Source: a virus (taxonomy: Duplodnaviria; Caudoviricetes). Taken from it: a stretch of 56,832 nt of DNA. Below, one piece after another: positions 1 through 56,832 of the stretch. The stretch spans positions 1-56,832 of IMG/VR virus record IMGVR_UViG_3300020152_000004. One strand, 5' to 3'. The notes beneath the pieces were generated by a model. That model saw only the letters and a program-made list of their open reading frames with translations. It had not been told where the DNA came from and did no database searches. Positions within the stretch are counted from its first letter, which is position 1. Every line of letters begins with the position of its first letter. The position numbers and the translations under genes are program-made.

Positions 1-127
1 CGCGCTGCAGCTGGCAACGGAAGGACTCTCGGCCGCTGAAGTCCGAGCGCTGGTGACGAAGCGAGCGGTCAACCGAGAACTCGCTGAAAGTCAGGAGCGA
101 GAGAAGGACCGCCTCAAAGACCTGGCC
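1..127. repeat. 127-bp terminal direct repeat (copy 1), circular assembly overlap
   Basis: cgcgctgcag...aaagacctggcc at 1-127 is identical to 56706-56832 and lies inside the tape-measure reading frame. Confidence 0.97.
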
Positions 128-688
128 GAGGCTCGAGCGAAGGCACTCGCAGAGGAGCTCGATGCGCGGGATCGGTTGATGAAGGCGAAGGAGCAGGAGA
201 TCCAGTCCGTCGCAGACAGCATGGCCGGCGCATCGGGCGATGCTTTTACTGACTGGATCTCGGGCACCGAAACACTCGCGCGGTCGTTCACGCGGATGGT
301 CAACTCAATGATCAGGGATATCGTTCGGCTCGCGGCGCAAAAAGCCTTCGTGGATCCGCTTGCGGCCGCGCTGGGCGATATCCTGAAGACAGGAATCGGT
401 ATGCTCGCGCCGAATGCCGGCGGGGGTGGATTTATCCCCGGAGGCGTGCGTGTCGACGGCGGCGGTGGGCTGGCCCTTATGGGCGCCCCGTCATCAGCGC
501 TATCCGGTGTCCGCGCTTCGAGCGGGACGACCGTTCACGTCCACCAGACAATTCCGATCAGTGTGCAGTCTCTCGACGCGCTTACTGCCTATGACCTCAT
601 CTTGGCAAACCAAGGCGCAGTCGCTGAGGCGATGATCAGCGCCGCACACAGCTCCGCCGCGGTCAGGGCCGCGCTTCGCGATGGCTGA
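2..688 (+). CDS. Tail tape measure protein, C-terminal part (continues from 54574 across the circular junction; about 939 aa in total)
   Basis: Same frame as the ORF running off the right end; Ala-rich helical sequence with a typical TMP C-terminus (SFTRMVNSMIRDIVRLAAQKA...TVHVHQTI). Confidence 0.9.
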   Translation, partial: ALQLATEGLSAAEVRALVTKRAVNRELAESQEREKDRLKDLAEARAKALAEELDARDRLMKAKEQEIQSVADSMAGASGDAFTDWISGTETLARSFTRMVNSMIRDIVRLAAQKAFVDPLAAALGDILKTGIGMLAPNAGGGGFIPGGVRVDGGGGLALMGAPSSALSGVRASSGTTVHVHQTIPISVQSLDALTAYDLILANQGAVAEAMISAAHSSAAVRAALRDG

Positions 689-1298
689 CTTCCCCCGCAC
701 CATCAAGCCGGCGCAGGTGTCGCCCTTCCGCGTGTCGACTGGGCTGGTCTCACCCGGGGTGACAGGCAAGGATCAACTTCGGGCCGTTGTAGCGATGGGC
801 CGCGAGTGGGATGAGATCTATTCCAACCTGAGAGTGGGCACGCCGGACGTCGACGCCCTGATGGCCACGCTTGAGGACGCGTACAACCAGATGACAGCGT
901 TCACGATCCGGCACCTGATGTCGCCAGGGTCCGGCCGGCCACGTCATGGCGTCGGCGGAGGCACGCCGGTGGTGAACGGTGCAGGTCAAACTGGTTCCAC
1001 CCTGATGACCGACGGGTGGACGCCCAGCGTAGCGAACTCCGTCGTGAAGGGCGACGTCTTCAAGATTGCCAACGTATCTCCTCTCTTCCGTGTGATGGAG
1101 ACCGCTGCGAGCGATGCATCCGGCAACCTCGCGCTGAAGCTGTCACCACCCATTCCCGCCGGCATGAGCCCGGGCGACGGTGCAGCGCTGGATCTGGAAA
1201 CGACGCTCAACGCGTACATCACGTCGCTCGTGCTGCCGCCGGCTATACCGGGCCGGCTCGTCGACGGGATCCGCGTGACTTGGAAGGAGCTCATCTGA
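681..1298 (+). CDS. Putative distal tail protein
   Basis: 205 aa, overlaps the TMP stop, first gene after TMP (synteny). Confidence 0.65.
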   Translation: MADFPRTIKPAQVSPFRVSTGLVSPGVTGKDQLRAVVAMGREWDEIYSNLRVGTPDVDALMATLEDAYNQMTAFTIRHLMSPGSGRPRHGVGGGTPVVNGAGQTGSTLMTDGWTPSVANSVVKGDVFKIANVSPLFRVMETAASDASGNLALKLSPPIPAGMSPGDGAALDLETTLNAYITSLVLPPAIPGRLVDGIRVTWKELI

Positions 1299-1299
1299 C

Positions 1300-1947
1300 A
1301 TGAGGGCTCTTTCCGCGGGTATGCAGACCGCTGTCGCTGCGCAGCGCGGCACGATTCTGTATTTCCTGCAGATCAGCTCGTCCGGTGGAGAGACTTACCT
1401 CTCGACCGCTCCCGTTGATATCGATTGGAACAGCCTGACATGGCAGGGGGTGGGAGGTCACCTCGTATTCGGAGCGATCGACGAGACTCCGGACACCGAT
1501 GGCCAGGGCGTCGATCTCGCGCTCTCGGGAGTGGATCAGTCCATCATCGGCCTGCTGCTTACGAACAACGTCCGCGGTCGGCCAATCCGGATCTGGCTCG
1601 CCCACCTGGATGACGGCGACGTGATCGACACTCCCGAGATGATCTTCCGGGGCCATCAGCTCGCGGACTATTCAATTCGCGAACGTAGAGCGCGCGAGGG
1701 TGGCGGCGTCGAAGTGAAGACCCGCGTCGAATCGCGACTCGCCGTGCTTCGCTACGCGACTCCCGTGCACACGAATCCCGTCAGCCACAATGACATGCTG
1801 AAGCGCGCAGGGCTCCCGACCGGAGACACGTTCTTTCAGCATGCCCCGAACCTCGCCGGCCGATCTATTCGCTGGGGTCCCGTGCAGATCGGACCGACGA
1901 GTCCGAGCTTGTTTGACCGCCTCCGCAACTTCCGAAACCGCCGATGA
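1300..1947 (+). CDS. Tail tip/hub protein (lambda gpL / DUF2163-like)
   Basis: Motifs YLST..IDWNSLTWQGVG, LALSGVD, GRPIRIWLA, DTFFQH typical of this position in siphovirus tail modules. Confidence 0.65.
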   Translation: MRALSAGMQTAVAAQRGTILYFLQISSSGGETYLSTAPVDIDWNSLTWQGVGGHLVFGAIDETPDTDGQGVDLALSGVDQSIIGLLLTNNVRGRPIRIWLAHLDDGDVIDTPEMIFRGHQLADYSIRERRAREGGGVEVKTRVESRLAVLRYATPVHTNPVSHNDMLKRAGLPTGDTFFQHAPNLAGRSIRWGPVQIGPTSPSLFDRLRNFRNRR

Positions 1948-2363
1948 AGCGCGTCCGGAACTGGGACATTCGTCTGCACGAATGGGCGGAGTCAGTGCGC
2001 GGTCGACCGTACGAGTGGGGCGCAACGGACTGCGGAACGCTCGTGCGGGAGGCATTCTGCGTCATGTACGGTGAGGACATCGCAGCCGACGTGGAACCCT
2101 ACACGACACAGCGCGGCGCCGCGCGCGTTCACGCGGAGACTGGCGGAGTCGAATTCATCCTCCGACTGCTCGGGGCAACGGACATCGCGCCGGCGTTCGC
2201 CCAGAGCGGGGACATCTGGATCGACGAGGACGGTGACGGCTTCCCCGCAGCTGGCGTCGTCATTGGCCGGGACGTGATCTGGGCGACCCTCGAGGATGGA
2301 GTCGTGCGCGCCCCGAAGCGAATGCGTACGGGCGGTGTCCTGCTGCGGGTGCCTCATGGGTAA
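1944..2363 (+). CDS. NlpC/P60-like tail assembly protein (DUF6950-like)
   Basis: PYEWGATDCG catalytic-Cys motif, AQSGDI; lies between hub and central fibre genes; ATGA overlap. Confidence 0.7.
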   Translation: MKRVRNWDIRLHEWAESVRGRPYEWGATDCGTLVREAFCVMYGEDIAADVEPYTTQRGAARVHAETGGVEFILRLLGATDIAPAFAQSGDIWIDEDGDGFPAAGVVIGRDVIWATLEDGVVRAPKRMRTGGVLLRVPHG

Positions 2364-5300
2364 GCGGAACGCGATCCAGATCGGTCTTGGAGCGATCCTG
2401 ATCGCCGGGACGATCCTGTCAGGTGGCGCGCTTTCCCCTACACTCGCCCTATACGTGAAGGGCGCTGCAGCGTCCCTTATCGTCGGCGGGATTACCGGTG
2501 CACTGGCGGCCACGCATCACAACCGCCTTCAGAGCACGATCTCGCCGATGTCCCCTTTGCCGGTGATCTACGGTGAGGCGCGGACGGCCGTTACATGGGT
2601 AGAGGTTCGGAAGCACCCCTCGGATAAGGACATCATCTACCTGGTCGGCGCGTTTGCGCTCGGACCGGTAGCGGACGTCTCAGCGATCTACTTCGACGAC
2701 AACGTTCTGGCCAACAATCCGGACACCACAGGTGCGCAAGTAAACACGAACATCGTCGGGAAGTTCGACGAGCATGTGAAGTACGCGATTCATTTGGGGA
2801 GTCACGCTCAGGCCGTCAATGCGGAGCTGACGGGACAGTTTCCGACCGCATGGCCATCGACTTCGAAAGGCGCCGGCGTCGGATACATTCTCCTCTGGCT
2901 CAAATACGAGGAGGAGCTATTCCCAGCAGGGTTTCCCAACGTCACGCTGAAAGTGCAGGGTCGAACGTTATACGACCCACGTGACAGCACCACCGCATAT
3001 TCAACGAATCCGGCTCTCTGCATCCGTGACTATCTCGTTAACCCGAACTACGGCTGCGGGCTGGACGCGAGCGAGCTCGATGACGAGTCGATCGAGGACG
3101 CGGCCAACTATTGCGATGAGACGGTGGACACGACTGCGTACAACGGCCCCCGCTTCACGGCGAATGGGATCCTCGACACGTCGCAGAGCAGGTCACAGAA
3201 CCTGGCGGCGCTTCTCACGGCATGCCGCGGAGAGATCGTCTTTCAGAGCGGCAAGCTCCGGCTGATCGTTCGGCAGGTGGAGACACCGTCGGCATTCGAG
3301 CTCACGGAGCACAACATCACGGGTGAATGGGAGCTCGTGCGGAGCGGCTCGAGCGTTCCGAACTCCGTGACGGTGGCATTCGTGGATCCGGCGATGCAGG
3401 ACCAGGTCCGTGAGGTGACGTGGCCGGAGGCTGGCGCCACGAACGGCTTCCTCGAGGCAGACAACGGTATCCCGCAGAACGTGCGTATCGATCTTCCATT
3501 CACGCAGAACGCATACATGGCGAAGCAGATCGCCATGGTGGCGCTGCGGGAGGCTCGGCTGGACCTGACCGTGTCGTGCACGGTTCACGAAGAGGGATTG
3601 AAGCTCCAAGCCGGTGAGGTGGTGAACGTCACTCACTCGACCCCGGGCTTCACCGCAAAGCCGTTCCGCGTGCACGGCATGAGCATTCGGCCAAATGCCA
3701 CAGTGCGGCCGATCCTGCGTGAGTATGACGCCTCCGCGTACGAGCTCGACGAACAGGACACAGAGGACGTTCCGCCCGGCACCGACCTGCCGGATCCGTT
3801 CACGTGCGCTCCGCCGACAGATGTCATACTGACCAGCGATGAGACGACGGCGCTGCCGACGCAGGACGGTCAGTACGTGCCGCGCATCCTGGTGGCGTGG
3901 ACCGCAGCCGACGAGCCGTTCCTCGACTACTATGAAATCCGGTATCGGCCGACCGCCACGCCGCTCGCAGCATGGACGCCGGCGCCCGGAGCGCGGAAGG
4001 ATGCGACGGCGGCGTATATCAACGGGGTTACCAGCGGCGTCGAGTACGATGTCGAGATCCGAGCTGTGAACACGCTGGGTGTGCCGAGCGACTGGGTGGA
4101 TGCGGGATCGGTAACGGTCGGGACAAACAGCCGGGCCCAGCTGCTGAATGTTCGCACAGTAGTGGACACGATATCGGAGCGCGGCGAGGGGTGGGAGTGG
4201 GGCGAGAGCGTGGACGAGATCTGGATCTGGGACATGCTCCTGGACCACGAGATCACCGAGGACGAATGGCCAGATCCCGATGTGCCAGCCGCACCGACCG
4301 AGATCCTGACCAGAGATCCAATCGCCCCTGCGATGCTCGATGCGGCCGACTTCTCGACGTTCACGATGACGCAAACGCCAACACGCGTCGCCGGCGCCGT
4401 CACGAAGGGCGGCGTCCTGCTCGACCAGGTGGCAGATGACTCCCTCGCACAGAATGAGTTCTTCCGGAAGGTTGTGCCGTTCACCACGGACGGTCAGAAA
4501 GTCGTGCAGTTCGTCGTTGCGGAGGCCGACATCCCGAATGGTGGCAATGTCCAACTATTCGATGTCACCGCAGGTGTTAACCGTCTCTCGCTGACCATCG
4601 CCTTCCTTGGCAGCGGTGCGCTACCCACCGTGGCGACGTCAGGCCTTCCGGGCGCTGCTGTGCTCTCGATCGATGACATCGGCGACGGCGCGGTGCGAGT
4701 TACAGCGCTTGGGGCCACCACACTGCTCGCGGCAAATGTGAATGAGTTCCGCGTGCGGCCGGCGCCGGTCGGTGCCATCGGCGATATGTACGTTGGTGCC
4801 ATGAAGGCGTGGGACGCGGCCGTTATGACCGGTCCCGAACAGCGCCAGTACGTCACCGCGGTCCCGGCCGGCCGCGAGATCCGTTACGTCCAGATCGTAG
4901 CGTACAGCGCGAGCGGTCGAGCGGGCGACGTGCTTCGCATCGAGATTCCCGGGATCGGCCGGTACCCGAAGTTCATCGGCCCGCCGCTCTCTGAAATCAT
5001 CGACACCGATCTAGTAATCCTGCTCTCGATTGCGGATGAGGTCTGTCGATCGCAGAAGGTTGAACGGATCGATGGTGGCGGGACATGGGAAAGCGAGCGT
5101 GACGGGCAGTCGGTTCGATTCAAGGTCCCGGTGCCGGAAGACACGGCATGGCTGCTCCGCCGCACCGCGCGCAGCGATGCGATCGCGAACCTCGACGCCG
5201 ACACGTACGAAACGACCGAGGACTTCCAGCTGGTGAACGGCAACCCTGGTACGCCGGTCTGGGATGAGGACGAGTCGGTTGTCCTGGCGCCAGCGCCCGG

Positions 5301-5622
5301 CTCCAGCGTCGCGACATTGAAGCTCAAGGCGAGTTCGGCGCCCGCGCTTTCGATCGCGCGCGCATATGCCAGATATGCCTTCGGCGACAGCCGGTTCGGG
5401 GCGTTTGAGGAGATCACGTCGTCGCTTTCGCCGGCGCTCACTGCCCCACCCACAGCCGTGACATCCTTCACATTCGACACCGGGTACCCGGCAATGGCGA
5501 AGGAAATCCCCCTGCCGCCCGAAGTGCAGATCGAGGTGGATATAGAGATTGAGGATGGCAGTGGGAATGAGTTGGGCCACCTGACTGTGAAGACCAGCTG
5601 GTACAGGAACGTCAACATATGA
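2356..5622 (+). CDS. Central tail fibre / host specificity protein (gpJ-like) with FN3 domain
   Basis: PLPVIYGE, YSTNPALCIRDYL, AANYCDE, FTANG, FN3-like GVEYDVEIRAVNTLG..SDW; start at ATG 2356 overlapping the previous gene. Confidence 0.85.
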   Translation: MGKRNAIQIGLGAILIAGTILSGGALSPTLALYVKGAAASLIVGGITGALAATHHNRLQSTISPMSPLPVIYGEARTAVTWVEVRKHPSDKDIIYLVGAFALGPVADVSAIYFDDNVLANNPDTTGAQVNTNIVGKFDEHVKYAIHLGSHAQAVNAELTGQFPTAWPSTSKGAGVGYILLWLKYEEELFPAGFPNVTLKVQGRTLYDPRDSTTAYSTNPALCIRDYLVNPNYGCGLDASELDDESIEDAANYCDETVDTTAYNGPRFTANGILDTSQSRSQNLAALLTACRGEIVFQSGKLRLIVRQVETPSAFELTEHNITGEWELVRSGSSVPNSVTVAFVDPAMQDQVREVTWPEAGATNGFLEADNGIPQNVRIDLPFTQNAYMAKQIAMVALREARLDLTVSCTVHEEGLKLQAGEVVNVTHSTPGFTAKPFRVHGMSIRPNATVRPILREYDASAYELDEQDTEDVPPGTDLPDPFTCAPPTDVILTSDETTALPTQDGQYVPRILVAWTAADEPFLDYYEIRYRPTATPLAAWTPAPGARKDATAAYINGVTSGVEYDVEIRAVNTLGVPSDWVDAGSVTVGTNSRAQLLNVRTVVDTISERGEGWEWGESVDEIWIWDMLLDHEITEDEWPDPDVPAAPTEILTRDPIAPAMLDAADFSTFTMTQTPTRVAGAVTKGGVLLDQVADDSLAQNEFFRKVVPFTTDGQKVVQFVVAEADIPNGGNVQLFDVTAGVNRLSLTIAFLGSGALPTVATSGLPGAAVLSIDDIGDGAVRVTALGATTLLAANVNEFRVRPAPVGAIGDMYVGAMKAWDAAVMTGPEQRQYVTAVPAGREIRYVQIVAYSASGRAGDVLRIEIPGIGRYPKFIGPPLSEIIDTDLVILLSIADEVCRSQKVERIDGGGTWESERDGQSVRFKVPVPEDTAWLLRRTARSDAIANLDADTYETTEDFQLVNGNPGTPVWDEDESVVLAPAPGSSVATLKLKASSAPALSIARAYARYAFGDSRFGAFEEITSSLSPALTAPPTAVTSFTFDTGYPAMAKEIPLPPEVQIEVDIEIEDGSGNELGHLTVKTSWYRNVNI

Positions 5623-5879
5623 AAATCCGGCGGGGTAGCGTGGTACGTCACACGGGCGAGAAGGAGGGCGGCGGCGAGGCGGCGGTATACACGACCGCTG
5701 AAGGCGCTGCGGACGTCTCCCGACTGGCATGGAGCGTCGTAGACGGCCGGCTGATTCTCGATCCTGCCGGACAGCCCATGGTCCGAAACGCAGCCGGCTT
5801 CACAGTCCTGCAGGAACATGCAACCTATGGCATGCCGGTGCGCACAACCCGTACGGGCGGAAAGATCCTGGTGTACTGA
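5619..5879 (+). CDS. Hypothetical tail-module protein
   Basis: 86 aa, ATGA-coupled to gpJ and abuts the tailspike gene. Confidence 0.6.
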   Translation: MKIRRGSVVRHTGEKEGGGEAAVYTTAEGAADVSRLAWSVVDGRLILDPAGQPMVRNAAGFTVLQEHATYGMPVRTTRTGGKILVY

Positions 5880-8033
5880 ATGTTCACCGAAGAGCTGCCA
5901 TACGTCGTAGTCGATGACGGTGGGTCCGGGCTGCACAATGTGCATCATCCGAGTTACGCCGCAGAGGGCGATGGCGTTGCGAACGACCGGACGGCTATAT
6001 CCAGCGCTGACACCGCTGGCGGCGCTCAGCTGCGCGCAGGACGCTCCTATCGCGTGAACTCGGATCTGGCGCTCGCGAACCCGTTCCGGCCGAGCACCGG
6101 GAAACTGAAGCCCGCGGCCGGCGCTACGGTAACGGTCTCTTCGTTTGATGGGCTGCCAGGGCCCGTACAGTGGATCGACCTCTCGCTCGGCGGCGTCGTG
6201 GCCTTCACGCACGGGGCCGTACCCTACGTCCTGCCGCAGTGGTGGGGTGCGAAGGGTGACGGCGCGACCGACTGCACGGCCGCGACACAGGCCGCACTCG
6301 ATGCGCTGGACGTGCTCGGCGGCGGCACGCTGTTCCTGCCACCCGGGACGTATATGATTTCGGACGAGCTGCTGTATGGCTCGAACGTGACGATCGAGGG
6401 CGTCGGCAGCCGGAGCGTGATCAAGATGGCTTCGGGCCTCACCGTCGGGAACCGCATCATGATGGGCCCGGCTGCGTCGGGCGTCGAAGGCGCGCTGCTC
6501 CGGCGTTTCAAGCTCGACCAGAACGGCACGGCGGCCGGTACATGGTCAGGATCGGACCAGTGCCTCTCCGTCAATCGCACGATCGGCTGCGTCGTGGAGC
6601 AGGTGCACTTCGCGGACATCCTCACCATGGCCATCTGGTGCGACTCACCTTCCACGGCCGTGACGGAAGGGCTCGTCGTGCGCGACTGCCGGATCAAGGG
6701 CGGCGACTGGACGTTCGGCGGGATCAGCCTGTTCGGCTTCATGCGCAACATCCTGATCGACGGCAACTGGATCGAGGACTGTACCGACGACTCAATCGCG
6801 ATTCAGGCGGGATCACAGGACTCGAGCTCGCTGTGCTTCAACGTCGTGATCAATGGGAATCGCGTGCGCAATGGGAACCGCCGGATCGATGTGGGCGGCG
6901 GCCTCGCGACCGCGCCGAACGGCATCGTGGTGTGGGGCCTGGCCAGCGGCGCGATCACCGGCAATATCGTTGAGAACGTCGTTTCCTGCGGGATCCGCTG
7001 GGAGGAGTCTGGGGCGCCCGCCGTTGCGGTCGCGGAGAACAGCGAGCTCGCGATCACGGGCAACGTCGTGCGCTATGCGGGCATCACGGCCGACGATACG
7101 ACGGGCGTGCCTGGACACGGCTTCTACGGCTATCACAGCCGGAATGTCACGGTCAGCGGGAACGTAGCGCTCGGCTGCCGCGAGCGGGGCTACGCGCTGA
7201 CCGAGTGCTGGGAGCACACGGTCGCCGGCAATACGTCGAAGGAGAACGGGTACTGCGGGATCGGCGCCGACGACGGCTATGATCAGGTGATCGCAAGCAA
7301 CGTCGTCCTGAACAACGGCGTTAGCGGGACAGAGCCGTACGGCATCCTGCTGAACGACGGCGGCGCGATGGGCAGGATCATTGTGAACGGCAACCGCAGC
7401 GGCGACACGCGTAGCAGCGGCAAGACGCAGACACACGGCTACTACGTGGTCGGCGCACCGGCGTACCTGACCGTGACAAGCAACGACTTCGCCGGAAATG
7501 CGACCGCGCCGATGGGCGGCGCGTGGTTCAACCTGCAGTACGTGATCGAGCACAACCAGGACGGTGTGATCCGGTATTCGCGATCGAGCCAGATCCTCGC
7601 GGCGGGCAGTGTGGGCACTGCGAGAAGGGCATCGGGCAGCAGCGCGATCCTGAATGGAAATGCGAGCCGCACAATCACGCACGGCCTGTCCTCGACACCG
7701 GAGCGGATCCGCATCACGCCGGTCGGCAATCCTGGCGCGGTCATGTACGCCCAAAACGTCGACAGCGACAGCTTTGACGTGGCCGTCGCGTCCGCCGTCT
7801 CCGGCGACAAGGCATTTCTATGGGAGGCGGAATATACGCAGACCGGAACGGACGCGTGGACCTTCGCGCACGGGCTGGGCGGCACCCCGACCCGGGTGCG
7901 GATGACATGGCGCGATGATCCCGGCTCGCCGTGGTGGGTGGAAACGGACGCGACTAACATCGAGGTGCACACGGAGCAGCCGCTCCTGGGCAACGCGGAG
8001 ATCAGCTGGGAGGCGTGGTACGACTTCAGCTGA
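5880..8033 (+). CDS. Tailspike, pectin-lyase-like parallel beta-helix (putative depolymerase)
   Basis: WGAKGDGATDCTAA.QAALD...GGTLFLPPGTY Pectate_lyase_3-type start; repeated I.GN.V beta-helix rungs; duplicated C-terminal HGL..TP module. Confidence 0.85.
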   Translation: MFTEELPYVVVDDGGSGLHNVHHPSYAAEGDGVANDRTAISSADTAGGAQLRAGRSYRVNSDLALANPFRPSTGKLKPAAGATVTVSSFDGLPGPVQWIDLSLGGVVAFTHGAVPYVLPQWWGAKGDGATDCTAATQAALDALDVLGGGTLFLPPGTYMISDELLYGSNVTIEGVGSRSVIKMASGLTVGNRIMMGPAASGVEGALLRRFKLDQNGTAAGTWSGSDQCLSVNRTIGCVVEQVHFADILTMAIWCDSPSTAVTEGLVVRDCRIKGGDWTFGGISLFGFMRNILIDGNWIEDCTDDSIAIQAGSQDSSSLCFNVVINGNRVRNGNRRIDVGGGLATAPNGIVVWGLASGAITGNIVENVVSCGIRWEESGAPAVAVAENSELAITGNVVRYAGITADDTTGVPGHGFYGYHSRNVTVSGNVALGCRERGYALTECWEHTVAGNTSKENGYCGIGADDGYDQVIASNVVLNNGVSGTEPYGILLNDGGAMGRIIVNGNRSGDTRSSGKTQTHGYYVVGAPAYLTVTSNDFAGNATAPMGGAWFNLQYVIEHNQDGVIRYSRSSQILAAGSVGTARRASGSSAILNGNASRTITHGLSSTPERIRITPVGNPGAVMYAQNVDSDSFDVAVASAVSGDKAFLWEAEYTQTGTDAWTFAHGLGGTPTRVRMTWRDDPGSPWWVETDATNIEVHTEQPLLGNAEISWEAWYDFS

Positions 8034-8054
8034 CGGGCTGCGACATAAAGAGCA

Positions 8055-8083
8055 TTGAGGCACCGCCCGCCCCGCGGTAGATT
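8055..8083 (+). promoter_or_regulatory. sigma70-type promoter for the lysis operon
   Basis: TTGAGG(8055-60)-17 nt-TAGATT(8078-83) in an intergenic gap. Confidence 0.6.
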
Positions 8084-8128
8084 ATTCCAACAGAACGCCG
8101 CGCCCTGGGCATTCGCCGGGCGGCGGCC

Positions 8129-8144
8129 GGCTCTTCCGTGGGTC
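8129..8144 (+). promoter_or_regulatory. Putative antiterminator hairpin, copy 1 (GGCTC-TTCCGT-GGGTC)
   Basis: 5-bp stem including two G-U pairs, UUCCGU loop; 3' arm overlaps the terminator 5' arm. Confidence 0.6.
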
Positions 8145-8180
8145 ACTCGTGCAATGCGCGCGAGTGGCCCTTTTTCGTTT
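8140..8180 (+). terminator. Intrinsic terminator in the lysis-operon leader
   Basis: 13-bp stem gggtcactcgtgc/gcgcgagtggccc followed by tttttcgttt, just upstream of the holin ATG. Confidence 0.8.
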
Positions 8181-8200
8181 ACGCTGCGACCGGACAGGCG

Positions 8201-8827
8201 ATGAGCCCTCAGCGACTCTTGCAGCAGGTACGATCGACGGCAACCGCCGAACCCGCGACCCTCGGCGCCGTCGTGACCATGGCGCTCGCGACCGTCGTCA
8301 ATGGTGTGAATGTATTCCTGTTCCTACTCCTGCTCGTCGCATTCATCGCGGACCAGATCTCTGGGATCCTGAAGGCAATCATCGTCACGCCGAAGGGAGC
8401 GAAGTGGTACGATGGCCAGGTCTTCATGCGGGGTGCCGCGAAGAAGGGTCTGATCGTTGTCGCCGTGCTCGTAGCTGCGTCGATGGACATGGCCCTGACG
8501 TACCTGCCGGCCTTCGGTGACCTCAGCCGGGATCTCTCGCCAGTAACGAAGATCGCCCTCGTCTACTTCCTCATCGGGCAATGGACCAGCGCGCTGCGCA
8601 ATGTCGCTGTGGTGAAGGACGCGCGCGCCGGCGTCGAGTTCATGATCCGTCGAATGGACGCGGCGAAACTCGGCCACGAGCCGCCCCTCCGACGCGACTA
8701 CGACGCCGCGGCGCTGAAAGAGGAGCTGACCCTCCCCACGAACGACGGCCGGGCATTCCGGGACGTCGCCGTTCACATCGATCGAAAGCTCGATCCTTCC
8801 GACCCTGAACCCGAGGTGAGTCCATGA
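8201..8827 (+). CDS. Holin (phage holin family 4-like)
   Basis: Multiple TM helices, D.ISGILKA and GAAKK motifs; first gene of the lysis cassette. Confidence 0.7.
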   Translation: MSPQRLLQQVRSTATAEPATLGAVVTMALATVVNGVNVFLFLLLLVAFIADQISGILKAIIVTPKGAKWYDGQVFMRGAAKKGLIVVAVLVAASMDMALTYLPAFGDLSRDLSPVTKIALVYFLIGQWTSALRNVAVVKDARAGVEFMIRRMDAAKLGHEPPLRRDYDAAALKEELTLPTNDGRAFRDVAVHIDRKLDPSDPEPEVSP

Positions 8828-9069
8828 AGACGGTCCTCTCCAAGTCGGCCGTGAGCAGCAAGACCGTGATCGTCAACGCAGTGGTGATCCTGCTGGCGTG
8901 CGTTACGGCGCTCACGGACGCGAACATCCCGTTCGTCTCCGAACAGCTCCAGAGTGAAACAGCGATCGCGATCCTCGCAGTCGTGAACGTCATCCTTCGC
9001 TTTTTCACGAAGCAGCCCGTAACGGTCACGGGCGGGGAGCCGGTACCTGTGGAGGATAGGCCGCTCTGA
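8824..9069 (+). CDS. Small two-TM holin/antiholin-like protein
   Basis: SKTVIVN...NVILRFFTKQPV pattern; precedes the endolysin. Confidence 0.6.
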   Translation: MKTVLSKSAVSSKTVIVNAVVILLACVTALTDANIPFVSEQLQSETAIAILAVVNVILRFFTKQPVTVTGGEPVPVEDRPL

Positions 9070-9785
9070 TGAGCGCCGGGATGATGCCGGCGGCTGCCGA
9101 ACCGCAGCCGTCGCGCAACCTCGATCTCCTCGCGCCAAAGGTGCGCGCTGCGGTGCAAGCAGCGATCGCGGAGTGCAACGCGCCCGGCGGGCCCGGGGAT
9201 GTCCTGCTCTACGAGGCGATGCGATCGGCCGAGCTGCAGGCGATCTACTACGCGCGCGGCCGCACCGTGAAGCCGCCCTATCAGACCGTCACGAACGCGA
9301 AGAGCAACCTGTACAGCTGGCACGGGTTCGGGCTCGCCGTCGACGTTGTGCACCGGATACTGCTCTGGTCGCCGCCTGCGGCTTGGTGGCATGCCGTCGC
9401 GAAGATCTTCAAGAAGCACGGACTCGACTGGGGCGGCGACTGGCATCAAGTCGATCTGCCGCATTTCCAGTGGGGCACGCTCCGGAAGTCGCCGAGCGAT
9501 CGCGCGCGTCAGCTGCTCGCCGACGGCGGGCTCGCTGCCGTGTGGAAAGAGGTCGGCGCCGACGGTCCGCCTGTACCCGCGGTCCTGTCCCCGCAACGCG
9601 CACGGATCCTCACGCTCGGACTCAAGGGCGACGACGTCGCGGAGCTGCAGCTGAAGCTCGGCGTACCGGTCACGCGCGTGTTCGACGCGGACACGGATGC
9701 GCGCGTGCGAGCCGTGCAGCGCCGCCACGGACTCGCCGTCGACGGCGACGTCGGTCCGAAGACCCGCGCCGTGCTCGGACTTTGA
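9069..9785 (+). CDS. Endolysin, M15 family (L-Ala-D-Glu peptidase-like) with C-terminal PG-binding domain
   Basis: R..ELQ..YYARGR, SWHGFGLAVD and DLPHFQ Zn motifs; C-terminal G.DV.ELQ..L...VQRRHGL.VDG.VGPKT. Confidence 0.9.
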   Translation: MSAGMMPAAAEPQPSRNLDLLAPKVRAAVQAAIAECNAPGGPGDVLLYEAMRSAELQAIYYARGRTVKPPYQTVTNAKSNLYSWHGFGLAVDVVHRILLWSPPAAWWHAVAKIFKKHGLDWGGDWHQVDLPHFQWGTLRKSPSDRARQLLADGGLAAVWKEVGADGPPVPAVLSPQRARILTLGLKGDDVAELQLKLGVPVTRVFDADTDARVRAVQRRHGLAVDGDVGPKTRAVLGL

Positions 9786-9793
9786 GGCTGCTG

Positions 9794-9880
9794 ATGCTCA
9801 TCGTCGAAATGGCCGTGCTATTGGCGATTTTGCTCTTTCTGGCTTGGCAAAGGCTGGCGGAGAAGGGAGCAGCATGGTGA
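9794..9880 (+). CDS. 28-aa single-TM peptide in the lysis cassette
   Basis: MLIVEMAVLLAILLFLAWQRLAEKGAAW fills the gap between the endolysin and spanin-like genes. Confidence 0.45.
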   Translation: MLIVEMAVLLAILLFLAWQRLAEKGAAW

Positions 9881-10605
9881 TGCGGCGGCTTCGCCCATAC
9901 CTGATCGGGGGAGCCGTAGCGGTCCTCGCGATCGCGCTTCTTCTCGTTTACCGGGCAGGCAAGGATGCGCAACGCGTTGCGGATCAAGTCACGATCCAGC
10001 AGGCGCAGCTGGAGCGTGAGAACGCCATCGCGCGCGCGGACTCGAGCCGCCGGTTGTGGCAGGCCGATTCCGCCGTCGCATACCGCCGCGTCCAGCAGCT
10101 CGAGCTCGCGGCGATCCAGCTGACGGACTCACTCCGGATCCAGCGCCGCATGACGGCCGAGCTGGTCATCCGAACCGACACGTTGCGCGCGCGCATCGCT
10201 GCCGCGCCGGTTCCGGATAGCGCGGGCGTGCGGCGCCAGGCGTTCCACGCGGAGCAGCCGCCGATCACGGTAGACGTCGACGTCGAGGCCCGCCCCGACT
10301 CGATCCTGGCGCTCATACGGGCATCGCTCGCGCCGATCCGGCTGAATGTCACCGGCGGATGCGTTGATCAGCCCGGATCCGTACGGGCCGCGTACGTGAC
10401 GGCGTCTGCGCAGGGCTTCCCGAACATCGATGTCGGCTCCTCCACCTTCGCTCCGGACGTGTGCAATCCGCTGCCGGTCCCTGAGCATCGCACGCTCGGT
10501 GATAAGGTGCGCACCGGCATTCCGTGGGCGGTGGCCGGCGGCGCTGCAGTGCTCCTCTGGAATGACATCAAGGATGTAGTGACATCCATCCTCGGAAAGG
10601 AATAG
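9874..10605 (+). CDS. Putative spanin-like (Rz-like) membrane protein
   Basis: N-terminal TM, long coiled-coil, second hydrophobic segment near the C-terminus; follows the endolysin. Confidence 0.5.
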   Translation: MVMRRLRPYLIGGAVAVLAIALLLVYRAGKDAQRVADQVTIQQAQLERENAIARADSSRRLWQADSAVAYRRVQQLELAAIQLTDSLRIQRRMTAELVIRTDTLRARIAAAPVPDSAGVRRQAFHAEQPPITVDVDVEARPDSILALIRASLAPIRLNVTGGCVDQPGSVRAAYVTASAQGFPNIDVGSSTFAPDVCNPLPVPEHRTLGDKVRTGIPWAVAGGAAVLLWNDIKDVVTSILGKE

Positions 10606-10608
10606 ATC

Positions 10609-11157
10609 ATGGCCATCGTAGCGACCGACATTCTGTTCAAGCTCTCGCGCACTGCAGGCTCTGCCGGCGACGCAGGCTCGAGCACGCCCGCGGCATCGCT
10701 CGGCAAGTACATCTCGACCACGGCCATCGACCTGGGCACGCCGCTGAACAACCTCTTCGACGATATCTCGGGCGACGAGGCCGCGGCAGGCCGGGTCGAG
10801 TATCGCTGCTTCTTCGTGCACAACAACCACGCGACGCTCGCGCTGCTCGTTCCCGTGCGTGCGTGGATCAGCGCGGATGCGGCGGGTGGCGCCGCATGGG
10901 CGATCGGCCTGGACCCCGCTGGCGTCACGGCAAAGGGAAGCGCCTCGGCCCAGGCGGCCGAGATCGCGGACGAGACCACCGCTCCGTCCGGCGTCTCGTT
11001 CAGCGCGCCGACTGACAAAGCCGGCGGGCTGGTTATCGCCAGCATCCCGGCCCAGTCGGTCGTGGCGATCTGGGTCCGTCGCACAATCACAGCAGGAACC
11101 GCTGCGGTGGATGCCGACAGCGTCACCCTGCGCGTCGAGGGAGACACCGCCGCATGA
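10609..11157 (+). CDS. Hypothetical protein, probably virion-associated beta-rich
   Basis: 182 aa, good RBS (aaggaa); NNLFDDISGDE...EYRCFFVHN...AIWVRRT pattern seen in phage structural accessory proteins. Confidence 0.6.
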   Translation: MAIVATDILFKLSRTAGSAGDAGSSTPAASLGKYISTTAIDLGTPLNNLFDDISGDEAAAGRVEYRCFFVHNNHATLALLVPVRAWISADAAGGAAWAIGLDPAGVTAKGSASAQAAEIADETTAPSGVSFSAPTDKAGGLVIASIPAQSVVAIWVRRTITAGTAAVDADSVTLRVEGDTAA

Positions 11158-12185
11158 CATGGAATCCGAGAAGCATCGTGAAGGTGGCAGCCCTGGTCGT
11201 ACTGGCGCTGCTGGCCATTGCACTTCCTGCAGCTGCACAAACGCGTGCGCAGGCGGACAGCCTGCGCGCGAAGATGGTGAGTGCCTGCGGCGCCGCGAAG
11301 GCCGCGGACACGCAGCTGACAAAGGCCGTCGCCGCGGATTCGGCGACGCGCGACGTGCAGTTCACGGAGCTCATCCGCTCCCGCGGCTTCGTGCGCTCGA
11401 GCATCACGCAGTGCACGAGCTCGATTGCGTACTTCGATCAGTTGCTCGGCCGGGCGCCAGCGCCTGCGCCGGTACCGCCGGCTCCGCCGTCGACGGGGTC
11501 GCCATTCTTCGCGGACGACGGCACAACACTCACGGGCACCGGGCGCTGGACGGAGTTCAACCAGGTGTCGCGCGTCACGTTCGACGGTGGCCCTGCGTTG
11601 CGGTTCCGCTATCGGGCGAACCCGATCGGCGAGGACGGCTGGAGCGAGCTGCGCCTGCAGCTGACGCCGGACGCTGCGTCAGCCCCGACCGAGGTGTGGA
11701 TGGAGTACGAGTGGCATGTGCCGCTCAACTACCAGCACCGCGGCGGTGCTCCCACGAATAACAAATTCATGACGCTCTGGGCGGAGACGTACAGCGGCGG
11801 GCGGGACGCGCAGTTCTACCTGTCGCTCGAGCGCCAGTCGGACACGTCCTCGCGCCTCGCAATCATTTCCATCCACGGCGACGACCCGCGGCGGAACACG
11901 GAGCGCGGCTGGTTCGAGGCGTCGAACTTCGTCACGCCTGCCGACTTCGGGAAATGGATGAAGGTCCGCATCCATGCTCGAATCGCGAGGGACGGCGGTG
12001 TCCGGGTGTGGAAGAACGGTCAGCTATTCGTGCAGACCGGGCCGTACAACATGGTCTCGGCCGGCGCGAATCTGAACTACTTCCGGCACGGCTACCTGAT
12101 GGGCTGGAGCAACAGCGGCTTCACGCAGCAGACCGACTTCCATATCCGGAACTTGGAGATCTTCCGGGTCAACCCCGGCTGGTGA
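11154..12185 (+). CDS. Signal-peptide-bearing polysaccharide-lyase-like / LamG beta-jelly-roll protein
   Basis: Sec signal ending in AAA|Q, Pro-rich linker, then ALRFRY, EVWMEYEWHVP, NNKF, GKWMKVRIH, VRVWKNG. Confidence 0.55.
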   Translation: MTWNPRSIVKVAALVVLALLAIALPAAAQTRAQADSLRAKMVSACGAAKAADTQLTKAVAADSATRDVQFTELIRSRGFVRSSITQCTSSIAYFDQLLGRAPAPAPVPPAPPSTGSPFFADDGTTLTGTGRWTEFNQVSRVTFDGGPALRFRYRANPIGEDGWSELRLQLTPDAASAPTEVWMEYEWHVPLNYQHRGGAPTNNKFMTLWAETYSGGRDAQFYLSLERQSDTSSRLAIISIHGDDPRRNTERGWFEASNFVTPADFGKWMKVRIHARIARDGGVRVWKNGQLFVQTGPYNMVSAGANLNYFRHGYLMGWSNSGFTQQTDFHIRNLEIFRVNPGW

Positions 12186-12190
12186 GCTGA

Positions 12191-13549
12191 ATGGCGTTCT
12201 CCGACAATTTCAACCGGGCTGACGGTACCGTAGGCACTACGAACTACGATACCGTCACCGGATTCAACCTCTGCAACATCTTCAGCAATGGCTTTCGAGG
12301 GAATGGTGATCTCTCGATGGCTCTGGTGAAGACGTCTGCTGAGGACTTCGGAGACGACCAGGAAACGCAGTTTACCGTCGTATCCGTCGGCACCGGCGAC
12401 ATCATCGGCATGGTGGTGCGCGGATCGACAGCTGGCACCGGCTACCTGTTCTGGCTGGACGGCGTCGCGGAAGCCTCCCGAGGCATATACCGCTTCGCCA
12501 GCGCTGCGTCGATGACAAAGATCAGCGGCAGTACTCAGATCATCGATGCAGTGGCTGGCGATGTCGTTCGGTTCAGGGCAGAGGGGAATACCCTCACGGT
12601 CTATGTGAATGGAGTCGCAGTCGCGACCGCCACGGACTCCACATACACGACGGGCCAGCCTGGCATCTGGTACGCTCGCTCGAATATCAACGCTTCGCGC
12701 GCGGACGACTTCTCGGCCCAATCACTCAGCAGCACGACGCCTGTCGGCCGAGATCTCACGTCGACGGCCCGCGTCCGGAATGCGATCGGACGGTCAGCAA
12801 CCTCGACTGCGAATGTCCGCGGCACGTCGACCAGGTCGGTCACGCACACGGCAAACGTACGGGCAACGGCGACCCGGTCTATCACATCGGCCGCCAACGT
12901 TCGGAACGCCTCGGGCCGATCGGGAACGTTCGAGTCCTCGGTGCGAGATCTCGCCGGCCGCGATGCGCAACTCGACGCCAATGTGCGCGCCGCGGCGGGG
13001 CAATCCGCGCAAGCCACCGCGAACATCAGGAACGTGGTCGGACGCGACCTGGGCGTCGCTGCGGATGTCGAGGGGGTGGCCGGGACTGTCGGCCGATCGA
13101 TCGAGTTCGCCGCCTCGATCCGTACCACTGCCGGTCAGGAAGCGGAGCTCGCTGCGAGCGTCCGGGCGACTGTCACCCGCTCAGGCACGGTCGCCGCCAA
13201 TGTGCGCGCCGCATCAGGAAGGGATCTGACAGTCGGCGGCGGGGTCCGGGGCCCGGCCGGAAGGAGTGTCACGGCCTCGAGTGACATCCGAGGCACCGTC
13301 CAGAGGACCGGGTCCTTCTCGGCGAGCCTGCGTGAACTGACCGGCCGCAGTCTCGGTACATCCGCGAACGTGCGCATGCTGGTCGGCCGAACAATCGAGT
13401 TGCGAGCCAGGCTGGGCGACGCTCCGGAAATTCCGCGGCCTGGCACCATCACATTGACGTTGCTCGAGAGAACAGCCACTGCAGAGGCTCTCACCCGTGA
13501 CACATCGATCACAGTGCTCGAGCGCGGTCTCACCATCGGAGTCGAATAA
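12191..13549 (+). CDS. Fibre-like protein: ConA/LamG-like N-domain plus about 16 tandem 14-aa repeats
   Basis: FSDNFNRADG...GDVVRFRAEG.TLTVYVNG...TGQPGI, then GR(S/D)xxxxAxVRxxx repeats. Confidence 0.7.
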   Translation: MAFSDNFNRADGTVGTTNYDTVTGFNLCNIFSNGFRGNGDLSMALVKTSAEDFGDDQETQFTVVSVGTGDIIGMVVRGSTAGTGYLFWLDGVAEASRGIYRFASAASMTKISGSTQIIDAVAGDVVRFRAEGNTLTVYVNGVAVATATDSTYTTGQPGIWYARSNINASRADDFSAQSLSSTTPVGRDLTSTARVRNAIGRSATSTANVRGTSTRSVTHTANVRATATRSITSAANVRNASGRSGTFESSVRDLAGRDAQLDANVRAAAGQSAQATANIRNVVGRDLGVAADVEGVAGTVGRSIEFAASIRTTAGQEAELAASVRATVTRSGTVAANVRAASGRDLTVGGGVRGPAGRSVTASSDIRGTVQRTGSFSASLRELTGRSLGTSANVRMLVGRTIELRARLGDAPEIPRPGTITLTLLERTATAEALTRDTSITVLERGLTIGVE

Positions 13550-13860
13550 TGGCCAGAATCGGGTCCACCGTCCGGCTGACTTTCACGTTCCGCGCCTTCC
13601 CCGTGCCTCCGGCAACGGTAGGGGAGCTGGCCGACTCGAGCACGCCGGTCATGATCCAGCCGATGAAGGGGAAGAAGGCGATCGGCAGCCCGATCAACCT
13701 GATGGAGGCCGGCGGCTCACACCCCAGCCTGGGCGTCTACCAGTACGACTACGTCATCCCGGACGTCGACGCACCGGTGATCACGATCGAGGCGACCGGC
13801 ACCATCGAAGGGACGCCGTCAGTGGCGCGGGAAGGGATTCCGATCAGCTGGGGGGCGTAG
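13549..13860 (+). CDS. Small Ig-like/BppU-like structural protein
   Basis: GSTVRLTFTF...GVYQYDY; last gene of the late rightward transcript. Confidence 0.5.
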   Translation: MARIGSTVRLTFTFRAFPVPPATVGELADSSTPVMIQPMKGKKAIGSPINLMEAGGSHPSLGVYQYDYVIPDVDAPVITIEATGTIEGTPSVAREGIPISWGA

Positions 13861-15859
13861 CGGATTTAAGATGATCAGGAAGGTACTGGCTGTGCGTGCG
13901 TTTGAGGTAGTCCAATCCTGCCGCACGATCAGCGGTAAACTGCAGCTTTTCCTCGAACATCTTCAAGCGCGCCTTACAGTCGTTGATGACCTCTGACCAT
14001 GATTTGACCCACACCGTCATCCGCAGCTGGGAGTTCTGGTAGAGGATACCGCGTGGCCGGTTGTCCTGCTGAATCTCACTACGTACGTCGGGATGGATGT
14101 CATTCGAGACAGCCCAGAACACCCACTTCGTTTCAAGATCCCGAAATCTCTCGTCGCGTTGAACCGCCAAGGCATAGCTCTTAATCTGTTGAGCCACATT
14201 CGGAGTGATTTTCTGCCTGGGTCGTTTTAGCTCGACAACCAAATGCTCTCGCTTGCTGGCATCCTGATGGTAGATGAGCCGTGACAACATCAAGTCGATG
14301 ATACCGTCGGATCCATCGCTGCGCACCACGGGAACATGGGCATCTGTTTTCTCGCCCTCGTCCTGAAGTGGGTCCTCTACTGGCCGCAGGTGCGTGGATC
14401 GATGCTGGAGAAGCACTTCATTCAATGACTCATCGTCGACAGTCAGATTGTACTCCTCTCCGAATATCCACGTCTCTCGCGCTAGGATCCGATGCAGTTC
14501 CTTACGTTCGAGTAGGGTTTTCTTTGAGACAGGATCGTAAAGCAGGATTTCTAGCCCGCGGATAAACTCCAACCGTTCCGCAACCATATTGGCGGCCTCA
14601 ATGACCGCCGAGAGTGATGTCCGTTCTAGAAGTCGGGCAAGCTCATTCTGTTTGTCCGAGGGCAAGGCCAAGACATCGCGGAAGATGCGCTGCAGCGCTT
14701 CTGGGTTCTCCTTAAGGGCGCCTTTAAGTAGTTCGAACGAAAACTTCTTGCTGGTGGGATCTGCCTCTGCGAACGAAGGCATATAGTTGTTGACGTTGAT
14801 CGCGAGAACGTCGAACATCTGCCGTTCGACCTGCTCGACCACGTCCCTCGGCTGGCCTTGATACGGGTATACCTTGTCTCGCTTCCATTCCTCCACGAGA
14901 TCCGCTCGTTGCTCTGCCGCGCGCGCTCTAAAATGATCGCGAAGCTGCTTTTTCGCGGCGGCAACAATGGGCTCAAGCACCGGATTCTCTGGTCCCAGTT
15001 CCAACAAGTTGGCTTCTTCGAGTTCCTTAATATAAGAGGTTCGCAAATAGCAAGTATACGAAAACCCCGGCGCATGAATCCGCGGCTGGAAAGAGAACAA
15101 AGAGAACCCATTCGCGTCACACAAATGCAACGATCTACTAAATTCGGTCTTCCACTCGACGATCGTTAGCACCATGTCGTGGATCCATGTGCCACCCGGA
15201 ACCTGTACGGAATCAAGCCTGTATTCTTGAACGTGCAGCTCAAGGTCTGCTGGATGCAGGCGGCTCTTGTGGTATACGACCGAGATGTCCGGGTAGTTGC
15301 GGAGATATAGTGCAAAGAGCTCCAGCAGTTCTTCGCGGGTCGATTGCTTCAAAAGGTGCGCAAGGTTGGGACGCACGCTGCCGATAGACACCGTGGTTCC
15401 TGTCTGGGTATCATCGCTCGGGATCGAATCGGAGATGTCGAATTGACGGATATCCTGCTTTGATCCCTTGATTCTGAACTCCTGCAGGCGACCAGGTTCC
15501 CCCGTGACGGTTCTCCACTCGACGTCCTCACCTAGTGCGTAGGCCCTTAACCTGCCTTTGCCTTCCTTCCCATGAATGGTTCGGCCGCGCGTGCGAGTTT
15601 TCTGACGGTTTCTCTTCCATGAACCGCCAATGCTCCCAAAGCCCGCCTCGGCGTCAGCTTCGGTCATCCCTGTACCGTTATCGGTGACCGTTATGCCGGC
15701 GATGCTCCCGTTCAACAGACTCTGGTCAAAATCGACCCGGATCAGCGTCGCATCAGCGTCGAGCGCATTCCAAACCAGTTCCGCCAAGGCGACAACGGGG
15801 CGGGCGTTCGTGAGCGCGTGAACGTGGTCGGATGCTACCTTCATTGTTACGCGCTTCAA
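13844..15859 (-). CDS. GHKL (HATPase_c/MORC-like) ATPase fused to a C-terminal PD-(D/E)xK nuclease; putative anti-phage moron
   Basis: ELVWNALDA, DNGTGM, GKEGKGR, GTTV GHKL motifs; WIFGEEY, IDLML, VVELKRP, QIKSY nuclease motifs; TTG start at 15859 after a GGAGGGAGG RBS; more AT-rich than flanks. Confidence 0.8.
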   Translation of the reverse strand: MKRVTMKVASDHVHALTNARPVVALAELVWNALDADATLIRVDFDQSLLNGSIAGITVTDNGTGMTEADAEAGFGSIGGSWKRNRQKTRTRGRTIHGKEGKGRLRAYALGEDVEWRTVTGEPGRLQEFRIKGSKQDIRQFDISDSIPSDDTQTGTTVSIGSVRPNLAHLLKQSTREELLELFALYLRNYPDISVVYHKSRLHPADLELHVQEYRLDSVQVPGGTWIHDMVLTIVEWKTEFSRSLHLCDANGFSLFSFQPRIHAPGFSYTCYLRTSYIKELEEANLLELGPENPVLEPIVAAAKKQLRDHFRARAAEQRADLVEEWKRDKVYPYQGQPRDVVEQVERQMFDVLAINVNNYMPSFAEADPTSKKFSFELLKGALKENPEALQRIFRDVLALPSDKQNELARLLERTSLSAVIEAANMVAERLEFIRGLEILLYDPVSKKTLLERKELHRILARETWIFGEEYNLTVDDESLNEVLLQHRSTHLRPVEDPLQDEGEKTDAHVPVVRSDGSDGIIDLMLSRLIYHQDASKREHLVVELKRPRQKITPNVAQQIKSYALAVQRDERFRDLETKWVFWAVSNDIHPDVRSEIQQDNRPRGILYQNSQLRMTVWVKSWSEVINDCKARLKMFEEKLQFTADRAAGLDYLKRTHSQYLPDHLKSATPPS

Positions 15860-16125
15860 GACCCGACCCTCCCTCCAACGGTAGCTGACGAGGCGTCCCT
15901 CCGCCTCGCGTTCTCGACCAACTCCCCGATCGCCGCGAACAGTTCCTCGCTGTCCACATCCGGATCCACCGGAATCACCCCTGAATACCAGCGGTGACGG
16001 TCCGTTCGGCGAAGCCCGACCCACCAAGTGGGGTTCCCGCGCTCGAGCGCCATGCGGCCGCCGATCGGCTCCAGCTCGTATGCGATCTCCCATGTGCCGG
16101 ACGGGCGTTCAACAAAACGGGTCAC
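15856..16125 (-). CDS. Hypothetical protein
   Basis: 89 aa, 4-bp overlaps with both neighbours. Confidence 0.55.
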   Translation of the reverse strand: MTRFVERPSGTWEIAYELEPIGGRMALERGNPTWWVGLRRTDRHRWYSGVIPVDPDVDSEELFAAIGELVENARRRDASSATVGGRVGS

Positions 16126-16802
16126 GGAGTCTCCTCCCGAAGTGACACTCCCGCGGCGCGGGCGGCATCCATCATACTCGTTCTGACAGCGACGTAGTCC
16201 TCAGCACTGTCCATGCTGGCGAACATTGCTCGTAGGTTGGCTTCGGCATTGTCGTCGAGATGAGGCGCTAGTATGAGAATGTTACTCTCAAACGTGCGAT
16301 GAAGAATCATTGCCTTATCTATGATGTTGTAGGAAACAACGCCGAAAAGTGTAACCGCTCCAATCAAAATGAATAGCAAGGCTTGGAGCTTTCGTAGCTC
16401 TTTCCTGTAGACGCGCGCCATCCGCTCAGCCCGTGTATCCACGTCGCCCCGCTCGCCCTCGAGTTCTACGCGCATCTCAAGCTTTCGCGTCAAACGGCGA
16501 GCCTTGGGTTTACTGAACAAGACTCCGACCGCAACCGATGGGAGCATGATAATTAGGTATAGTATCACCATCCCCGGGAGAGGACGGGGATCTAGTGCTG
16601 CCGCGGAGTAGGGAAGATCACGCACATACCGAGAGCCGAGCGTAACACCGTAGGATATTGCGGATGCTACGCGATTGAGGCCGGGCCGCGCGATGAGATC
16701 CCAGATTCCACTTCCAATCACACCTATCGCTAGAGCCCCGAGCGCCGTGACGGCGAACCTGTTCAGCCTCGAAGGCCGATCCCCCGTGCCCATGGACAGC
16801 AT
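16122..16802 (-). CDS. Three-TM membrane protein (moron; possible superinfection exclusion/defence)
   Basis: Three hydrophobic segments, atypical codon usage, in the repressor-led leftward operon. Confidence 0.7.
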   Translation of the reverse strand: MLSMGTGDRPSRLNRFAVTALGALAIGVIGSGIWDLIARPGLNRVASAISYGVTLGSRYVRDLPYSAAALDPRPLPGMVILYLIIMLPSVAVGVLFSKPKARRLTRKLEMRVELEGERGDVDTRAERMARVYRKELRKLQALLFILIGAVTLFGVVSYNIIDKAMILHRTFESNILILAPHLDDNAEANLRAMFASMDSAEDYVAVRTSMMDAARAAGVSLREETP

Positions 16803-16812
16803 TCAAACGCTC

Positions 16813-17025
16813 CTAATTGTATAAGCCGCGATCGATTCGCATGAGCAGATAGAGCTCCATCCGCTCGATCGCGTGCGTCAGGTCGCACACCGCCCGGGGA
16901 TTACAGCTCCACTCGAGTCGGCTTCTCCTCATCTCGAGGAGACATGCTTCGATGACGTCCCGCTCGGTGAATGGCGAGCACTCGCAGTCCACCAGGAGAT
17001 ACATGTCCTCCCGGCAACCGCTCAT
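16813..17025 (-). CDS. Small Cys-rich hypothetical protein
   Basis: ATG 17025 overlaps the upstream stop (ATGA); 70 aa. Confidence 0.45.
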   Translation of the reverse strand: MSGCREDMYLLVDCECSPFTERDVIEACLLEMRRSRLEWSCNPRAVCDLTHAIERMELYLLMRIDRGLYN

Positions 17026-17372
17026 GGAACGATCAGCATCCACAGGACGATCGCCACGATCACGAATGCGACCAGTTTGGCGATCTGCGTTTTGGGGCTG
17101 TCCACGGCGGATGCCGCAACAATGCGCTCTGTCTCAGCATTGGTGTGGGCCGCCCATGCCTGCAGTTCCTCGGCGTACATATCCCAGAAACGCTTCGCGT
17201 CGACTTCGGATAGGAGTGCAGCGAAACGTCGTGCCTCGTCGGTATTGTCAATGTCCACCTGGTGCATGTTCAGCCCCGCCGAGGCTGCGGCGTTCAAGGC
17301 TGCGCCGTGGCGAGCCACGAGCGACCGAACGGCGGCACGCTCGAGAGGGTGCGGCACCATCCTGGGATCCAT
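17022..17372 (-). CDS. Hypothetical protein with C-terminal TM anchor
   Basis: ATG 17372 just after the reconstructed peptidase stop; ends ...KLVAFVIVAIVLWMLIVP. Confidence 0.6.
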   Translation of the reverse strand: MDPRMVPHPLERAAVRSLVARHGAALNAAASAGLNMHQVDIDNTDEARRFAALLSEVDAKRFWDMYAEELQAWAAHTNAETERIVAASAVDSPKTQIAKLVAFVIVAIVLWMLIVP

Positions 17373-17379
17373 GCTTTCC

Positions 17380-17897
17380 CTAATCCAGATAATGATCGAT
17401 GAGTGCGCGCATGCGAATGACACGCGGCGCGAGATCACGAATCCGGTAGTCCTGCCACCCTCGGTCCTCGAGCGGAACCATCTCGCGAATTTTCGACTCT
17501 ACCCATTCCTCACCTTGGCCCAGGTGCACCTCGTCGAGCATTCCACAGAGGGCAAAGAGGTCGCTGGTCGGCTCGCACGCGCCGGAAGAGGATCGATATG
17601 GTGCATGATGACCGGCCCCTCCTCCTCGACGTCGCCGGCGCGGATGTGCTGCGTCTCGTGCAGAATGATGTAGCGTCGAGCTGAACCCCGGATGCCAGGC
17701 TGCAGCGCCAGGCGGAAATGAACGAGACCCCGGTCACCGAACGGGAAGGTCAACAGAGCGGGCACACTCAAACCTTCAATCGTGTGGACCCGGAGATTGG
17801 CTGCACCTGCAAGCCGGTCTGTGTCCGCGTCTGATACGGGGAATCCCCGAGCGTACTCGGGCACCACCGTTCGCGCCCAAGTGACGGCGCGCAGCAC
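17380..17897 (-). pseudogene. ImmA/IrrE-family Zn metallopeptidase (antirepressor), frameshifted near 17580
   Basis: RRYIILHETQH (HExxH) in one frame; ACEPTSDLFALCGML...IDHYLD* in another frame ending at TAG 17380; adjacent to the repressor; start uncertain. Confidence 0.7.
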
Positions 17898-17910
17898 GCG
17901 ACGCTCGAGA

Positions 17911-18390
17911 CTACTCGGCCGGCTGGTCGGTGGAGCCGAGTATTCTGTCTCGGATCCGGTCGAGCGCCGCCAGCTTGTCCTTTTTCCATCCGTCATCGAC
18001 AGCGACTCCATAGACGGTCTTGACCAGGTCCCCCGGTGAATAGCGCCGGAAGGCGGTCCGGAGGCCGCCACTGACCCCCATCAGGTCCAGCAACTCCTCG
18101 ACCGCGTCCGTCGCGTAGGACCCCGCAGCTTCCGGGACCACCCCCGCCCCTGTTCCACGTGACACTAGATGGCGGTCGATGCCGAGTTCCCGTTCCAAGG
18201 TCTCGACGGCGCGCACCATGGGCCCCCGAACCTCGTCGTTCATACGCCGGGTGGGATAGTAATCCTTTGCCATATAACGATATACGGTACGGGACGGAAG
18301 CCCGAACCGTCTCTCTATGTCCTCGGCCGACGCCTGGGCGGCGACGACCTTGAATCGATCAATAAGAGCCCTCTCGCCAGATTCCGCCAC
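17911..18390 (-). CDS. Putative immunity repressor (HTH)
   Basis: SAEDIERRFGLPSRTVYRYM HTH; divergent from the cro-like gene; GTG start after an AAGGGG RBS; no S24 autopeptidase domain seen. Confidence 0.7.
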   Translation of the reverse strand: MAESGERALIDRFKVVAAQASAEDIERRFGLPSRTVYRYMAKDYYPTRRMNDEVRGPMVRAVETLERELGIDRHLVSRGTGAGVVPEAAGSYATDAVEELLDLMGVSGGLRTAFRRYSPGDLVKTVYGVAVDDGWKKDKLAALDRIRDRILGSTDQPAE

Positions 18391-18397
18391 GAACCCC

Positions 18398-18426
18398 TTG
18401 CACCTTCCGCCATGAACCGCTATGAT
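18398..18426 (+). promoter_or_regulatory. Early rightward promoter (PR-like)
   Basis: TTGCAC(18398-403)-17 nt-TATGAT(18421-26), near-consensus, upstream of the cro-like gene. Confidence 0.75.
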
Positions 18427-18482
18427 GTGCCACGTTATCCGTATCGAACGAAACGAAACACGAAGCAAGGTAAGACGCCCAG

Positions 18483-18764
18483 ATGGCCACAGGCAACGCA
18501 CTTCGAGTCGATGGACTGATCGTCACGCTGCTGAGCGGGAGAGAGAAGCTGCGTGCACTGGTGGTCAATCGAAACGGGACGATTCAAGGCTGGGCGCAGT
18601 CCCACGGGCTCTATCCCGCGCAAGTCCACATGACGCTCTCCGGGACGCGCGAATACCCCGAGGTGCGCGAGCGCCTGGCAGCCGACTTCGACATCCCGCG
18701 AGACGAAATCGACGCCCTCCTCGATGCCGATGGAGACACATCGGAAGGCAGCTCCAATGCCTGA
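18483..18764 (+). CDS. Cro-like HTH regulator
   Basis: TIQGWAQSHGLYPAQVHMTLSG...VRERLA; first gene of the early operon. Confidence 0.7.
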   Translation: MATGNALRVDGLIVTLLSGREKLRALVVNRNGTIQGWAQSHGLYPAQVHMTLSGTREYPEVRERLAADFDIPRDEIDALLDADGDTSEGSSNA

Positions 18765-19152
18765 GTTAGCCCCCACACTCGCGGGCGAGACCTTCTCCGA
18801 GGAACTCGCAACAGAGCTCCGCTTCCTCCGCTGGGGCCTCAAGCAGCCCGGCCTGCCGCGCCAGGTGCGCATGGCGATGGAGCTGCGTGCGCAGTCCGTG
18901 GAACGCCGCGAGGCGACGATCCCGTGCGCGCATCCGACGGACAGCCTCCGGTTCGACGGAATGTGGCCGCTCGAGATGTTCAATCCGCCGCGCGCGGCGG
19001 TCACGTGCACAGCCTGCGGCAACTCCCTGACGGTATCGCTCCGCATTGACGTCGCGGAGCAACTGATCGCGCAGGTCGCAGCTGCGGAACTCGGTGGTGG
19101 TGCGCGTGAGGTGACCATGCCGGGAACGATAGAGGCCGACCATGGGCGGTGA
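18757..19152 (+). CDS. Hypothetical protein with Zn-ribbon (CAH...CTAC)
   Basis: Overlaps the cro stop; CxxC motif. Confidence 0.55.
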   Translation: MPELAPTLAGETFSEELATELRFLRWGLKQPGLPRQVRMAMELRAQSVERREATIPCAHPTDSLRFDGMWPLEMFNPPRAAVTCTACGNSLTVSLRIDVAEQLIAQVAAAELGGGAREVTMPGTIEADHGR

Positions 19153-19648
19153 GAAGCAATTCGGACACGCCGCGTTGCAGGCCAGGTTGGACAGCCTGCG
19201 GATCGAAGATGCGCTGCTTCTCACAGACATCACCGATGGCAGGGAAGGCGCCGACTTCGAAATCACCGGCTTCATGCACCGGTCCGCGCTCGCCCGCATG
19301 CGAAACGGTTGCTCTTCGAACCTGATCCTGCGCGGCGACGTTCTCATCCTCTCGCTGTATGCGGCGGGTGTCCCGCGCGCCAAGGCCGAGCGCGTCATTG
19401 CGCACTGGACTTCGGTGATGACCGAGGTCTACGCGGACGACCTCCCGACGTTTCCGGAAGCGGTTGTTGCCGAGCAGGCATCGGACTGCGATGAGGATTG
19501 GGCCGGCGTCCAGGCACTGCTCGACCGCGAGAAGCATTCGGATATATGGATCGCTGAACTCGAGCGCTACATCGGGCACGCGAACACGCTGCTGACGGTC
19601 CTGCGCCGGGACAAGACCGAACGCCGGCAGATCGCGAGGGCCGCGTGA
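19142..19648 (+). CDS. Hypothetical regulatory protein (CII-like position)
   Basis: 168 aa, overlap-coupled within the early operon. Confidence 0.55.
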   Translation: MGGEKQFGHAALQARLDSLRIEDALLLTDITDGREGADFEITGFMHRSALARMRNGCSSNLILRGDVLILSLYAAGVPRAKAERVIAHWTSVMTEVYADDLPTFPEAVVAEQASDCDEDWAGVQALLDREKHSDIWIAELERYIGHANTLLTVLRRDKTERRQIARAA

Positions 19649-19887
19649 ATCGCGCTCTCTGGATCTGTGCCGGCGTCGGGATCGGCATCATCGCGATCGT
19701 GGCGGTCGCGCTCCCGCAGGTACAGCCGCATGACGACGAAGCATGCGCTGAGTACGGAGATATCGCTCGGTACCATCTGCCGCAGTTCACACGCGATCTG
19801 CGACGTGTCGAGGCCGGGCTGAAGGACATAGAGCGGAGGATCCTGGTCGATCGTGCCGCACGGGCACGCAGAACGGCCACGACGTGA
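19645..19887 (+). CDS. Small membrane-anchored hypothetical protein
   Basis: N-terminal TM, GTGA overlap. Confidence 0.5.
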   Translation: MNRALWICAGVGIGIIAIVAVALPQVQPHDDEACAEYGDIARYHLPQFTRDLRRVEAGLKDIERRILVDRAARARRTATT

Positions 19888-19897
19888 TATCGAGACC

Positions 19898-19970
19898 TGC
19901 GGGGAGCTGAACTGGTGGACAGCTGAGGCCCATACCCTCGGTACGGTGGGTTCGATTCCCACCCCCGCTA
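19898..19970 (+). tRNA. Atypical tRNA with CAT anticodon (fMet-like); possibly a pseudo-tRNA
   Basis: TGCGGGG/CCCCGCT acceptor with 1:72 mismatch; D arm GCTG/CAGC; anticodon arm TGAGG-CCCATAC-CCTCG; T arm GTGGG-TTCGATT-CCCAC; no encoded CCA. Confidence 0.7.
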
Positions 19971-20071
19971 TACAAAGCAGAACCGCCAGACCAGTGACAC
20001 CCGGGAAGGCAGACACTGAGCTGGCGGCGGGTCCGGACGAGCCGGACAACACTTGAACGATAGAGGACCTC

Positions 20072-20227
20072 ATGTCTCTGGTCAATCTGTTTCGTCGAAA
20101 GAGGAAGCCGCGCTGGTCATTCCTCGCAGGCCGCCTCCGCAAGGGTGAACCCGCAAAGGTCATTCGTTTTCCCATAGAGCGGCGGCTGTACAGCACGCGG
20201 CGCTCGATGCAGAACGGCGCTGCGTAA
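20072..20227 (+). CDS. Small basic hypothetical protein (51 aa)
   Basis: AGAGGA RBS, ATG 20072, stop abuts the next ATG. Confidence 0.5.
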   Translation: MSLVNLFRRKRKPRWSFLAGRLRKGEPAKVIRFPIERRLYSTRRSMQNGAA

Positions 20228-20419
20228 ATGGCGGATGTCGCGTCGACCGCTGCTGACCTCTGCCCGAACTGCAAAGGGGAGGGGACCGTCACGCGCCAGG
20301 TGTCCGTCGATGACGGATACCATGAGGACTATCGGAACGAATTGATTCCGACGGTTGCGATGGACGTCGAGGTCCGCTGTGGCGAGTGCGGCGGCGAAGG
20401 CGTCCTGTCCGATGAGTAA
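20228..20419 (+). CDS. Small DnaJ-type Zn-finger protein
   Basis: CPNCKGEG and CGECGGEG (CxxCxGxG twice). Confidence 0.65.
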   Translation: MADVASTAADLCPNCKGEGTVTRQVSVDDGYHEDYRNELIPTVAMDVEVRCGECGGEGVLSDE

Positions 20420-20690
20420 GAGAAGCAATCGGGAACTCGAGCTGATGGTTCATCTGACCCTCGCGGTCCTGGTACAGGAAGCAACGGACCCGGCCGCGAT
20501 CGCAATGCGGATGCGGATCCGGTCGGAGGAGCTCGCTGCGCGGGCAGACACCGCTGAGGACGCTGCGCTGTACCGGCGCGTTGCGGACGAGCTGACAGAC
20601 ATGCTGATCGAACACACTGAAATCAAGCGCGAGGTATACGCGATCTTCGCGAGCCCGCGCATTCTGAAAGAAGGAGCAATCCATGGGTAA
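20412..20690 (+). CDS. Hypothetical protein
   Basis: Overlap-coupled on both sides. Confidence 0.55.
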   Translation: MSKRSNRELELMVHLTLAVLVQEATDPAAIAMRMRIRSEELAARADTAEDAALYRRVADELTDMLIEHTEIKREVYAIFASPRILKEGAIHG

Positions 20691-22002
20691 CGAGACGGGA
20701 ACCGGCGTCGCCATGCTGGAGCGACGCGGCGCAGAGCTCGATTCGGCGGATCAGGCCAAGATCGAACAGTTCAAGCGCGCAGGGTACCTCGCGATCGCCG
20801 AGAAGAAGACCCTCGCCGAGATGGACGCGATGATCATGGGCTGCGAGTGGGGCAATATTCGCGGCGCCAACATGTCGCCCGCCACCCGGGCGGCCGTGTC
20901 GAAGTACTGCGTCATGGTCCGGGCAAACCCCATCACGGACGTCGACATCCTCGGCGGCAAGCCGTATCTGAACGCGAACTATTACCACAATCGCGTCAGT
21001 GGCGACGTCCACTTCATCGATGACGAGATCATCAACCTCGACCTGAAGCGCGCGCAGCTGCTGCGCGCACAGGCCAAGGCGGCGCTGCAGGAGGCGAAGG
21101 ACCTGGGACTGCCGGAGCCGACTGCTGAGGTGCAGGAGATCCTCAAGGTGGCTCGCCAGATCGAAGCGGCGCGCGCGGAGTGGGGCGTGCCCGACAACGC
21201 GCTTGCGGCATACGAGGTCCGCATCCGCCGCTACATCCCGAACGCGCCGCTCGATGACCTGAAGAACGGCCGCGTGCAGAACCCGGAGCAGTACATCCGG
21301 GTCGTGCGCGAGGCGAACTGGGTCACGTCGGGGCGCAATGATCCTGTCGGCAAGGCGGAGCCGGAAAAGACCGCTCGTTCGCGCGCGTATCGTCGCTGCG
21401 GCAAGTCGGCATTCCCGACCTGGTACGACAACTTCGAGGAAGCGATCGAGCAGGCCGGCCGTGCAATCGAGGCGGAGTGGCACATGCTGGAGGAAGACCA
21501 GGCCGAGCGCAGGCAGATCAGCGCGGGCGGAAACGCGGTGGCCACCGGCAACGGCGAACCGACCGCGGCCGTAGCTGGCCGCCCCCGTCCGCTCCCGGTG
21601 CAGGACCTCGACCGCGGGGATACGAATGCGACGCGGCCCGCCGATCCGGCGGAAGATGATGACTCGCAGCAGGCGGGCACCGAGCTGCTGTCAGAGGCCG
21701 ATCGCGACAGGTTGCGGAAGGGCTTTATGGGCACGCTGCGCGCGGCGGGCATTACGCAGGATGACCGCAAGGCCTGGCAGGCGGAACACGGACTCCCCGA
21801 ATCCACGTCGAAGTGGACGCGCGAGGACTTCGAGCGCGCGCGGAAGATCCTCGAGGCCCCGACACGCGAAGCGATTATGCGGTACGTCGGTGACGCCGGC
21901 TGCGAGACAATCGCAGAGTACTGCCAGATGAACGAGCTGGGCGGCGAGCCGGCTACGTTGTCGGGTCTCATTGCCCTCCTGAAGCACATCCAGGAGAGCT
22001 GA
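20683..22002 (+). CDS. RecT/Redbeta-like single-strand annealing protein
   Basis: YC...ANP...GGKPY N-terminal motif and PEKTARSRAYRRCGKSAFP; strong RBS; next to SbcCD-like genes. Confidence 0.6.
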   Translation: MGNETGTGVAMLERRGAELDSADQAKIEQFKRAGYLAIAEKKTLAEMDAMIMGCEWGNIRGANMSPATRAAVSKYCVMVRANPITDVDILGGKPYLNANYYHNRVSGDVHFIDDEIINLDLKRAQLLRAQAKAALQEAKDLGLPEPTAEVQEILKVARQIEAARAEWGVPDNALAAYEVRIRRYIPNAPLDDLKNGRVQNPEQYIRVVREANWVTSGRNDPVGKAEPEKTARSRAYRRCGKSAFPTWYDNFEEAIEQAGRAIEAEWHMLEEDQAERRQISAGGNAVATGNGEPTAAVAGRPRPLPVQDLDRGDTNATRPADPAEDDDSQQAGTELLSEADRDRLRKGFMGTLRAAGITQDDRKAWQAEHGLPESTSKWTREDFERARKILEAPTREAIMRYVGDAGCETIAEYCQMNELGGEPATLSGLIALLKHIQES

Positions 22003-23142
22003 GTGAGGGGCGCCGCAGTAGCCGACCTGCACCTGGGGTTCTCTGCCTTCCCGACGTTGCGGGGGGGCAGGAACGCCCGGGAGCAGGACGTGGAGATCGC
22101 GTGGGATCGCGCGGTCGACACGATCATCACGGCACAGCCCGATCTCGTCACCGTCGCCGGTGACTGCCTCCATCACGCGCGCGTGTCCGACTACGCGAAG
22201 CGCGCGCTGCAGCTCGGCCTCCGCCGCATTGCGGAGAACACCGCGGCGCGCGTGATCGTCATTCCGGGGAACCACGACGGGAGCAAGACCGTCCAAGTCC
22301 TATCGCCGGTGGTGCTCGCGGACGGCCACCAGCGCATCCACATCGTGACGGACACTCAGCGGGTCGTTTTCACGACGCGCGCGGGCGAGCGGGTGAACGT
22401 CGCCTGCTACCCGTTCGTCGCGCTGGCCGAGTCAGGCTTGGACTCGATCGATCCGGACCCGGACTGCGACGTGAACGTGATGCTGATCCACGCGGCTGTC
22501 CGAACGTCCGAAGCGGACGGCGCGCTGCCTCGCTTCTACGCGGGTGACGTGTCGATCGACGTGGGCCGTCACGCAGAAGCCTGGGACGTCATAGCAGCAG
22601 GGGATTACCACGAGTTCACGCGGCTTCATCCGACGCGGCTGGCGTTCTACTCCGGGTCGATCGAGCGGACCAGCTCGAACATGTGGCCCGAGACCGCACC
22701 GAAGGGCGTCGTGGTTTACGACACCGAAACCAACGAGCTCGAGTTCCGCGACATCCCGACGCGTCCCGTATTTGATGTCGCCGCCCCCCATTGGCCGCTG
22801 ATGGACAAGGCAGTAAACGCCGCAGAGTTGAACATCATGCTGAGCGATCTCGCGACGAAGCCCGAATACCGAGATGCCATCGTTCGCCTGAAGGTCGACG
22901 GCTTTCCGCGAGAGGAGCGGATGCAGATCGATGCCAAGCTGGTCCGCGCGCTCAAGGCGCTGACGTTCCACTTCCAGCTGGACATCTCATTCGCCGCGCG
23001 AGAGCGGGTAGCGGCCGGCGACCGCCGGGAGCGCGCTTCGCAACCGATTGGTGTGTCGGCCGAGCAGTTCTTCGCGGAGGATCCGGAGCCGGTGCGGGAA
23101 TGCGCACTCGAGTACCTGGCCGCGGCTGGAGGTGTCGCATGA
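22003..23142 (+). CDS. sbcD: SbcD/Mre11-like DNA repair exonuclease
   Basis: ADLHLG, AGDCLH, PGNHD, GDYH, YSGSIE metallophosphoesterase motifs. Confidence 0.9.
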   Translation: MRGAAVADLHLGFSAFPTLRGGRNAREQDVEIAWDRAVDTIITAQPDLVTVAGDCLHHARVSDYAKRALQLGLRRIAENTAARVIVIPGNHDGSKTVQVLSPVVLADGHQRIHIVTDTQRVVFTTRAGERVNVACYPFVALAESGLDSIDPDPDCDVNVMLIHAAVRTSEADGALPRFYAGDVSIDVGRHAEAWDVIAAGDYHEFTRLHPTRLAFYSGSIERTSSNMWPETAPKGVVVYDTETNELEFRDIPTRPVFDVAAPHWPLMDKAVNAAELNIMLSDLATKPEYRDAIVRLKVDGFPREERMQIDAKLVRALKALTFHFQLDISFAARERVAAGDRRERASQPIGVSAEQFFAEDPEPVRECALEYLAAAGGVA

Positions 23143-25595
23143 GGCTCGTTTCTCTGCGCCTGCAGAACTGCCGGCAACATGCCGACACGACCATCGTGTT
23201 TCCGGGCACGGGCATCACCGGCATCCTCGGCGCGAACGAGGCGGGGAAGTCCACAGTCCTCGAATGCGTGCTCTGGGCATTATTCGGCGCGAAGGACGCG
23301 CTCCGGTCCAGCGCCGAGGATTTCCGCTGGAAGCGCTCACCCGCCAAGCGGAAGGCAGTAGCCGAGCTGACGTTCGAAATCGGCGGATCCACGTACATCG
23401 TGAACCGCACCGAGGACACCGCGCATCTCTATCTCTCGACGGGCGGTGCACCGATCGCGGCCGGCACGACGCCGGTGAATGACTACCTCCGCACGCAGGT
23501 CCTGCGGATGTCCTTCGACGAGTTCACGCGCAGCCATGTCTGCCTCCAGAAGGAGCTGACTGCGCTGGCGACGTTGAAGCCGGCGCCGCGGCAGGAGTTC
23601 GTGCGCGAAGTACTCGGTCTCAACGTGCTCGATCGCGCGCTCGAGGGGTGCCGGAAGCGCATGAACGAGATGAAGCGCGAGCGCGACGGACAGCGGGTTG
23701 GCCTCGGTGAACGTGAGCCGCTCGAGACGGAACTGGAGTCCGCTCGCCAAGCGCATTCAGCTGCGGCGGATCAGGTCGCGGGGCTCGTGACTGACCGCAG
23801 CTTGGCCAGCGCCGCTGCAGACTCAGCCCGCGCTGCCGCGGGTGCGTTCGCTGCAGACGCGGAGCGGTACGCTGAGCTGCAGGCGGATGTGCGGGATGCG
23901 ACGCGCCGCGAGGCCGAGGCCCAGGAGAAGCTCACCACGCTGATGACGCAGCTCGAGGACGCGGACGAGGCGCATGCGGAGCTGATGCTGGCGGAGCGGG
24001 ATCTCGCGAGCCTGACATCCCGGCGGGATGAGATCCAGCGCGTGAAGGACCGGGCCTCCGAGCGAGCGGGCGTTGTTTCGTCGATCGCGAGCGCCGAGAT
24101 GGACCTGAATACCGCCAAGGCGACACTCGCACAACTGGATGCGACGATCGCCGCTTTCGACCCCGAGGCGTTGAAGAATGCACGGGCGTTGCACGACGCG
24201 CATACGAAGGCGCTCACAGCGGTCCGCGCGCGGATCGCCTCCGAACGGGGCCAAGCGGTCGCTCTTGCGCGCAGCACGGAACAGGACATCAACAAGGCCG
24301 CGCGCAAGATTGCGGCAATTAAGGACGCCGGCGCAGAAGGCGTCTGCCCGACCTGCCTGCGTACGCTGAGCGACACGCTCGGGCTCGTGCTCGATCGGCT
24401 GGAGGCGGAGCTGGCGGACGCGAATCGGCGGCACATCGAGGCCGTGAAGGTCGCGGACACCTACTGCGGGGACGAAAAGTCGGACGACGAACTGCTCGCT
24501 GAGGAGGATGTCAGTGCGGCGGAGGATACGGTCCGGGCGCTTCGCGTGCAGCAGACGAAGGCCGAGACCGCCGCGGCCGACCGTCCGCGGATTGCAGCGC
24601 AGATCGAACGCATCAGCACGCAGCTCGGTGAGTACCGGGAGCGGCTCGACAAGCTGCCGTCCGCCGGCACCGTCGACGAGCTGGAGCTCAAGTCGATCGT
24701 CGCGGACATCGAACGGGTCGCCGGTATCCCGAACAACCCGCGTGTACCTGGGCGGATCGCGGGGCTGCGGAATAAGGCCGGCGGACGAGACACGCTCCGC
24801 CGGCAGATCGAGGAATGGGAAAAGGCGTCACTCGGGGCCGTCGACAAGCTGCATCAGGCGAATAACGCAATCGTCGCCCTCGCCTTCGATTCGATCGCGC
24901 ACGAACAGGCAGTGCGGGCTGCGGACGTGGCCGCGAAAGAGCTGAGCACGCTGACGACGCGGTTGGCGACGGCAGAGGCGGAACTGAAGGCTGCGGTCGA
25001 CTGGCAGGGCCGGGCGTCGAAGGCGCTCGCGACGCACGACACGCGCGCGGCAGGGCTCAAGGACCTGGAGCAGCAGATCCAGACGCACGAGCGCGCGGCG
25101 ACGCGCCTGGACGACTTCCGGGCGGCGCAGGCGGCAGCGGTTCGGCCGGAGATGGAGGAGCTGATCTCTGGGCTGATCAATGTCCTCACCGATGGCCGGC
25201 ACCCGACGGTGACCGTCAACGAGGACTTCTCGCTTACGCTGCAGAAGGACGGCGTCGACGAAGCGGTGGTGTCCGGCGGGACGGAAGATCTGGCGGCGCT
25301 GGCGCAGCGCATCGCAATCAGCGTGATGAGCGAGCAGCGCGCCGGGCATCCGGTATCGCTCCTCTGGCTGGACGAACCCTTTCTGTCCAGCGACGAGACC
25401 CGCCGCGGGAACGTGCTGAATCTGATCCGGGAGCTGGGCGACCGGTTCAGCCAGGTGATCCTGATCAGCCACGTCGAGGAGACCCGCACGTGCGCGGATC
25501 ACATCATCGAGCTCGCGTACGATGAGGACGCCGGCTGCACGCGCGTCGCGGCGAACATGCCGAAGGCCGATGAGGCCGAGCTGGTGGCAGCATGA
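23139..25595 (+). CDS. sbcC: SbcC/Rad50-like SMC ATPase
   Basis: Walker A GANEAGKS, coiled coils, CPTC zinc hook, SGG signature, LDEP Walker B, ISH switch. Confidence 0.92.
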   Translation: MRLVSLRLQNCRQHADTTIVFPGTGITGILGANEAGKSTVLECVLWALFGAKDALRSSAEDFRWKRSPAKRKAVAELTFEIGGSTYIVNRTEDTAHLYLSTGGAPIAAGTTPVNDYLRTQVLRMSFDEFTRSHVCLQKELTALATLKPAPRQEFVREVLGLNVLDRALEGCRKRMNEMKRERDGQRVGLGEREPLETELESARQAHSAAADQVAGLVTDRSLASAAADSARAAAGAFAADAERYAELQADVRDATRREAEAQEKLTTLMTQLEDADEAHAELMLAERDLASLTSRRDEIQRVKDRASERAGVVSSIASAEMDLNTAKATLAQLDATIAAFDPEALKNARALHDAHTKALTAVRARIASERGQAVALARSTEQDINKAARKIAAIKDAGAEGVCPTCLRTLSDTLGLVLDRLEAELADANRRHIEAVKVADTYCGDEKSDDELLAEEDVSAAEDTVRALRVQQTKAETAAADRPRIAAQIERISTQLGEYRERLDKLPSAGTVDELELKSIVADIERVAGIPNNPRVPGRIAGLRNKAGGRDTLRRQIEEWEKASLGAVDKLHQANNAIVALAFDSIAHEQAVRAADVAAKELSTLTTRLATAEAELKAAVDWQGRASKALATHDTRAAGLKDLEQQIQTHERAATRLDDFRAAQAAAVRPEMEELISGLINVLTDGRHPTVTVNEDFSLTLQKDGVDEAVVSGGTEDLAALAQRIAISVMSEQRAGHPVSLLWLDEPFLSSDETRRGNVLNLIRELGDRFSQVILISHVEETRTCADHIIELAYDEDAGCTRVAANMPKADEAELVAA

Positions 25596-25873
25596 CAGAC
25601 CTCCTCGGGCTCATGACGAACGAATACGCGCTCCGGTCCAAGTCCGGCCATCGCATCAGCCGCGGCCGCATCCTAGAGCGGTTCCGGCTGGCCATGATGA
25701 GCGTGCAGGATCGACGTCGACGGGGTCAGATCACGGAGGCGAAGCGGCTCGCCGCCGATGCCCGGAACGAGGCGTTCAAGCTGCTGGGCGTGTCCTGGCG
25801 GTGGTCGGCCATCATGAAGCACGCGACGGCGATCAACCGGATCCTCGATCGGGAGGAGGCGCGTCATGGCTGA
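25592..25873 (+). CDS. Hypothetical protein
   Basis: 93 aa, ATGA-coupled. Confidence 0.55.
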   Translation: MTDLLGLMTNEYALRSKSGHRISRGRILERFRLAMMSVQDRRRRGQITEAKRLAADARNEAFKLLGVSWRWSAIMKHATAINRILDREEARHG

Positions 25874-26270
25874 GTCCACGGGGAACCCGCAGGCGTTGCT
25901 TCTCGAAGCCGGAGTCCCGCTGCCGCCGCACGCCGAACACTTGGCGGGCTGTCGCTGGCCCAAGGAATGGGCCGCGCGCGTGGGAGTATCCCGGCGGACA
26001 CTGGCCCGCCACTGCCGCGAGACAGGTGTGCTGCGGCCGGGGCTCTACGTCCAGCTCGCGCAGTTGCTTCCAGCCGTCGCTGAGCTGCACAAGGGCGAGC
26101 CGCTGCATGTCGTCGCGACCCGGCACGGCTACCCCTCACCGTTCGATATGTCGAACCGGTGCGTACGCGTGCTCGGCCTCAGGCCGTCTGCGCTGCGAAC
26201 GATGGACTGGCGCGCGACGGTGCGACAGCGCTTCGCGGGTTCGACGGAAGCGATGGTGCGGCATGGGTGA
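25866..26270 (+). CDS. AraC-type HTH-only regulator
   Basis: EWAARVGVSRRTLARHC...VATRHGY.S...VLGLRPS double-HTH pattern; GGAGG RBS. Confidence 0.7.
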   Translation: MAESTGNPQALLLEAGVPLPPHAEHLAGCRWPKEWAARVGVSRRTLARHCRETGVLRPGLYVQLAQLLPAVAELHKGEPLHVVATRHGYPSPFDMSNRCVRVLGLRPSALRTMDWRATVRQRFAGSTEAMVRHG

Positions 26271-27297
26271 CAAGAGCCCGATCCAGTGGACCGAGGCGAC
26301 GTGGAATCCGCTCGCGGCATTTGACCGCGATACCGGCAAGCGTGGCTGGTTCTGCACGAAGGTGAGCGACGGTTGCACGCATTGCTATGCGGAGAAGCTG
26401 AACGTGCGACTCGGCAACGGACACCTGTACCGCGTCGGCAATCTGTCGAAGATCGAATGGCGACTCGTGAACATCGATCAGCCGATCCGGTGGAAGCGGC
26501 CGCGGATGATCTTCGTGAACAGCATGACCGACCTGTTTCATCAGGATGTACCCGACGACTACATCGCCCAGGTGTTCGCGGTCATGCAGCTCGCGTCGCA
26601 CCACACCTTCCAAGTGCTGACGAAGCGGACGCTGCGCATGCGCGACCTGCTCACCTCGGACGAGTTTGTCCGTGCGATCGACGACTACCGCGCGACCGTC
26701 CAGCCCGATTGCCGGGATTTCGTGTGGCCAATTCCGAACGTGCATATCGGCACATCCGTCGAACACCAGGTAGCAGCGGACGAGCGCGTGCCGCTCCTGC
26801 TGCAAACGCCCGCCGCGATTCGCTTCCTGTCGTGCGAGCCGCTTCTCGGAGCCGTGAACCTCACGCCGTGGATCATCTCCGGGAGCGACGAATGCCCCGA
26901 GGGCGATCCCGACTGTGAAGCTCCGGACGATGGCGAGTGGCACGACCACAGCGCGTGCGAGCCATGCGGCCTGCATTGGGTGATCGTCGGCGGGGAGAGC
27001 GGGCTCGGCGCGCGGCCGTTCAGGCTTTCGTGGGCGCGTTCCCTGATTGCGCAGTGCAAGGAGTCGGGCACCGCCGTGTTCGTGAAGCAACTCGGCGCGA
27101 ACATCCACTGCCGGAACGACAACGGATTTGACGGAGACACGCCGTCCGCATGGCCCGACGGCATCGACCCCGACCGCGTAACGGGTGACTTCTCGTATCA
27201 GGGAGGAGATGTCCGCGTCCAGGTGCGCGACACGAAGGGCGGCGACGTGCGCGAGTGGCCGGAGGATCTGCGTGTGCGGGAGATGCCGACGGTATGA
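26263..27297 (+). CDS. Phage Gp37/Gp68 (DUF5131) radical-SAM-like protein
   Basis: IQWTEATWNP, CTKVSDGCTHCYAE, FVNSMTDLFH, FQVLTKR, FLSCEPLLG, WVIVGGESG, FVKQLG. Confidence 0.92.
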   Translation: MGDKSPIQWTEATWNPLAAFDRDTGKRGWFCTKVSDGCTHCYAEKLNVRLGNGHLYRVGNLSKIEWRLVNIDQPIRWKRPRMIFVNSMTDLFHQDVPDDYIAQVFAVMQLASHHTFQVLTKRTLRMRDLLTSDEFVRAIDDYRATVQPDCRDFVWPIPNVHIGTSVEHQVAADERVPLLLQTPAAIRFLSCEPLLGAVNLTPWIISGSDECPEGDPDCEAPDDGEWHDHSACEPCGLHWVIVGGESGLGARPFRLSWARSLIAQCKESGTAVFVKQLGANIHCRNDNGFDGDTPSAWPDGIDPDRVTGDFSYQGGDVRVQVRDTKGGDVREWPEDLRVREMPTV

Positions 27298-27653
27298 CGC
27301 CTAGCGCCCGCATTCAGAAGCTACGCGCAGACGCTGACCTGCTCCGTGCATACGGGCAACGTAGCGCTGCACGCCTGCTGCTGAATGTGGCCGCGGACCT
27401 CGAGACCGACCTCGCAGAGCTGGAGTCCACACCGATTGGCCGAGCGGCGTTCGCCCAGGCGGCCGGCGTCCATCCGGACAGCGTCACGCGGGCAGTCCGC
27501 TCGGGCCGCGTAACTCTCACGGTGGGCGACGTTTCCAAGGTCCAGCCGCACCGGAAGCGCGCCGCGGCACCTTCCCAGGAGCCGGGATCACCCTCCACCT
27601 TGGACCGGTTCAGCCGAAGGGCTGTTGCCACCAGTTCGAGAGGGAGGACGTGA
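27294..27653 (+). CDS. Putative excisionase / HTH protein
   Basis: FAQAAGVHPDSVTRAVRSG HTH directly upstream of the integrase. Confidence 0.55.
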   Translation: MTPSARIQKLRADADLLRAYGQRSAARLLLNVAADLETDLAELESTPIGRAAFAQAAGVHPDSVTRAVRSGRVTLTVGDVSKVQPHRKRAAAPSQEPGSPSTLDRFSRRAVATSSRGRT

Positions 27654-28891
27654 ACATGCCGATCCGGAAAGAGGCAGGGTCACACGGTTGCAAGGTGAAG
27701 TTCGGCGAGCGCGTTGACGGCGGGCCGCTCTACCTGTTCGTGCCGCGCAAAGATGGGGGCTACGACAAGGTGAGTCTCGGCCACCGCGACTGGCAGGTCG
27801 CGGAGGCGGAAGCGCTGAAGCTCGCAGCCAGGCGGCGTGCAGCACGCGAGACCACGCGTGCCGGGAAGATGCGCATCAGCGTGCTGCTCTCGCGCTACGA
27901 GAACGAGGAGACCCCACATAAGAAGGGGCAGCAGCCCGCGGAAGATCGACGCCGTGTGGAGCTCTGGCTCGCGTTCTTCGATCGGGATCCGGAAGTCCGT
28001 CACATCACGAACAACGACATGAAGCGGTTCGTCCGCATGCGACGGCGTGGAGAGATCAAGCTCCCTGTCGTCGAGCGCGCCGATGGTCGCGGCGTGATGC
28101 GGAAGCTGTCGGAGAACCCGAAGCCTGGAACCATCGGCGCCGACATCGTGTTCCTGCAGACCGTGCTCAACTGGGCGGTCGACGGCCGCATGATCCGGAA
28201 GAACCCAATCGCGACGTTCAAGCGACCGGTGACCAGAAACCCCGCGCAGCCGGCCGCGTCGATGGAGCGGTATCTCACGATCTACCGGCACACGCCGTAC
28301 GTCGAGCCGACGGGGCTTTTCCGCGTGTTCTTCGGCCTGATCGGCCATGAGCTCGACTGGCGCGTGTCCGCGCTGTGTGCGGTGAAGGTGAGTCATGTGG
28401 ACCTGCGCGCGCGAAGGGGCGCGCCGGACGGCCGTGTGTGGAAGGCCGCAGAGAAGCATGACGAGGAGGGGCACTGGGTTCCGCTCTCGCCGCGCGGGCG
28501 GAAGCTGTTCCAGCGCGCGCTCCGGATCCGCGGTGCCATCGGTGACGTTTACCTGTTCGAGGCGCCGAAGCGTCGCGGCCAGCCGTGGCGCCGGCAGTAT
28601 GCGACGTCACTGCTCGAGCGCGCGGAGGCGCGTGCAGGGCTCGAGCCGATCGAGGGCGGCGACTTCCATCCGTACCGCCGGAAGTGGTCGACGGAGCGGA
28701 AGGACGAGCCCTGGGCAGACGTTGCTGCGGTGAGCGGACGTAAGGACCGGAAGACGTTCGAGAAGTCGTACGCAAAGGCAGACGAGGACACGTCGCTGCG
28801 GGTCGCGCGCGGAAAGCGGTATGCGCGGAAGGCAGCAGCGGCGGCGCGTAACATTGGACCACAAACTGAACCACGTAAGGTAGGAAGCTAG
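27650..28891 (+). CDS. int: Tyrosine recombinase (integrase)
   Basis: WRVSAL (R), FHPYRR (HxxR), KSYA (Y); attP immediately downstream. Confidence 0.88.
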   Translation: MNMPIRKEAGSHGCKVKFGERVDGGPLYLFVPRKDGGYDKVSLGHRDWQVAEAEALKLAARRRAARETTRAGKMRISVLLSRYENEETPHKKGQQPAEDRRRVELWLAFFDRDPEVRHITNNDMKRFVRMRRRGEIKLPVVERADGRGVMRKLSENPKPGTIGADIVFLQTVLNWAVDGRMIRKNPIATFKRPVTRNPAQPAASMERYLTIYRHTPYVEPTGLFRVFFGLIGHELDWRVSALCAVKVSHVDLRARRGAPDGRVWKAAEKHDEEGHWVPLSPRGRKLFQRALRIRGAIGDVYLFEAPKRRGQPWRRQYATSLLERAEARAGLEPIEGGDFHPYRRKWSTERKDEPWADVAAVSGRKDRKTFEKSYAKADEDTSLRVARGKRYARKAAAAARNIGPQTEPRKVGS

Positions 28892-28893
28892 AA

Positions 28894-28923
28894 GCCCCCG
28901 CAACGCTAATGCGCTGCGAGGGC
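28894..28923 (-). terminator. Hairpin that would follow the reconstituted tRNA-Pro after integration
   Basis: Minus strand gccctcgcagcgc-atta-gcgttgcgggggc (13 bp with G-U pairs) then ttct, just 3' of the tRNA fragment. Confidence 0.55.
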
Positions 28924-28937
28924 CACAGTTATGTCGA

Positions 28938-28981
28938 GTCGGGACGGCGGGATTTGAACCCGCGACCCCCTGAACCCCATT
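28938..28981 (-). other. attP core: 3' half of tRNA-Pro(GGG)
   Basis: Minus strand aATGGGGT-TCAGG-GGGTC-GCGGG-TTCAAAT-CCCGC-CGTCCCG-AC covers anticodon loop to 3' end of a ProL-type tRNA; 5' half absent. Confidence 0.9.
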
Positions 28982-29115
28982 TCTGTACGGGGGGTCACCC
29001 GATTCCGCTAACTGTCTGATCTAGCAGCACATCCCACCTGACAACGTCGGTTCAGGGCACCCCGGAAATACCGGGATGTCGGGTCCAAATTGGACCACAA
29101 ACTGGACCACGCTGA

Positions 29116-30972
29116 ATGACGTTCCCGCAGTTTCATCTAGACTTGCACGACGAGCTGATCGTCGACCTGTTCGCCGGCGGCGGCGGCGCCTCCGACGGCA
29201 TCCGTGAGGCGCTGGGGCGCGAGTCTGACATCGCGATCAACCATGACGCCGCGGCCGTCGCGCTCCACAAGCTGAATCACCCTCAGACCCACCATCACAC
29301 GTGCGACGTCTTCGAGGTCGACCCCCGGACCGTCACCGGCGGTCGCCCGGTCGGACTGCTCTGGGCGTCGCCGGACTGCACGTATCACAGCAAGGCGCGG
29401 GGCGCGAAGCCGATACGGCACGCGAACAAGAAGCGCCGCGCGCTCGCCTGGGTCGTGACCCGCTGGTGCGCGCAGATGAAGCCCCGCGTGGTCATGCTCG
29501 AGAACGTCGAGGAGTTCGTCCACTGGGGCCCGCTCGTCGCGAAGCGCGACCCAGAGACCGGCCGCGTGCTGAAGCTGGTGAACCCGGGCGCGGACATGGA
29601 CGATGCGGACGAGTCGAAGCGGCCGAAGTACGTGGTCGCGGAACCGGGAGAGGTCGTGCCGGTGGAGCTCCAGGCTCTCACGCCGGACCCGCGCCGCCGC
29701 GCGAAGCATTTCCGCCGCTGGTTACGCTCCCTCGAGGAGCTGGGCTACGTCGTCGATTACAGGGAACTGAAGGCATGCGACTTCGGTGCACCGACGATCC
29801 GCAAGCGGCTGTTCCTCGTCGCGCGCTGCGACGGGCAGCCGATCGTGTGGCCGGAGCCGACGCACGGACCAGGGCGCGCGTATCCGTACCGCACGGCCGC
29901 CGAGTGCATCGACTGGTCAATCCCCATGCTCTCCATCTTCGCGACGAAATCGGAGGCGCGTGCGTGGGCGAAGAAGCTCGGCCAGGCGATCCCGATCCGT
30001 CCGCTCGCCGAAGCGACGATGCGGCGCGTTGCGCGCGGCGTCATGCGGTATGTGGTGAATGCGGCCCGGCCGTTCATCGTCCCCATCCAGAACGCCAGTG
30101 GCCGCGGAGCGCAGAGCGCGGACGAGCCGCTACGCACAGTGACCGCAATGCCAAAGGGAGGCGGCTTCGCTGTCGCAGCGCCGATGCTGGTACCGCGCTA
30201 TGGCGAGCGCGACGGGCAGGAGCCGCGCGTGCGCTCAACCGAGCAGCCGCTCGCGACGATTGTAGCCACCGACAACGGCGGCAGCCTCGCCGCCGCACAG
30301 CTTGCGACCTACTACGGATCGAAGTCCGATCGTGACGTGCGCGGGTCGGCAATGTCGGAGCCCGTCGACACAATCCCGACGGAGAACCGTCACGCGCTCG
30401 TCGCGTCGTTCATGGCGCGGCACTACGGCGGCGTGGTGGGCAAGGATCTTCGGGAACCCCAGGGTACCGTTCTCTCGAAGGGCGCGCAGGACCAGCTCGT
30501 CGCCGCTCACCTGTCGCACATGTATACGAGCAATACGGCCGGTGGGCAGGGCGATCCAACGCAGCCGCTCAAGACGCAGACGACGGCCAATCACGCCGGT
30601 CTGATCTACGGGTTCCTGCAGAAGTACTACGGCCAGGGCATCGGTCAGGATGCAGGCGCGCCGATGGACACCATCACGACGAAGGACCGGTTCGGCATCG
30701 TGATGGTCACGGTCGACGGCGTTCTGTTCGCGATCGTCGATATCTGCATGCGCATGCTGCAGCCGCGCGAGCTGTACAACGCGCAGGGCTTCTCGCCCAA
30801 CTACCGCATCAACTGCCAGGTCTGGGACATGACACGGAAGAAACCGCGCTGGCGCTGGCTGACGAAGACTGAGCAGGTCCGGATGGTCGGCAACAGCGTA
30901 TCCCCGCCAGTCGCCACCGCACTCGCAGCGGCGAACGTCCCCGAGCTCGCAATGCGCAAGGTGGCCGCATGA
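29116..30972 (+). CDS. DNA (cytosine-5) methyltransferase
   Basis: DLFAGGGG, ASPDC, ENV, RKRLF, GNSV motifs; repeated P..T(I/V) modules. Confidence 0.93.
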   Translation: MTFPQFHLDLHDELIVDLFAGGGGASDGIREALGRESDIAINHDAAAVALHKLNHPQTHHHTCDVFEVDPRTVTGGRPVGLLWASPDCTYHSKARGAKPIRHANKKRRALAWVVTRWCAQMKPRVVMLENVEEFVHWGPLVAKRDPETGRVLKLVNPGADMDDADESKRPKYVVAEPGEVVPVELQALTPDPRRRAKHFRRWLRSLEELGYVVDYRELKACDFGAPTIRKRLFLVARCDGQPIVWPEPTHGPGRAYPYRTAAECIDWSIPMLSIFATKSEARAWAKKLGQAIPIRPLAEATMRRVARGVMRYVVNAARPFIVPIQNASGRGAQSADEPLRTVTAMPKGGGFAVAAPMLVPRYGERDGQEPRVRSTEQPLATIVATDNGGSLAAAQLATYYGSKSDRDVRGSAMSEPVDTIPTENRHALVASFMARHYGGVVGKDLREPQGTVLSKGAQDQLVAAHLSHMYTSNTAGGQGDPTQPLKTQTTANHAGLIYGFLQKYYGQGIGQDAGAPMDTITTKDRFGIVMVTVDGVLFAIVDICMRMLQPRELYNAQGFSPNYRINCQVWDMTRKKPRWRWLTKTEQVRMVGNSVSPPVATALAAANVPELAMRKVAA

Positions 30973-31487
30973 CACGCATGTCAGCGAACCAGCTCGACAC
31001 CGTCGCCTCGAAGATTCTCGAGGGCCTGCTCGTCCACATGCCCGACGTCCCGCCCGACAAGCTCGAGCTCATTCTCGCGCGCGTCGCACGGATGCATCGC
31101 GAGCGCGTGGAGCAGAGCGAGGCCGCCGGCGTAGCTGCAATCGAGGAAGCCGCGCGCGCGGAAGCCGTTGAGCGGATGCAGCGAGCGGAAGCCCTCATGC
31201 TCGCGCGCCAGGCGGAGGCGAAGCAGCGCGATGAGGTGATCGAGAAGCAGCGGCAGGGTGTAGCCGCCGCGCGTCTCGCGCGTGCAATCAAGGACGGCGC
31301 TGGGTCGCCCCTGAAGCGGAAGAAGAAGTTCCCGGTGCTCGTCGGGCAGATCCGCGCGCTGCGCCGGGATAATCCGACGATCAAGCAGTCAGCCGCATTG
31401 CGCCATTTCGAGACGATGTATGGCCCGAAGTACCTATCGGGTCCGGGCTTCCGCGTCTACTGGCTGGAGGCGACGGGGCCGCGATGA
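30969..31487 (+). CDS. Hypothetical protein
   Basis: 172 aa, ATGA-coupled. Confidence 0.55.
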   Translation: MTRMSANQLDTVASKILEGLLVHMPDVPPDKLELILARVARMHRERVEQSEAAGVAAIEEAARAEAVERMQRAEALMLARQAEAKQRDEVIEKQRQGVAAARLARAIKDGAGSPLKRKKKFPVLVGQIRALRRDNPTIKQSAALRHFETMYGPKYLSGPGFRVYWLEATGPR

Positions 31488-32038
31488 GTTACATGACCCA
31501 CCGGGCAACGAATCATCCCCAACAAGTCGCTGCGAATGGAGTGCGCGACGACGTAGACGATCGCGCGACGACGCCCGAACTGTTCGCGAAAATACACGCG
31601 CGATTCGGATTTACTATTGACGCTGCAGCGGCTTCTCATAACGCGAAGCTTCCGCGCTTCTTCGACCGAGCGACATGCGGCCTGTCGCAGCCGTGGGCGG
31701 GCGAGCGCGTGTGGTGCAACCCTCCGTACAGCCGGATCCGCCCGTGGATCGAAAAGGCGTGGGCGTCTGAAGACGCGCCGCTGATCGTGATGATCCTGCC
31801 TGCGAACCGTACCGAGCAGGGCTGGTGGCAACATCTCGTCGAGCCGTTCCGGGACCGTCCGGGCTCAGTTCTTCGAACGGAGTTCCTCCCCGGACGCATT
31901 CGGTTCCTTAAGCCTGGACAAAGCAGGATCGGGCCGAACGAGCGCTCTCCATTCGGCTGCGTTCTGCTCATCTGGGACCGGCATAACACAACCGCGGCCT
32001 CCCCGCGGCCGCATATCCCCAATCACCCGGGAAGATAG
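31484..32038 (+). CDS. Phage DNA N6-adenine methyltransferase (Dam family)
   Basis: TTPELF, FTIDAAA, GLSQPW, VWCNPPYS, LPANRTE..WW, GRIRF. Confidence 0.88.
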   Translation: MSYMTHRATNHPQQVAANGVRDDVDDRATTPELFAKIHARFGFTIDAAAASHNAKLPRFFDRATCGLSQPWAGERVWCNPPYSRIRPWIEKAWASEDAPLIVMILPANRTEQGWWQHLVEPFRDRPGSVLRTEFLPGRIRFLKPGQSRIGPNERSPFGCVLLIWDRHNTTAASPRPHIPNHPGR

Positions 32039-32043
32039 GACAC

Positions 32044-33510
32044 ATGAAGTTCACGAAGATCAAATACGCGAACGAGGAAGTGGAGCTCGTCTACACCGAG
32101 ACGGGCGACGACAACAGCGTGGCGATCACGCAGAAGTCGACGCAGGAGCCGACCCCGCAGTTCCAGAAGGCGTTCAGGGACCTGCACAAGCACGTGCCCG
32201 GACTTACGGACATGCCCGAGAAGTATCTCGCATCGGCCGAAGTCACCAGTGTGCATCTGTCTTACGACAAGGATGGCCAGCGCAGCCTGGTCTCGCTCAG
32301 CGTGAAACGACCGGTGAAGAAGTCGAACTCGCCGCTCGTGTTCACGACACCGAACCTGAGCGAGAACGAGCTGACCGCGGACGATCCGATTTTCACCGAC
32401 ATCGACAAGCTGTGCCGGCTTGCGCGCGGATACGTGAATGGCGAGCGGTCCCAGACCGTCATGTTCGAGGGGACGAAGAAAGCGCGGAAGAAGGACGCCG
32501 AGCGCGGCCAGACGAACCTGGTGGATGAGATCGAGGCGGAGAAGAAGGAAGGCGCTCGCCTGGTCCGCCAGCGCGAAGCGCAGGAAGCGTTCGCGATGAT
32601 CATGGGCCCGAAGCCGGACCTCGTGCCGGAGGACGACGCCGAGCTGCAGAACATCATCATGCGCCGCTTCGACGAGGTCCAACACGTCGACAACGACGGT
32701 GACCCGGACGCACGCAGGATCGATGGTCTGTACCGGTGGGAGCGGCCGGTCGACGAGGGCGAGACCCCGAGCGTCGTCTGGTGCCAGGTGAGCACGGAGG
32801 GCGGCCTCGAGCGGTACTGGTTCGATGTGCTGCCGGAGAAGTTCGACGCCGGCGCGCTCGTCCCGACAGCGCTCGGACCGAGGCTCGTGCGCATGCTCCG
32901 CACGGCGTGGGGAATGGAGCTGCCGGATGATGAGCAGCCAGAGGAGACGGAGCCGGAGCAGGATGAGCCCGCACCGGATACATCGGCCGCCGACTACCGG
33001 AAGCGGATCCGGCCGGCGCCGATGCCGGAGGGCACGGCGGTCACCACCGAGATGCTCATGCAGGCGGTGCACTCCGCATTGTTCGACATGGTGGGCGGCG
33101 GTGAGAAGATCGAAGCGTTCTGGTTCGAACTGCATCGGTCAGGCGCAACCGACGAGCAGCTGCAGGGCGCGATTGACACCGCGCTGCACATGCGCGGCGG
33201 CGGTCTGCCGTCATTCCGTTTCAATGAGGCGATCGGGCTTCAGCAGAACGAGAAGGGCTTGGTCTACCACAACGTCGAGATCTCACGGAACCCGCTGCGC
33301 TTCGTGGTCGGCAAGGGCCGCAAGCGGAAGACGATGGACGGCGACACGCTAGTCGCAGCCGTCCGCACCATGCTCGAGATCCCCGAGCTGGACGGGGAGT
33401 CAATCCAGCAGCCTCAGTCGGAGGGAGGTGAGCCCTATGTAGAGGCCGCCGATGAAAGCGGCGGGGATTCGACGGCGTCCGTCGACGTCGAGACGGGCGC
33501 CCGCGCATGA
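32044..33510 (+). CDS. Multidomain hypothetical protein
   Basis: 488 aa, AGGA RBS, phage-like codon usage. Confidence 0.7.
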   Translation: MKFTKIKYANEEVELVYTETGDDNSVAITQKSTQEPTPQFQKAFRDLHKHVPGLTDMPEKYLASAEVTSVHLSYDKDGQRSLVSLSVKRPVKKSNSPLVFTTPNLSENELTADDPIFTDIDKLCRLARGYVNGERSQTVMFEGTKKARKKDAERGQTNLVDEIEAEKKEGARLVRQREAQEAFAMIMGPKPDLVPEDDAELQNIIMRRFDEVQHVDNDGDPDARRIDGLYRWERPVDEGETPSVVWCQVSTEGGLERYWFDVLPEKFDAGALVPTALGPRLVRMLRTAWGMELPDDEQPEETEPEQDEPAPDTSAADYRKRIRPAPMPEGTAVTTEMLMQAVHSALFDMVGGGEKIEAFWFELHRSGATDEQLQGAIDTALHMRGGGLPSFRFNEAIGLQQNEKGLVYHNVEISRNPLRFVVGKGRKRKTMDGDTLVAAVRTMLEIPELDGESIQQPQSEGGEPYVEAADESGGDSTASVDVETGARA

Positions 33511-34157
33511 GCCGCTACACGATCAACGCCAGGTTCGTCGCCAACTTCGAGTGGCCGGGCACGCCGACTCCCAACTGGAAGCGAAAGCGCGGGACATTCA
33601 AGGTGACACCTGGGCGCACGCAAGCCGACCTGCAGCGCGAGCTGGGGCACCTTCGCGCGAAGAACGTCACGATCCACCTCGACTGCGACCCGGGGGAGAT
33701 CCGGAAAGACGGATACCCGCGGTCGAACGCGCGCGTCCGCGGTCCCGGGGTGATCGTCAGCTTCGATCTGCCGGACGGGACGCAGCTCTCCTATCCCTGC
33801 GACACCTACACGCACTGGGATGACAACCTGCGCGCGATCACGCTGGCCCTGGCTGCGTTGCGCGCAGTCGATCGGTACGGCGTCACCAAGCGCGGGGAGC
33901 AGTATCAGGGCTGGGCGAAGCTTCCGCCGGCGGGAGGCAGCTCGAGCACGATGACCGCGAACGCGGCCGCGCAGATCATCGCAGAGCTGGCTGATTATCG
34001 CGCGGACCTGATCTTGGGCGACCGGATCCACGCTTCCACGGCCATCCGCCGCGCAGCGATGAAGACCCATCCTGACACGGGCGGCACGGACGAGCAGTTC
34101 CACCGATGGAAGGCTGCGAGCACTGTGCTCAACGCGCATCACGGTGGCGCCCGGTGA
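33507..34157 (+). CDS. Phage J-domain-containing protein
   Basis: C-terminal KTHPDTGG (HPD); N-domain PCDTY..WDDNLRAI.L.L.ALR.VDRYGV. Confidence 0.75.
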   Translation: MSRYTINARFVANFEWPGTPTPNWKRKRGTFKVTPGRTQADLQRELGHLRAKNVTIHLDCDPGEIRKDGYPRSNARVRGPGVIVSFDLPDGTQLSYPCDTYTHWDDNLRAITLALAALRAVDRYGVTKRGEQYQGWAKLPPAGGSSSTMTANAAAQIIAELADYRADLILGDRIHASTAIRRAAMKTHPDTGGTDEQFHRWKAASTVLNAHHGGAR

Positions 34158-34375
34158 GCGCGCTCGCGCGATTCCTCACGCACCCAGTGCCCCTGTGGCT
34201 GGTCTGGTCGATCGGCTTCATGTGGGCCATCGCATCAATCCGCCGCATCACCGGAAAGAAGCCCACCCGCTGGTCCGAACTCGCGTGGTGGATCATCGCA
34301 GCCCTGTTCGCATGGCCGTGGGTGATGGGAACGGACGTCCAGGACGCAGTACGAGACGATCACCGCCATGGGTAA
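34154..34375 (+). CDS. Small Trp-rich membrane protein
   Basis: Two TM segments, GTGA overlap. Confidence 0.5.
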   Translation: MSALARFLTHPVPLWLVWSIGFMWAIASIRRITGKKPTRWSELAWWIIAALFAWPWVMGTDVQDAVRDDHRHG

Positions 34376-34673
34376 GCGTCCAGGCGGGCTCAACTTCCAG
34401 TATTCGCCGGCGCAACGGCTCCGTGCCCGAGTGTATCGGCGCGACTACTTCAGCTGCGTCGACTGCGGGTGGTGCCCGCCGTATGTGCCGATCGATTACG
34501 ACGGCAGCACGACGCTACCATGCGTCTACGACAGGCTCCCGGATTACCTGCCACGCCCAGATCGCTTCCTCACAATCGATCATCGTAAACCGTTGCACCG
34601 CGGAGGGACGAGCCATCCTCGCAACCTCCGGACGATGTGCAATCGGTGCAATTCATCCAAAGGCATCAGCTGA
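34368..34673 (+). CDS. HNH endonuclease
   Basis: RDYFSCVDCG...TIDHRKP..RGG...NLRTMCNRCNSSK. Confidence 0.88.
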   Translation: MGKRPGGLNFQYSPAQRLRARVYRRDYFSCVDCGWCPPYVPIDYDGSTTLPCVYDRLPDYLPRPDRFLTIDHRKPLHRGGTSHPRNLRTMCNRCNSSKGIS

Positions 34674-36074
34674 ATGGCATACTCGAAAGTCGAACGCGAC
34701 ACATGGCATGATGAGCGGGTCAGAACATGGCCCCGCGTGCGTCGCGACGTCTGGTTTTATCTGCTGGTGAACCCGCACATGGACCGACCAGGTGGGCGGA
34801 TCGGGTGCTACGTCCTGGACCCGTTCTACGTGGCCGCAGACCTATCCTGCATCGACTGGCGGCCAACCCCACAGGAGGTCGAGGCCGAGCTCATCGAGCT
34901 CGATCGCATCGGCCGGATCGTGTGGGATCCGAAGACACGGGTGGTGATGCTGACCCAGTTCTTCAAGCACAATCAGCCTGAGAACCCCAACGTCCTGACC
35001 GCCGCGGCCGGCGATGTGAACGCGCTGCCGTTCTCCGAAACAGTTTTGAAAGGGTTGATTTCGGCGGCCGAGACGCTCCTTCCGGAACGGTTCGCCAAGG
35101 GTCAGCCATACGCGGAGGTAATTGCCGACGCGGCCCGCGCCCGACTCGCCGCTCACGACGCGGCACATGGTAAATGGCGGAATGGCGCGGATTTCAACCG
35201 TTCCGAAACTGTTGCTGGAACGGTTACCGAAACCCTTCCGGAACGGTATGGCAAACCAGCCCGAAACCCAGAGCCGGAACCGGAGCCGGAGCCTTTACCA
35301 GAACCAGATCCGGAACCAAAACGACCAACGACCCCCGCGCGCGCCGTACGTGCGCACGCGAGCACGCCCGCGTCGCACGCGCACGAGAACGTCGGTCGGT
35401 CGGTCGAGGACTTCGTAAGCGAGGTCATCATCCTCGCAAACCGGGGCATGGCGGACGCCGGGATCGAGTACCGCCCGCTGCTCACCACCGGCAAGCACCG
35501 GCAGCCCGTGTTCGACTGGCTGCAGGCGGGATACTCCGAGGCGGTCATCCGCTCCGCGGTATATCACACCGCCAGGGCCTTCGTGCCTGACGTCGACAAC
35601 GCCCAGATCAGCTCCATGGCCTACTTCACCGCGGCCGTGAAGCGCACCCACGAAACCGGCCAGGCGTCGCGAGTCGAGATCCCACCCGACAGCATCGCCG
35701 GACGCATCGCCGCGCAGCTGCCCAAGGACCGCAACGGTCACCCCGTCGAGGCCGGCATGTACCGGCCGAAGGGGTCCATGGCCGATCGCGACACGAACGG
35801 CCCCACGGGCATTGTCGACACCCTGAACGCGGTGATCTCGAAGACCGCAACCCAGGCCATGAGCGAGCGCGTCGCGGAATGGGAACGTGAGAACCCCGAC
35901 GACGCCGAGTGGCTGCGCCAGGACATCGAGGAGGAGCTCGACCGCGAGATCTCGGCAGCAGCCGAAACCGATGACGACCCGGAGGAGTGGCCACCGGTCC
36001 GGAAAAAGCTCGAGCTCGCCAGCCGATTCCTCACACGCGTGCGTGAAAAGTTCGAGGCAGGTGCCGATGCATGA
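34674..36074 (+). CDS. Putative phage replication initiator
   Basis: YSKV...W.DE...YLL.NPH...GCY N-terminal wHTH typical of replisome organisers; PEPEPE linker; internal DNA repeats. Confidence 0.7.
   Translation: MAYSKVERDTWHDERVRTWPRVRRDVWFYLLVNPHMDRPGGRIGCYVLDPFYVAADLSCIDWRPTPQEVEAELIELDRIGRIVWDPKTRVVMLTQFFKHNQPENPNVLTAAAGDVNALPFSETVLKGLISAAETLLPERFAKGQPYAEVIADAARARLAAHDAAHGKWRNGADFNRSETVAGTVTETLPERYGKPARNPEPEPEPEPLPEPDPEPKRPTTPARAVRAHASTPASHAHENVGRSVEDFVSEVIILANRGMADAGIEYRPLLTTGKHRQPVFDWLQAGYSEAVIRSAVYHTARAFVPDVDNAQISSMAYFTAAVKRTHETGQASRVEIPPDSIAGRIAAQLPKDRNGHPVEAGMYRPKGSMADRDTNGPTGIVDTLNAVISKTATQAMSERVAEWERENPDDAEWLRQDIEEELDREISAAAETDDDPEEWPPVRKKLELASRFLTRVREKFEAGADA
35028..35247. promoter_or_regulatory. 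Putative replication origin iterons within the initiator gene
   Basis: ccttccggaacggt at 35078-91 and 35234-47; inverted aaccgttcc(35196-204)/ggaacggtt(35217-25); ccgaaac.gtt variants. Confidence 0.55.
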
Positions 36075-36216
36075 CCTCCGCGAACCGCCGCCCTCTCCGG
36101 CGGAACAGAGACTCATGGTGCTCAGCGCAATCATCGTGATCGGAGCGCTCTCATTCGGCATCGGCTTGGTCTACCTGGCGAAATATCTCATCGCCCATCT
36201 CGTGTGGGTGCCCTGA
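36067..36216 (+). CDS. Small membrane protein
   Basis: 49 aa, one TM, overlap-coupled. Confidence 0.45.
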   Translation: MHDLREPPPSPAEQRLMVLSAIIVIGALSFGIGLVYLAKYLIAHLVWVP

Positions 36217-36533
36217 TGCCGCTTTTCGTCTGCGAGAACCCGGAATGCCGGGCCGTCGAGAACACCGCACGCGTCGAGGGATGGCTCGCCCGGAAGATGG
36301 CCCGCACCCAGGTCCGTCTCACCGGCAGCGCACACCCGTGGGCGCCCGAGATCGCCACCATGCCGCAGCTCTGCAGCGAGTGCATCACCGGCAGATGGCA
36401 CGGCCACTTCCCGAAGCGGCAGTACGACCCGTCCACGGATCCGCCGTTCGTCGTTCCGGGCGAGCCGCAGCTCGCAAACCCCGTCGAACCAGGGCCACAC
36501 GATCCGACAGCTGAAAAAAGGGCGGGGAGCTGA
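36216..36533 (+). CDS. Zn-binding hypothetical protein
   Basis: MPLFVCENPEC...ENT...LCSEC...WHGHF. Confidence 0.6.
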   Translation: MPLFVCENPECRAVENTARVEGWLARKMARTQVRLTGSAHPWAPEIATMPQLCSECITGRWHGHFPKRQYDPSTDPPFVVPGEPQLANPVEPGPHDPTAEKRAGS

Positions 36534-37021
36534 TGGAGCTTTTCGCCACCGAACCGCGCGTGCTGTTCCGGCTGACGGTTCAGGGTCACCCCGAGCCGGC
36601 GGGTTCGAAGAAGGCTCTGCCGCTCGGCGGGAAGCACGGCGGCAGACCGATCGTGGTCGATGCCAACCCGAAAGCGAAGCCGTGGAAGAACACGATCGCG
36701 CGCCAGGCTCAGCTCGCCATGGTCGGGCTACCAATCATCACGTTCCCCGTCGAGGCTGAGTTCAAGTTCTGGCTGCTGCGGCCGGCCAGCCACTTCAACG
36801 CGTCAGGGAAGCTGAAGCCGCGCGCGCCCAGGTTCCCAGGCGTTCGGCCGGATCTCCTGAAGTTCGCGCGCGCAGCCGAGGATGCGTTGACGGACATCGT
36901 TTACGAAGACGACGCGCTGATCGTGACCGAGATCCTGAAGAAGCGATACAGCCGGACACAGCGGATGGAGATCATCATCCGCGAAGCGACACTTACCGAT
37001 GACGACGAGTGCGAGGAATGA
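36533..37021 (+). CDS. rusA: RusA-family Holliday junction resolvase
   Basis: RPDLLKFARAAEDALT..VYEDDALIV motif. Confidence 0.85.
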   Translation: MELFATEPRVLFRLTVQGHPEPAGSKKALPLGGKHGGRPIVVDANPKAKPWKNTIARQAQLAMVGLPIITFPVEAEFKFWLLRPASHFNASGKLKPRAPRFPGVRPDLLKFARAAEDALTDIVYEDDALIVTEILKKRYSRTQRMEIIIREATLTDDDECEE

Positions 37022-38040
37022 GTACAATGCGAGAGAAGCCGATGAACGAGACGGAATCCCCTGGATCGACACCGGACGCCACCCCGGAGCCGTGCGCTCG
37101 ATGCGGTAAGCCAGCGGAATCGCGCGACGACTACGGGATCTGCGACGCGTGCTGTGCGCTGGAAGTCGCTGCGATGACGGGCGGGTCGGACGCCACAGGG
37201 ATGCAGGATGCAGCGAAGGCGTATGACCCGAAGGCGGTAGAGTTGGTGGCTGCGCTGATCGGCGCGAGTATCGACTTAGGCGAGGCGACGACGGTAGCCG
37301 AAAACGACGCCTGCGACGCCTTGGTGAACGACGCCGAGTCCGCCCTGCTGGACTACATCGCACGGCTGGCCGCTCCGTCATCCTCCACACCCGCGCAGAT
37401 ACCAGCAGCCGAGCCGGACGGTATCTGCTTCGTGCTGGTGCGTGACGGTCATGTGCTGCTGGAGCAGTGCCCGCGAAAGCGCGTCGTGCTCGGCGTTGGC
37501 GAGTGGTTCGTGCCGGGCGGTAAGGTGGAGCCGGGAGAGACAGGCGACGAAGCCCTGCACCGCGAGATCATGGAGGAACTAGGCATCCGCATTATCGCGG
37601 GTCAGGCGCTCCCCCTCATCGAAGGCTCGGCGATCCCGCCGACCGAAAAGGGTGTGTTCATCATGCGCCCGTACGCGGTCACGGAATGGGATGGCGAGGT
37701 GCCCGCGCAGACGTATGACCATGACGGCGTACCGCTCCGCTGGACGCCTATCGCGGAGGCCCTGCAATCGCCCGTGCCGCAGGTCCGCGCAATGGTCGCA
37801 ATGGCCGCCGCCCTGCGCGCATCCACACCCTCACCAGCACCGGAGCAGGACGGGATGCCGGAAGCGTGGATGGTTCGCTACCTCGACGGTCATGAATGGC
37901 GGCGTGCTCGTTTCAACGACAGCGCTGTGCCGTGCTTTACGAGCGATGCGGATGATGCCCGAGCGATGGCGGCGGTCCTGCGAGAGGACGGCTACAAAGT
38001 CGAGGTGTGTTCTGTCCACCGCAGGGCGTCCGATGCTTAG
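37018..38040 (+). CDS. Mosaic protein with NUDIX hydrolase domain
   Basis: Nudix box PGGKVEPGETGDEALHREIMEELGI. Confidence 0.8.
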   Translation: MSTMREKPMNETESPGSTPDATPEPCARCGKPAESRDDYGICDACCALEVAAMTGGSDATGMQDAAKAYDPKAVELVAALIGASIDLGEATTVAENDACDALVNDAESALLDYIARLAAPSSSTPAQIPAAEPDGICFVLVRDGHVLLEQCPRKRVVLGVGEWFVPGGKVEPGETGDEALHREIMEELGIRIIAGQALPLIEGSAIPPTEKGVFIMRPYAVTEWDGEVPAQTYDHDGVPLRWTPIAEALQSPVPQVRAMVAMAAALRASTPSPAPEQDGMPEAWMVRYLDGHEWRRARFNDSAVPCFTSDADDARAMAAVLREDGYKVEVCSVHRRASDA

Positions 38041-38248
38041 GATCGAGCGCCTCATGGAGATGGCCAAGGTGGACGCGGCGAAGGAGGGCTTCGACCCGCG
38101 CGGCGGATACGTCACGATGTGGATCGTCGGCCACCGCAGTCCCTACGCAATGCCATTCGAGATATGGAACGAAGCCCAGACCGCTGGCTTCTACGCTGGA
38201 CAGATCGCGGCCCGCGCGCCGCACCTTCGGGAGGACGACAATGGGTAA
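38033..38248 (+). CDS. Hypothetical protein
   Basis: 71 aa, overlap-coupled. Confidence 0.5.
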   Translation: MLRIERLMEMAKVDAAKEGFDPRGGYVTMWIVGHRSPYAMPFEIWNEAQTAGFYAGQIAARAPHLREDDNG

Positions 38249-39689
38249 CCCGTTCGGGCCGGGATGGATCACGGAACCACTCAACGACGCCAATTGCCCG
38301 CACTGTGTTGCCGGATGCACATGCCTCCGTGTTTGGCCCGCCTCACCAGCAGTGCAGGTAGACGCAGCCACGACACTCGCGGAGCTGGATCACATTCTCG
38401 GCTCGGTGGACATACCGCACGCACGCAACGGCGTCATGGTGCCGATCATCGAGCGAGCAGAGCAGTTTCGGGACACGGTGCGCAGGCAGGATAGCATAAT
38501 TGAGGCGCTGAAGGCGGGCGCTCCCGTCATCAAGTGCTGCGAGCATTGCGAACTGTGCGCGGCCGAACGGGACGACCCGGACAATCCGTGGGAACCAGCT
38601 AAAGGGGGCGACGAGCCGGGGATGCTAAAGCACTCCGGGTCCGCAGAAGCGGTCCAGCTCTCGCCTGCCCCCGATCAGTTACGGAGCGCGCTGGAGAAGA
38701 TCGTCGGGCTGACGTTCGACTCGCCGCTCGATCCGCCGCCATACAACGATCGGTCCCACATGCACAACAAGATCGTGCTTGTGAATCGCGCCGCACGGCA
38801 GGCGCTCGACGCATGGGCGGCCATGCAGCCCGACGCCGAGCGGGTAGAAGCAGCCACGATTCCGGATACGACCCTCATGGACACGTATATCGGTCCGGTT
38901 CGGTTGCAGCCCGACGCCTCACAGGCAGCCGCGATTCAGGACGACATGCGGACGCTGCTGGAGCTGCTCGGGCTACCGACGCACGCGCGGGATAAATCGC
39001 CTCGGGAAGTCATGCAGGGCGAAATCATTCCTGCCGTCCGTGGACTCGTGCAGCCCGACGCCGAGCGGGGCACAGTGCAGGCTATGCCGATCATCGAGGT
39101 GCGGCAGATGGATTGGATACCGGGATTCGCCGCGTTCGTGGACGGCGCCGAAGGTCCGCAAGGCGAGGCGCAGGTCGTGCTCAACGTGGGCGCGCTGGTC
39201 GCAGCCGTGGACATGGAAGACATCGACGCATCGGAGGTGCCGTACTTCGTGGCCGAGAGCATCATGCACGAAGTCATGCACGTACTGGAAAAATGGGCGG
39301 GTGTCGAGTTCAGCGAGGATCGCATCGAAGCCCTCACGGATCGCTACCGTGCCGCCGCATCTGGCGCTCCTGAGAGTGTCGTAAAGGGAGAGGCAATCAG
39401 CGCACCGGCAGAGCGAGCAGCGAAAGCTTGGATAGCCGGCGTAGCGACGAGGACGAGCCAGCGTTATACGCTTGCCTGCAACCCTGCCGCATACGCCCGC
39501 GACGTTGCTGATCTCACTGCCCTGATCGCCCGCGAGTTCGGGGCCGCGCACACCGATGGAGTGAAAGAACGGGCAGAGCGGATCGCACGGGAGTTTTACT
39601 GCCACATGATCGTTGAGGCAGAGGTCGCTCGCCTCGCAGCACGGATCGCCCGCGAGTTCGGACCCGATGGGCAGGAGGATGCACGATGA
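38241..39689 (+). CDS. Mosaic hypothetical protein with HExxH motif
   Basis: GGGAGG RBS; modules separated by QPDA repeats; IMHEVMH; IAREF three times. Confidence 0.65.
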   Translation: MGNPFGPGWITEPLNDANCPHCVAGCTCLRVWPASPAVQVDAATTLAELDHILGSVDIPHARNGVMVPIIERAEQFRDTVRRQDSIIEALKAGAPVIKCCEHCELCAAERDDPDNPWEPAKGGDEPGMLKHSGSAEAVQLSPAPDQLRSALEKIVGLTFDSPLDPPPYNDRSHMHNKIVLVNRAARQALDAWAAMQPDAERVEAATIPDTTLMDTYIGPVRLQPDASQAAAIQDDMRTLLELLGLPTHARDKSPREVMQGEIIPAVRGLVQPDAERGTVQAMPIIEVRQMDWIPGFAAFVDGAEGPQGEAQVVLNVGALVAAVDMEDIDASEVPYFVAESIMHEVMHVLEKWAGVEFSEDRIEALTDRYRAAASGAPESVVKGEAISAPAERAAKAWIAGVATRTSQRYTLACNPAAYARDVADLTALIAREFGAAHTDGVKERAERIAREFYCHMIVEAEVARLAARIAREFGPDGQEDAR

Positions 39690-39958
39690 GCGACGAGCTG
39701 GTTACGGTCGAGGAGCTGCGCGAGTTCGCCGCCGAGATGACGCGGGCGTCCGAGCTGTACCGCACAAATTCCAAGTTCGCCCCGGATGAAGCACGGCGAG
39801 CGCCACGACCCGCAACCGTTCTGATCGTTGATCTTTCAATCTGGGTTGGTGTAGCTTTGAACATAGACGTCATGAGTTCCGGACCTTCCGCGGTCCCCTT
39901 CCTTGCGCCGAGATGCGCAACGGAAGCGGGACCGCGCGTCGTTGTAGGAGACAGGTAG
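39686..39958 (+). CDS. Hypothetical protein (3' half overlaps the late promoter/leader; possibly a remnant)
   Basis: GGAGGA RBS and ATGA overlap support the start; C-terminal half looks non-coding. Confidence 0.35.
   Translation: MSDELVTVEELREFAAEMTRASELYRTNSKFAPDEARRAPRPATVLIVDLSIWVGVALNIDVMSSGPSAVPFLAPRCATEAGPRVVVGDR
39828..39857 (+). promoter_or_regulatory. sigma70-type promoter for the Zn-ribbon regulator / packaging operon
   Basis: TTGATC(39828-33)-18 nt-TAGCTT(39852-57) in an AT-rich patch. Confidence 0.5.
39881..39936 (+). promoter_or_regulatory. UUCCGC-loop hairpin (copy 3) and competing 20-bp hairpin
   Basis: GGACC-TTCCGC-GGTCC (39881-96) overlaps cgcggtccc-cttcc-ttgcgc/gcgcaa-c-ggaag-c-gggaccgcg (39889-936); no U-tract; AGGAG RBS 10 nt downstream. 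Confidence 0.65.
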
Positions 39959-39959
39959 C

Positions 39960-40229
39960 ATGAGCCGACCACCACTGCGCGCATACCGCGGGAAGGTCTA
40001 CCGATGCGCGGATCCACTCTGCGGCCGCAAGCGGGAGCGTGATGCATTCGGCCAGTGGCGCATTTACAAATGCGACAACTGCGGGCTCGACATGTACGTG
40101 GAGGCTCGCGCGGACAAGACGGAAGTCGTGGGACTGACGCCCGAGCAGGCGACATACATCCGGCAGAACCTGGATGGCGCCGGGCCCGGTGAGGTTCTGT
40201 TCTTCCTGGGCGTCGCCGAGTCGCTATGA
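39960..40229 (+). CDS. Small C4 Zn-ribbon protein (Com-like; candidate late regulator)
   Basis: RCADPLCGR...YKCDNCG, basic N-terminus; directly downstream of the conserved leader element. Confidence 0.65.
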   Translation: MSRPPLRAYRGKVYRCADPLCGRKRERDAFGQWRIYKCDNCGLDMYVEARADKTEVVGLTPEQATYIRQNLDGAGPGEVLFFLGVAESL

Positions 40230-40237
40230 CGGCGAGA

Positions 40238-40432
40238 TCACCGCTTCATCTCGCGGGCGACGTCGCGCAGCGCGCGGAGAAGGAACGGAGGAGCTGCGCG
40301 GTGGTGCGGAGATCCCGCCGGCTGCTCCCATCGCCAGACCGTGTGCCTATTGACGTCCAGGGCCGACGCCAGCTCGTCCAGCGTCATGCGCAGCCGGCGC
40401 TCGCGGAAGGTTCGGATTTCGTCGGGCGTCAT
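40238..40432 (-). CDS. XRE-family HTH protein
   Basis: MTPDEIRTFRERRLRMTLDELASALDVNRHTVWRWE. Confidence 0.8.
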   Translation of the reverse strand: MTPDEIRTFRERRLRMTLDELASALDVNRHTVWRWEQPAGSPHHRAAPPFLLRALRDVAREMKR

Positions 40433-40520
40433 GACGAAACGCTATCCCTCGTGAAACTGGCGCGCACCGCTCAACGGGCGTACCGTGTGCCGTTGGCACA
40501 CTGGAAATGGAGCGCAGAGC

Positions 40521-40703
40521 ATGAGGGATCTTCACAGCCGGGCGGCGCAGCTGGTCAAGGACGCATTCGAGCGTTCACGCGAACGGGAGATCGAGATCCG
40601 CGCCGAGAGCTGGCCACAGGACCCGCCAGCCGATGCGAACGCGGACTCGCAGGCGTGGGCCTATGTGCTGGCCGTGCTCGAGGAGCGAAAACCACCGAAG
40701 TAG
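40521..40703 (+). CDS. Hypothetical protein
   Basis: GGAG RBS, 60 aa. Confidence 0.5.
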   Translation: MRDLHSRAAQLVKDAFERSREREIEIRAESWPQDPPADANADSQAWAYVLAVLEERKPPK

Positions 40704-40710
40704 GAATGCC

Positions 40711-42090
40711 ATGAGGATCATCAACGAAACCACGGAGCTGGTACCTGTCACGCAGCTCCGGCCGCACCCGAAGAACGCGCGCGCCGGCGACGTTGATGAA
40801 ATCCATTCGAGCATCCGGGACAATGGCTTCTACGGGTCGCTGGTCGTGCAGCGATCGACCGGGTACATCCTCGCAGGTAACCACCGCTTCCAAGGCGCGC
40901 TGCGCGCCGGCGCGCGCACGCTGCCGGTCACTTGGGTCGACGTTGACGACACCACGGCGCTCCGCATCCTGCTCGTCGACAACCGCACGAACGACCTCGC
41001 CGGGTACGATGATGTCGCGCTGACCAACCTGCTTGAGGAGATCCTCGAGGAGAGCGGCACCCTGGACGGGACCGGCTACGACCGTGACGCACTGGACGAG
41101 CTGCTCGCGCATGTCGCGGAGGAGGAAGCCCGCGACGAGGGCGACACGTTGATCGTCCTCCCCGAGGCGCCGAAGTCCCAGCGCGGGGAGGTGTATGAGC
41201 TCGGGCCGCACCGGCTGATGTGCGGCGACAGCACGGACCTCCGCGACGTGCAGCGGCTGATGGGCGGCGATCGCGCGCACCTCGTGAATACGGACCCGCC
41301 ATATGGTGTGTCGTACCAGGGCACGGGGTTCGACGTCATCCAGAATGACAACCTGCGCGGCGACGATCTGCTGAGCATCTTGATGCCGGCGCTGCAGCTC
41401 GCGGCCGAGTTCGCGGTGGAGAACGCGGCGTTCTACATCTGGCACGCCAGCTCGACGCGGAAAGACTTCGAGTGGGCCATGGACGCGGCCGGCCTCGAGG
41501 AGAAGCAGTACATCCTCTGGGCCAAGGACTCATTCGTCCTCGGGCACGCCGACTACCACTGGCAGCACGAGCCCTGCTTTTATGCCCGGAAGGTCGGCTG
41601 CACCCCACCGTTCTATGCCGACCGCACTCAGAGTACCGTGTGGCGGTTCGCCGCTCGGCGCGCATCCGGCGAACGGAGCGTCGCGCTCGCGAACGGGATC
41701 CGCATATCCAACGGCGCCGGGGCCGAGGTTTACGTTCAGCCGCAGGCGCCGAAGACGCGCCGCACGCGTCTCGTCCGCCTGCACGCCGGCGAATCAGTGC
41801 TGCTCGTCCCCGGACCGGGCGGTGTCACGGACCTCTGGGACGTGAAGCTGGACACCGATGCGTACCAGCATCCCACGCAGAAGCCTGTCGCGCTCGCGGT
41901 GAACGCGATTCAGAACAGTTCGCGCCCAGGCGACATCGTGCTCGACCTGTTCGGTGGTGGGGGATTCACGCTGCTCGGAGCGGAGGCCACAAAGCGCGTC
42001 GCGCGCGTAATGGAGCTGGACCCGCGCTACTGTGACGTCATCCGCCGTCGCTACGCCGAATTCGCGGGTCGGCCGGAGCTCGCGCCGTGA
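40711..42090 (+). CDS. ParB-like N-domain fused to a DNA N4/N6 methyltransferase
   Basis: PHPKNAR...AGNHR...DNR ParB motifs; TDPPYGV, HPTQKPV, VLDLFGGGG, ELDPRYCDVI. Confidence 0.9.
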   Translation: MRIINETTELVPVTQLRPHPKNARAGDVDEIHSSIRDNGFYGSLVVQRSTGYILAGNHRFQGALRAGARTLPVTWVDVDDTTALRILLVDNRTNDLAGYDDVALTNLLEEILEESGTLDGTGYDRDALDELLAHVAEEEARDEGDTLIVLPEAPKSQRGEVYELGPHRLMCGDSTDLRDVQRLMGGDRAHLVNTDPPYGVSYQGTGFDVIQNDNLRGDDLLSILMPALQLAAEFAVENAAFYIWHASSTRKDFEWAMDAAGLEEKQYILWAKDSFVLGHADYHWQHEPCFYARKVGCTPPFYADRTQSTVWRFAARRASGERSVALANGIRISNGAGAEVYVQPQAPKTRRTRLVRLHAGESVLLVPGPGGVTDLWDVKLDTDAYQHPTQKPVALAVNAIQNSSRPGDIVLDLFGGGGFTLLGAEATKRVARVMELDPRYCDVIRRRYAEFAGRPELAP

Positions 42091-42707
42091 AGAATCTCCG
42101 CTGCTCGGACTTCGGTGGCCGGCGGAAGTCGGGAGCTGCGTGCGGCCGTGCGCCTGGGTGGGGCACGGACAAGGACACGGGCCCATGCAAGGACCACGTG
42201 GCCATCGTGGCCGCTGCGGCCGAGACCGGCATCAAGGTCCGGAACCAGACCGCGTTCCTGGCAGCGATGCGGCGCACAGGCAACATCAGCGCGGCCGCGC
42301 GCGCGGCGAACGTCGACCGCTCGATGCATTACACGTGGCTCGAGCAGGACTTCAACTACCGAAAGTCATTCGAGGACGCCAAGGCGGAGTCGATCGAGGT
42401 CCTCGAGGCGGAAGCGCGGCGCCGCGCGATCGCCGGCATCAAGCGGCTGAAGTTCACACGCAATGGCAAGCCGATCATCGATCCGAAGACCGGCGAGCCC
42501 TATGTGGAGCACGCGTACAGCGACACCCTGCTGATCTTCCTGCTGAAGGCGGAGGCGCCGGAGAAGTACCGCGAGCGCCTGGACGTCAGCGGACCCGGGG
42601 GCGGTCCAATCGCGACGGTGGCGGAGCACAGTCTGAGCGGGAAGTCTCTCGCCGAGCTCGCGGCCATGCGCGCTACGCTGCTCGCACAGTCGGCCGGCAC
42701 CGAATGA
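42087..42707 (+). CDS. Terminase small subunit
   Basis: FL......GNISAAARAANV.RS..Y.W, LEAEARRRA, YSDTLLIFLLK...PEKYRE; N-terminal C..C..C..H Zn motif. Confidence 0.82.
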   Translation: MKNLRCSDFGGRRKSGAACGRAPGWGTDKDTGPCKDHVAIVAAAAETGIKVRNQTAFLAAMRRTGNISAAARAANVDRSMHYTWLEQDFNYRKSFEDAKAESIEVLEAEARRRAIAGIKRLKFTRNGKPIIDPKTGEPYVEHAYSDTLLIFLLKAEAPEKYRERLDVSGPGGGPIATVAEHSLSGKSLAELAAMRATLLAQSAGTE

Positions 42708-44515
42708 TGATGACGAACGACGAGGTGCGGCGGATCCTCACGCCCATGTCGCAGGACGAGCTGCTCAAGCTGATCGCGTCACCAGCGGACACCGGGCACA
42801 TCCCACCTGAAGTACTGCTCGGCTCCGACCTCGTCGCCGTGCCCGAGGCCGGGGAGGATGGCGTCCGTTGCCGTCTCATGCCGCGTACGACTGCGACCGA
42901 CCTGGTGCGCGTCGAGCGGGAGCTCGTCCGCATCGCGCCTGCGCCGGCGCAGGACGTCGAGTGGCACCTCTGCAAGCACGATCGCGCATACTTCATTGCA
43001 CGGTGGCTGGACATCGAGACGAAGTTCCCGATCGGTAAGGACCGCAGCACGCCGTTCCTGCCGTTCCTCTATCAGCTGCGCATCATCCGGCTCTACGACC
43101 GCGCACGCGCCGAGCAGCGCGGCATCTTCGAAGAGAAGTCGCGCCAGCTGGGACTCAGCTGGCTGTGGATGGCGCTCTTCCTCCACGGCCTGCTGTTCGA
43201 GGACCAGGCATCGTTCTTCGCGACATCCCGACGCCAGGACGAGGTGGATGACGGCGGCCGTGGCAGCACCACGAAAAGCATCTTCGGCCGGCTGCGGTTC
43301 ATGTACGAGCGGCTGCCTGCATTCCTGCGCCAGGACTCGGCCACTCACAAGGACGTCCTCACGTTCAAACTGCTGAGCGTGCTGCACACGACGTCTGGGT
43401 CGTACCTCTCGGGCGAGGCCGCGACGGCGAATATCGGCCGCGGCGGCAGCTTCACGGTCGGCCTCCTGGATGAGTTCGCGCACATCGAGCAATCCGAGTC
43501 CGCATGGGCATCCGCGGATGAGGCCATCCAATGCCCGATCGTGAGCAGTACTCCATTCGGCGAGGACAACAAGTTCGCGGATCTCCGGGACAAACTCGCG
43601 CGGCCGAAGAATGACAGCGAGCGGGAGGTGCGGAAGCGCTTCCTGGTCTCGCGCTCGCACTGGTCGGAGCATCCGTATTTCGCGCGCGGCATTGCGCGCG
43701 GCGAGGACGGCCGCCTGACGTCGCCGTGGTACCGGCGTGCGTGCGCAACGAAGACACCTGAGAAGGCGGCGCAGGAGTATGACATCGCCTACGCGGGTTC
43801 TTTGCCCGGACGGTTCTTCCCAGAGTTCAGCCGCGGCGTGCATGTCCCTCTCGAGGAGATCGCGCTCCACACCGGCTACTGGTTCTACCTGTCGGCCGAT
43901 CACGGCCTCTCGGACACGGAAGTATGGGGTCTGTGGCAGACGGACGGGTCCACGTTCGCCGAGCTGCTCGACGAATGGCACTCCGTTCCGGAAGGGTCAC
44001 ACCATGGCGTGGACCTGACGAGCCGCGAAGTCGCGGCAGGCATCGTGGAATGGCTGCGCGAGGAATGGGGCCTCCCGCTCGGCCGCATCGAGGGCATCAT
44101 CCCGGATCCGGCTGGCGGCGCGCGTGATGAAACGTCGGGACAGTCGCATCACGACCTGCTGAAGGCGACCTGGAGCAGGCTCGGACAGAAGATCCCGGCG
44201 TGGTGGCCCGCCAACAACTCGATCGTCGACGGTATCGAGTCCACACGTCTGCTGCTCGCCGGCACCTACAACGGGAAGACATTCCGGCTCCGCGTCTCCC
44301 CGCGCTGCACGCTCACGATCGACAGCCTGATCAACTATCGCAGGCGGACGCTGCGTGACGGCCGGGTGACGGATCAGGAGCACAAGGACTGGACGAACCA
44401 CGCGGCCGACATGTTCCGCTATTTCTGTCACACGATGTTCCCCGCGATCGGCGACGTCGCAATCGAAATGCTCGAGCCGCACGCGTACACCTCCGCAACG
44501 CAGGGAAGGATCTGA
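42704..44515 (+). CDS. Terminase large subunit
   Basis: KSRQLGLSW Walker A, VGLLDEFA Walker B, SSTPFG, nuclease SADHG and NHAADMFRY. Confidence 0.92.
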   Translation: MMMTNDEVRRILTPMSQDELLKLIASPADTGHIPPEVLLGSDLVAVPEAGEDGVRCRLMPRTTATDLVRVERELVRIAPAPAQDVEWHLCKHDRAYFIARWLDIETKFPIGKDRSTPFLPFLYQLRIIRLYDRARAEQRGIFEEKSRQLGLSWLWMALFLHGLLFEDQASFFATSRRQDEVDDGGRGSTTKSIFGRLRFMYERLPAFLRQDSATHKDVLTFKLLSVLHTTSGSYLSGEAATANIGRGGSFTVGLLDEFAHIEQSESAWASADEAIQCPIVSSTPFGEDNKFADLRDKLARPKNDSEREVRKRFLVSRSHWSEHPYFARGIARGEDGRLTSPWYRRACATKTPEKAAQEYDIAYAGSLPGRFFPEFSRGVHVPLEEIALHTGYWFYLSADHGLSDTEVWGLWQTDGSTFAELLDEWHSVPEGSHHGVDLTSREVAAGIVEWLREEWGLPLGRIEGIIPDPAGGARDETSGQSHHDLLKATWSRLGQKIPAWWPANNSIVDGIESTRLLLAGTYNGKTFRLRVSPRCTLTIDSLINYRRRTLRDGRVTDQEHKDWTNHAADMFRYFCHTMFPAIGDVAIEMLEPHAYTSATQGRI

Positions 44516-44518
44516 CCA

Positions 44519-46207
44519 ATGGGCACGTTTGCAACCTCTGTGATGGGATGGCTGTCGGCACTGGTCGATGAGGGGAAGCTGCTGCCCTACAAGGGCGAGT
44601 GGGTCCCCTCCGATCACCATGAACGGCTCCGACAGTACGAGATCTTCCGGGCGCTTACGGAGAACCGATTCGGCGCTCTGCTGCGAAGCAAGGAAACGGG
44701 GAAGAAGCTGCGCGGATACGGCGACTATGCGCTGATCGTCGACACGAGCCGCGACGCAGTGCTCGGGGACCGCGTTGAGATTGAGGTCCCCGGATCCACG
44801 GATGAGAAGAACGCCGGCGCCGTTGCACGCAAGGCGTTCCTGGACCGGTGGGCGCGGAACGAGCGCTGGGCGTCGAAGCTCTACCGAGCCGAGACCGACG
44901 CTGCGGCCGTGGGCGACTGCGTCTATGAGCTGCGGCCCGATGGTAGCCGCCTGCGCCTGCGCACGCACGACCCTGAGTCATTTTTCCCGGTGTGGGTCAA
45001 TGCGGAGGGCGACTTCGATGAGGCGTATCTCGCTTGGGAGGAGCTGAACACCGCGCAGTATCTGCCGGTGCGTCCGGGGAACATGACCGACATCCGGAAC
45101 CGGGACGGCGAGGTCATCGTGTACCGCCGACACTACCGGGTGATCTCGCGCGAGCGGGCTACCGAGCTCGGGATCACACTCGTCGGTGCGCGCAGCCGAA
45201 AGGAGATCTGCATCGTCTCGGCCGGATGGTACCGCATCGAGACGAAGGGCGGCGCCGCTGCAGTGGGTCTCGAGTACCTGCAGCTGCTCGGTTCAGAGCT
45301 GCTCGACGACGACACCCCGATCGTGAACCTGGACACGGGCTTCGACACTGTGCCGGTGTTCTATGTACCGAACCGCGAGGCGACGAATCAGCCATGGGGG
45401 CTGCCGGAGGGTGAGGCCGTGCTGCAACTCCTCCTGGATGCGTCACAGGACGCGACCGACCTGAAGGACAACACGTTTCACAACGCGTTCCCGATCCTGT
45501 ACGACGAGAATCCGCCGATCGCGACGTTGCCGCGGCCGGGCCAGCAGGGCGCAGCGACCCAATCCTCTGAGAAGTACCGGCCGGGCACGATCTACAACGG
45601 GCGGAAGCTCGGGACCGTCGACATGTCGAAGGGCAACACGATCCTGCTCGAGCACGAGAAGTGGCTGATCACGAAGGCCCTGTCGAACTCCCGCACGACG
45701 CTGATCGCGGCGGGGAAGCTCGAGGTGGGAGAAATTCCGTCGGGCATCGCGCTTCTGATCGCCATGCTGCCCCTGTTCTCGAAGACGCTGCCGAAGCGCA
45801 CGACGCGGCGGGACAAGCTCGGGATGCTGCTGAAGCATGTGATTCGCTGGCACCGCGAGTTCGGAAGGCCGTCCGACTTCTTCGGCGCGGCGCAGCCGGC
45901 GGACGGGCAGGGCAGTGCAGAGCCACAGTGGCCCGCGGGCATCTGGAACAGCGAGGAGGCATACCCGTCGTTCGGATCGATCATCCCGATCGATCGCACC
46001 CAGGTCTCCGAGATCGTCGCGAGCCTCCTGCACGCGGACGCCATCAGTGACGAGGTCGCAGTCGAGATGCTGCAGCAGGCGGGCTTCCCCATCCACGACG
46101 CAGCGGAGGAAGTGCAGCGGATCAAGGAGCGCCGCGCCCTCCCAGTGGGCGCTCCGGGCAGCGGGCTCGGGAATCAAGGCATCGCTATCCCGGGGATCGA
46201 CGCGTAG
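44519..46207 (+). CDS. Portal protein
   Basis: 562 aa directly after TerL; GD.VY, VPVFYVPN, SGIAL patterns of SPP1 gp6-like portals. Confidence 0.82.
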   Translation: MGTFATSVMGWLSALVDEGKLLPYKGEWVPSDHHERLRQYEIFRALTENRFGALLRSKETGKKLRGYGDYALIVDTSRDAVLGDRVEIEVPGSTDEKNAGAVARKAFLDRWARNERWASKLYRAETDAAAVGDCVYELRPDGSRLRLRTHDPESFFPVWVNAEGDFDEAYLAWEELNTAQYLPVRPGNMTDIRNRDGEVIVYRRHYRVISRERATELGITLVGARSRKEICIVSAGWYRIETKGGAAAVGLEYLQLLGSELLDDDTPIVNLDTGFDTVPVFYVPNREATNQPWGLPEGEAVLQLLLDASQDATDLKDNTFHNAFPILYDENPPIATLPRPGQQGAATQSSEKYRPGTIYNGRKLGTVDMSKGNTILLEHEKWLITKALSNSRTTLIAAGKLEVGEIPSGIALLIAMLPLFSKTLPKRTTRRDKLGMLLKHVIRWHREFGRPSDFFGAAQPADGQGSAEPQWPAGIWNSEEAYPSFGSIIPIDRTQVSEIVASLLHADAISDEVAVEMLQQAGFPIHDAAEEVQRIKERRALPVGAPGSGLGNQGIAIPGIDA

Positions 46208-46209
46208 GC

Positions 46210-46701
46210 ATGACTGACACGGAGACCGAAACGATCAAGGACTGGTCACCCGGCGTACTGCGTGACTTTGCCCATCTCTTCTGCGGCGAGCATCTGGGTG
46301 GCGGCATCGGACGACAGGTCTATGTTCTGCTGACCGATCCCACCAAGGTTGTGAAGATCGAGACCCAGGCGTACAGCTTCCAGAACGCACTCGAGTGGTC
46401 GACATGGAAGGAACTGTCGGAGACGAAACTGTCGCAGTATCTGGCGCCATGCCATTTCATCTCCCCGTGCGGCATGGCCCTGATCCAATCGCGGGTTCAG
46501 CCCCTGCCAACCGCGGCTGAGGAGAAGGCCGCGGGGACGAACGTGCTGAAGGACGTGAGGCTGCCGCGGTTCCTGACAGACTTCAAACGCGGCAATTACG
46601 GGATCCTCGACGGACGGGTCGTGGCATGTGACTACGGGACCCACCTGGCGATCGGCTACGGCGCCACGCGCCACCTGCGGAAGCCCGACTGGTGGGAATG
46701 A
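46210..46701 (+). CDS. Minimal protein-kinase-like protein
   Basis: HLGGGIGRQVY Gly loop, VVK lysine, NALE alphaC Glu, DFKRGN catalytic loop, DYG. Confidence 0.75.
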   Translation: MTDTETETIKDWSPGVLRDFAHLFCGEHLGGGIGRQVYVLLTDPTKVVKIETQAYSFQNALEWSTWKELSETKLSQYLAPCHFISPCGMALIQSRVQPLPTAAEEKAAGTNVLKDVRLPRFLTDFKRGNYGILDGRVVACDYGTHLAIGYGATRHLRKPDWWE

Positions 46702-47204
46702 CGCTGAAGGTGCGGCCGGAAGCTGCCGCCCAGATCGCGCAGCTCTGCGCAGATGCCCCCCAGCTGGAAACCGGCGGCGTCCTCGTCGGCTGGAGGTACA
46801 ATGAGGTCGCCGCGGAGGTGGTCCATGCGACCGGGCCGGGACCGAATGCCCTACTACAGGCCCGGGAGATGGAGTGGGACCCGAGCTACATCCAGGGCAT
46901 CATGGACGGAATCCAGCTCACCCGGGGGGGCTTTGGCATCATCGGGCGCTGGCACAAACACGCCGCTCCCGTCATACTTGCGAGTCAGCAGGATCGGCAC
47001 GGCGCCGAATGGTTCCGGATGGCGATCGCACCGGAAGACGCCACGGTGGAGCTGATCGTCGGGACCGGCGAAAATGACATGCCGCTCGCCTACGGTGCAT
47101 ATCTATGTACGTGCGACGGACTGCAGCGAATCGAGTGCGAGACGGACGCCACTGATGATGAAGAGCTTTCCCCCCGCCAACTGGCGCCAGCAGATACGGC
47201 GTAA
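46698..47204 (+). CDS. JAB/Mov34/MPN+ (JAMM) metalloprotease
   Basis: ETGGVLVG...ATGPG...WHKH-x7-SQQD gives a complete E/HxH-x7-SxxD motif; ATGA-coupled to the kinase. Confidence 0.85.
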   Translation: MTLKVRPEAAAQIAQLCADAPQLETGGVLVGWRYNEVAAEVVHATGPGPNALLQAREMEWDPSYIQGIMDGIQLTRGGFGIIGRWHKHAAPVILASQQDRHGAEWFRMAIAPEDATVELIVGTGENDMPLAYGAYLCTCDGLQRIECETDATDDEELSPRQLAPADTA

Positions 47205-47415
47205 CCTGCCGTTCCCGCCGGGACGCGGAGACGACGAGTTCGAAGCCATCATCACGAAGTTCCAGCAGGTTTATCAGCTCAATCTTGCCACGGGTGAAGT
47301 GTTCGTCCGGACCGGTGCGCACACATGGGATCAGCCCGCGTGGCTGGAGCTGCCGGACGTCGTGCGCGCCCGTATCCACGAGGCACTCAAAAACAGAGAT
47401 ACGTTGACGCAGTAA
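47155..47415 (+). CDS. Hypothetical protein
   Basis: 86 aa, last gene before the capsid-operon promoter. Confidence 0.5.
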   Translation: MMKSFPPANWRQQIRRNLPFPPGRGDDEFEAIITKFQQVYQLNLATGEVFVRTGAHTWDQPAWLELPDVVRARIHEALKNRDTLTQ

Positions 47416-47433
47416 CTCTGACGTTTATACATT
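47404..47433 (+). promoter_or_regulatory. sigma70-type promoter for the capsid operon
   Basis: TTGACG(47404-09)-18 nt-TACATT(47428-33). Confidence 0.7.
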
Positions 47434-47478
47434 CAGATCGTTCGCCATAGAGCAAAGCGCTCGAACCGGCAAGTCGTA

Positions 47479-47496
47479 TCGACCTTCCGCGGTCGG
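47479..47496 (+). promoter_or_regulatory. Putative antiterminator hairpin, copy 2 (TCGACC-TTCCGC-GGTCGG)
   Basis: 6-bp stem with UUCCGC loop overlapping the terminator 5' arm. Confidence 0.65.
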
Positions 47497-47542
47497 ACCC
47501 ACCTCGAGAAATCGGGGAACGGGCCCGGCCGCTTTTTTGTTT
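47489..47542 (+). terminator. Intrinsic terminator in the capsid-operon leader
   Basis: gcggtcggaccc...cctcga-GAAA-tcgggg...gggcccggccgc followed by ttttttgttt. Confidence 0.8.
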
Positions 47543-47591
47543 CCGCTCCCGCCGAGCGAAATCGGCGCCTCCGTCGCGACGACGTAAACCG

Positions 47592-48281
47592 ATGCCATTG
47601 GAGACACTTCAGATGCGGACACTGTCGAACTTGAAGATGCTGCCGTTGCTCGTGCTGGCTGGCCGTTTCAACGCACCGGAAGGTGATGAGGGCGGCGCAG
47701 GCGGCGATGCGAAGGGAAAGGCCGAGGACAAGTCCAGCGAAAAGCCCGCGGACAAATCCAAGGAGAAGGCGGACGAGAAGGGCGATGAAGACAAGCCTGC
47801 GATCCCATACGCCCGATTCACTGAGGTGAATCAGCAGCGGCGGGATGCGGAGGCGAAGGTCACCACCCTGACCGCCGACAACGAACGGCTGACCCGCGAG
47901 AACACGCAGCTCAAGTCGGCAGACCAGGCCGGCGCCCTCGCCGCGGCACAGGACCGCGTGAAGGAGCTCGAGAAGTCGATCGGCGAAGTGGAGAAGGAGT
48001 TCGAGGACATGCTCGAGGTCGCTCTCGCACCGCTGCCGAAGGAGAAGGCCGCGATCGTCCGGGACATTCCCGGCGGCGCGCGCATTCAGTTCGCCTGGTT
48101 CAACAAGCATCGGAGTTCGCTCGTCGGCGAGGATTCGCCGAAGGGTCCCCCGGGCGTGAAGGGTCCGAAGCACGAGAAGAAGCCGGGCGCGAAGGACGAG
48201 CCGGTCGCGTCCAGCGTCGCACAGTCATTCGTCGAACAGGCGAAGCCGGCCGAGAAGACAGGATTCAAGGGCCTCCTCTGA
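47592..48281 (+). CDS. Capsid scaffolding protein
   Basis: Charged N-terminal linker, IPYARF.EVN motif, coiled coil; precedes the decoration and capsid genes. Confidence 0.8.
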   Translation: MPLETLQMRTLSNLKMLPLLVLAGRFNAPEGDEGGAGGDAKGKAEDKSSEKPADKSKEKADEKGDEDKPAIPYARFTEVNQQRRDAEAKVTTLTADNERLTRENTQLKSADQAGALAAAQDRVKELEKSIGEVEKEFEDMLEVALAPLPKEKAAIVRDIPGGARIQFAWFNKHRSSLVGEDSPKGPPGVKGPKHEKKPGAKDEPVASSVAQSFVEQAKPAEKTGFKGLL

Positions 48282-48318
48282 TCGGGGGAGCGCCAGCGGG
48301 AACTACACGGAGGCCTGA

Positions 48319-48900
48319 ATGAAACTCGGACTAACGACCGACTCGGTCGCTGCGAATCCGACGTGGCTCGACTCCACGGAAGGCATGCGCTTCCTGGTGG
48401 GCGGCGTCACGATTGACAGCGCCAAGGTTCGGCTGGGCGACGACGGCAAGCGCGTCGTCCGGAGCGGTACCCCCATCGGGAAGTCGGGCTCGAAGTACCG
48501 CCCGGCAGTCTACACGCAGCTCGCCGCGGCAGCACTGAGCGCCGCAACCACGATCGACGTCGACGATGCATCCGGGATGGTCGTCGGGGATTCGATCGTT
48601 ATCGGCGGGACCGCCAAGACCATCGATTCGATCGACATGGGCGGCGGCACAGGCGGCTCAGACCGGATCACCCTCACCGCAGCGCTCGGAGCGGACAAGG
48701 CGGACAACGCGCTTGTGATCGGTGCGGATGTCGGCGTCGGCGTCGTCGGTCTGCTGTGGGAGACGCTCGATGTGACGGACGGCGATGCGCACGGCGCCGT
48801 GCTCGACCATGGCCGTGTGAACGCGGCCGCAATTCCTGTCGACATTCACGCTGATGTGCGGGAAGCGCTGTCCGCCATCGGTATCACGTTCAAGAGCTGA
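48319..48900 (+). CDS. Head decoration protein (gpD-like)
   Basis: GVTID...VRSGTPIG...GLLWE.LDV..GD..G.V..HG.V pattern; GGAGG RBS. Confidence 0.72.
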   Translation: MKLGLTTDSVAANPTWLDSTEGMRFLVGGVTIDSAKVRLGDDGKRVVRSGTPIGKSGSKYRPAVYTQLAAAALSAATTIDVDDASGMVVGDSIVIGGTAKTIDSIDMGGGTGGSDRITLTAALGADKADNALVIGADVGVGVVGLLWETLDVTDGDAHGAVLDHGRVNAAAIPVDIHADVREALSAIGITFKS

Positions 48901-48904
48901 GGCG

Positions 48905-50308
48905 ATGATGATCCGACGCACCTGTCTCTGGGTTGCAGCGCACGTGGCGCTGCTGCTGACCGAGCTCGGGCGACTCACCGTCGTCGCACCGAAGCTCCCG
49001 CGGCTGATTCAGTTCAGCCTGCATCCGTTCGTGAAACGCGGGCACGGCAAGGTCCTCGCCGGCGGTGGCCGAAGCGGTGGCTTCGCACTGCGCCTGACAG
49101 TCGCAGTCGCCGTGCTCGCATTCCTGGTCGTAGGGGCAACCGTGGTTTCGGACTTCATGCACACCGGATCCGGCGCAACACTCGCCGGCGCCATGATGCT
49201 GATCCCCGGGGCCGCGGGTCGGTTCGGTGACGCGAGTTCGGACCTGCTGACCGAGATCGACGGGCTGTCTACGACCGACATCCAGTACGTCGTCGACAAC
49301 ACCAACCCATTCGATCGGCTCGCGCCAGGTGGTCTGCTCGGCGACGCACTCTTTCCGGCCCGTCCGACGCAGGAGCTCGACTTCAAGTACCTGAAGGGGG
49401 CCGGCGGTGCGGCGGTGATGGCACACGTCACGACGCACAACTCCGAGGCGCCGCTGGTGAACCGGCGCGGCCTCGAGACGGTCTCCGGTCAGATCCCGGC
49501 GATCAAGCAGAAGCGCTATCAGGATGCGCACACGCTGATCCGGCTGCAGAGTGCGGATGCACTCATCCAGAGCCAGGTCGTGCGGGACATCTATGATGAC
49601 GTCACGGACACGAGGCTGGGCGTTGTCGCGCGGCTGGAGAAGCTGCGAATGGACGCACTCGCCACGGGCACGGTGTCGCAGCTGACCGAGGAAGGGCTCG
49701 TTTACAGCGTCGACTACGGCGTGCCGAACGACCACAAGGAAACGCTTTCGGGCGGGGACCTGTGGAGCGCCACGACGGCCGAACCGCTGTCCGACCTCGA
49801 GCGCTGGCAGAACATCATGGTGGGCGACACCGGCCACCAGATGGCTGTCGGTGTGACGAGCTCCGCAGCGATCAGCGCGCTTCGTCAGCATGAGAGCGTC
49901 CGGAAGGCAATCTGGGGCGTAAACTACGACCGTCGCGTGACGAACGACGAGCTGAATCAGTTCCTGACTGCTCAGGGCCTCCCGACGCTGATCTCTTACG
50001 ACCAGATGGTCGCGCAGCAGGCGGCGAACGGCACGCAGTCAGCAGTCCGCCTGTTCCCCGAGAACCGTCTGACGCTGATCCCGGCGGTTGCGACGGGCTC
50101 GCTCGGCCGCACGCTCCGCGCACCGACGGCGGAGGAGGCGGTCCGCTCGATCGCAGACGGCGTGATTGTGGTCGATCAGTTCCGGATCGCGACGCACGTC
50201 TACGTCGCCACCCAGGACCCAAAGGGTCTGGTGACGCTCAGCGTGGCCAGCACGTTCCCGAGCTTCGAGCGTGCCGGCCACGTTTTCCAGGCCGTGGTGC
50301 TGGCGTAA
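48905..50308 (+). CDS. Major capsid protein (lambda gpE-like family) with hydrophobic N-terminal extension
   Basis: LFP, A.V...NSEAP, IPAIK, RLEKLR.DAL.TG, VDYGVP, W....AEPLSDL, FPS motifs; alternative start at 49193. Confidence 0.88.
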   Translation: MMIRRTCLWVAAHVALLLTELGRLTVVAPKLPRLIQFSLHPFVKRGHGKVLAGGGRSGGFALRLTVAVAVLAFLVVGATVVSDFMHTGSGATLAGAMMLIPGAAGRFGDASSDLLTEIDGLSTTDIQYVVDNTNPFDRLAPGGLLGDALFPARPTQELDFKYLKGAGGAAVMAHVTTHNSEAPLVNRRGLETVSGQIPAIKQKRYQDAHTLIRLQSADALIQSQVVRDIYDDVTDTRLGVVARLEKLRMDALATGTVSQLTEEGLVYSVDYGVPNDHKETLSGGDLWSATTAEPLSDLERWQNIMVGDTGHQMAVGVTSSAAISALRQHESVRKAIWGVNYDRRVTNDELNQFLTAQGLPTLISYDQMVAQQAANGTQSAVRLFPENRLTLIPAVATGSLGRTLRAPTAEEAVRSIADGVIVVDQFRIATHVYVATQDPKGLVTLSVASTFPSFERAGHVFQAVVLA

Positions 50309-50370
50309 CCCTGAACCCGAACGCTTGGCGTGGCCCGCCCGCTGCGCCGAGCCCCTCAAGGATGGTGATC

Positions 50371-50781
50371 ATGGCAGGCAAGACGGCGTACACCGCGGTC
50401 ACGCGGATCAAGATGGGCGGCAAGCTCTACTTGCCCGGAGAATCGATCGAGCTCGACGCGGACGAGGCCAAGCGCATGGGTACGGCAGTGAAGGCGGCCG
50501 CGCCGGTGAAGGGACCGGTTGCGAAGCGCGCGACGGGTCGTACGGCGTCCCCGAACGACGCCGGCGGAAGCGGCGCGGATGACGGCGCCGGCAACGGTAC
50601 GGATGACGGTGGCGATCCGCTGGACGGCATGCAGTTCGCCTCCCCCCAGGCCCGCCTGCGGGCGCAGGAGGAGAACCTCACGGCCGAGACCTTCAAGCAT
50701 CAGCGCAAGGAAAGCGAGAACGGCTTCACGGTCGCGGATGTGGAGAGGATTGCTGAGAAGAAGGGCACTCCGGACGCGTAG
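50371..50781 (+). CDS. Small head-associated protein
   Basis: GKLYLPGESIEL N-domain, Gly/Asp linker, C-terminal TVADV (PSBD-like) motif; follows MCP. Confidence 0.6.
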   Translation: MAGKTAYTAVTRIKMGGKLYLPGESIELDADEAKRMGTAVKAAAPVKGPVAKRATGRTASPNDAGGSGADDGAGNGTDDGGDPLDGMQFASPQARLRAQEENLTAETFKHQRKESENGFTVADVERIAEKKGTPDA

Positions 50782-50827
50782 CTGCGGCCGGGGATTACGA
50801 TGAACTCCCGGTAACCAGCCCGGCGAT

Positions 50828-50847
50828 GGGGGGGCGAGCCCCCTTTT
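50828..50847 (+). terminator. Probable intrinsic terminator after the head genes
   Basis: gggggc-ga-gccccc followed by tttt. Confidence 0.5.
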
Positions 50848-50869
50848 CACTTCCCAGTAGCGAGGCCAC

Positions 50870-51262
50870 ATGGCGCAGACAATCACGCTGACCGAGCCGG
50901 TGGCATCCGATGACCTCACCGCGGCATATCCGCGCTCCACGCGCGGGATGAGCGCTACGGAAATCGAGACGAAGCTCCGCATCCTGGAGCGCGCGTTGCG
51001 CTCGACCTACTGCATCCTGGATCAATCTTCAGACTGTGACTCCGTGCTCGCGGACGCGATGATCGCCGCATGGCCGTCGTTCCTCGTCCAGCTCGAGCAG
51101 GTGGCATCGAAGCAGACCTCCCCCGACTCTCATGCCGTCCGCTATGCGACGGCCTCAACGAAGTTCGACTTCCCGGCGATTATCGGGACCATGCTCGGAG
51201 ACTACGTGGATGTCGACGCCGTCGGTGCACCGCCGTCGACCACGAAGCTCGAGCGCTGCTAG
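50870..51262 (+). CDS. Putative head-tail adaptor
   Basis: 130 aa, synteny. Confidence 0.5.
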   Translation: MAQTITLTEPVASDDLTAAYPRSTRGMSATEIETKLRILERALRSTYCILDQSSDCDSVLADAMIAAWPSFLVQLEQVASKQTSPDSHAVRYATASTKFDFPAIIGTMLGDYVDVDAVGAPPSTTKLERC

Positions 51263-51265
51263 GCC

Positions 51266-52321
51266 ATGTCTACAATCCCCCCAGGCACTGCACTTGATCG
51301 CGCGGCCATGGAGCGCGTGGAAGCCTTGGCGGAGCTGTTCCGCGTGGCGGCGAAGGAGCTGCGTCAGCTCGAGAGACAGATGCGCGCGAACACATACCGC
51401 CGGGCGTACCTGAAGGCACGCATCGCGGAGGCGCAGCGCATCATTGACTCGCTGATCTCCATTCGAACCGGATCGATGACCGGCACCGTGGTCGACTGGG
51501 CCCGGGTCAGCATCCCGCCGACTTACCAGTTCGGCGCCGGCCTCGCAGTCCGGGATCTCCAGGTGCAGATGGTGGCGGTGACGGCCGGTGCGCCCACGAT
51601 CCACGTGCGGGCGGTCGACGCGCTCATCGACCGTTTCCTCACGAATAGCACTCAGATCGTCATCAAGATGCAGGCGAACGTGCTGCGCACAGTGCGCGTC
51701 GTCCTGGAGCAGTCTGGCTTCGGACCCGAGATCGCGCAGGGCATCATCGGTGGCCTGCCGCGCCGCACGGTGTCGAAGCAGCTTGCCACCGCGCTCCGAA
51801 AGGCCGCGAGCGTTCCCCTCCCGGCATCCAAGCCGGCTGACTTCACGCATGTGGAGATCAACGGCAGGTTTTTCCCAGTAGAGACGTGGGCGGAAATGCA
51901 TGCCCGGACTGAGCTCGCTCGGGCCAGCACCGCCGGCACGAGGGTGATGACGGTCGTGAACGGCGTGCGTCATGTGCAGATCACATCCCATGCACACGAG
52001 CCGTGCATCTGCACCCCGTTTGAGGGGCGGATCTACGCGCTCGAGCAGGGGGATCCGGATTTCTCGTGGATCGGGGATGTACCGAACGGCGGGTGTCCGA
52101 TGCACCCGAACTGCGTGCACCGCGAGGCGCCTGCGGTCATCGCTTTCCTGCAGGAGCGTGGAGAGATCGAGGGGCGCACGAGGATCCCGGAGGCGTTTGT
52201 CGGCCTGGATGCTTCTGAGCTCGCGCGCATCGTGCGCGAGAACCGCGACCAGCTCCAGTCATACTCGATGCGCCGCAGCGGTTACCTGCCCGAATCTTTC
52301 CGCATCAAGGCGGTCGCCTGA
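51266..52321 (+). CDS. Minor capsid protein (MuF/SPP1 gp7-like)
   Basis: WAEMHARTE, C.ICTPFEGRIY, PMHPNCVH. Confidence 0.8.
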   Translation: MSTIPPGTALDRAAMERVEALAELFRVAAKELRQLERQMRANTYRRAYLKARIAEAQRIIDSLISIRTGSMTGTVVDWARVSIPPTYQFGAGLAVRDLQVQMVAVTAGAPTIHVRAVDALIDRFLTNSTQIVIKMQANVLRTVRVVLEQSGFGPEIAQGIIGGLPRRTVSKQLATALRKAASVPLPASKPADFTHVEINGRFFPVETWAEMHARTELARASTAGTRVMTVVNGVRHVQITSHAHEPCICTPFEGRIYALEQGDPDFSWIGDVPNGGCPMHPNCVHREAPAVIAFLQERGEIEGRTRIPEAFVGLDASELARIVRENRDQLQSYSMRRSGYLPESFRIKAVA

Positions 52322-52605
52322 TGTACGACGAAATGCGCGACACGGTCTCGTGGAAGCGGTCCCTGGGAGAATCGAAGATCCCAGGGTTCCGTCAGTACGG
52401 TGACCCGGTTTCGATTCCAGCGAGGAAATCCCGGTCAATCCAGGACATAGGTGGCGACCTGACGTCGGATGTCCAGTTCACGGTACTGCCCGAACATGAA
52501 GTGAGCCCGCAGGACGTGATCGATGGCGCAGAGATCCTGAAGGTGGCGGAGGCGCAGGATGACTACGGCAACGTCCTCTGGAGGACGGCATATGGCCGGT
52601 CGTAA
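52321..52605 (+). CDS. Putative head closure protein
   Basis: 94 aa; YG.P..IPAR, D.IDG pattern; synteny. Confidence 0.55.
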   Translation: MYDEMRDTVSWKRSLGESKIPGFRQYGDPVSIPARKSRSIQDIGGDLTSDVQFTVLPEHEVSPQDVIDGAEILKVAEAQDDYGNVLWRTAYGRS

Positions 52606-53023
52606 CCTCGTCCAGGCGACCGACCGGTATGCCCAGGTAGCGGCCGAGATGCGCGCTGGTGTATCGCAGGGGCTGAAAGACATCACGCTGGATCTGTTGG
52701 GCCTTTCGGTAGCCCGAGCACCAGTCGACGAAGGCAACCTCCGCGGGTCAGGCACCGCGCACTTCGGTGGCCAGCGAATCGCCGATGGTAGAGACTTCGA
52801 TCGCGAGGCGATCGGGAACGAAGGCGTCACCGGCGGCGCAGGATCGGACTCCACGACCGGAATCGTCGCCTTCAACAAGGTCTATGCTGTCGCGCAGCAT
52901 GAGCGGACCGACTACGCGCACCCGAAGGGTGGCGAAGCGAAGTTCCTCGAGCGCCCGCTCGAGGAGAACCGCCAGCGTTACATCCGGCACCTTCGCGACT
53001 CCGGAAAGCGAGCGGTCCGCTGA
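52592..53023 (+). CDS. HK97 gp10-like neck/tail-completion protein
   Basis: APVDEGNLRGS, YAVAQHE, AKFLERP. Confidence 0.75.
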   Translation: MAGRNLVQATDRYAQVAAEMRAGVSQGLKDITLDLLGLSVARAPVDEGNLRGSGTAHFGGQRIADGRDFDREAIGNEGVTGGAGSDSTTGIVAFNKVYAVAQHERTDYAHPKGGEAKFLERPLEENRQRYIRHLRDSGKRAVR

Positions 53024-53439
53024 TGCTCGCGATCGCGATTCAGCAGTATCTGGCCGACGCCGGCGTCGCGTGGGTCGGCGTGGATGCGCTGGGCGATTTC
53101 GCGACGACCGGCCCCGCGAAGGTGTCAGTGCACACCGAGTCCGACGCGAACGCTGAGCTCAACACCGATACGTACGGCGCGCGCGTGCAGCTCCGGAGTC
53201 GTGCGCCCAATGCTGTCGATGCTGAGAAAGCATGCCGCACCGCGCTTGAACTGCTCCTCGCGGCCGATGGGCAGACCCTGCAGTGGGAGGACCCCACCGG
53301 CGAACCCGTATCCCACGCATACACTCTCGAAGCGATCAGCGTGGTGACCCGCCCGACCTGGTATCCAACAAAGGAGCCCGGGGAGGAAACGAGCTGCAAT
53401 GTGCGGCTGTTCGTAACCGAAACTCCAACGGAGGACTGA
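53023..53439 (+). CDS. Putative tail terminator
   Basis: 138 aa directly before the tail tube gene. Confidence 0.55.
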   Translation: MLAIAIQQYLADAGVAWVGVDALGDFATTGPAKVSVHTESDANAELNTDTYGARVQLRSRAPNAVDAEKACRTALELLLAADGQTLQWEDPTGEPVSHAYTLEAISVVTRPTWYPTKEPGEETSCNVRLFVTETPTED

Positions 53440-53440
53440 A

Positions 53441-53869
53441 ATGGCAAAGGCAATTGCGCTCGGAACCAAGCTGCTGATCGAGAATGACGAGGACCCGGCC
53501 GAGTTTGTCGCGGTTGGTAACCTCACGTCGATCGGAGTTCCGGGTCCGGAAAAGGGCGAAGTGGATTCGACGGACTTCGACAGCGAAGCGGTGGAGTCCC
53601 TGCCCACGCTGCCGGACAACGGCGAGTTCGAGTTTGCAGGGAACCTGAACGAGGGCGACGCGGGTCAGGCTCTCGCATTCGCAGACGCGAACGACGCAGA
53701 CGCACCTGTTCGGAACATGAAGATCCAGTTCACGCGGCAGGACGTGGAGTACCTGTTCACTGGATGGGTCAAGCGGTTCCGGCCGACCGCTCCCGGCCCC
53801 CAGCAGCTCTACACGTTCACCGGCAGCATCCGGGTGAGCGGCGCTGTCACGAAGGGCGCGATCGCATGA
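53441..53869 (+). CDS. Major tail tube protein
   Basis: GTKL, EVDSTDFDS...LPDNG, FTGWV, SIRVSG; GGAGG RBS. Confidence 0.85.
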   Translation: MAKAIALGTKLLIENDEDPAEFVAVGNLTSIGVPGPEKGEVDSTDFDSEAVESLPTLPDNGEFEFAGNLNEGDAGQALAFADANDADAPVRNMKIQFTRQDVEYLFTGWVKRFRPTAPGPQQLYTFTGSIRVSGAVTKGAIA

Positions 53870-54255
53870 CGATGGAGAACGTCAGCACGCGGACGATCAA
53901 CCTCGATCGTCCGCGCCGGATCGCTCTCACGCTCGGCGCGTTGCGCCGCATGCGCGAACAGGACGTCAGCCTCGAACAGGTGCTCCAGGCGGGGCCGGAT
54001 GCGTCGTCAGACCCGTTCGAATCGCTGGGCATCATCGTGTGGTGCGCGCTGGTGAACGGGGACCGGGAAGACCTCGACCCGACGCAGATGGAGGAGATGA
54101 TCGAGCTGTCTGCGATTCCCTCCATCCAGATCGCGCTCTTCGACCTGATCGCAGGGCAGCAGCAGGACATGCAGAAGGTCGAGACATCGGTGCCCGGAGC
54201 TGTGTCCCGGGGAAAAGCAGGCGCGCGCAAGGGAGCAGGGCGCGCGAAGAAGTAG
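53866..54255 (+). CDS. Tail assembly chaperone (gpG-like)
   Basis: Between the tail tube and TMP genes; slippery site near the 3' end. Confidence 0.78.
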   Translation: MTMENVSTRTINLDRPRRIALTLGALRRMREQDVSLEQVLQAGPDASSDPFESLGIIVWCALVNGDREDLDPTQMEEMIELSAIPSIQIALFDLIAGQQQDMQKVETSVPGAVSRGKAGARKGAGRAKK

Positions 54256-54566
54256 ACCTCGACATGCTCTGGGCGGCGGGTGTGATCGACATGGGCATAC
54301 CTGCGGATCTGTTCTGGTCCCTCACCATGCCGCTCTTCGTCCGCCTGTGGGACCGGCACCGCGCGCGGGAGAAGATGCTCGATCGCCGAGCCGGCACGAT
54401 TGCGGTGGCGATCTACAACGTGAACCGGGACACCACGAAGTATCCGAAGGCGTGGGACTGGACAGACGTGTTCACCGAGCATAAGCCGCCGCCGAAGCCC
54501 ATGACGGAAGACGAGATGATCAAGGCGATGGACATGATGGTCGCCAGGACAGCGCACAGGAAGTAG
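54210..54566 (+). CDS. Tail assembly chaperone gpGT extension via -1 frameshift at G GGA AAA (54210-54216)
   Basis: X XXY YYZ heptamer in the gpG frame; -1 frame open to 54566 (FWSLT motif). Confidence 0.75.
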   Translation, partial: GKSRRAQGSRAREEVDLDMLWAAGVIDMGIPADLFWSLTMPLFVRLWDRHRAREKMLDRRAGTIAVAIYNVNRDTTKYPKAWDWTDVFTEHKPPPKPMTEDEMIKAMDMMVARTAHRK

Positions 54567-54573
54567 GGGGTCG

Positions 54574-56832
54574 ATGTCCGGAGAAATTGCACGGCTATGG
54601 GCAACGCTCGGGGTCAATGACACCGAGCATCGCGTCAAGATGGCGGCCGCAGAGAGCCGCTTTCAGTCGTTGCGCCGGACAGCGTCCACCGTCACGACCG
54701 CCCTGGCCAGCGTGGGTCTCGCAGTCGGGATTCGCGAGCTCACGCAGTACGCAGACACCTGGAAGCTGGTCGAGGGCCGCCTCAAGCTCGTTTCAGGTTC
54801 GACCACCGAGCTGCGCACCGTCCAATCCGAGCTTTTCCGCATTGCGCAGGAAGCCCGCACTCCATTTGACCAGACGGCGGACATCTATGCGCGGATGGCT
54901 CGCAATGCAGACGGCCTGAACGCCTCCCAGAGCCAGATGCTGACCGTTACGCGCGCCATCAGTCAATCGATGGCCGTGTCCGGTGCTTCGACCGAATCTG
55001 CGCGCGCCGCCCTCATCCAGCTCAATCAGGCGTTCGGAAGCGGCGTCCTCCGCGGGGAAGAGCTCAACAGCGTCCTCGAGCAGGCGCCGCGCCTCGCAGA
55101 AGCTATCGCCACCGGCATGGGCGTAACCGTGGGTGAGCTGCGCGCCTTGGGCGAGCAAGGGAAACTCACCGCAGAGGAAGTATTCCAAGCGCTGCTCGGC
55201 CAATCCACCGCGATCGAGCGTGAATTTGCCGACATGCCCAGGACCGTCGGGCAGGCCCTCACGCAAGTCCGCAACAGCATTATGAGGCAGATCGGCGAGA
55301 TCGACCGATCATCGGGAGCCACGGCGGCGCTTGCGGCCGGCATTGGATCCATCGCCGATAACATGCGCGCACTGGTGGGCGCCATCGGGATCGCCGCAGC
55401 TGCGCTCACCGGACGATTCCTGGTTTCACTGGGAGCTGCCGGCGCCGCGAAGATCCAGTCCGCGCGGCACTCGCATGCGCTCGCACTGGCCGAGCGCGCT
55501 CAGGCTGCCGCATCGCTTGACGCCGCGCGCGCGTCGGAGGTAGAGGCCGCGGCCAAGGTCAGGGAGCTGCAGGTCACTCGTGCCGCGATCGAGCTGTCGC
55601 GGCAGGAGACGGTAGCCGCCCTCCAGCGCAACCAGGCTTTCCTCTCTCGCGCGGTCCCAATCGAGAACCTGCGTCCGCTCGGACATGCTGCGGTCGAGCG
55701 GGAGCTACTGCGACGTGCGCAGGCGACGCAGGCAGTATCTGCGGCGACGGGGGAGCTGGCAGTGCTGGGGCAGCAGCAGGCTCGCATCAATGCCGCGCTG
55801 TCAGGTGCGACGATGAGCGTTGCTGCCGCCGCCGGCGTCGCGGAGGCCCGCGTAACCGCCTTGGCGGCTGCCAGCGCGCGCGCGTCCATTGCGCAGCGAG
55901 CCATGGCCGCGTCATCCGCGCTCATGAGCCGGGCGATGGCTTTCCTGACCGGTCCGTGGGGCATTGCGCTCACGGCGCTCGCGATCGGATTCATGGCGTT
56001 GCGGAAGCCGACGGATGACAGTGCCGCGAGCATGACTGACGCAAGCGAGGCCGCGGACCAGCTCCGGACAGCGTATTCCAACCTCTCACGCGAACAAGTG
56101 ACCGCCGCGAAGACCGCCGCGGCCCTCGCCGTGGAACAGACCCGAGCCCAGATCAAAATGCTCGAGCTGCAGCGCCAGGCTGCGGAGAAAGGAAAGCCCT
56201 CTACGGCCGGTGTTGCCGCACGTGCGATCCTCCCGTCAATCGGCGCCAGCATCGCCACCCGCCTGCCGCAGGTTCGCCTTAACCCGGAGGACCAGGCCGC
56301 CATCGCGTCCACCGAGGCTCTGGACGACGCGATCTCGCAGCTGAACCGCGTACTCGAGATGCAGCAGGGACTCCTGTCGGGCGCGTCGACGGCGCTCGAC
56401 CGATACGGTGAGGAGAGTTCGGACGCGTTCAACAAGATCATCGAGGGCCTCCGCGAGCAGCGCGCGGAGTTCGAGGGCGGAGAACGGGCAGCGTTCCAGT
56501 ACTCGCTCTCGACACGCGACCTGACCGACTCACAGGAGGCAGCGGCGCTCGCGGAGTGGGACCTGACGGAGGCCGCGCGCAGATCGAGGGAGGCACGTGA
56601 GGAGGCGCAGCGCACCAACCAGCAGCTGAAGGAGCGAGTCGCGGACCTGAATCAGGAGATGGCGATCGAATACGAGAGGCTGACTCGCGGGGAAGACGCT
56701 GCGTACGCGCTGCAGCTGGCAACGGAAGGACTCTCGGCCGCTGAAGTCCGAGCGCTGGTGACGAAGCGAGCGGTCAACCGAGAACTCGCTGAAAGTCAGG
56801 AGCGAGAGAAGGACCGCCTCAAAGACCTGGCC
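54574..56832 (+). CDS. Tail tape measure protein, N-terminal part (continues at 128-688)
   Basis: ATG 54574; ADTW..EGRLKLV, ALIQLNQAFGSGVLRGEELNSVLEQAPRLA, GELRALGEQGKLT tape-measure domain; open to the window end. Confidence 0.92.
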   Translation, partial: MSGEIARLWATLGVNDTEHRVKMAAAESRFQSLRRTASTVTTALASVGLAVGIRELTQYADTWKLVEGRLKLVSGSTTELRTVQSELFRIAQEARTPFDQTADIYARMARNADGLNASQSQMLTVTRAISQSMAVSGASTESARAALIQLNQAFGSGVLRGEELNSVLEQAPRLAEAIATGMGVTVGELRALGEQGKLTAEEVFQALLGQSTAIEREFADMPRTVGQALTQVRNSIMRQIGEIDRSSGATAALAAGIGSIADNMRALVGAIGIAAAALTGRFLVSLGAAGAAKIQSARHSHALALAERAQAAASLDAARASEVEAAAKVRELQVTRAAIELSRQETVAALQRNQAFLSRAVPIENLRPLGHAAVERELLRRAQATQAVSAATGELAVLGQQQARINAALSGATMSVAAAAGVAEARVTALAAASARASIAQRAMAASSALMSRAMAFLTGPWGIALTALAIGFMALRKPTDDSAASMTDASEAADQLRTAYSNLSREQVTAAKTAAALAVEQTRAQIKMLELQRQAAEKGKPSTAGVAARAILPSIGASIATRLPQVRLNPEDQAAIASTEALDDAISQLNRVLEMQQGLLSGASTALDRYGEESSDAFNKIIEGLREQRAEFEGGERAAFQYSLSTRDLTDSQEAAALAEWDLTEAARRSREAREEAQRTNQQLKERVADLNQEMAIEYERLTRGEDAAYALQLATEGLSAAEVRALVTKRAVNRELAESQEREKDRLKDLA
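56706..56832. repeat. 127-bp terminal direct repeat (copy 2)
   Basis: Identical to 1-127; implies a circular unit of 56705 bp. Confidence 0.97.

Follow-up and report, generated by a model that had tools for sequence, protein, structure and literature searches.

A candidate phage-specific antitermination switch repeated in three late-operon leaders of a soil siphovirus genome

Results

The hairpin-terminator layout repeated at three sites of a soil siphovirus genome points to a candidate antitermination switch that is undescribed and phage specific. The window analyzed, the whole stretch of 56,832 nucleotides, is the complete 56.8-kb genome of this phage. Three sigma70-like promoters lead into the lysis genes (8055; unit 1), the packaging genes (39828; unit 2) and the head/tail genes (47404; unit 3). 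The anatomy of a unit is a sigma70-type promoter followed, 20 to 46 nt past the −10 element, by a small hairpin of 4 to 6 bp with a 5- to 6-nt loop; a far more stable hairpin takes the base of its 5′ arm from the 3′ arm and part of the loop of this small one. All of the promoter, hairpin and terminator sequences named in the original prediction were found where it had placed them, and its description of a layout repeated at three late-gene leaders, with mutually exclusive small and big hairpins, was borne out by the sequence and by folds. The components are as follows.

8055..8083, + strand: unit 1 promoter-like site, TTGAGG-17-TAGATT (pattern match)
8129..8144, + strand: unit 1 small hairpin, GGCTC-TTCCGT-GGGTC, a weak copy with two G-U pairs
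8140..8180, + strand: unit 1 predicted intrinsic terminator, a 13-bp stem (8140-8170) and then TTTTTCGTTT
39828..39857, + strand: unit 2 promoter-like site, TTGATC-18-TAGCTT, where the packaging/late block begins
39881..39896, + strand: unit 2 small hairpin, GGACC-TTCCGC-GGTCC (sequence, folds and alignment)
39890..39936, + strand: unit 2 large hairpin, ~19 to 20 bp, interrupted by two small internal loops and lacking a U tract
39960..40229, + strand: gene for an 89-aa zinc-ribbon protein with a basic N terminus, the first gene after unit 2 and a candidate factor
47404..47433, + strand: unit 3 promoter, TTGACG-18-TACATT, the −35 element overlapping the end of the upstream gene
47479..47496, + strand: unit 3 small hairpin, TCGACC-TTCCGC-GGTCGG (sequence and folds)
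47489..47542, + strand: unit 3 predicted intrinsic terminator, a composite stem (47489-47532) with a GAAA apex and then TTTTTTGTTT

We put at slightly below even the chance that these sites are late-operon leaders with a local, factor-dependent antitermination switch, both termination and binding being predictions from sequence.

A generic sigma70 scan passed the promoter at 47404 alone (9/12 matches); those at 8055 and 39828 had 8/12 matches and fell below the threshold. The pattern TTGA-N19-20-TAnnTT, which was derived after the fact from the units themselves, had exactly three matches in the window, namely, the three units (expected number, 0.26), and three matches were reached in 0 of 100 shuffles. 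Two relatives of the phage were found, L009 (contig C228 of G002; TerL 66% identical) and L003 (G001; TerL 55% identical). Across the window and these two relatives the same pattern occurred at 12 places, 9 of which were the units. The −35 hexamer of unit 2, TTGATC, was identical at the homologous site of L009, and the TTGACG of unit 3 was kept at the same place in both relatives. Short A-G-A-C-rich blocks are present at the predicted transcript starts of several units.

Unit 1 is placed between a tailspike gene (5880-8033) and a holin gene (8201-8827), and downstream of the unit 3 terminator come the scaffold-like, decoration and major capsid genes. The U-tailed, terminator-type hairpins claimed ahead of the lysis genes and of the capsid/tail genes were both confirmed, with the stems and tails listed above. 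The big stem of unit 2 had been described as having no U tract and, with 4 T residues in the following 10 nt, it is indeed not a U-tailed terminator; 23 nt separate it from the ATG at 39960. The T-rich tails were weakest at unit 2 in both the window and L009 (4 T per 10 nt compared with 5 to 9 at their other units) and, hence, preventing termination cannot, in simple form, be the role of the unit 2 big hairpins of these two phages. An ORF at 39686-39958 spans unit 2, with coding-type GC3 limited to its first ~120 nt. A terminator located after the capsid block (50828-50844) has no copy of the small hairpin.

The 14-mer predicted to be common to units 2 and 3, GACCTTCCGCGGTC, was present exactly twice in the genome, at 39882 and 47481 on the + strand; the longest block common to both leaders was 15 nt with one mismatch. 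The 9-mer CTTCCGYGG is common to the hairpins of all three units, which are its sole three + strand occurrences in the genome. The unit 1 hairpin is nonetheless a weak copy: it differs from the 14-mer at 5/14 positions (9/14 match) and, when folded alone, prefers another register with the loop UCUUCC; forcing it costs 9.3 kcal/mol. The large hairpins dominate the minimum-energy folds of the leaders (−50.3, −45.0 and −43.3 kcal/mol, with z scores of −2.9, −3.4 and −2.6 relative to shuffles), and each of the small hairpins can form alone (approximately −8 to −9 kcal/mol in 24- to 26-nt pieces). Hairpins of ≥5 bp with a TTCCGY loop numbered 7 among 105 occurrences of the loop in the genome, and the TTCCGC loop accounted for 6 such hairpins in 77 occurrences (base rate, 0.9%); the four located outside the leaders were absent from local minimum-energy folds. 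No Rfam family matched the leaders, in keeping with their proposed novelty, as the whole window gave 0 matches at gathering, with the best permissive scores being 9 to 16 bits against gathering values of 40 to 83.

Both relatives exhibited the same three-unit layout, each with its own small-hairpin sequence: GGTC-CCACG(C/A)-GGCC in L009 and GGGC-AGGAC-GCCC in L003, where one site has AGCC-ATGAC-GGCT. The small hairpin overlapped the base of the big hairpin in 9/9 units from the three genomes, and forcing it cost 5.5 to 13.8 kcal/mol across these units, the stem beside the T-rich tail becoming unpaired. The terminator apex of unit 3, CGAGAAATCGG, is kept in L009. The small hairpins of the nine units have little stability on their own (−3 to −7 kcal/mol as bare hairpins), and hairpins this weak are easily found in sequence of 65% GC.

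An unguided MAFFT alignment of the unit 2 leaders of the window and L009 placed the hairpins in register, with one pair showing an A-T to G-C double change. For the nine hairpins together, 92.5% of cells were paired, double changes were present in four of five pairs and the covariation score was 0.65 compared to 0.27 in shuffles, with 0 of 500 shuffles reaching it and slid controls pairing in 21 to 56% of cells, although these statistics come from three genomes only and are biased upward by the choice of the hairpins by eye. Of the conservation expected from the original prediction, the covarying stems were thus recovered, while the loop UUCCG(C/U) was not, the relatives having CCACG(C/A) and A(G/U)GAC. 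Loops were constant within a genome and different between genomes, indicating that TTCCGY is one allele and not a family signature. Within-genome identity combined with between-genome difference is as predicted by a phage-specific RNA-binding factor, and the hairpin pattern fits a trans-acting factor of this kind that would hold the small hairpin and block formation of the terminator.

The GACC-N6-GGTC-type symmetry of these elements, their allele specificity and their location downstream of promoters could also be expected of a double-stranded DNA operator, that is, an inverted repeat with a 5- to 6-bp spacer to which a phage regulator would bind as a dimer, blocking or releasing the late promoters. 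The half-sites, however, change by compensatory pairs rather than being conserved, the best-conserved part is the nonsymmetric loop, and all nine copies are on the transcribed strand at a terminator base, making an operator extremely unlikely.

All three pairs of L009 leaders have 14 to 16 nt in common, at the hairpin, and GGTCCCACGnGGCC had three exact matches in a 2.9-Mb bin, all in the late leaders of L009 within 57 kb. In L003, units 1 and 3 both carry GGGC-AGGAC-GCCC and have the whole hairpin and terminator in common (at least 31 nt), while unit 2 is a weak copy resembling the others in shape and in the loop A-N-GAC alone. The long identity in L003 is as a duplicated cassette would give, small competing hairpins are frequent in GC-rich RNA, and unit 2 has a big hairpin that departs from a classical terminator; these observations would suit an absence of any dedicated factor, with big hairpins that are ordinary leaky terminators or mRNA-stabilizing or -processing hairpins punctuating the late operons, small hairpins that merely tune folding or occur by chance, and within-genome identity due to cassette duplication or gene conversion. 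This explanation appears quite unlikely. In the window and L009, identity extends over no more than the 14 to 16 nt of the small hairpin; flanking sequences and the remainder of the terminators are different, which is not what cassette duplication leaves. Moreover, the three exact copies in L009 have no other exact copy in 2.9 Mb, and a terminator situated after, not before, a conserved promoter needs some bypass.

As for the trans-acting factor, our best guess, a speculative one, is the 89-aa zinc-ribbon protein. All three phages carry a zinc-ribbon gene after unit 2, in the relatives as a positional counterpart, and the three proteins are only 20 to 26% identical (MAFFT) with no significance by BLAST. 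The family is rare, with three further small proteins among 1.84 billion representatives, and the few homologues have arginine/lysine-rich N termini. Searches with the 89-aa protein gave no Pfam, PHROG or PDB match and, using a model, no fold match. No known RNA-binding or antiterminator domain was detected in the ORFs scanned against PHROG and Pfam. The earlier failure to recognize a Q or N gene was reproduced: the Q families PF06530 and PF03589 were found in 0/3 genomes, with positive controls, no N-like PHROG match was found among ~70 scanned ORFs, and the ORFs scanned in Pfam gave no N-like match either. The BglG-type domain CAT_RBD (PF03123) was present in 0/3 genomes, with the control positive in 4. 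ANTAR (PF03861) also gave 0/3, with a control that was likewise without match, and there was no ANTAR domain among 37 ORFs scanned in Pfam.

The search results bear on a Q-like or other protein-only mechanism, whether antitermination at promoter-proximal, pR′-tR′-type terminators, overcome by a factor that binds DNA or the polymerase, or promoter activation, for which the small hairpins would have no role. Lambdoid phages have the same order of promoter, ~100-nt leader and intrinsic terminator in front of late genes, and the A-G-A-C-rich blocks at predicted starts also speak for this mechanism. New Q-like factors continue to emerge from distant elements, BrrG of BaGTA being one described in a preprint. 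In the window, a 63-aa CxxCxGxG protein (20228-20419) weakly matches PHROG 127, 'Q-like' (E = 3e-5), but the match covers the zinc-finger part of the profile alone and the protein has no counterpart in the relatives. Besides the lack of Q-family matches, there was no common block in the promoter spacers; what the leaders have in common is the transcribed hairpin, whose distance from the promoter varies and whose relation to the terminator is fixed. A DNA site would, furthermore, leave the covariation of the stems unexplained, and a Q-like mechanism is in our estimation very unlikely.

Discussion

In the favored reading, a local switch acting on the leader RNA, the big hairpin would win by default and transcripts would end ~90 to 105 nt after their start, so that the lysis and head/tail genes would be held down. 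On the nascent RNA, a phage factor would recognize the small hairpin by its loop and upper stem and hold it, and the terminator, now without the 4 to 9 basal pairs beside the U tract, would permit read-through by RNA polymerase. At each U-tailed unit a separate copy of the small hairpin sits right at the terminator, which favors local over processive action. More speculatively, the big hairpin of unit 2, having no U tract, may leak, leading to basal expression of the zinc-ribbon protein and then to positive feedback on the three units. The fullest version would be a new class of phage late-gene switch in which a small zinc-ribbon protein with a basic N terminus, encoded behind a leaky first unit, binds an allele-specific 14- to 16-nt RNA hairpin, blocks the bases of the intrinsic terminators of all late operons and acts as a positive-feedback timer of packaging, head/tail and lysis functions, with N/boxB-like specificity alleles and a local, RAT-like mechanism; we regard this version as doubtful.

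Phage late-gene control is understood in few groups, through Q, sigma factors and activators. If real, the switch would add a compact device to phage timing of lysis and virion production, consisting of a 16-nt RNA hairpin, a terminator and one small protein, with three copies per genome and at least three distinct alleles. These alleles would supply orthogonal RNA-protein pairs for synthetic control of termination, and a specificity swap between them is a clear and cheap prediction of the switch model. Multicopy, genome-specific leader hairpins may also provide a search signature in uncultivated phages.

Units 1 and 3, and unit 2 except for the missing U tract, resemble the lambda Q pR′-tR′ (6S RNA), BrrG of BaGTA and AlpA systems in that an intrinsic terminator lies within ~100 nt of the promoter, with late, lysis or structural genes downstream. 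As at pR′-tR′, a short RNA ended at the terminator would be made by default. Unlike the Q-type systems, there are three promoter-terminator units rather than one, no Q-family domain was found, and conservation falls not on an element within the promoters but on an RNA hairpin located at the terminator. Com of phage Mu, a small zinc-finger protein, binds an mRNA leader and alters the choice of hairpin, activating translation of mom rather than transcription read-through; the sequence and fold searches with the 89-aa zinc-ribbon protein showed no similarity of this kind.

Hairpins that are identical at the sites of one phage and differ between phages are a hallmark of lambdoid nut sites (boxA plus boxB). 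The short nascent-leader hairpins described here, with similar stem and loop sizes, follow this pattern, being near-identical within a phage and different between related phages, which implies a cognate phage protein. A boxB/N-like processive mechanism, with the small hairpin loading a phage protein onto RNA polymerase, the polymerase then running past the adjacent terminator and later ones, and the terminator overlap being incidental or a bonus, fits nearly as well as a RAT/ANTAR-like one, and the terminator at 50828-50844 would need passing. We nevertheless consider it unlikely. N acts processively, and a processive system needs no copy per terminator, whereas here each terminator has its own and all nine units retain the overlap with the terminator base despite the variation in promoter distance. 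The boxA core (GCTCTT[TA]A) was found in 0/9 leaders, no N-like protein was recognized, and the zinc-ribbon family, despite its basic N terminus, is not N-like. The units here are, in addition, located before late genes, while N acts at early genes.

In the BglG/SacY/LicT-RAT and ANTAR (EutV, AmiR and NasR) systems, a small hairpin is stabilized by a protein. The ANTAR target consists of two hexaloop hairpins in tandem, each with an A in the first loop position and a G in the fourth; the present loops (TTCCGC/T, CCACGC/A and AGGAC/ATGAC), on a single hairpin, fall outside this rule, as had been proposed for the loop of the window. The leaders also differ from RAT systems in that no CAT_RBD domain was found in the three genomes, and from both systems in being located before phage late operons, in three copies. 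They are like RAT and ANTAR leaders in their architecture, in which the 3′ part of the antiterminator hairpin is the 5′ arm of the terminator and the two structures are mutually exclusive, as was the case in 9/9 units.

Genome context of the leader units

The virus record of 56,832 bp has direct terminal repeats, an estimated completeness of 100% and a GC content of 64.6%, and the tape-measure gene spans its two ends. Each of the three units under study consists of a sigma70-like promoter (at 8055, 39828 and 47404 for units 1, 2 and 3), a small hairpin and a large terminator-like hairpin. Scans with PHROG and Pfam gave the following gene layout.

Early/middle block (+): SbcCD-like nuclease, several DNA methyltransferases, DnaD-like protein, RusA, NUDIX protein
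38007-39689 (+): 560-aa protein of no assigned function, before unit 2
After unit 2 (+): 89-aa protein (39960-40229), ParB-methyltransferase, large terminase (42032-44515), portal, three small proteins
After unit 3 (+): 229-aa unassigned protein, decoration protein, major capsid protein, tail genes to the tailspike (5880-8033)
After unit 1 (+): holin (8201-8827), endolysin (9069-9785)

This order of modules places units 1, 2 and 3 before the lysis, packaging and head-tail modules, respectively. A counterpart of the 560-aa protein was absent from both relatives (see below), and matches to the endolysin beyond the phage contig were weak only. The early region contains a tRNA-Met gene with anticodon CAT (19898-19970, +). 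The large-terminase open reading frame encodes 827 aa where the relatives have an ORF of ~200 aa and then a separate terminase of ~600 aa; the window gene may be a fusion or have a mis-joined start. An ORF of 162 aa (40226-40714, +) is probably no real gene: its GC3 is 0.61 and its translation is junk-like and rich in arginine. No gene is assigned to 40230-40630. Three sequencing runs were covered: the probable source run, a run with identical contigs of low coverage, and an RNA run that yielded two small contigs, both located within genes. Neither sequence variation nor RNA ends were obtained from them.

Sequence and folding of the window leaders

The original prediction described three leaders in which the 3′ arm of a small hairpin with a TTCCG(C/T) loop is also the 5′ arm of a larger hairpin. 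The leader sequences were as described and the three hairpin pairs were confirmed; the claimed 14-nt identity of copies 2 and 3 also held, the 14-mer GACCTTCCGCGGTC being found exactly at 39882 and 47481 and nowhere else in the window. In the predicted folds of leaders 1, 2 and 3, the large hairpin was dominant, with energies of −50.3, −45.0 and −43.3 kcal/mol (z scores of −2.9, −3.4 and −2.6). The 10 nt following this hairpin contained eight T residues in unit 1 and nine in unit 3 but only four in unit 2. Of the three proposed sigma70-like promoters, only that of unit 3 passed a generic promoter scan; those of units 1 and 2 scored 8/12. The pattern TTGA-N19-20-TAnnTT matched only the three sites in the window, with 0.26 matches expected, for a pattern derived from the very sites on which it was then scored.

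Copy 1, in unit 1, was the weak member of the set, differing at 5 of 14 positions, containing two G-U pairs and preferring a different register in isolation. It has CTTCCGYGG in common with copies 2 and 3, a motif present on the plus strand at the three sites only and on both strands five times, versus 2.1 expected. No other hexaloop in the window genome was bordered by stems of at least 5 bp as often as TTCCGC, for which 6 of 77 copies had such stems (base rate, 0.9%). The hairpins of this type outside the leaders were as follows.

31645 (+): TTCCGC hairpin
36094, 14673 and 11885 (−): TTCCGC hairpins

These four were set aside, as they were not part of local minimum-energy folds and their surroundings had no unusual structure.

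Several other features lie close to the units. An ORF at 39686-39958 (+), whose ATG overlaps the stop codon of the 560-aa gene and whose own stop precedes the ATG at 39960 by 1 nt, crosses the promoter and hairpins of unit 2; coding-type GC3 (0.8-0.9) was confined to its first ~120 nt. If read-through transcripts were translated here, the unit 2 hairpins could melt. Downstream of the unit 3 terminator, in the 5′ untranslated region of the scaffold-like gene, is a second small hairpin, CGCCGA-GCGAAA-TCGGCG (47551-47568, +), kept in the relative L009 (~15405-15421) along with a CGACGTAAA block. An intrinsic terminator-like site (50828-50854, +; GGGGGGGCGAGCCCCC plus TTTTCACTT) lies 3′ of the capsid block and lacks the small hairpin; the capsid genes of the relative G001 are likewise followed by hairpins.

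Homologous leaders in two related phages

Among isolate phages, a megablast search with 39000-48500 gave no match and tblastn with TerL gave matches only at ≤ ~30% identity. Two useful relatives were obtained: L009, within a 57.5-kb contig (G002:C228) of a gammaproteobacterial bin (TerL 66% and portal 71% identity), and L003, within a 59-kb IMG/VR provirus record, G001 (TerL 55% and portal 53% identity). No new relative emerged from portal scans of IMG/VR, of the metagenome contigs or of 66 genomes belonging to the order of G002, and portal and capsid alignment scans detected nothing closer than these two. The capsid alignment yielded two distant relatives only (L029 and L030; 27 to 29% identity), of which L029 was AT-rich and not comparable; a 3-kb fragment from the TerL scan of genome contigs (L010) was too short for use. 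An exact scan of IMG/VR with the 14-mer detected 110 stretches; the 80 listed were on different contigs, and none of these 80 represented two distant copies on one contig. One unrelated IMG/VR contig (L035, 4839-4870, −) has the 14-mer twice within an 18-nt tandem repeat, with neither promoter nor terminator.

Unit 3 of both relatives lies between a homologue of the 113-aa gene and a scaffold-like gene, with TTGACG at the extreme end of the upstream gene, a TAnnTT element 17 to 18 nt on and a U-tailed terminator starting 52 to 56 nt after this element. For unit 2, a promoter of the same type lies in both relatives directly 5′ of a small cysteine-rich gene preceding the terminase, and the −35 hexamer, TTGATC, is identical in L009. 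At the base of the terminator, each relative has a small hairpin of its own.

L009 unit 2: GGGTC-CCACGC-GGCCC
L009 unit 3: CGGTC-CCACGA-GGCCG
G001 unit 2: AGCC-ATGAC-GGCT
G001 unit 3: GGGC-AGGAC-GCCC

When the entire 2.9-Mb bin was searched with GGTCCCACGnGGCC, three exact matches were obtained, all on the phage contig. Two of these were units 2 and 3 of L009; the third is the counterpart of window unit 1, following a tailspike-like gene and TGGACC-18-TAGATT and preceding a lipoprotein-like ORF. Matches with one mismatch elsewhere in the bin numbered five, versus four for a backwards control. A third unit was also present in G001, at 31937, with the same GGGC-AGGAC-GCCC hairpin as unit 3 and, in its terminator, a compensatory stem change relative to unit 3. 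Across the three genomes, the promoter pattern occurred in 12 places, 9 of which were these units.

Other short blocks were observed in these leaders. Two L009 leaders out of three carry AGAGACAGTC(A/T)GA exactly where transcription is predicted to start (L009 9469-9482; L013, a further leader-bearing stretch, 1477-1490), and unit 2 of the window and unit 3 of L009 have similar TAGAC/GAGAC blocks at their starts; these might be start-site or pause elements. Directly after the −10 element of G001 unit 3 (L003 14802-14812) is ACCTTCCACGG, the window motif with 1 mismatch in 11, within a duplicated ACCTTCC; this may be either a remnant of a different allele or a chance match. In each of the three leaders of G001, a block with CCGAA occurs 7 to 10 nt upstream of the small hairpin (L003 8121-8131 and 14832-14842; ~1560-1570 of L025, another leader-bearing stretch).

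Conservation and covariation of the small hairpin

An unguided search was performed for the longest blocks, with at most one mismatch, common to the leaders of one genome. The small hairpin was the longest common block for window units 2 and 3 (15 nt) and for all three pairs of L009 leaders (14 to 16 nt), while window unit 1 had only the 9-mer in common with the other window leaders. Units 1 and 3 of G001 have both hairpin and terminator in common (at least 31 nt); unit 2 of this phage is similar to them in shape and in the A-N-GAC loop but not otherwise. A MAFFT alignment of the unit 2 leaders of the window and L009 was colinear, with the small hairpins in register; the inner pairs and last three loop letters were unchanged, and one pair changed from A-T to G-C and one from C-G to T-G.

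When the nine hairpins were aligned, 92.5% of cells were paired, compared to 21 to 56% in slid controls, double changes were present in four of the five pairs, and the covariation score was 0.65 versus 0.27 in shuffles, with none of 500 shuffles reaching 0.65; these figures are inflated, as the nine hairpins had been selected for being hairpins. Being allele-specific and comprising 16 nt with five pairs, the common element carries too little information for database searches with a covariance model. Forcing the small hairpin to form cost 5.5 to 13.8 kcal/mol in the nine units, and the large stem then lost basal pairs beside the T-rich tail.

Evidence for a putative trans-acting factor

Each U-tailed terminator lies after, rather than before, a conserved promoter; the hairpin at its base is constant within each genome and varies from one genome to another; and the stems covary while an asymmetric loop is kept. 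On these comparisons, the leaders are best explained by a putative phage-specific trans-acting factor that would recognize the hairpin in the transcript. The overlap of G001 with the window is restricted to the structural module and, hence, a conserved factor would have to be encoded there. In all three phages, the gene directly 3′ of unit 2 encodes a small protein with CX4C...CX2-5C spacing, and, by virtue of this position, we would guess the 89-aa zinc-ribbon protein to be the candidate RNA-binding factor. In the window and L009, the T tracts of unit 2 are weak, as would fit leaky expression with feedback; the corresponding unit of G001, however, has five consecutive T residues.

With a profile built from the proteins of the window and L009, only three further small proteins (P0005 to P0007) were detected among 1.84 billion representatives; a fourth match, on a 2,984-aa protein, was probably spurious. 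The homologues have CPDPxC, CxCG and VVGLxPxEA motifs in common, and the N termini of two of the three further proteins are strongly basic. The zinc-ribbon protein had no Pfam or PHROG family and matched only itself in a word-indexed protein search; an atlas search gave no usable match for this protein, nor for the protein of 113 aa encoded 5′ of unit 3, and a PDB profile search produced nothing credible. A first AF2 model was poor (pLDDT 59); a second, generated from five sequences, reached a pLDDT of 74, and Foldseek detected no PDB structure at E ≤ 0.001 for this model (best E, 0.37).

Proposed mode of action and comparison with known systems

The small hairpin could act either by local antitermination, through mutually exclusive structures, or by processive loading of the boxB/N type. 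We favour a local mechanism, the model of the original prediction, since the hairpin is always at the terminator base, lies at anything from 20 to 46 nt from the promoter and is present in one copy per terminator, an arrangement for which processive loading would be the less favoured reading. A Q-like mechanism is less likely: a Q-family domain was absent from six-frame searches of the three genomes in which the search controls were detected, and no element was common to the promoter interiors. A 63-aa protein of the window (20228-20419, +) with two CxxCxGxG motifs weakly matched PHROG 127 and 6060 (‘anti-termination protein Q-like’; E values of 3e-5 and 6e-4) and matched Pfam DnaJ_CXXCXGXG below the cut-off; neither relative has a counterpart. 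The comparison with two related phages considerably strengthens the original observation, and the interpretation is supported in part: the architecture of the putative switch is conserved in the window and both relatives, and the loop is an allele and not a signature.

No CAT domain was found in the three genomes; an ANTAR search of these genomes was also without a match, but the positive control was equally silent. No Rfam family matched at gathering thresholds, and permissive searches of the three leaders came nowhere near threshold. Full-text searches of the literature turned up no phage system of this kind, which is weak evidence given that most subscription journals lie outside their coverage. 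Among the texts covered, the nearest systems were Q-like or processive: BrrG of BaGTA (described in a preprint), the Stx pR′ small RNA, the Q-lambda structures, AlpA and the conAn system.

Follow-up and report, generated by a model that had tools for sequence, protein, structure and literature searches.

The Znr gene (39960-40229, plus strand) lies in the window, i.e., the whole analysed stretch of 56,832 nucleotides, and encodes an 89-aa putative C4 zinc-ribbon protein; it was delimited by its ORF, its codon GC pattern and a homologue in a second phage, C228. The frame starts where the earlier note had placed it, and its cysteines (C16, C21, C38 and C41) form the pattern CxxxxC-x16-CxxC. The GC content by codon position was 0.68/0.48/0.77, which was like the coding signature of the genome. 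An AGGAG ribosome-binding site (39946-39950, plus strand) was present 9 nt 5' of the ATG and 9 nt 3' of a long stem, rather than the 10 nt after the stem that had been given before. The product had also been described as basic. This description applied to the first 50 residues (+5.5), whereas the last 39 residues were acidic (-4.2), and the protein overall was weakly basic (pI 8.4, net +1.5).

In a soil metatranscriptome library, three contigs were identical to the phage (42018-42274, 44829-45109 and 45849-46017; TerS and portal) and could be DNA carry-over. The same library had no contig on the Znr gene or the leaders, and no variants were seen. Among the DNA runs, one may be where the sequence came from, and pieces identical to the phage were also contained in a second soil sequencing run. 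The confinement of the RNA-library contigs to TerS and portal would suit the view that Znr is not a gene and represents a chance open frame between the hairpin and the adjacent helix-turn-helix (HTH) gene. This view is hardly credible, however, given the coding GC pattern of the frame, the AGGAG at ideal spacing and the homologous ORF of C228, which likewise shows this coding pattern and is preceded by an AGGAG. The frame is a genuine gene, and its product is a lineage-specific protein with a putative C4 zinc ribbon.

Upstream of Znr, a 90-aa ORF (39686-39958, plus strand) is coupled (ATGA) to the preceding 560-aa gene. The ORF is open across the promoter-like site and the hairpin of the leader before Znr (E3), and its stop codon ends 1 nt ahead of the Znr ATG. 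The coding GC3 signature was missing from the last ~45 codons of the ORF, and no counterpart was found in C228. Ribosomes on read-through transcripts of this ORF would melt the 20-bp hairpin. The next gene after Znr is the convergent 64-aa HTH gene (40238-40432, minus strand), which matched phrog_7950 'repressor' (E 1e-5). This gene opens a cassette (HTH, a 60-aa ORF and a ParB-methylase, up to 42090) between Znr and TerS, and it is divergent from the 60-aa ORF and the ParB-N6/N4 methylase (40238-40703). The cassette was missing from C228 and has the appearance of a methylase module that was inserted and is under HTH control. A perfect palindrome, TGTGCC-GTT-GGCACA (6-bp arms, 3-nt spacer), was observed at 40486-40500 within the 88-nt gap between these divergent genes; it did not recur at the leaders. 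The small terminase subunit gene (TerS, 42087-42707, plus strand) follows the cassette. In the TerS N-terminus, C6, C19, C34 and H37 were conserved in both phages (window 42087-42200; C228 L148 7399-7510) and may form a metal-binding motif.

The window carried an exact 127-bp direct repeat at both termini (1-127 = 56706-56832) and was rated 'complete' in IMG/VR; hence, it represents an entire phage genome (~56.7 kb). The G+C content was 65%, and the plus strand carried nearly all genes. Early and replication genes (SbcCD, several methylases, a DnaD-like protein and NUDIX) were located at ~18.5-39.7 kb, and the ParB-methylase, TerS, TerL and portal genes at 40.7-46.2 kb. The head, tail and tape-measure genes extended from 47.6 kb past the record end up to the tail fibre and spike, and the holin and endolysin genes were found from ~8.2 kb.

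The promoter-like pattern TTGA-N19/20-TANNTT had only three matches in the window (8055, 39828 and 47404), all of which were on the plus strand and headed the lysis, packaging and head modules, respectively. The number expected by chance was 0.26, and three matches were reached in 0/100 shuffles; the pattern was written after the sites had been seen, so that this count shows specificity and not discovery. Leader E1, before holin/endolysin (8055-8175, plus strand), has the promoter-like site TTGAGG-17-TAGATT at 8055-8083. Leader E2, before the head genes (47404-47538, plus strand), has TTGACG-18-TACATT at 47404-47433 and is orthologous to E2' of C228. The E3 promoter-like site (39828-39857, plus strand) consists of TTGATC, an 18-nt spacer and TAGCTT, and aligns with TTGATC..TAAGTT of C228. 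The sequence TTCCGY was present ~30-50 nt 3' of every -10 element, and the motif TTCCG[CT]GG.?TC had three matches, all at the leader elements. The loop motifs were mildly enriched by count (3 vs about 1 expected; 14-15/200 shuffles reached 3, p ~0.07), and these motifs, like the promoter pattern and the small helix, were defined on the very sequences used for counting. Moreover, the 14-mer GACCTTCCGCGGTC occurred twice in the window, in E2 and E3. In IMG/VR, the exact 14-mer was found in 110 stretches, and among the contexts listed no promoter-like site with a long hairpin was seen by eye; many of these stretches fell in one conserved coding gene. One weak MCP match was the only link to a protein. 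A search of the leaders against Rfam gave nothing at the gathering threshold and two chance rows at E <= 5.

Each leader contained a small hairpin of 5 bp with a 6-nt loop on the plus strand, namely GGCUC-UUCCGU-GGGUC in E1 (8129-8144), CGACC-UUCCGC-GGUCG in E2 (47480-47495) and GGACC-UUCCGC-GGUCC in E3 (39881-39896). A long hairpin was located downstream in each case. The E1 stem (8140-8170, plus strand) had 13 bp and was followed by T5 (8171-8175), and the compound E2 stem (47489-47532, plus strand) had 17 bp and was followed by T6 (47533-47538). The long hairpin of E3 (39889/90-39935/36, plus strand) was predicted with 19-20 bp, two 1-nt bulges and the 6-nt loop CGAGAU, in agreement with the 20-bp stem reported earlier before Znr. 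This hairpin alone had a folding energy of -36.8 kcal/mol, and the region folded better than shuffles (z -2.8, -2.7). The tail after the E3 stem was CGUCGUUGU, without a U-run; the uniqueness of E3 in this respect had been recognised before. The long hairpins of E1 and E2 were read as intrinsic terminators on account of the U-runs directly after their stems, and this predicted role is firm for E1 and E2 of the window only. The CGGAAG at 39921-39926, which had been described as complementary to the CTTCCG motif, was present, but in the predicted fold its GGAAG was paired with CUUCC (39898-39902) within the same stem and not with the upstream CUUCCG. The AGGAG and the Znr ATG were unpaired in the predicted MFE and centroid folds.

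The small and long hairpins overlapped by 5-7 nt in the three window leaders, and the two folds were mutually exclusive. The final two bases of the loop and the 3' arm of the small hairpin formed the base of the long hairpin in all three leaders; in E3, the last 7 nt of the small hairpin also belonged to the long stem, at its 5' base. The MFE structure of the nascent leader was the small hairpin (-4.3, -6.3 and -7.2 kcal/mol, with -7.2 for E3), and the full leader favoured the long hairpin by 6-10 kcal/mol. When the small hairpin was forced, the terminator base was removed or shortened. According to these predicted folds, the pair of hairpins is an antiterminator/terminator layout.

When each prokaryote species, represented by one genome, was scanned for TerL, a single related locus was obtained, the 57,516-bp contig G001:C228. 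In viral and metagenome contigs, TerL matches were confined to short parts and did not exceed 30% identity. C228 lies within a MAG labelled uncultured gammaproteobacterium, a bin label from which little can be said on the host. C228 was colinear with the window, with identities of 46% for TerS, 74% for TerL, 71% for portal, 72% for MCP and 36-48% for the early genes; the fibre and lysis genes of the window had no counterpart in C228. Apart from Znr, none of the window ORFs at 33.5-42 kb gave a tblastn match to C228 at E <= 1e-4. The promoter-like pattern occurred 25 times in the 2.9-Mb MAG, and three of these sites were on C228, all on the plus strand (early, before TerS and before the head genes). 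A further C228 leader with the -10 element TAGATT precedes a block ending in endolysin. The late leaders of C228 were sited as in the window, i.e., before the Znr homologue (Znr') and TerS, before the head genes and before the endolysin-ending block, and the three leader elements of the window are conserved at the same three places in this second phage. The gene upstream of leader 3 in C228 is on the opposite strand; hence, the leader-3 promoter must drive Znr'-TerS-TerL.

In 3/3 late leaders of C228, the long hairpin carried GGUCCCACG at its 5' base. E2 and E2' had the common inner loop CGAGAAAUCGG, and their outer stems were unlike. A simple terminator scan called 0/3 of the C228 leader hairpins because their U-tracts were interrupted. 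Furthermore, the first transcribed bases of C228 leaders 1 and 3 shared AGAGACAGUC (L151 13340-13360, L153 8205-8225), which may be a conserved initial-transcribed element; the window leaders had looser AGA-rich starts than those of C228. The -35 element TTGA was located 17-18 nt from the -10 element in five of the six leader promoters, and inspection by eye revealed no upstream dyad common to them. As the promoters looked complete, control after initiation is the natural reading.

The small hairpin of C228 had the same 5-bp/6-nt shape as that of the window, with the loop CCACGM vs UUCCGY. The loop was the same or nearly so inside each phage and different between the two phages. Over the six leaders, 29/30 cells of the small helix were paired, and changes on both sides were observed in 2/5 pairs (A-U/G-C/C-G and G-C/C-G). 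The covariation score was 0.63 vs 0.30 in shuffles, and 0/500 shuffles reached the pairing or the covariation score; these values refer to six related sequences from which the structure itself was derived, and the long stem places a further constraint on the 3' arm. In slid controls, 27-57% of the cells were paired. G-U wobbles were present in five cells and would be mismatches in a DNA palindrome. The three-copy leader is well supported as a conserved cis-regulatory RNA.

From leader 3 to TerS, C228 contained a single ORF, the Cys-rich 96-aa homologue of Znr, which has an AGGAG and a coding GC pattern. The stop of this ORF overlaps the TerS start (GTGA), with nothing between. The two proteins had a common MSR start, RCxDPxCGxK, the second Cys-Gly knuckle, V.GL.P and EVL, and pairwise BLASTP aligned the first knuckle only (E 0.002). 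Both combined a basic N-terminal zinc-ribbon half with an acidic C-terminal half. With 26% identity, vs 36-74% for the others, Znr was the most diverged protein shared by the two phages. It was found directly behind leader 3 in both of them despite differing neighbour genes.

Further relatives of Znr were searched for in sequence and structure collections. Nothing significant was obtained against Pfam, PHROGs, NCBIfam and the PDB sequences, and a Pfam scan at E <= 1 gave Desulfoferrod_N and HemX only, both below their own cut-offs. A relationship with TALE repeats, raised by matches to PDB sequences, was rejected as spurious (0 accepted stretches). In a k-mer/HMMER search and a full phmmer search of 1.84 billion representatives, Znr itself was the only real match; the seven other phmmer rows were read as chance, since they were long repetitive proteins matched in several short stretches. 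No homologues were found by the viral-contig scan or by tblastn against 50,697 phage records, and a two-protein profile (Znr and its C228 homologue) did not find a third family member. The Atlas look-alikes of Znr belonged to generic viral Zn_ribbon_8-type clusters.

The AF2 model of Znr from the single sequence was unusable (pLDDT 43). The model from a 2-row alignment (pLDDT 72.6) consisted of six short strands bearing the four Cys, followed by two helices; the pLDDT of this modelled C-terminal part was about 60-80, with an alignment of 2 rows. The Cys positions and beta strands fitted a zinc-ribbon fold, and the structural matches were weak. None of the Foldseek matches in PDB or BFVD reached E <= 0.001, and none from VIA reached Z >= 5. 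The best structural rows, all weak, were zinc-binding domains, namely LysW (E 0.35) and an IBR domain (Z 4.3, rmsd 2.5 over 56 residues). Com, Ogr and N were absent among the structural matches listed; no nucleic-acid-binding structural relative of the model was found. The predicted Znr-TerS complex had a score of 0.00, which made no call either way.

The resemblance to Com of phage Mu, on which the earlier reading was based, was also evaluated. Similar to Znr, Com is small and has an N-terminal C4 module with 16 residues between the Cys pairs. The two patterns are CxxC-x16-CxxC for Com and CxxxxC-x16-CxxC for Znr, and the BLASTP E value was 6.8. According to the Com study, Com has a CCCC zinc finger at the N-terminus and an intrinsically disordered C-terminal segment, and its target is a short RNA hairpin beside a larger inhibitory structure (PMC6483171). 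The C-terminal half of Znr, in contrast, was predicted to be helical. The inhibitory structure in the window is a predicted terminator or a plain hairpin with the ribosome site free, whereas that of Com hides the start signals, and there are three candidate targets per genome here and one for Com. Com has no solved structure for comparison. The proposed kinship with Com found no Pfam, PHROG, NCBIfam or structural match, and a Com-like translational mechanism did not agree with the unpaired Shine-Dalgarno sequence in the predicted folds. Hence, membership of Znr in the Com family fails, as its start site is unoccluded in these folds and no sequence or fold link exists. The likeness to Com concerns the arrangement (a small zinc protein together with a small hairpin next to a large inhibitory one) and does not assign Znr to that family. 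A com-mom-like pairing of zinc finger and methylase as a general arrangement was rejected, as 16 ParB-methylase loci shared no other window protein (comparison of 15 window proteins at E <= 0.01). In one of 16 viral loci, an unrelated 92-aa CxxC...CxxC ORF was observed 44 nt upstream of a ParB-methylase homologue (L006 545-823).

In E. coli, bglG, the regulator gene of the bgl operon, immediately follows a leader that is itself among the targets of the regulator. In lambda, N/boxB comprises a small fast-diverging phage protein and a 5-bp hairpin in a promoter-downstream leader, the loop of which differs between related phages. RAT-type antitermination and N/boxB are the closest mechanisms to the present layout by analogy. 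The RAT antiterminator hairpins overlap the 5' arm of the terminator, as do the small hairpins of the window leaders (5-7 nt here). In BglG/SacY/LicT, the short hairpin is stabilised by the protein and excludes the terminator (PMC5393181). The differences from this group are the CAT and PRD domains of BglG/SacY, which had no Pfam or NCBIfam match in Znr, the length of the hairpin, which is 16 nt here, and the phage setting. The traits reminiscent of N/boxB are the phage-specific loop in the nascent leader and the basic N-terminal half of Znr. However, boxB has a GNRA-like pentaloop and not a hexaloop, the hairpin here overlaps the terminator, and N is a bare arginine-rich motif where Znr has a zinc ribbon; no homology to N was found. 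The words 'zinc' and 'phage' are absent from the main text of a 2025 review of RNA-binding antiterminators (PMC12591593). A search for phage zinc-finger or zinc-ribbon antiterminators in a limited full-text collection gave only Q, P7, gp39 and unrelated papers.

The reading ranked first is that Znr is a phage-specific protein that would bind the small hairpin and block termination, a possibility proposed tentatively from the sequences of the two phages. Transcription of the leader would start at the sigma-70-like promoter, and the nascent RNA would first make the 5-bp hairpin with its phage-specific 6-nt loop. The much stronger downstream hairpin would then replace the small hairpin and act as an intrinsic terminator at the head and lysis leaders. 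Znr would bind the small hairpin in the nascent RNA and either hold it closed, so that the terminator would stay incomplete, or load onto RNA polymerase there. The head and lysis operons would thereby be switched on. As E3 is without a U-tract, the Znr gene would be transcribed without the factor, and the E3 hairpin could serve feedback or loading. We infer Znr as the factor, the RNA as the target and antitermination as the outcome. A loop particular to each phage calls for a reader of equal specificity, or at least one confined to the lineage. The antiterminator was placed first because Znr is the only gene kept at a leader, diverges fastest among the shared proteins and is situated behind the non-terminating copy, as is the case for bglG. 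Since this evidence is positional and a matter of co-divergence in two genomes, our confidence stays well short of even. The co-occurrence of gene and motif, proposed earlier as a check, was observed in 2/2 genomes; with two genomes only, the co-occurrence and the co-divergence have almost no statistical weight, and small proteins diverge fast anyway. A bolder version, somewhat more doubtful on the same sequences, is that Znr founds a new class, in which the zinc ribbon would read the hexaloop of the 16-nt hairpin and open the promoter-proximal terminators of the head and lysis operons, co-evolving with the loop as in N/boxB.

The position of Znr also bears on the opposite side. The translational coupling of its C228 homologue to TerS suggests a packaging role equally well, and a late-operon gene is an unusual location for a late-gene switch. 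Znr may thus be a packaging accessory in which the zinc ribbon acts with TerS, e.g., in packaging-site recognition. Leader 3 heads the packaging operon, which would then be the sole reason for the place of Znr behind it. This role is unlikely, although several observations agree with it: the gapless GTGA overlap in C228, the leading position of Znr in the TerS-TerL-portal operon of the two phages and the conserved Cys/His-rich TerS N-terminus. In the window, the 1.86-kb cassette with its convergent gene parts Znr from TerS, so that tight coupling is dispensable. Moreover, no match to any terminase-associated zinc-ribbon family was obtained, and the phage-specific leader loops would be left without a reader.

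The hairpins may also have a reader other than Znr. Other conserved proteins of unknown function (439, 488, 172 and 93 aa) could be the factor, and a host protein is possible as well. Znr would then be an unrelated small zinc ribbon (e.g., for host takeover, anti-defence or replication) that is the first ORF by accident, and the hairpins would be read by another phage protein, a host factor or none (leaky terminators, RNA-stability elements). This unrelated role is doubtful in itself and about as likely as the antiterminator. It is in line with a two-member family that has no functional homologue, with the generic Atlas look-alikes, with the frequency of small orphan zinc ribbons in phages and with the presence of the conserved proteins mentioned above. 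On the other hand, the place behind leader 3 was kept while the neighbours were exchanged, and the charge layout was conserved, the first zinc knuckle strongly so.

Regulation at the DNA level was considered as a further explanation, in which Znr would bind DNA and activate the three late promoters in the manner of Ogr/Delta or Q. Lambdoid Q and P2 Ogr/P4 Delta control late operons and are DNA-binding, and Q acts at a constitutive promoter closely followed by a terminator. Promoter-proximal terminators are a hallmark of Q-type control, and those of the window, a small C4 zinc protein and three look-alike late promoters would be compatible with such an activator. This explanation is nevertheless improbable. 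The pattern of P2 Ogr is CxxC-x22-CxxxxC, whereas in Znr the CxxxxC comes first and the spacing is 16; with this reversed order and a BLASTP E value of 0.46 over 4 residues, the Ogr-type activator that the earlier note had named as its counter-case was not borne out. Znr had no match to a Q-like PHROG at E <= 0.1, and none in Pfam. The target promoters of P2 Ogr/P4 Delta are without a -35 element and have an upstream dyad, and the leader promoters were unlike them in both respects. Furthermore, the conserved helix contains G-U pairs and lies within the transcript.

If the link between Znr and the hairpin is true, a zinc-ribbon fold with a compact 16-nt RNA site would join the few protein-RNA antitermination switches, and the timing of the packaging, head and lysis genes in an uncultured soil phage group would be explained. 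The natural protein/loop pairs (UUCCGY vs CCACGM) would be a ready specificity swap and possible orthogonal parts for synthetic transcription. Independently of whether Znr is the factor, the leader with its three copies constitutes a cis-regulatory RNA that has not been described before and matches no Rfam family.

Several other features of the genome were recorded. A tRNA-Met (CAT) gene was located at 19898-19970, where the rightward early region begins. A 63-aa acidic protein (20228-20419) contained two CxxCxGxG motifs (DnaJ-type zinc finger) and weakly matched a Q-like antiterminator PHROG (3e-5) and an anti-TRAP NCBIfam model (4.9e-5). A 749-aa minus-strand gene (13844-16093) in a low-GC stretch (55% vs 65%) matched phrog_6203, the function of which is not known. 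At least three DNA methyltransferase genes were present in the window (29116-32038, 40711-42090; phrog_116, phrog_111 and phrog_498), and of these only the 184-aa one had a counterpart in C228. A 170-aa protein (46692-47204) had a weak match to a prokaryotic JAB domain (4.6e-5, just below the cut-off) and was kept in C228.

Follow-up and report, generated by a model that had tools for sequence, protein, structure and literature searches.

A Cap3-like JAMM metalloprotease in the head genes of a phage as a candidate peptidase for the leaders of the scaffold and the major capsid protein

To our knowledge, prohead proteases are serine proteases of few families, with one exception, the host cysteine protease Prp. 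Classical prohead proteases carry a tail that brings them into the procapsid, and many phages with a separate scaffold, e.g., SPP1 and P22, require no protease at all. In phage 80alpha, according to PMC5744158, the capsid protein and the scaffold each lose a short N-terminal leader with a common motif to a single protease, and it is the host protease Prp that cuts, between F and A. Cleavage of the 80alpha capsid protein is dispensable; assembly depends on the scaffold leader, be it cut or not (PMC5744158). Another close known system is Cap3, a JAB isopeptidase and endopeptidase that belongs to type II CBASS. According to the Ledvina preprint, a linear cGAS-GFP fusion is cut by Cap3 exactly after the final cGAS residue, and the type II CBASS cyclase of E. 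cloacae has GRFA as its C-terminus. Most of these cyclases have Ala or Gly as their final residue (Krueger preprint). It has also been published that overexpressed Cap3 abolishes CBASS defence.

Here we describe a JAB gene in the head genes of a phage. The window, i.e., the whole stretch of DNA that was analysed (56,832 nucleotides), is a complete phage genome of 56.8 kb. The features needed below are these, where L001 to L004 are related loci.

44519 to 46207, + strand: portal, 562 aa (phrog_64, 1.3e-10)
46210 to 46701, + strand: accessory gene, protein-kinase-like, 163 aa (phrog_4301, 1.9e-32, function unknown)
46698 to 47204, + strand: stand-alone JAMM/MPN+ (JAB) metalloprotease, 168 aa (profile matches, fold model, alignments)
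46767 to 46769, + strand: E24 codon, for the catalytic glutamate of the JAMM motif (the same residue in all 94 aligned sequences)
46953 to 46994, + strand: H86-x-H88-x7-S96-x2-D99, the zinc-binding/catalytic motif (sequence; invariant in alignments)
47155 to 47415, + strand: conserved 86-aa protein (38-49% identity in the alignment of the window, L001, L002 and L004)
47512 to 47540, + strand: terminator-like hairpin with a T-run in the gap between the JAB block and the scaffold (consensus match only)
47613 to 48281, + strand: scaffolding protein, 222 aa from the ATG after GGAG (position, coiled charged composition, homologues)
48319 to 48900, + strand: head decoration protein (phrog_909, 2.1e-11; phrog_3583, head decoration, 1e-8)
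48905 to 50308, + strand: major capsid protein of the lambda gpE family with an N-terminal extension (PF03864, 2.8e-32; phrog_29, 2.9e-58)
51266 to 52321, + strand: minor head protein, MuF / SPP1 gp7-like (phrog_4611, 1.9e-22)

The ORF at 46698-47204 encodes a candidate JAMM peptidase, as confirmed by its motif and its MPN fold. An earlier note on this DNA had read in this stand-alone gene a complete E...HxH-x7-SxxD motif, and all five residues are indeed there: the translation reads ...LETGG... and then WHKHAAPVILASQQD, and the catalytic set E24, H86-x-H88, x7, S96, x2, D99 is intact. These residues (E, H, H, S and D) do not vary among 18 aligned homologues or in the set of 94 aligned sequences, and the AlphaFold2 model shows the MPN fold with confidence (pLDDT 92.8). 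The start codon (ATG at 46698) shares bases with the stop of the preceding gene (ATGA), and the homologues begin at the same residue as the window protein. Residues ~150-168 form an acidic tail that is modelled with low confidence and is missing in the homologues. A six-frame search of the whole genome gave this one Prok-JAB match only. The clade to which the protein belongs is small, with 17 cluster representatives among 1.84 billion proteins. The protein has no PHROG family, tblastn did not match it to any of 50,697 phage records, and a search against plasmids gave three weak matches, one of which adjoins a ThiF-family gene. The lack of a PHROG family and of a match in phage records, together with Pfam and NCBIfam scores under the curated cut-offs, would suit a decaying or inert passenger gene without present function. 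Such a passenger is highly improbable, since the five catalytic residues are invariant over 17 representatives that are 32-73% identical to the window protein, the ORFs are full-length, the fold is predicted with confidence and the gene keeps its position; this conservation argues strongly against decay.

The best profile matches of the protein are CBASS JAB models. The PADLOC CBASS 'JAB' model PDLC00895 matched with an E-value of 5.3e-12, and NCBIfam gave 6A-MBL cap2_3 (in its JAB part, 4.4e-9), ICE_VC0181 (3.9e-7) and Cap3 (1.9e-3), all three scoring far under the model cut-offs; the Cap3 equivalog NF050170 reached 18.5 bits, below its cut-off of 200. Pfam Prok-JAB (PF14464) just missed its gathering cut-off of 25 with 23.8 bits (24 in the six-frame search), and three relatives of the protein passed it. 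Foldseek with the model against the PDB found chains of Rpn11 and Rpn11-like proteins (4e-10) as well as Cap3 (9ild_A, 1.4e-8), and its matches, including archaeal Rpn11-like proteins, Cap3 and JAMM1, extended from 4e-10 to 5e-7. By profile, the best solved relative is again Cap3 9ild_A (4.9e-8). In a midpoint-rooted tree of 41 JAB domains, long branches included, the 17 core members of the clade cluster together (98/95). Their group adjoins that of all E1-E2-linked JABs (97/90) and lies outside any Cap3 subgroup. Grouping with the tail JAB of lambda gpK, which would have spoken against the earlier interpretation, was not seen: the clade profile misses lambda K at E<=10. Lambda K itself matches NLPC_P60 and part of Prok-JAB. 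Judged by profiles and tree, the nearest relatives are E1-E2-linked JAB isopeptidases such as CBASS Cap3, and not lambda gpK. The tail gene at 1944-2363 had been described as an NlpC/P60 gene without a JAB domain. The JAB domain is absent from it, as stated; the NlpC/P60 name is unconfirmed because the gene matches Pfam DUF6950 (1.2e-24) and not NLPC_P60 at E<=0.01.

The earlier note had offered two interpretations, and one of them, an anti-defence deconjugase, fits this kinship and the published effect of overexpressed Cap3. The enzyme would then be a Cap3 mimic that takes host CD-NTase conjugates apart and so dampens type II CBASS, or would remove Bil-type Ubl from virion proteins, and the leader motif described below would be unrelated to it. 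Counter-defence is indeed present in the genome, which has at least three DNA methyltransferase genes, and the stretch that holds the JAB gene also contains variable accessory genes. ThiF and SMODS had no match anywhere in the phage genome at E<=1, i.e., the phage encodes no E1 and no CD-NTase, so that any conjugate removed by the enzyme would be host-made. Neither Cap2 (E1-E2) nor a cyclase nor an effector is present in the genome, the neighbours of the JAB gene are portal, scaffold and capsid genes, and nothing in the genome supports deconjugation directly. Against this interpretation, the clade stands beside the E1-E2-linked JABs and not in any Cap3 subgroup, the position in the head module is kept at 40-44% identity in every locus with context, and deconjugation leaves unexplained a co-varying, cyclase-tail-like motif in two unrelated head proteins, a motif that a complex model sets on the active site. 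No description of a phage Cap3 homologue or of an anti-CBASS role for one was found among the literature matches listed, in a search whose coverage leaves out most subscription journals. CD-NTase families were not found in two MAGs with related contigs, a null that carries no weight because both MAGs have gaps and one of the control searches gave no signal. We regard deconjugation as an unlikely explanation.

The other interpretation of the earlier note was a new class of capsid maturation protease; the note had recognised no HK97-type, ClpP or S49 prohead protease in the genome. This holds: six-frame searches of the whole complete genome with Peptidase_S78, S49, ClpP, S77 and S78_2 gave nothing at E<=1, and a conventional prohead protease, which would have spoken against a new class, was not found by HMM. 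When 30 proteins were scanned against PHROG, none matched a protease family at E<=1e-5, and the sole PHROG protease hint was phrog_595 (1.9e-4) on the MuF-like minor head protein. In the literature, with most subscription journals outside coverage, we found no paper that joins JAMM with a prohead protease, and none among the matches listed that links a JAB domain with capsid, scaffold or a maturation protease.

The JAB gene lies between the portal gene (44519-46207) and the scaffold gene (47613-48281), as had been noted, though it adjoins neither: the 163-aa gene stands before it, and the 86-aa gene and a spacer of 200 nt, with the terminator-like hairpin, stand after it. The genes of the window, L001 and L002 run in the order TerL, portal, small variable genes, JAB, 86-aa gene, scaffold and capsid; the window and L002 have a decoration gene ahead of the capsid gene. 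Of L003 only the portal side is visible (portal, small gene, JAB), and L004 has JAB and then the 86-aa gene. Thus, in the synteny comparison that the earlier note had proposed, JAB follows the portal in the window and L001-L003 and precedes scaffold and capsid in the window, L001 and L002. Identity of JAB among these loci is only 40-44%, and the window portal shares 56-71% identity with those of L001-L003. Contigs that are all 14,986 in length provided a sixth set (P0003, P0154 and P0178). Related phage contigs were binned with one gammaproteobacterial and one Gemmatimonadetes MAG. A portal search found Streptomyces phage ZL12 as its sole match (29% identity); IMG/VR scans gave nothing with the portal protein alone, and only a contig already known with the portal alignment. 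In place of the 163-aa accessory gene, whose Atlas model aligns to Pkinase (TM 0.67), the relatives carry Cys-rich genes of 61-75 aa. Since the interval between portal and scaffold also holds such variable accessory genes, position alone is weak evidence for a role in the head. The 86-aa gene is found downstream of JAB in 4/4 loci that reach that far. Its product has no Pfam, PHROG, NCBIfam or PADLOC family and no usable Atlas match; its model has a pLDDT of 78.6, and a ubiquitin-like fold was not seen in a low-scoring fold search (best Z 4.3 among 48,161 chains).

New in this analysis is a motif shared by scaffold and capsid protein at the end of their N-terminal leaders, which in the window are as follows.

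47613 to 47672, + strand: scaffold leader, residues 1-20, ending in A-G-R-F-N (47658-47672), with the cut proposed at or next to the motif
48905 to 49228, + strand: capsid leader, ~108 aa, which contains a hydrophobic stretch and has A-G-R-F-G (49214-49228) at its end (alignments, motif)

The consensus leader end is hydrophobic-x-hydrophobic-A-G-R-F-A, then E/D-P, with E-P as the consensus. This candidate cleavage site is conserved in the head proteins: the strict motif [AGP][GA]xF[AGNS] is present in 5/5 scaffolds and 23/26 capsid proteins, and two further capsid proteins retain x-F-A-E-P, which makes 25/26 loosely and leaves P0177 as the sole exception. The motif always closes an N-terminal stretch of 13-110 residues that is otherwise unconserved, the lengths of which rest on predicted start codons, and between homologues the leaders vary in length and sequence. 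Within genomes the motif co-varies, with PGHFA and PGRFG in L001 and AARFA and AATFA in L002; co-occurrence of JAB and motif was examined in three full loci and one contig set. In the 18,224 residues of the window ORFs, the loose motif occurs three times, i.e., in the scaffold, in the capsid protein and in one doubtful ORF extension. We also considered whether the capsid leader is an untranslated spacer, and this was ruled out by the conserved start and an independent gene call. The ATGATG start directly follows the decoration stop and is kept in L002, and the independent call begins the capsid protein there (P0153, 466 aa). Third-position GC fits the capsid-leader frame from ~48895; it is also high in a second frame.

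A complex of JAB, scaffold residues 1-45 and Zn was predicted with a score of 0.85 (runs 0.84, 0.86 and 0.85), on our own alignments and with a zinc ion, both of which lie outside the calibration of the score. The best of three controls scored 0.02, and both partner-swapped controls scored 0.00. The mark used for this score is reached by 58/80 solved complexes and 2/110 mismatched pairs. The runs share at least 70% of contacts, with a partner pLDDT of at least 54. The predicted interface comprises scaffold residues 9-10 and 12-23, and in the model F19 of the scaffold motif touches E24, H86, S96 and D99 of JAB. The score may reflect model memory of solved complexes of JAMM with ubiquitin tails and of Cap3 with cyclase.

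The leader-end motif appears to resemble, over 3-4 residues, the cyclase tails that are cut by Cap3. In our own sample of Pfam-confirmed CD-NTases beside Cap2/JAB (n=5), the ends are QRFA, GRYG, GGRYAGSALP, RTKAG and HSKAG, so that two of the five (RTKAG and HSKAG) have a different tail. Five of the ten genes upstream of E1-E2 genes, those before E1-E2-JAB fusions, had no Pfam family and were left out of this sample. JAB has Cap3-like kinship, and the scaffold and capsid leaders end in a tail like those cut by the Cap3 family; therefore, JAB probably trims both during head assembly. We propose that a recruited Cap3-like JAB serves as leader peptidase for the scaffold and the major capsid protein, and give this a probability of roughly 0.55 on evidence that is all computational. 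The phage lineage would have recruited a zinc JAMM endopeptidase from the stock of E1-E2-linked JAB isopeptidases that includes Cap3. The enzyme would be made late, from the terminase-portal gene block, and its substrates would be two proteins of the same phage, the scaffolding protein and the major capsid protein, both made with a variable N-terminal leader. The leader end would sit in the substrate groove of JAB like the C-terminal tail of ubiquitin or of a CD-NTase, and a cut at the motif end would set the mature forms of both proteins free. If the enzyme acts like Cap3, this cut would fall after the small residue that follows Phe; the model fixes the bond to no better than plus or minus one residue. 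Of the two interpretations in the earlier note, it is thus the maturation protease that gained specific support, namely the conserved gene order, the co-varying motif, the likeness to the substrates of relatives and the complex that passes its controls. Even if leader cutting occurs, it may not be essential because cleavage of the 80alpha capsid protein is dispensable.

The leaders could also be cut by a host protease, as by Prp in 80alpha, or stay uncut, with the shared motif as an assembly or chaperone-binding signal; JAB would then have another head-related job, for example trimming the portal or a minor protein, or acting with the 86-aa neighbour. The 80alpha case speaks for this, since both cuts there are the work of a host protease and the scaffold leader is required regardless (PMC5744158), and so does the presence of the 86-aa protein downstream of JAB in all four loci that reach that far. 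JAB itself lacks a conserved tail, scaffold-like or capsid-binding, to target it to the procapsid, its sole extra segment being the low-confidence acidic tail. On the other hand, the motif ends in a small residue like the cyclase tails, the model puts the motif Phe on the catalytic residues of JAB while partner swapping abolishes the score, and no other candidate substrate motif was seen. Prp-type processing of L27 is, according to abstracts, a Firmicutes trait, whereas the related contigs fall in gammaproteobacterial and Gemmatimonadetes MAGs. Taken together, a host protease or uncut leaders seem rather improbable.

If JAB is a leader peptidase, it might at the same time serve in counter-defence. 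The leader ends would then be true mimics of the cyclase tail, and JAB would mature the head and also strip host cGAS conjugates, because the same tail is recognised. Hundreds of released leader peptides per capsid, each with a free ...G-R-F-A carboxylate, could act as decoys that occupy the E1 site of host Cap2. We consider this dual role doubtful; if it is true, capsid assembly itself would disarm a defence that published work has tied to capsid proteins.

If the leader peptidase reading is true, a zinc JAMM would add a new catalytic class to the capsid maturation proteases, and a phage would clearly have taken a JAB and its short-tail recognition as a pair from ubiquitin-like bacterial immunity into virion assembly. 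The reading predicts a defined cut site in two proteins that depends on five named residues, and it raises the question of whether phages with such a JAB are resistant to type II CBASS. Such a compact and sequence-specific module for leader removal could also serve as a tool.

Compared with the known systems, the phage protein shares features with each. Like Cap3, it is a stand-alone JAMM of ~150-170 aa with E, HxH, S and D; the structures match (TM 0.63, rmsd 2.8), and the short conserved tails ending in Ala/Gly, right after which Cap3 splits peptide bonds of linear fusions, resemble the phage motif A-G-R-F-A. Unlike it, the phage protein comes without the Cap2 (E1-E2) and CD-NTase of the Cap3 operon and branches beside the E1-E2-linked JABs rather than within them, and the tail that it is proposed to cut lies inside a protein, where an N-terminal leader ends, whereas the Cap3 substrate is the C-terminus of an enzyme. 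With lambda gpK it shares a phage-encoded JAB/MPN domain, matched in both by Pfam Prok-JAB; the gpK JAB is fused to NlpC/P60 and belongs to the tail-tip module, whereas this JAB is stand-alone and in the head module, and the tail module of the window has none. Its gene lies between portal and scaffold/capsid like those of the classical prohead proteases (HK97 gp4 of S78, T4 gp21 of S77, lambda gpC of S49 and ClpP-like S14), which remove the N-termini of capsid and scaffold at a short consensus as is proposed here for JAB. These are of the serine class with an unrelated fold, whereas the phage JAB is of the zinc metalloprotease class and shows no evident procapsid-targeting tail. As in 80alpha, where the motif is copied from a cellular substrate, two non-homologous head proteins have N-terminal leaders with a common motif. 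The 80alpha protease is the host cysteine protease Prp, with ribosomal protein L27 as its cellular substrate, whereas here the putative protease is a phage-encoded zinc JAMM and the mimicked substrate, as far as sequences and a model indicate, would be the tail of an immune cyclase.

The gene in the prohead-protease slot, between the portal and scaffold genes, was annotated as follows.

46698-47204 (+): JAB gene, 168 residues, with the complete JAMM signature E24, H86-x-H88, S96 and D99

The start codon (ATG) overlaps the stop codon of the preceding gene, and homologues start at the equivalent position. Pfam Prok-JAB gave 23.8 bits, slightly short of the 25-bit cut-off. The PADLOC CBASS 'JAB' models matched with a best E of 5.3e-12, and NCBIfam matches to the Cap2-Cap3 fusion (JAB part, 4.4e-9), ICE_VC0181 (3.9e-7) and Cap3 (1.9e-3) were each far under their cut-offs. 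An AlphaFold2 model built from 94 sequences (pLDDT 92.8) matched Rpn11, archaeal Rpn11-like proteins, Cap3 (9ild_A) and JAMM1, and a profile search of PDB sequences placed Cap3 9ild_A at the top (4.9e-8). The full motif, the family-model scores and the fold matches show that the JAMM/JAB metalloprotease proposed in the earlier note is not a chance resemblance.

The JAB protein is rare. It has no PHROG family, nothing in 50,697 phage records matched it, and only two close relatives were found among 5.8 billion clustered proteins. Among 1.84 billion representatives, a profile search returned 597 matches at E<=0.001 but just 18 at E<=1e-10. Below P0017 (9.3e-17), only P0018, a 95-residue fragment, and P0019 (1.9e-11) precede the generic matches, which begin at 8.4e-11 and comprise generic JAB proteins and the JAB ends of larger proteins, about 700-820 residues long. 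The PADLOC CBASS JAB model PDLC00895 was matched by 93 of 94 short homologues. A tree was made from 41 JAB domains, 18 of them presumed clade members and 23 from bacterial genomes with readable neighbours. Seventeen core members formed a single supported group (98/95), and P0019 grouped outside it with cellular JABs. In this tree, which is midpoint-rooted and contains long branches, the adjacent group (97/90) contains all the JABs that are fused to or follow an E1-E2 gene, and four of the five JABs beside Pfam-confirmed cyclases form one subgroup within it. Neither an E1 nor a cyclase was found in the phage genome. The JAB protein is thus a JAMM enzyme with kinship to Cap3, although neither its operon, its scores nor its tree position make it a Cap3.

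The earlier note had considered grouping with the tail JAB of lambda K; a search with the clade profile gave no match to lambda K at E<=10. The annotated lambda K (L072 1277-1876, NC_001416) is a 199-aa protein covering Prok-JAB model positions 63-112 only, so that the C-terminal half of the model precedes the NlpC/P60 domain; its frame has a stop six codons 5' of the start. The window's own tail gene at 1944-2363 (+), previously read as NlpC/P60, matches Pfam DUF6950 at 1.2e-24, with no NLPC_P60 match at E<=0.01.

The window (56,832 bases, direct terminal repeats, completeness rated 100%) is a high-GC, siphovirus-like genome encoding a major tail protein, a tape measure, a tail spike, a lambda gpE-type capsid protein and several DNA methyltransferases, three of which represent a heavy anti-restriction investment. 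Minus-strand genes are few; one at 13844-16093 (-), of 749 aa, matches phrog_6203 (3.7e-67, function unknown). Relatives with context were L001 (an IMG/VR contig of 59 kb), L002 (a 57.5-kb contig in a gammaproteobacterial MAG), L003 (3.2 kb) and L004 (1 kb). Further features of the window and these relatives are as follows.

Window 29116-30972, 31484-32038 and 40633-42090: genes for three DNA methyltransferases, one of which has a ParB-like domain fused at its N-terminus
Window 46210-46701 (+): kinase-like gene between portal and JAB, 163 aa, phrog_4301 at 1.9e-32 (function unknown)
L001 7777-7989, L002 7545-7730 and about 7730-7990, L003 2230-2457: Cys-rich genes replacing the kinase-like gene between portal and JAB
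Window 47155-47415 (+), L001 8818-9078, L002 8623-8874, L004 632-883: conserved gene of about 86 aa, always downstream of JAB
Window 47404-47433: promoter-like site in the 200-nt gap that separates the 86-aa and scaffold genes
Window 47512-47540: terminator-like hairpin with a T-run in the same gap before the scaffold gene

Genes run in the order terminase, portal, one or two small variable genes, JAB, an extra small gene in some cases, the 86-aa gene, scaffold and capsid protein; the window and L002 have a decoration gene ahead of the one for the capsid protein. P0003 (JAB), P0154 (capsid) and P0178 (scaffold) each lie on a contig of 14,986 bases. Portals share 56-71% identity and JABs just 40-44%. 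This synteny, which the earlier note had proposed checking, shows that the JAB gene has a stable place in the head block, and we consider an inert passenger gene hardly credible. Accessory genes are also tolerated at this point of the block, the portal-JAB gap being a variable accessory spot. The 163-aa protein there looks like a miniature protein kinase: its Atlas model matches Pkinase (TM 0.67), Phage_T7_kinase is among its nearest named feature clusters, and a Gly-rich loop, VVK, D-x-K-x-x-N and D-Y-G motifs are visible by eye. The Cys-rich proteins (61-75 aa, CxxC...CxxC) have no Pfam family. The 86-aa protein, which might act with JAB as a partner or regulate it, has an invariant F-P-P-G motif and a model with a four-stranded sheet and a C-terminal helix (pLDDT 78.6); it matched no known family and no fold (best Z 4.3). 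The promoter-like site and hairpin suggest that the scaffold, decoration and capsid genes are a separate, stronger expression unit.

All three full loci have a common short motif near the N-terminus of both scaffold and capsid protein, and it co-varies within a genome (scaffold/capsid: window AGRFN/AGRFG, L001 PGHFA/PGRFG, L002 AARFA/AATFA). JAB-motif co-occurrence was assessed in these loci and one contig set. A protein-collection search gave 25 capsid clusters and two further scaffolds. The pattern [AGP][GA]xF[AGNS] was present in 5/5 scaffolds and 23/26 capsid proteins; two more capsid proteins had x-F-A-E-P, and only P0177 had neither. As a consensus, the motif reads L-x-hydrophobic-A-G-R-F-A, with E/D-P-(S/G)-G-D next. 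It is preceded by an unconserved stretch of 13 to 110 residues that frequently includes a hydrophobic run. Such a variable leader before a conserved junction is typical of processing sites. The window and L002 share a conserved capsid start, ATGATG immediately behind the decoration stop, and the independent gene call P0153 uses it. Among the window ORFs (18,224 residues) the loose motif occurs three times, in the two head proteins and one doubtful ORF extension, a count that speaks for specificity and not independent significance because the pattern was derived from the same proteins. In many capsid leaders (window 48905-49213, P0154, P0155, P0157-P0160, P0164, P0172) a hydrophobic run of 18-22 residues looks like a membrane helix or signal peptide, which is odd in a capsid protein. 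In other capsid homologues the leader spans just 13-25 residues, which means either that the hydrophobic part is optional or that start codons were miscalled.

Complex prediction with JAB (94-row alignment), scaffold residues 1-45 (3-row alignment) and zinc scored 0.84, 0.86 and 0.85, against 0.00, 0.00 and 0.02 for three controls. In a calibration that did not extend to custom alignments or an added ion, 58 of 80 solved complexes attained this mark, as did 2 of 110 mismatched pairs. Runs shared at least 70% of their contacts, and partner pLDDT was at least 54. The predicted interface covers scaffold residues 9-10 and 12-23, and F19 makes the best-defined contacts, with E24, H86, S96 and D99 of JAB. 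This supports a leader end that looks like a JAMM substrate tail and is no proof of cutting; the pass may reflect likeness to solved complexes, which include JAMM-tail complexes.

The junction recalls CBASS cyclase tails. Cap3 cleaves a linear cGAS-GFP fusion precisely after the final cGAS residue and is highly specific for the extreme tail, and a construct description shows the E. cloacae cyclase C-terminus ending in GRFA (Ledvina et al. preprint). Cyclase tails of this kind are conserved, mostly ending in Ala or Gly (Krueger et al. preprint). Among 401 Pseudomonadota genomes, 27 had a JAB match, apart from the MAG holding L002; we examined 20 of these regions and four Cap3 loci from a previous search. 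Five CD-NTases were confirmed upstream of Cap2-like genes, ending in QRFA, GRYG, GGRYAGSALP, RTKAG and HSKAG, so the R-F/Y-A/G type is recurrent though not universal. GGRYAGSALP ends a Pfam-confirmed DncV-like cyclase (L069 3081-4133, +) and has four residues after R-Y-A-G; this cyclase may thus be a pro-form requiring Cap3 trimming before conjugation. Five other bacterial operons (L052, L058, L062, L064, L065) encode a 743-790-aa E1-E2-JAB fusion, each preceded by a 380-399-aa protein without a Pfam family. These are probably conjugation systems whose substrate is not recognisable as a CD-NTase.

From this computational evidence, we propose, with a probability of roughly 0.55, that JAB is a phage-encoded, Cap3-like leader peptidase for scaffold and capsid protein. 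It would trim both at the A-G-R-F-A junction, with an uncertainty of one residue in the scissile bond. Of the two roles offered in the earlier note, capsid maturation is thus favoured. A purely anti-defence deconjugase is rather unlikely: it agrees with the Cap3 kinship and with the abolition of defence by Cap3 overexpression (Ledvina et al. preprint), but leaves the motif and gene order without explanation. The boldest reading, which we think unlikely, gives JAB a dual role in capsid maturation and CBASS interference, either by recognising the same tail or by way of released decoy peptides. The window genome has no S78, S49, ClpP, S77 or S78_2 family member, consistent with the missing conventional prohead protease noticed earlier. 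Some scaffold-bearing phages have no classical prohead protease, and the absence is therefore weak evidence alone. It is quite unlikely that the leaders are cut by the host or left uncut while JAB has another head-related job. In a literature search covering few subscription journals, we found no description of a JAMM prohead protease or phage Cap3 homologue.

The closest functional precedent for the proposed leader removal by JAB is 80alpha. Its scaffold and capsid protein both shed 13-14-residue leaders, whose motif also occurs in ribosomal protein L27 and is cut by the host protease Prp at F|A (PMC5744158). Cleavage of the 80alpha capsid protein is described there as dispensable (PMC5744158), which calls for caution over how essential cutting would be in the phage studied here.
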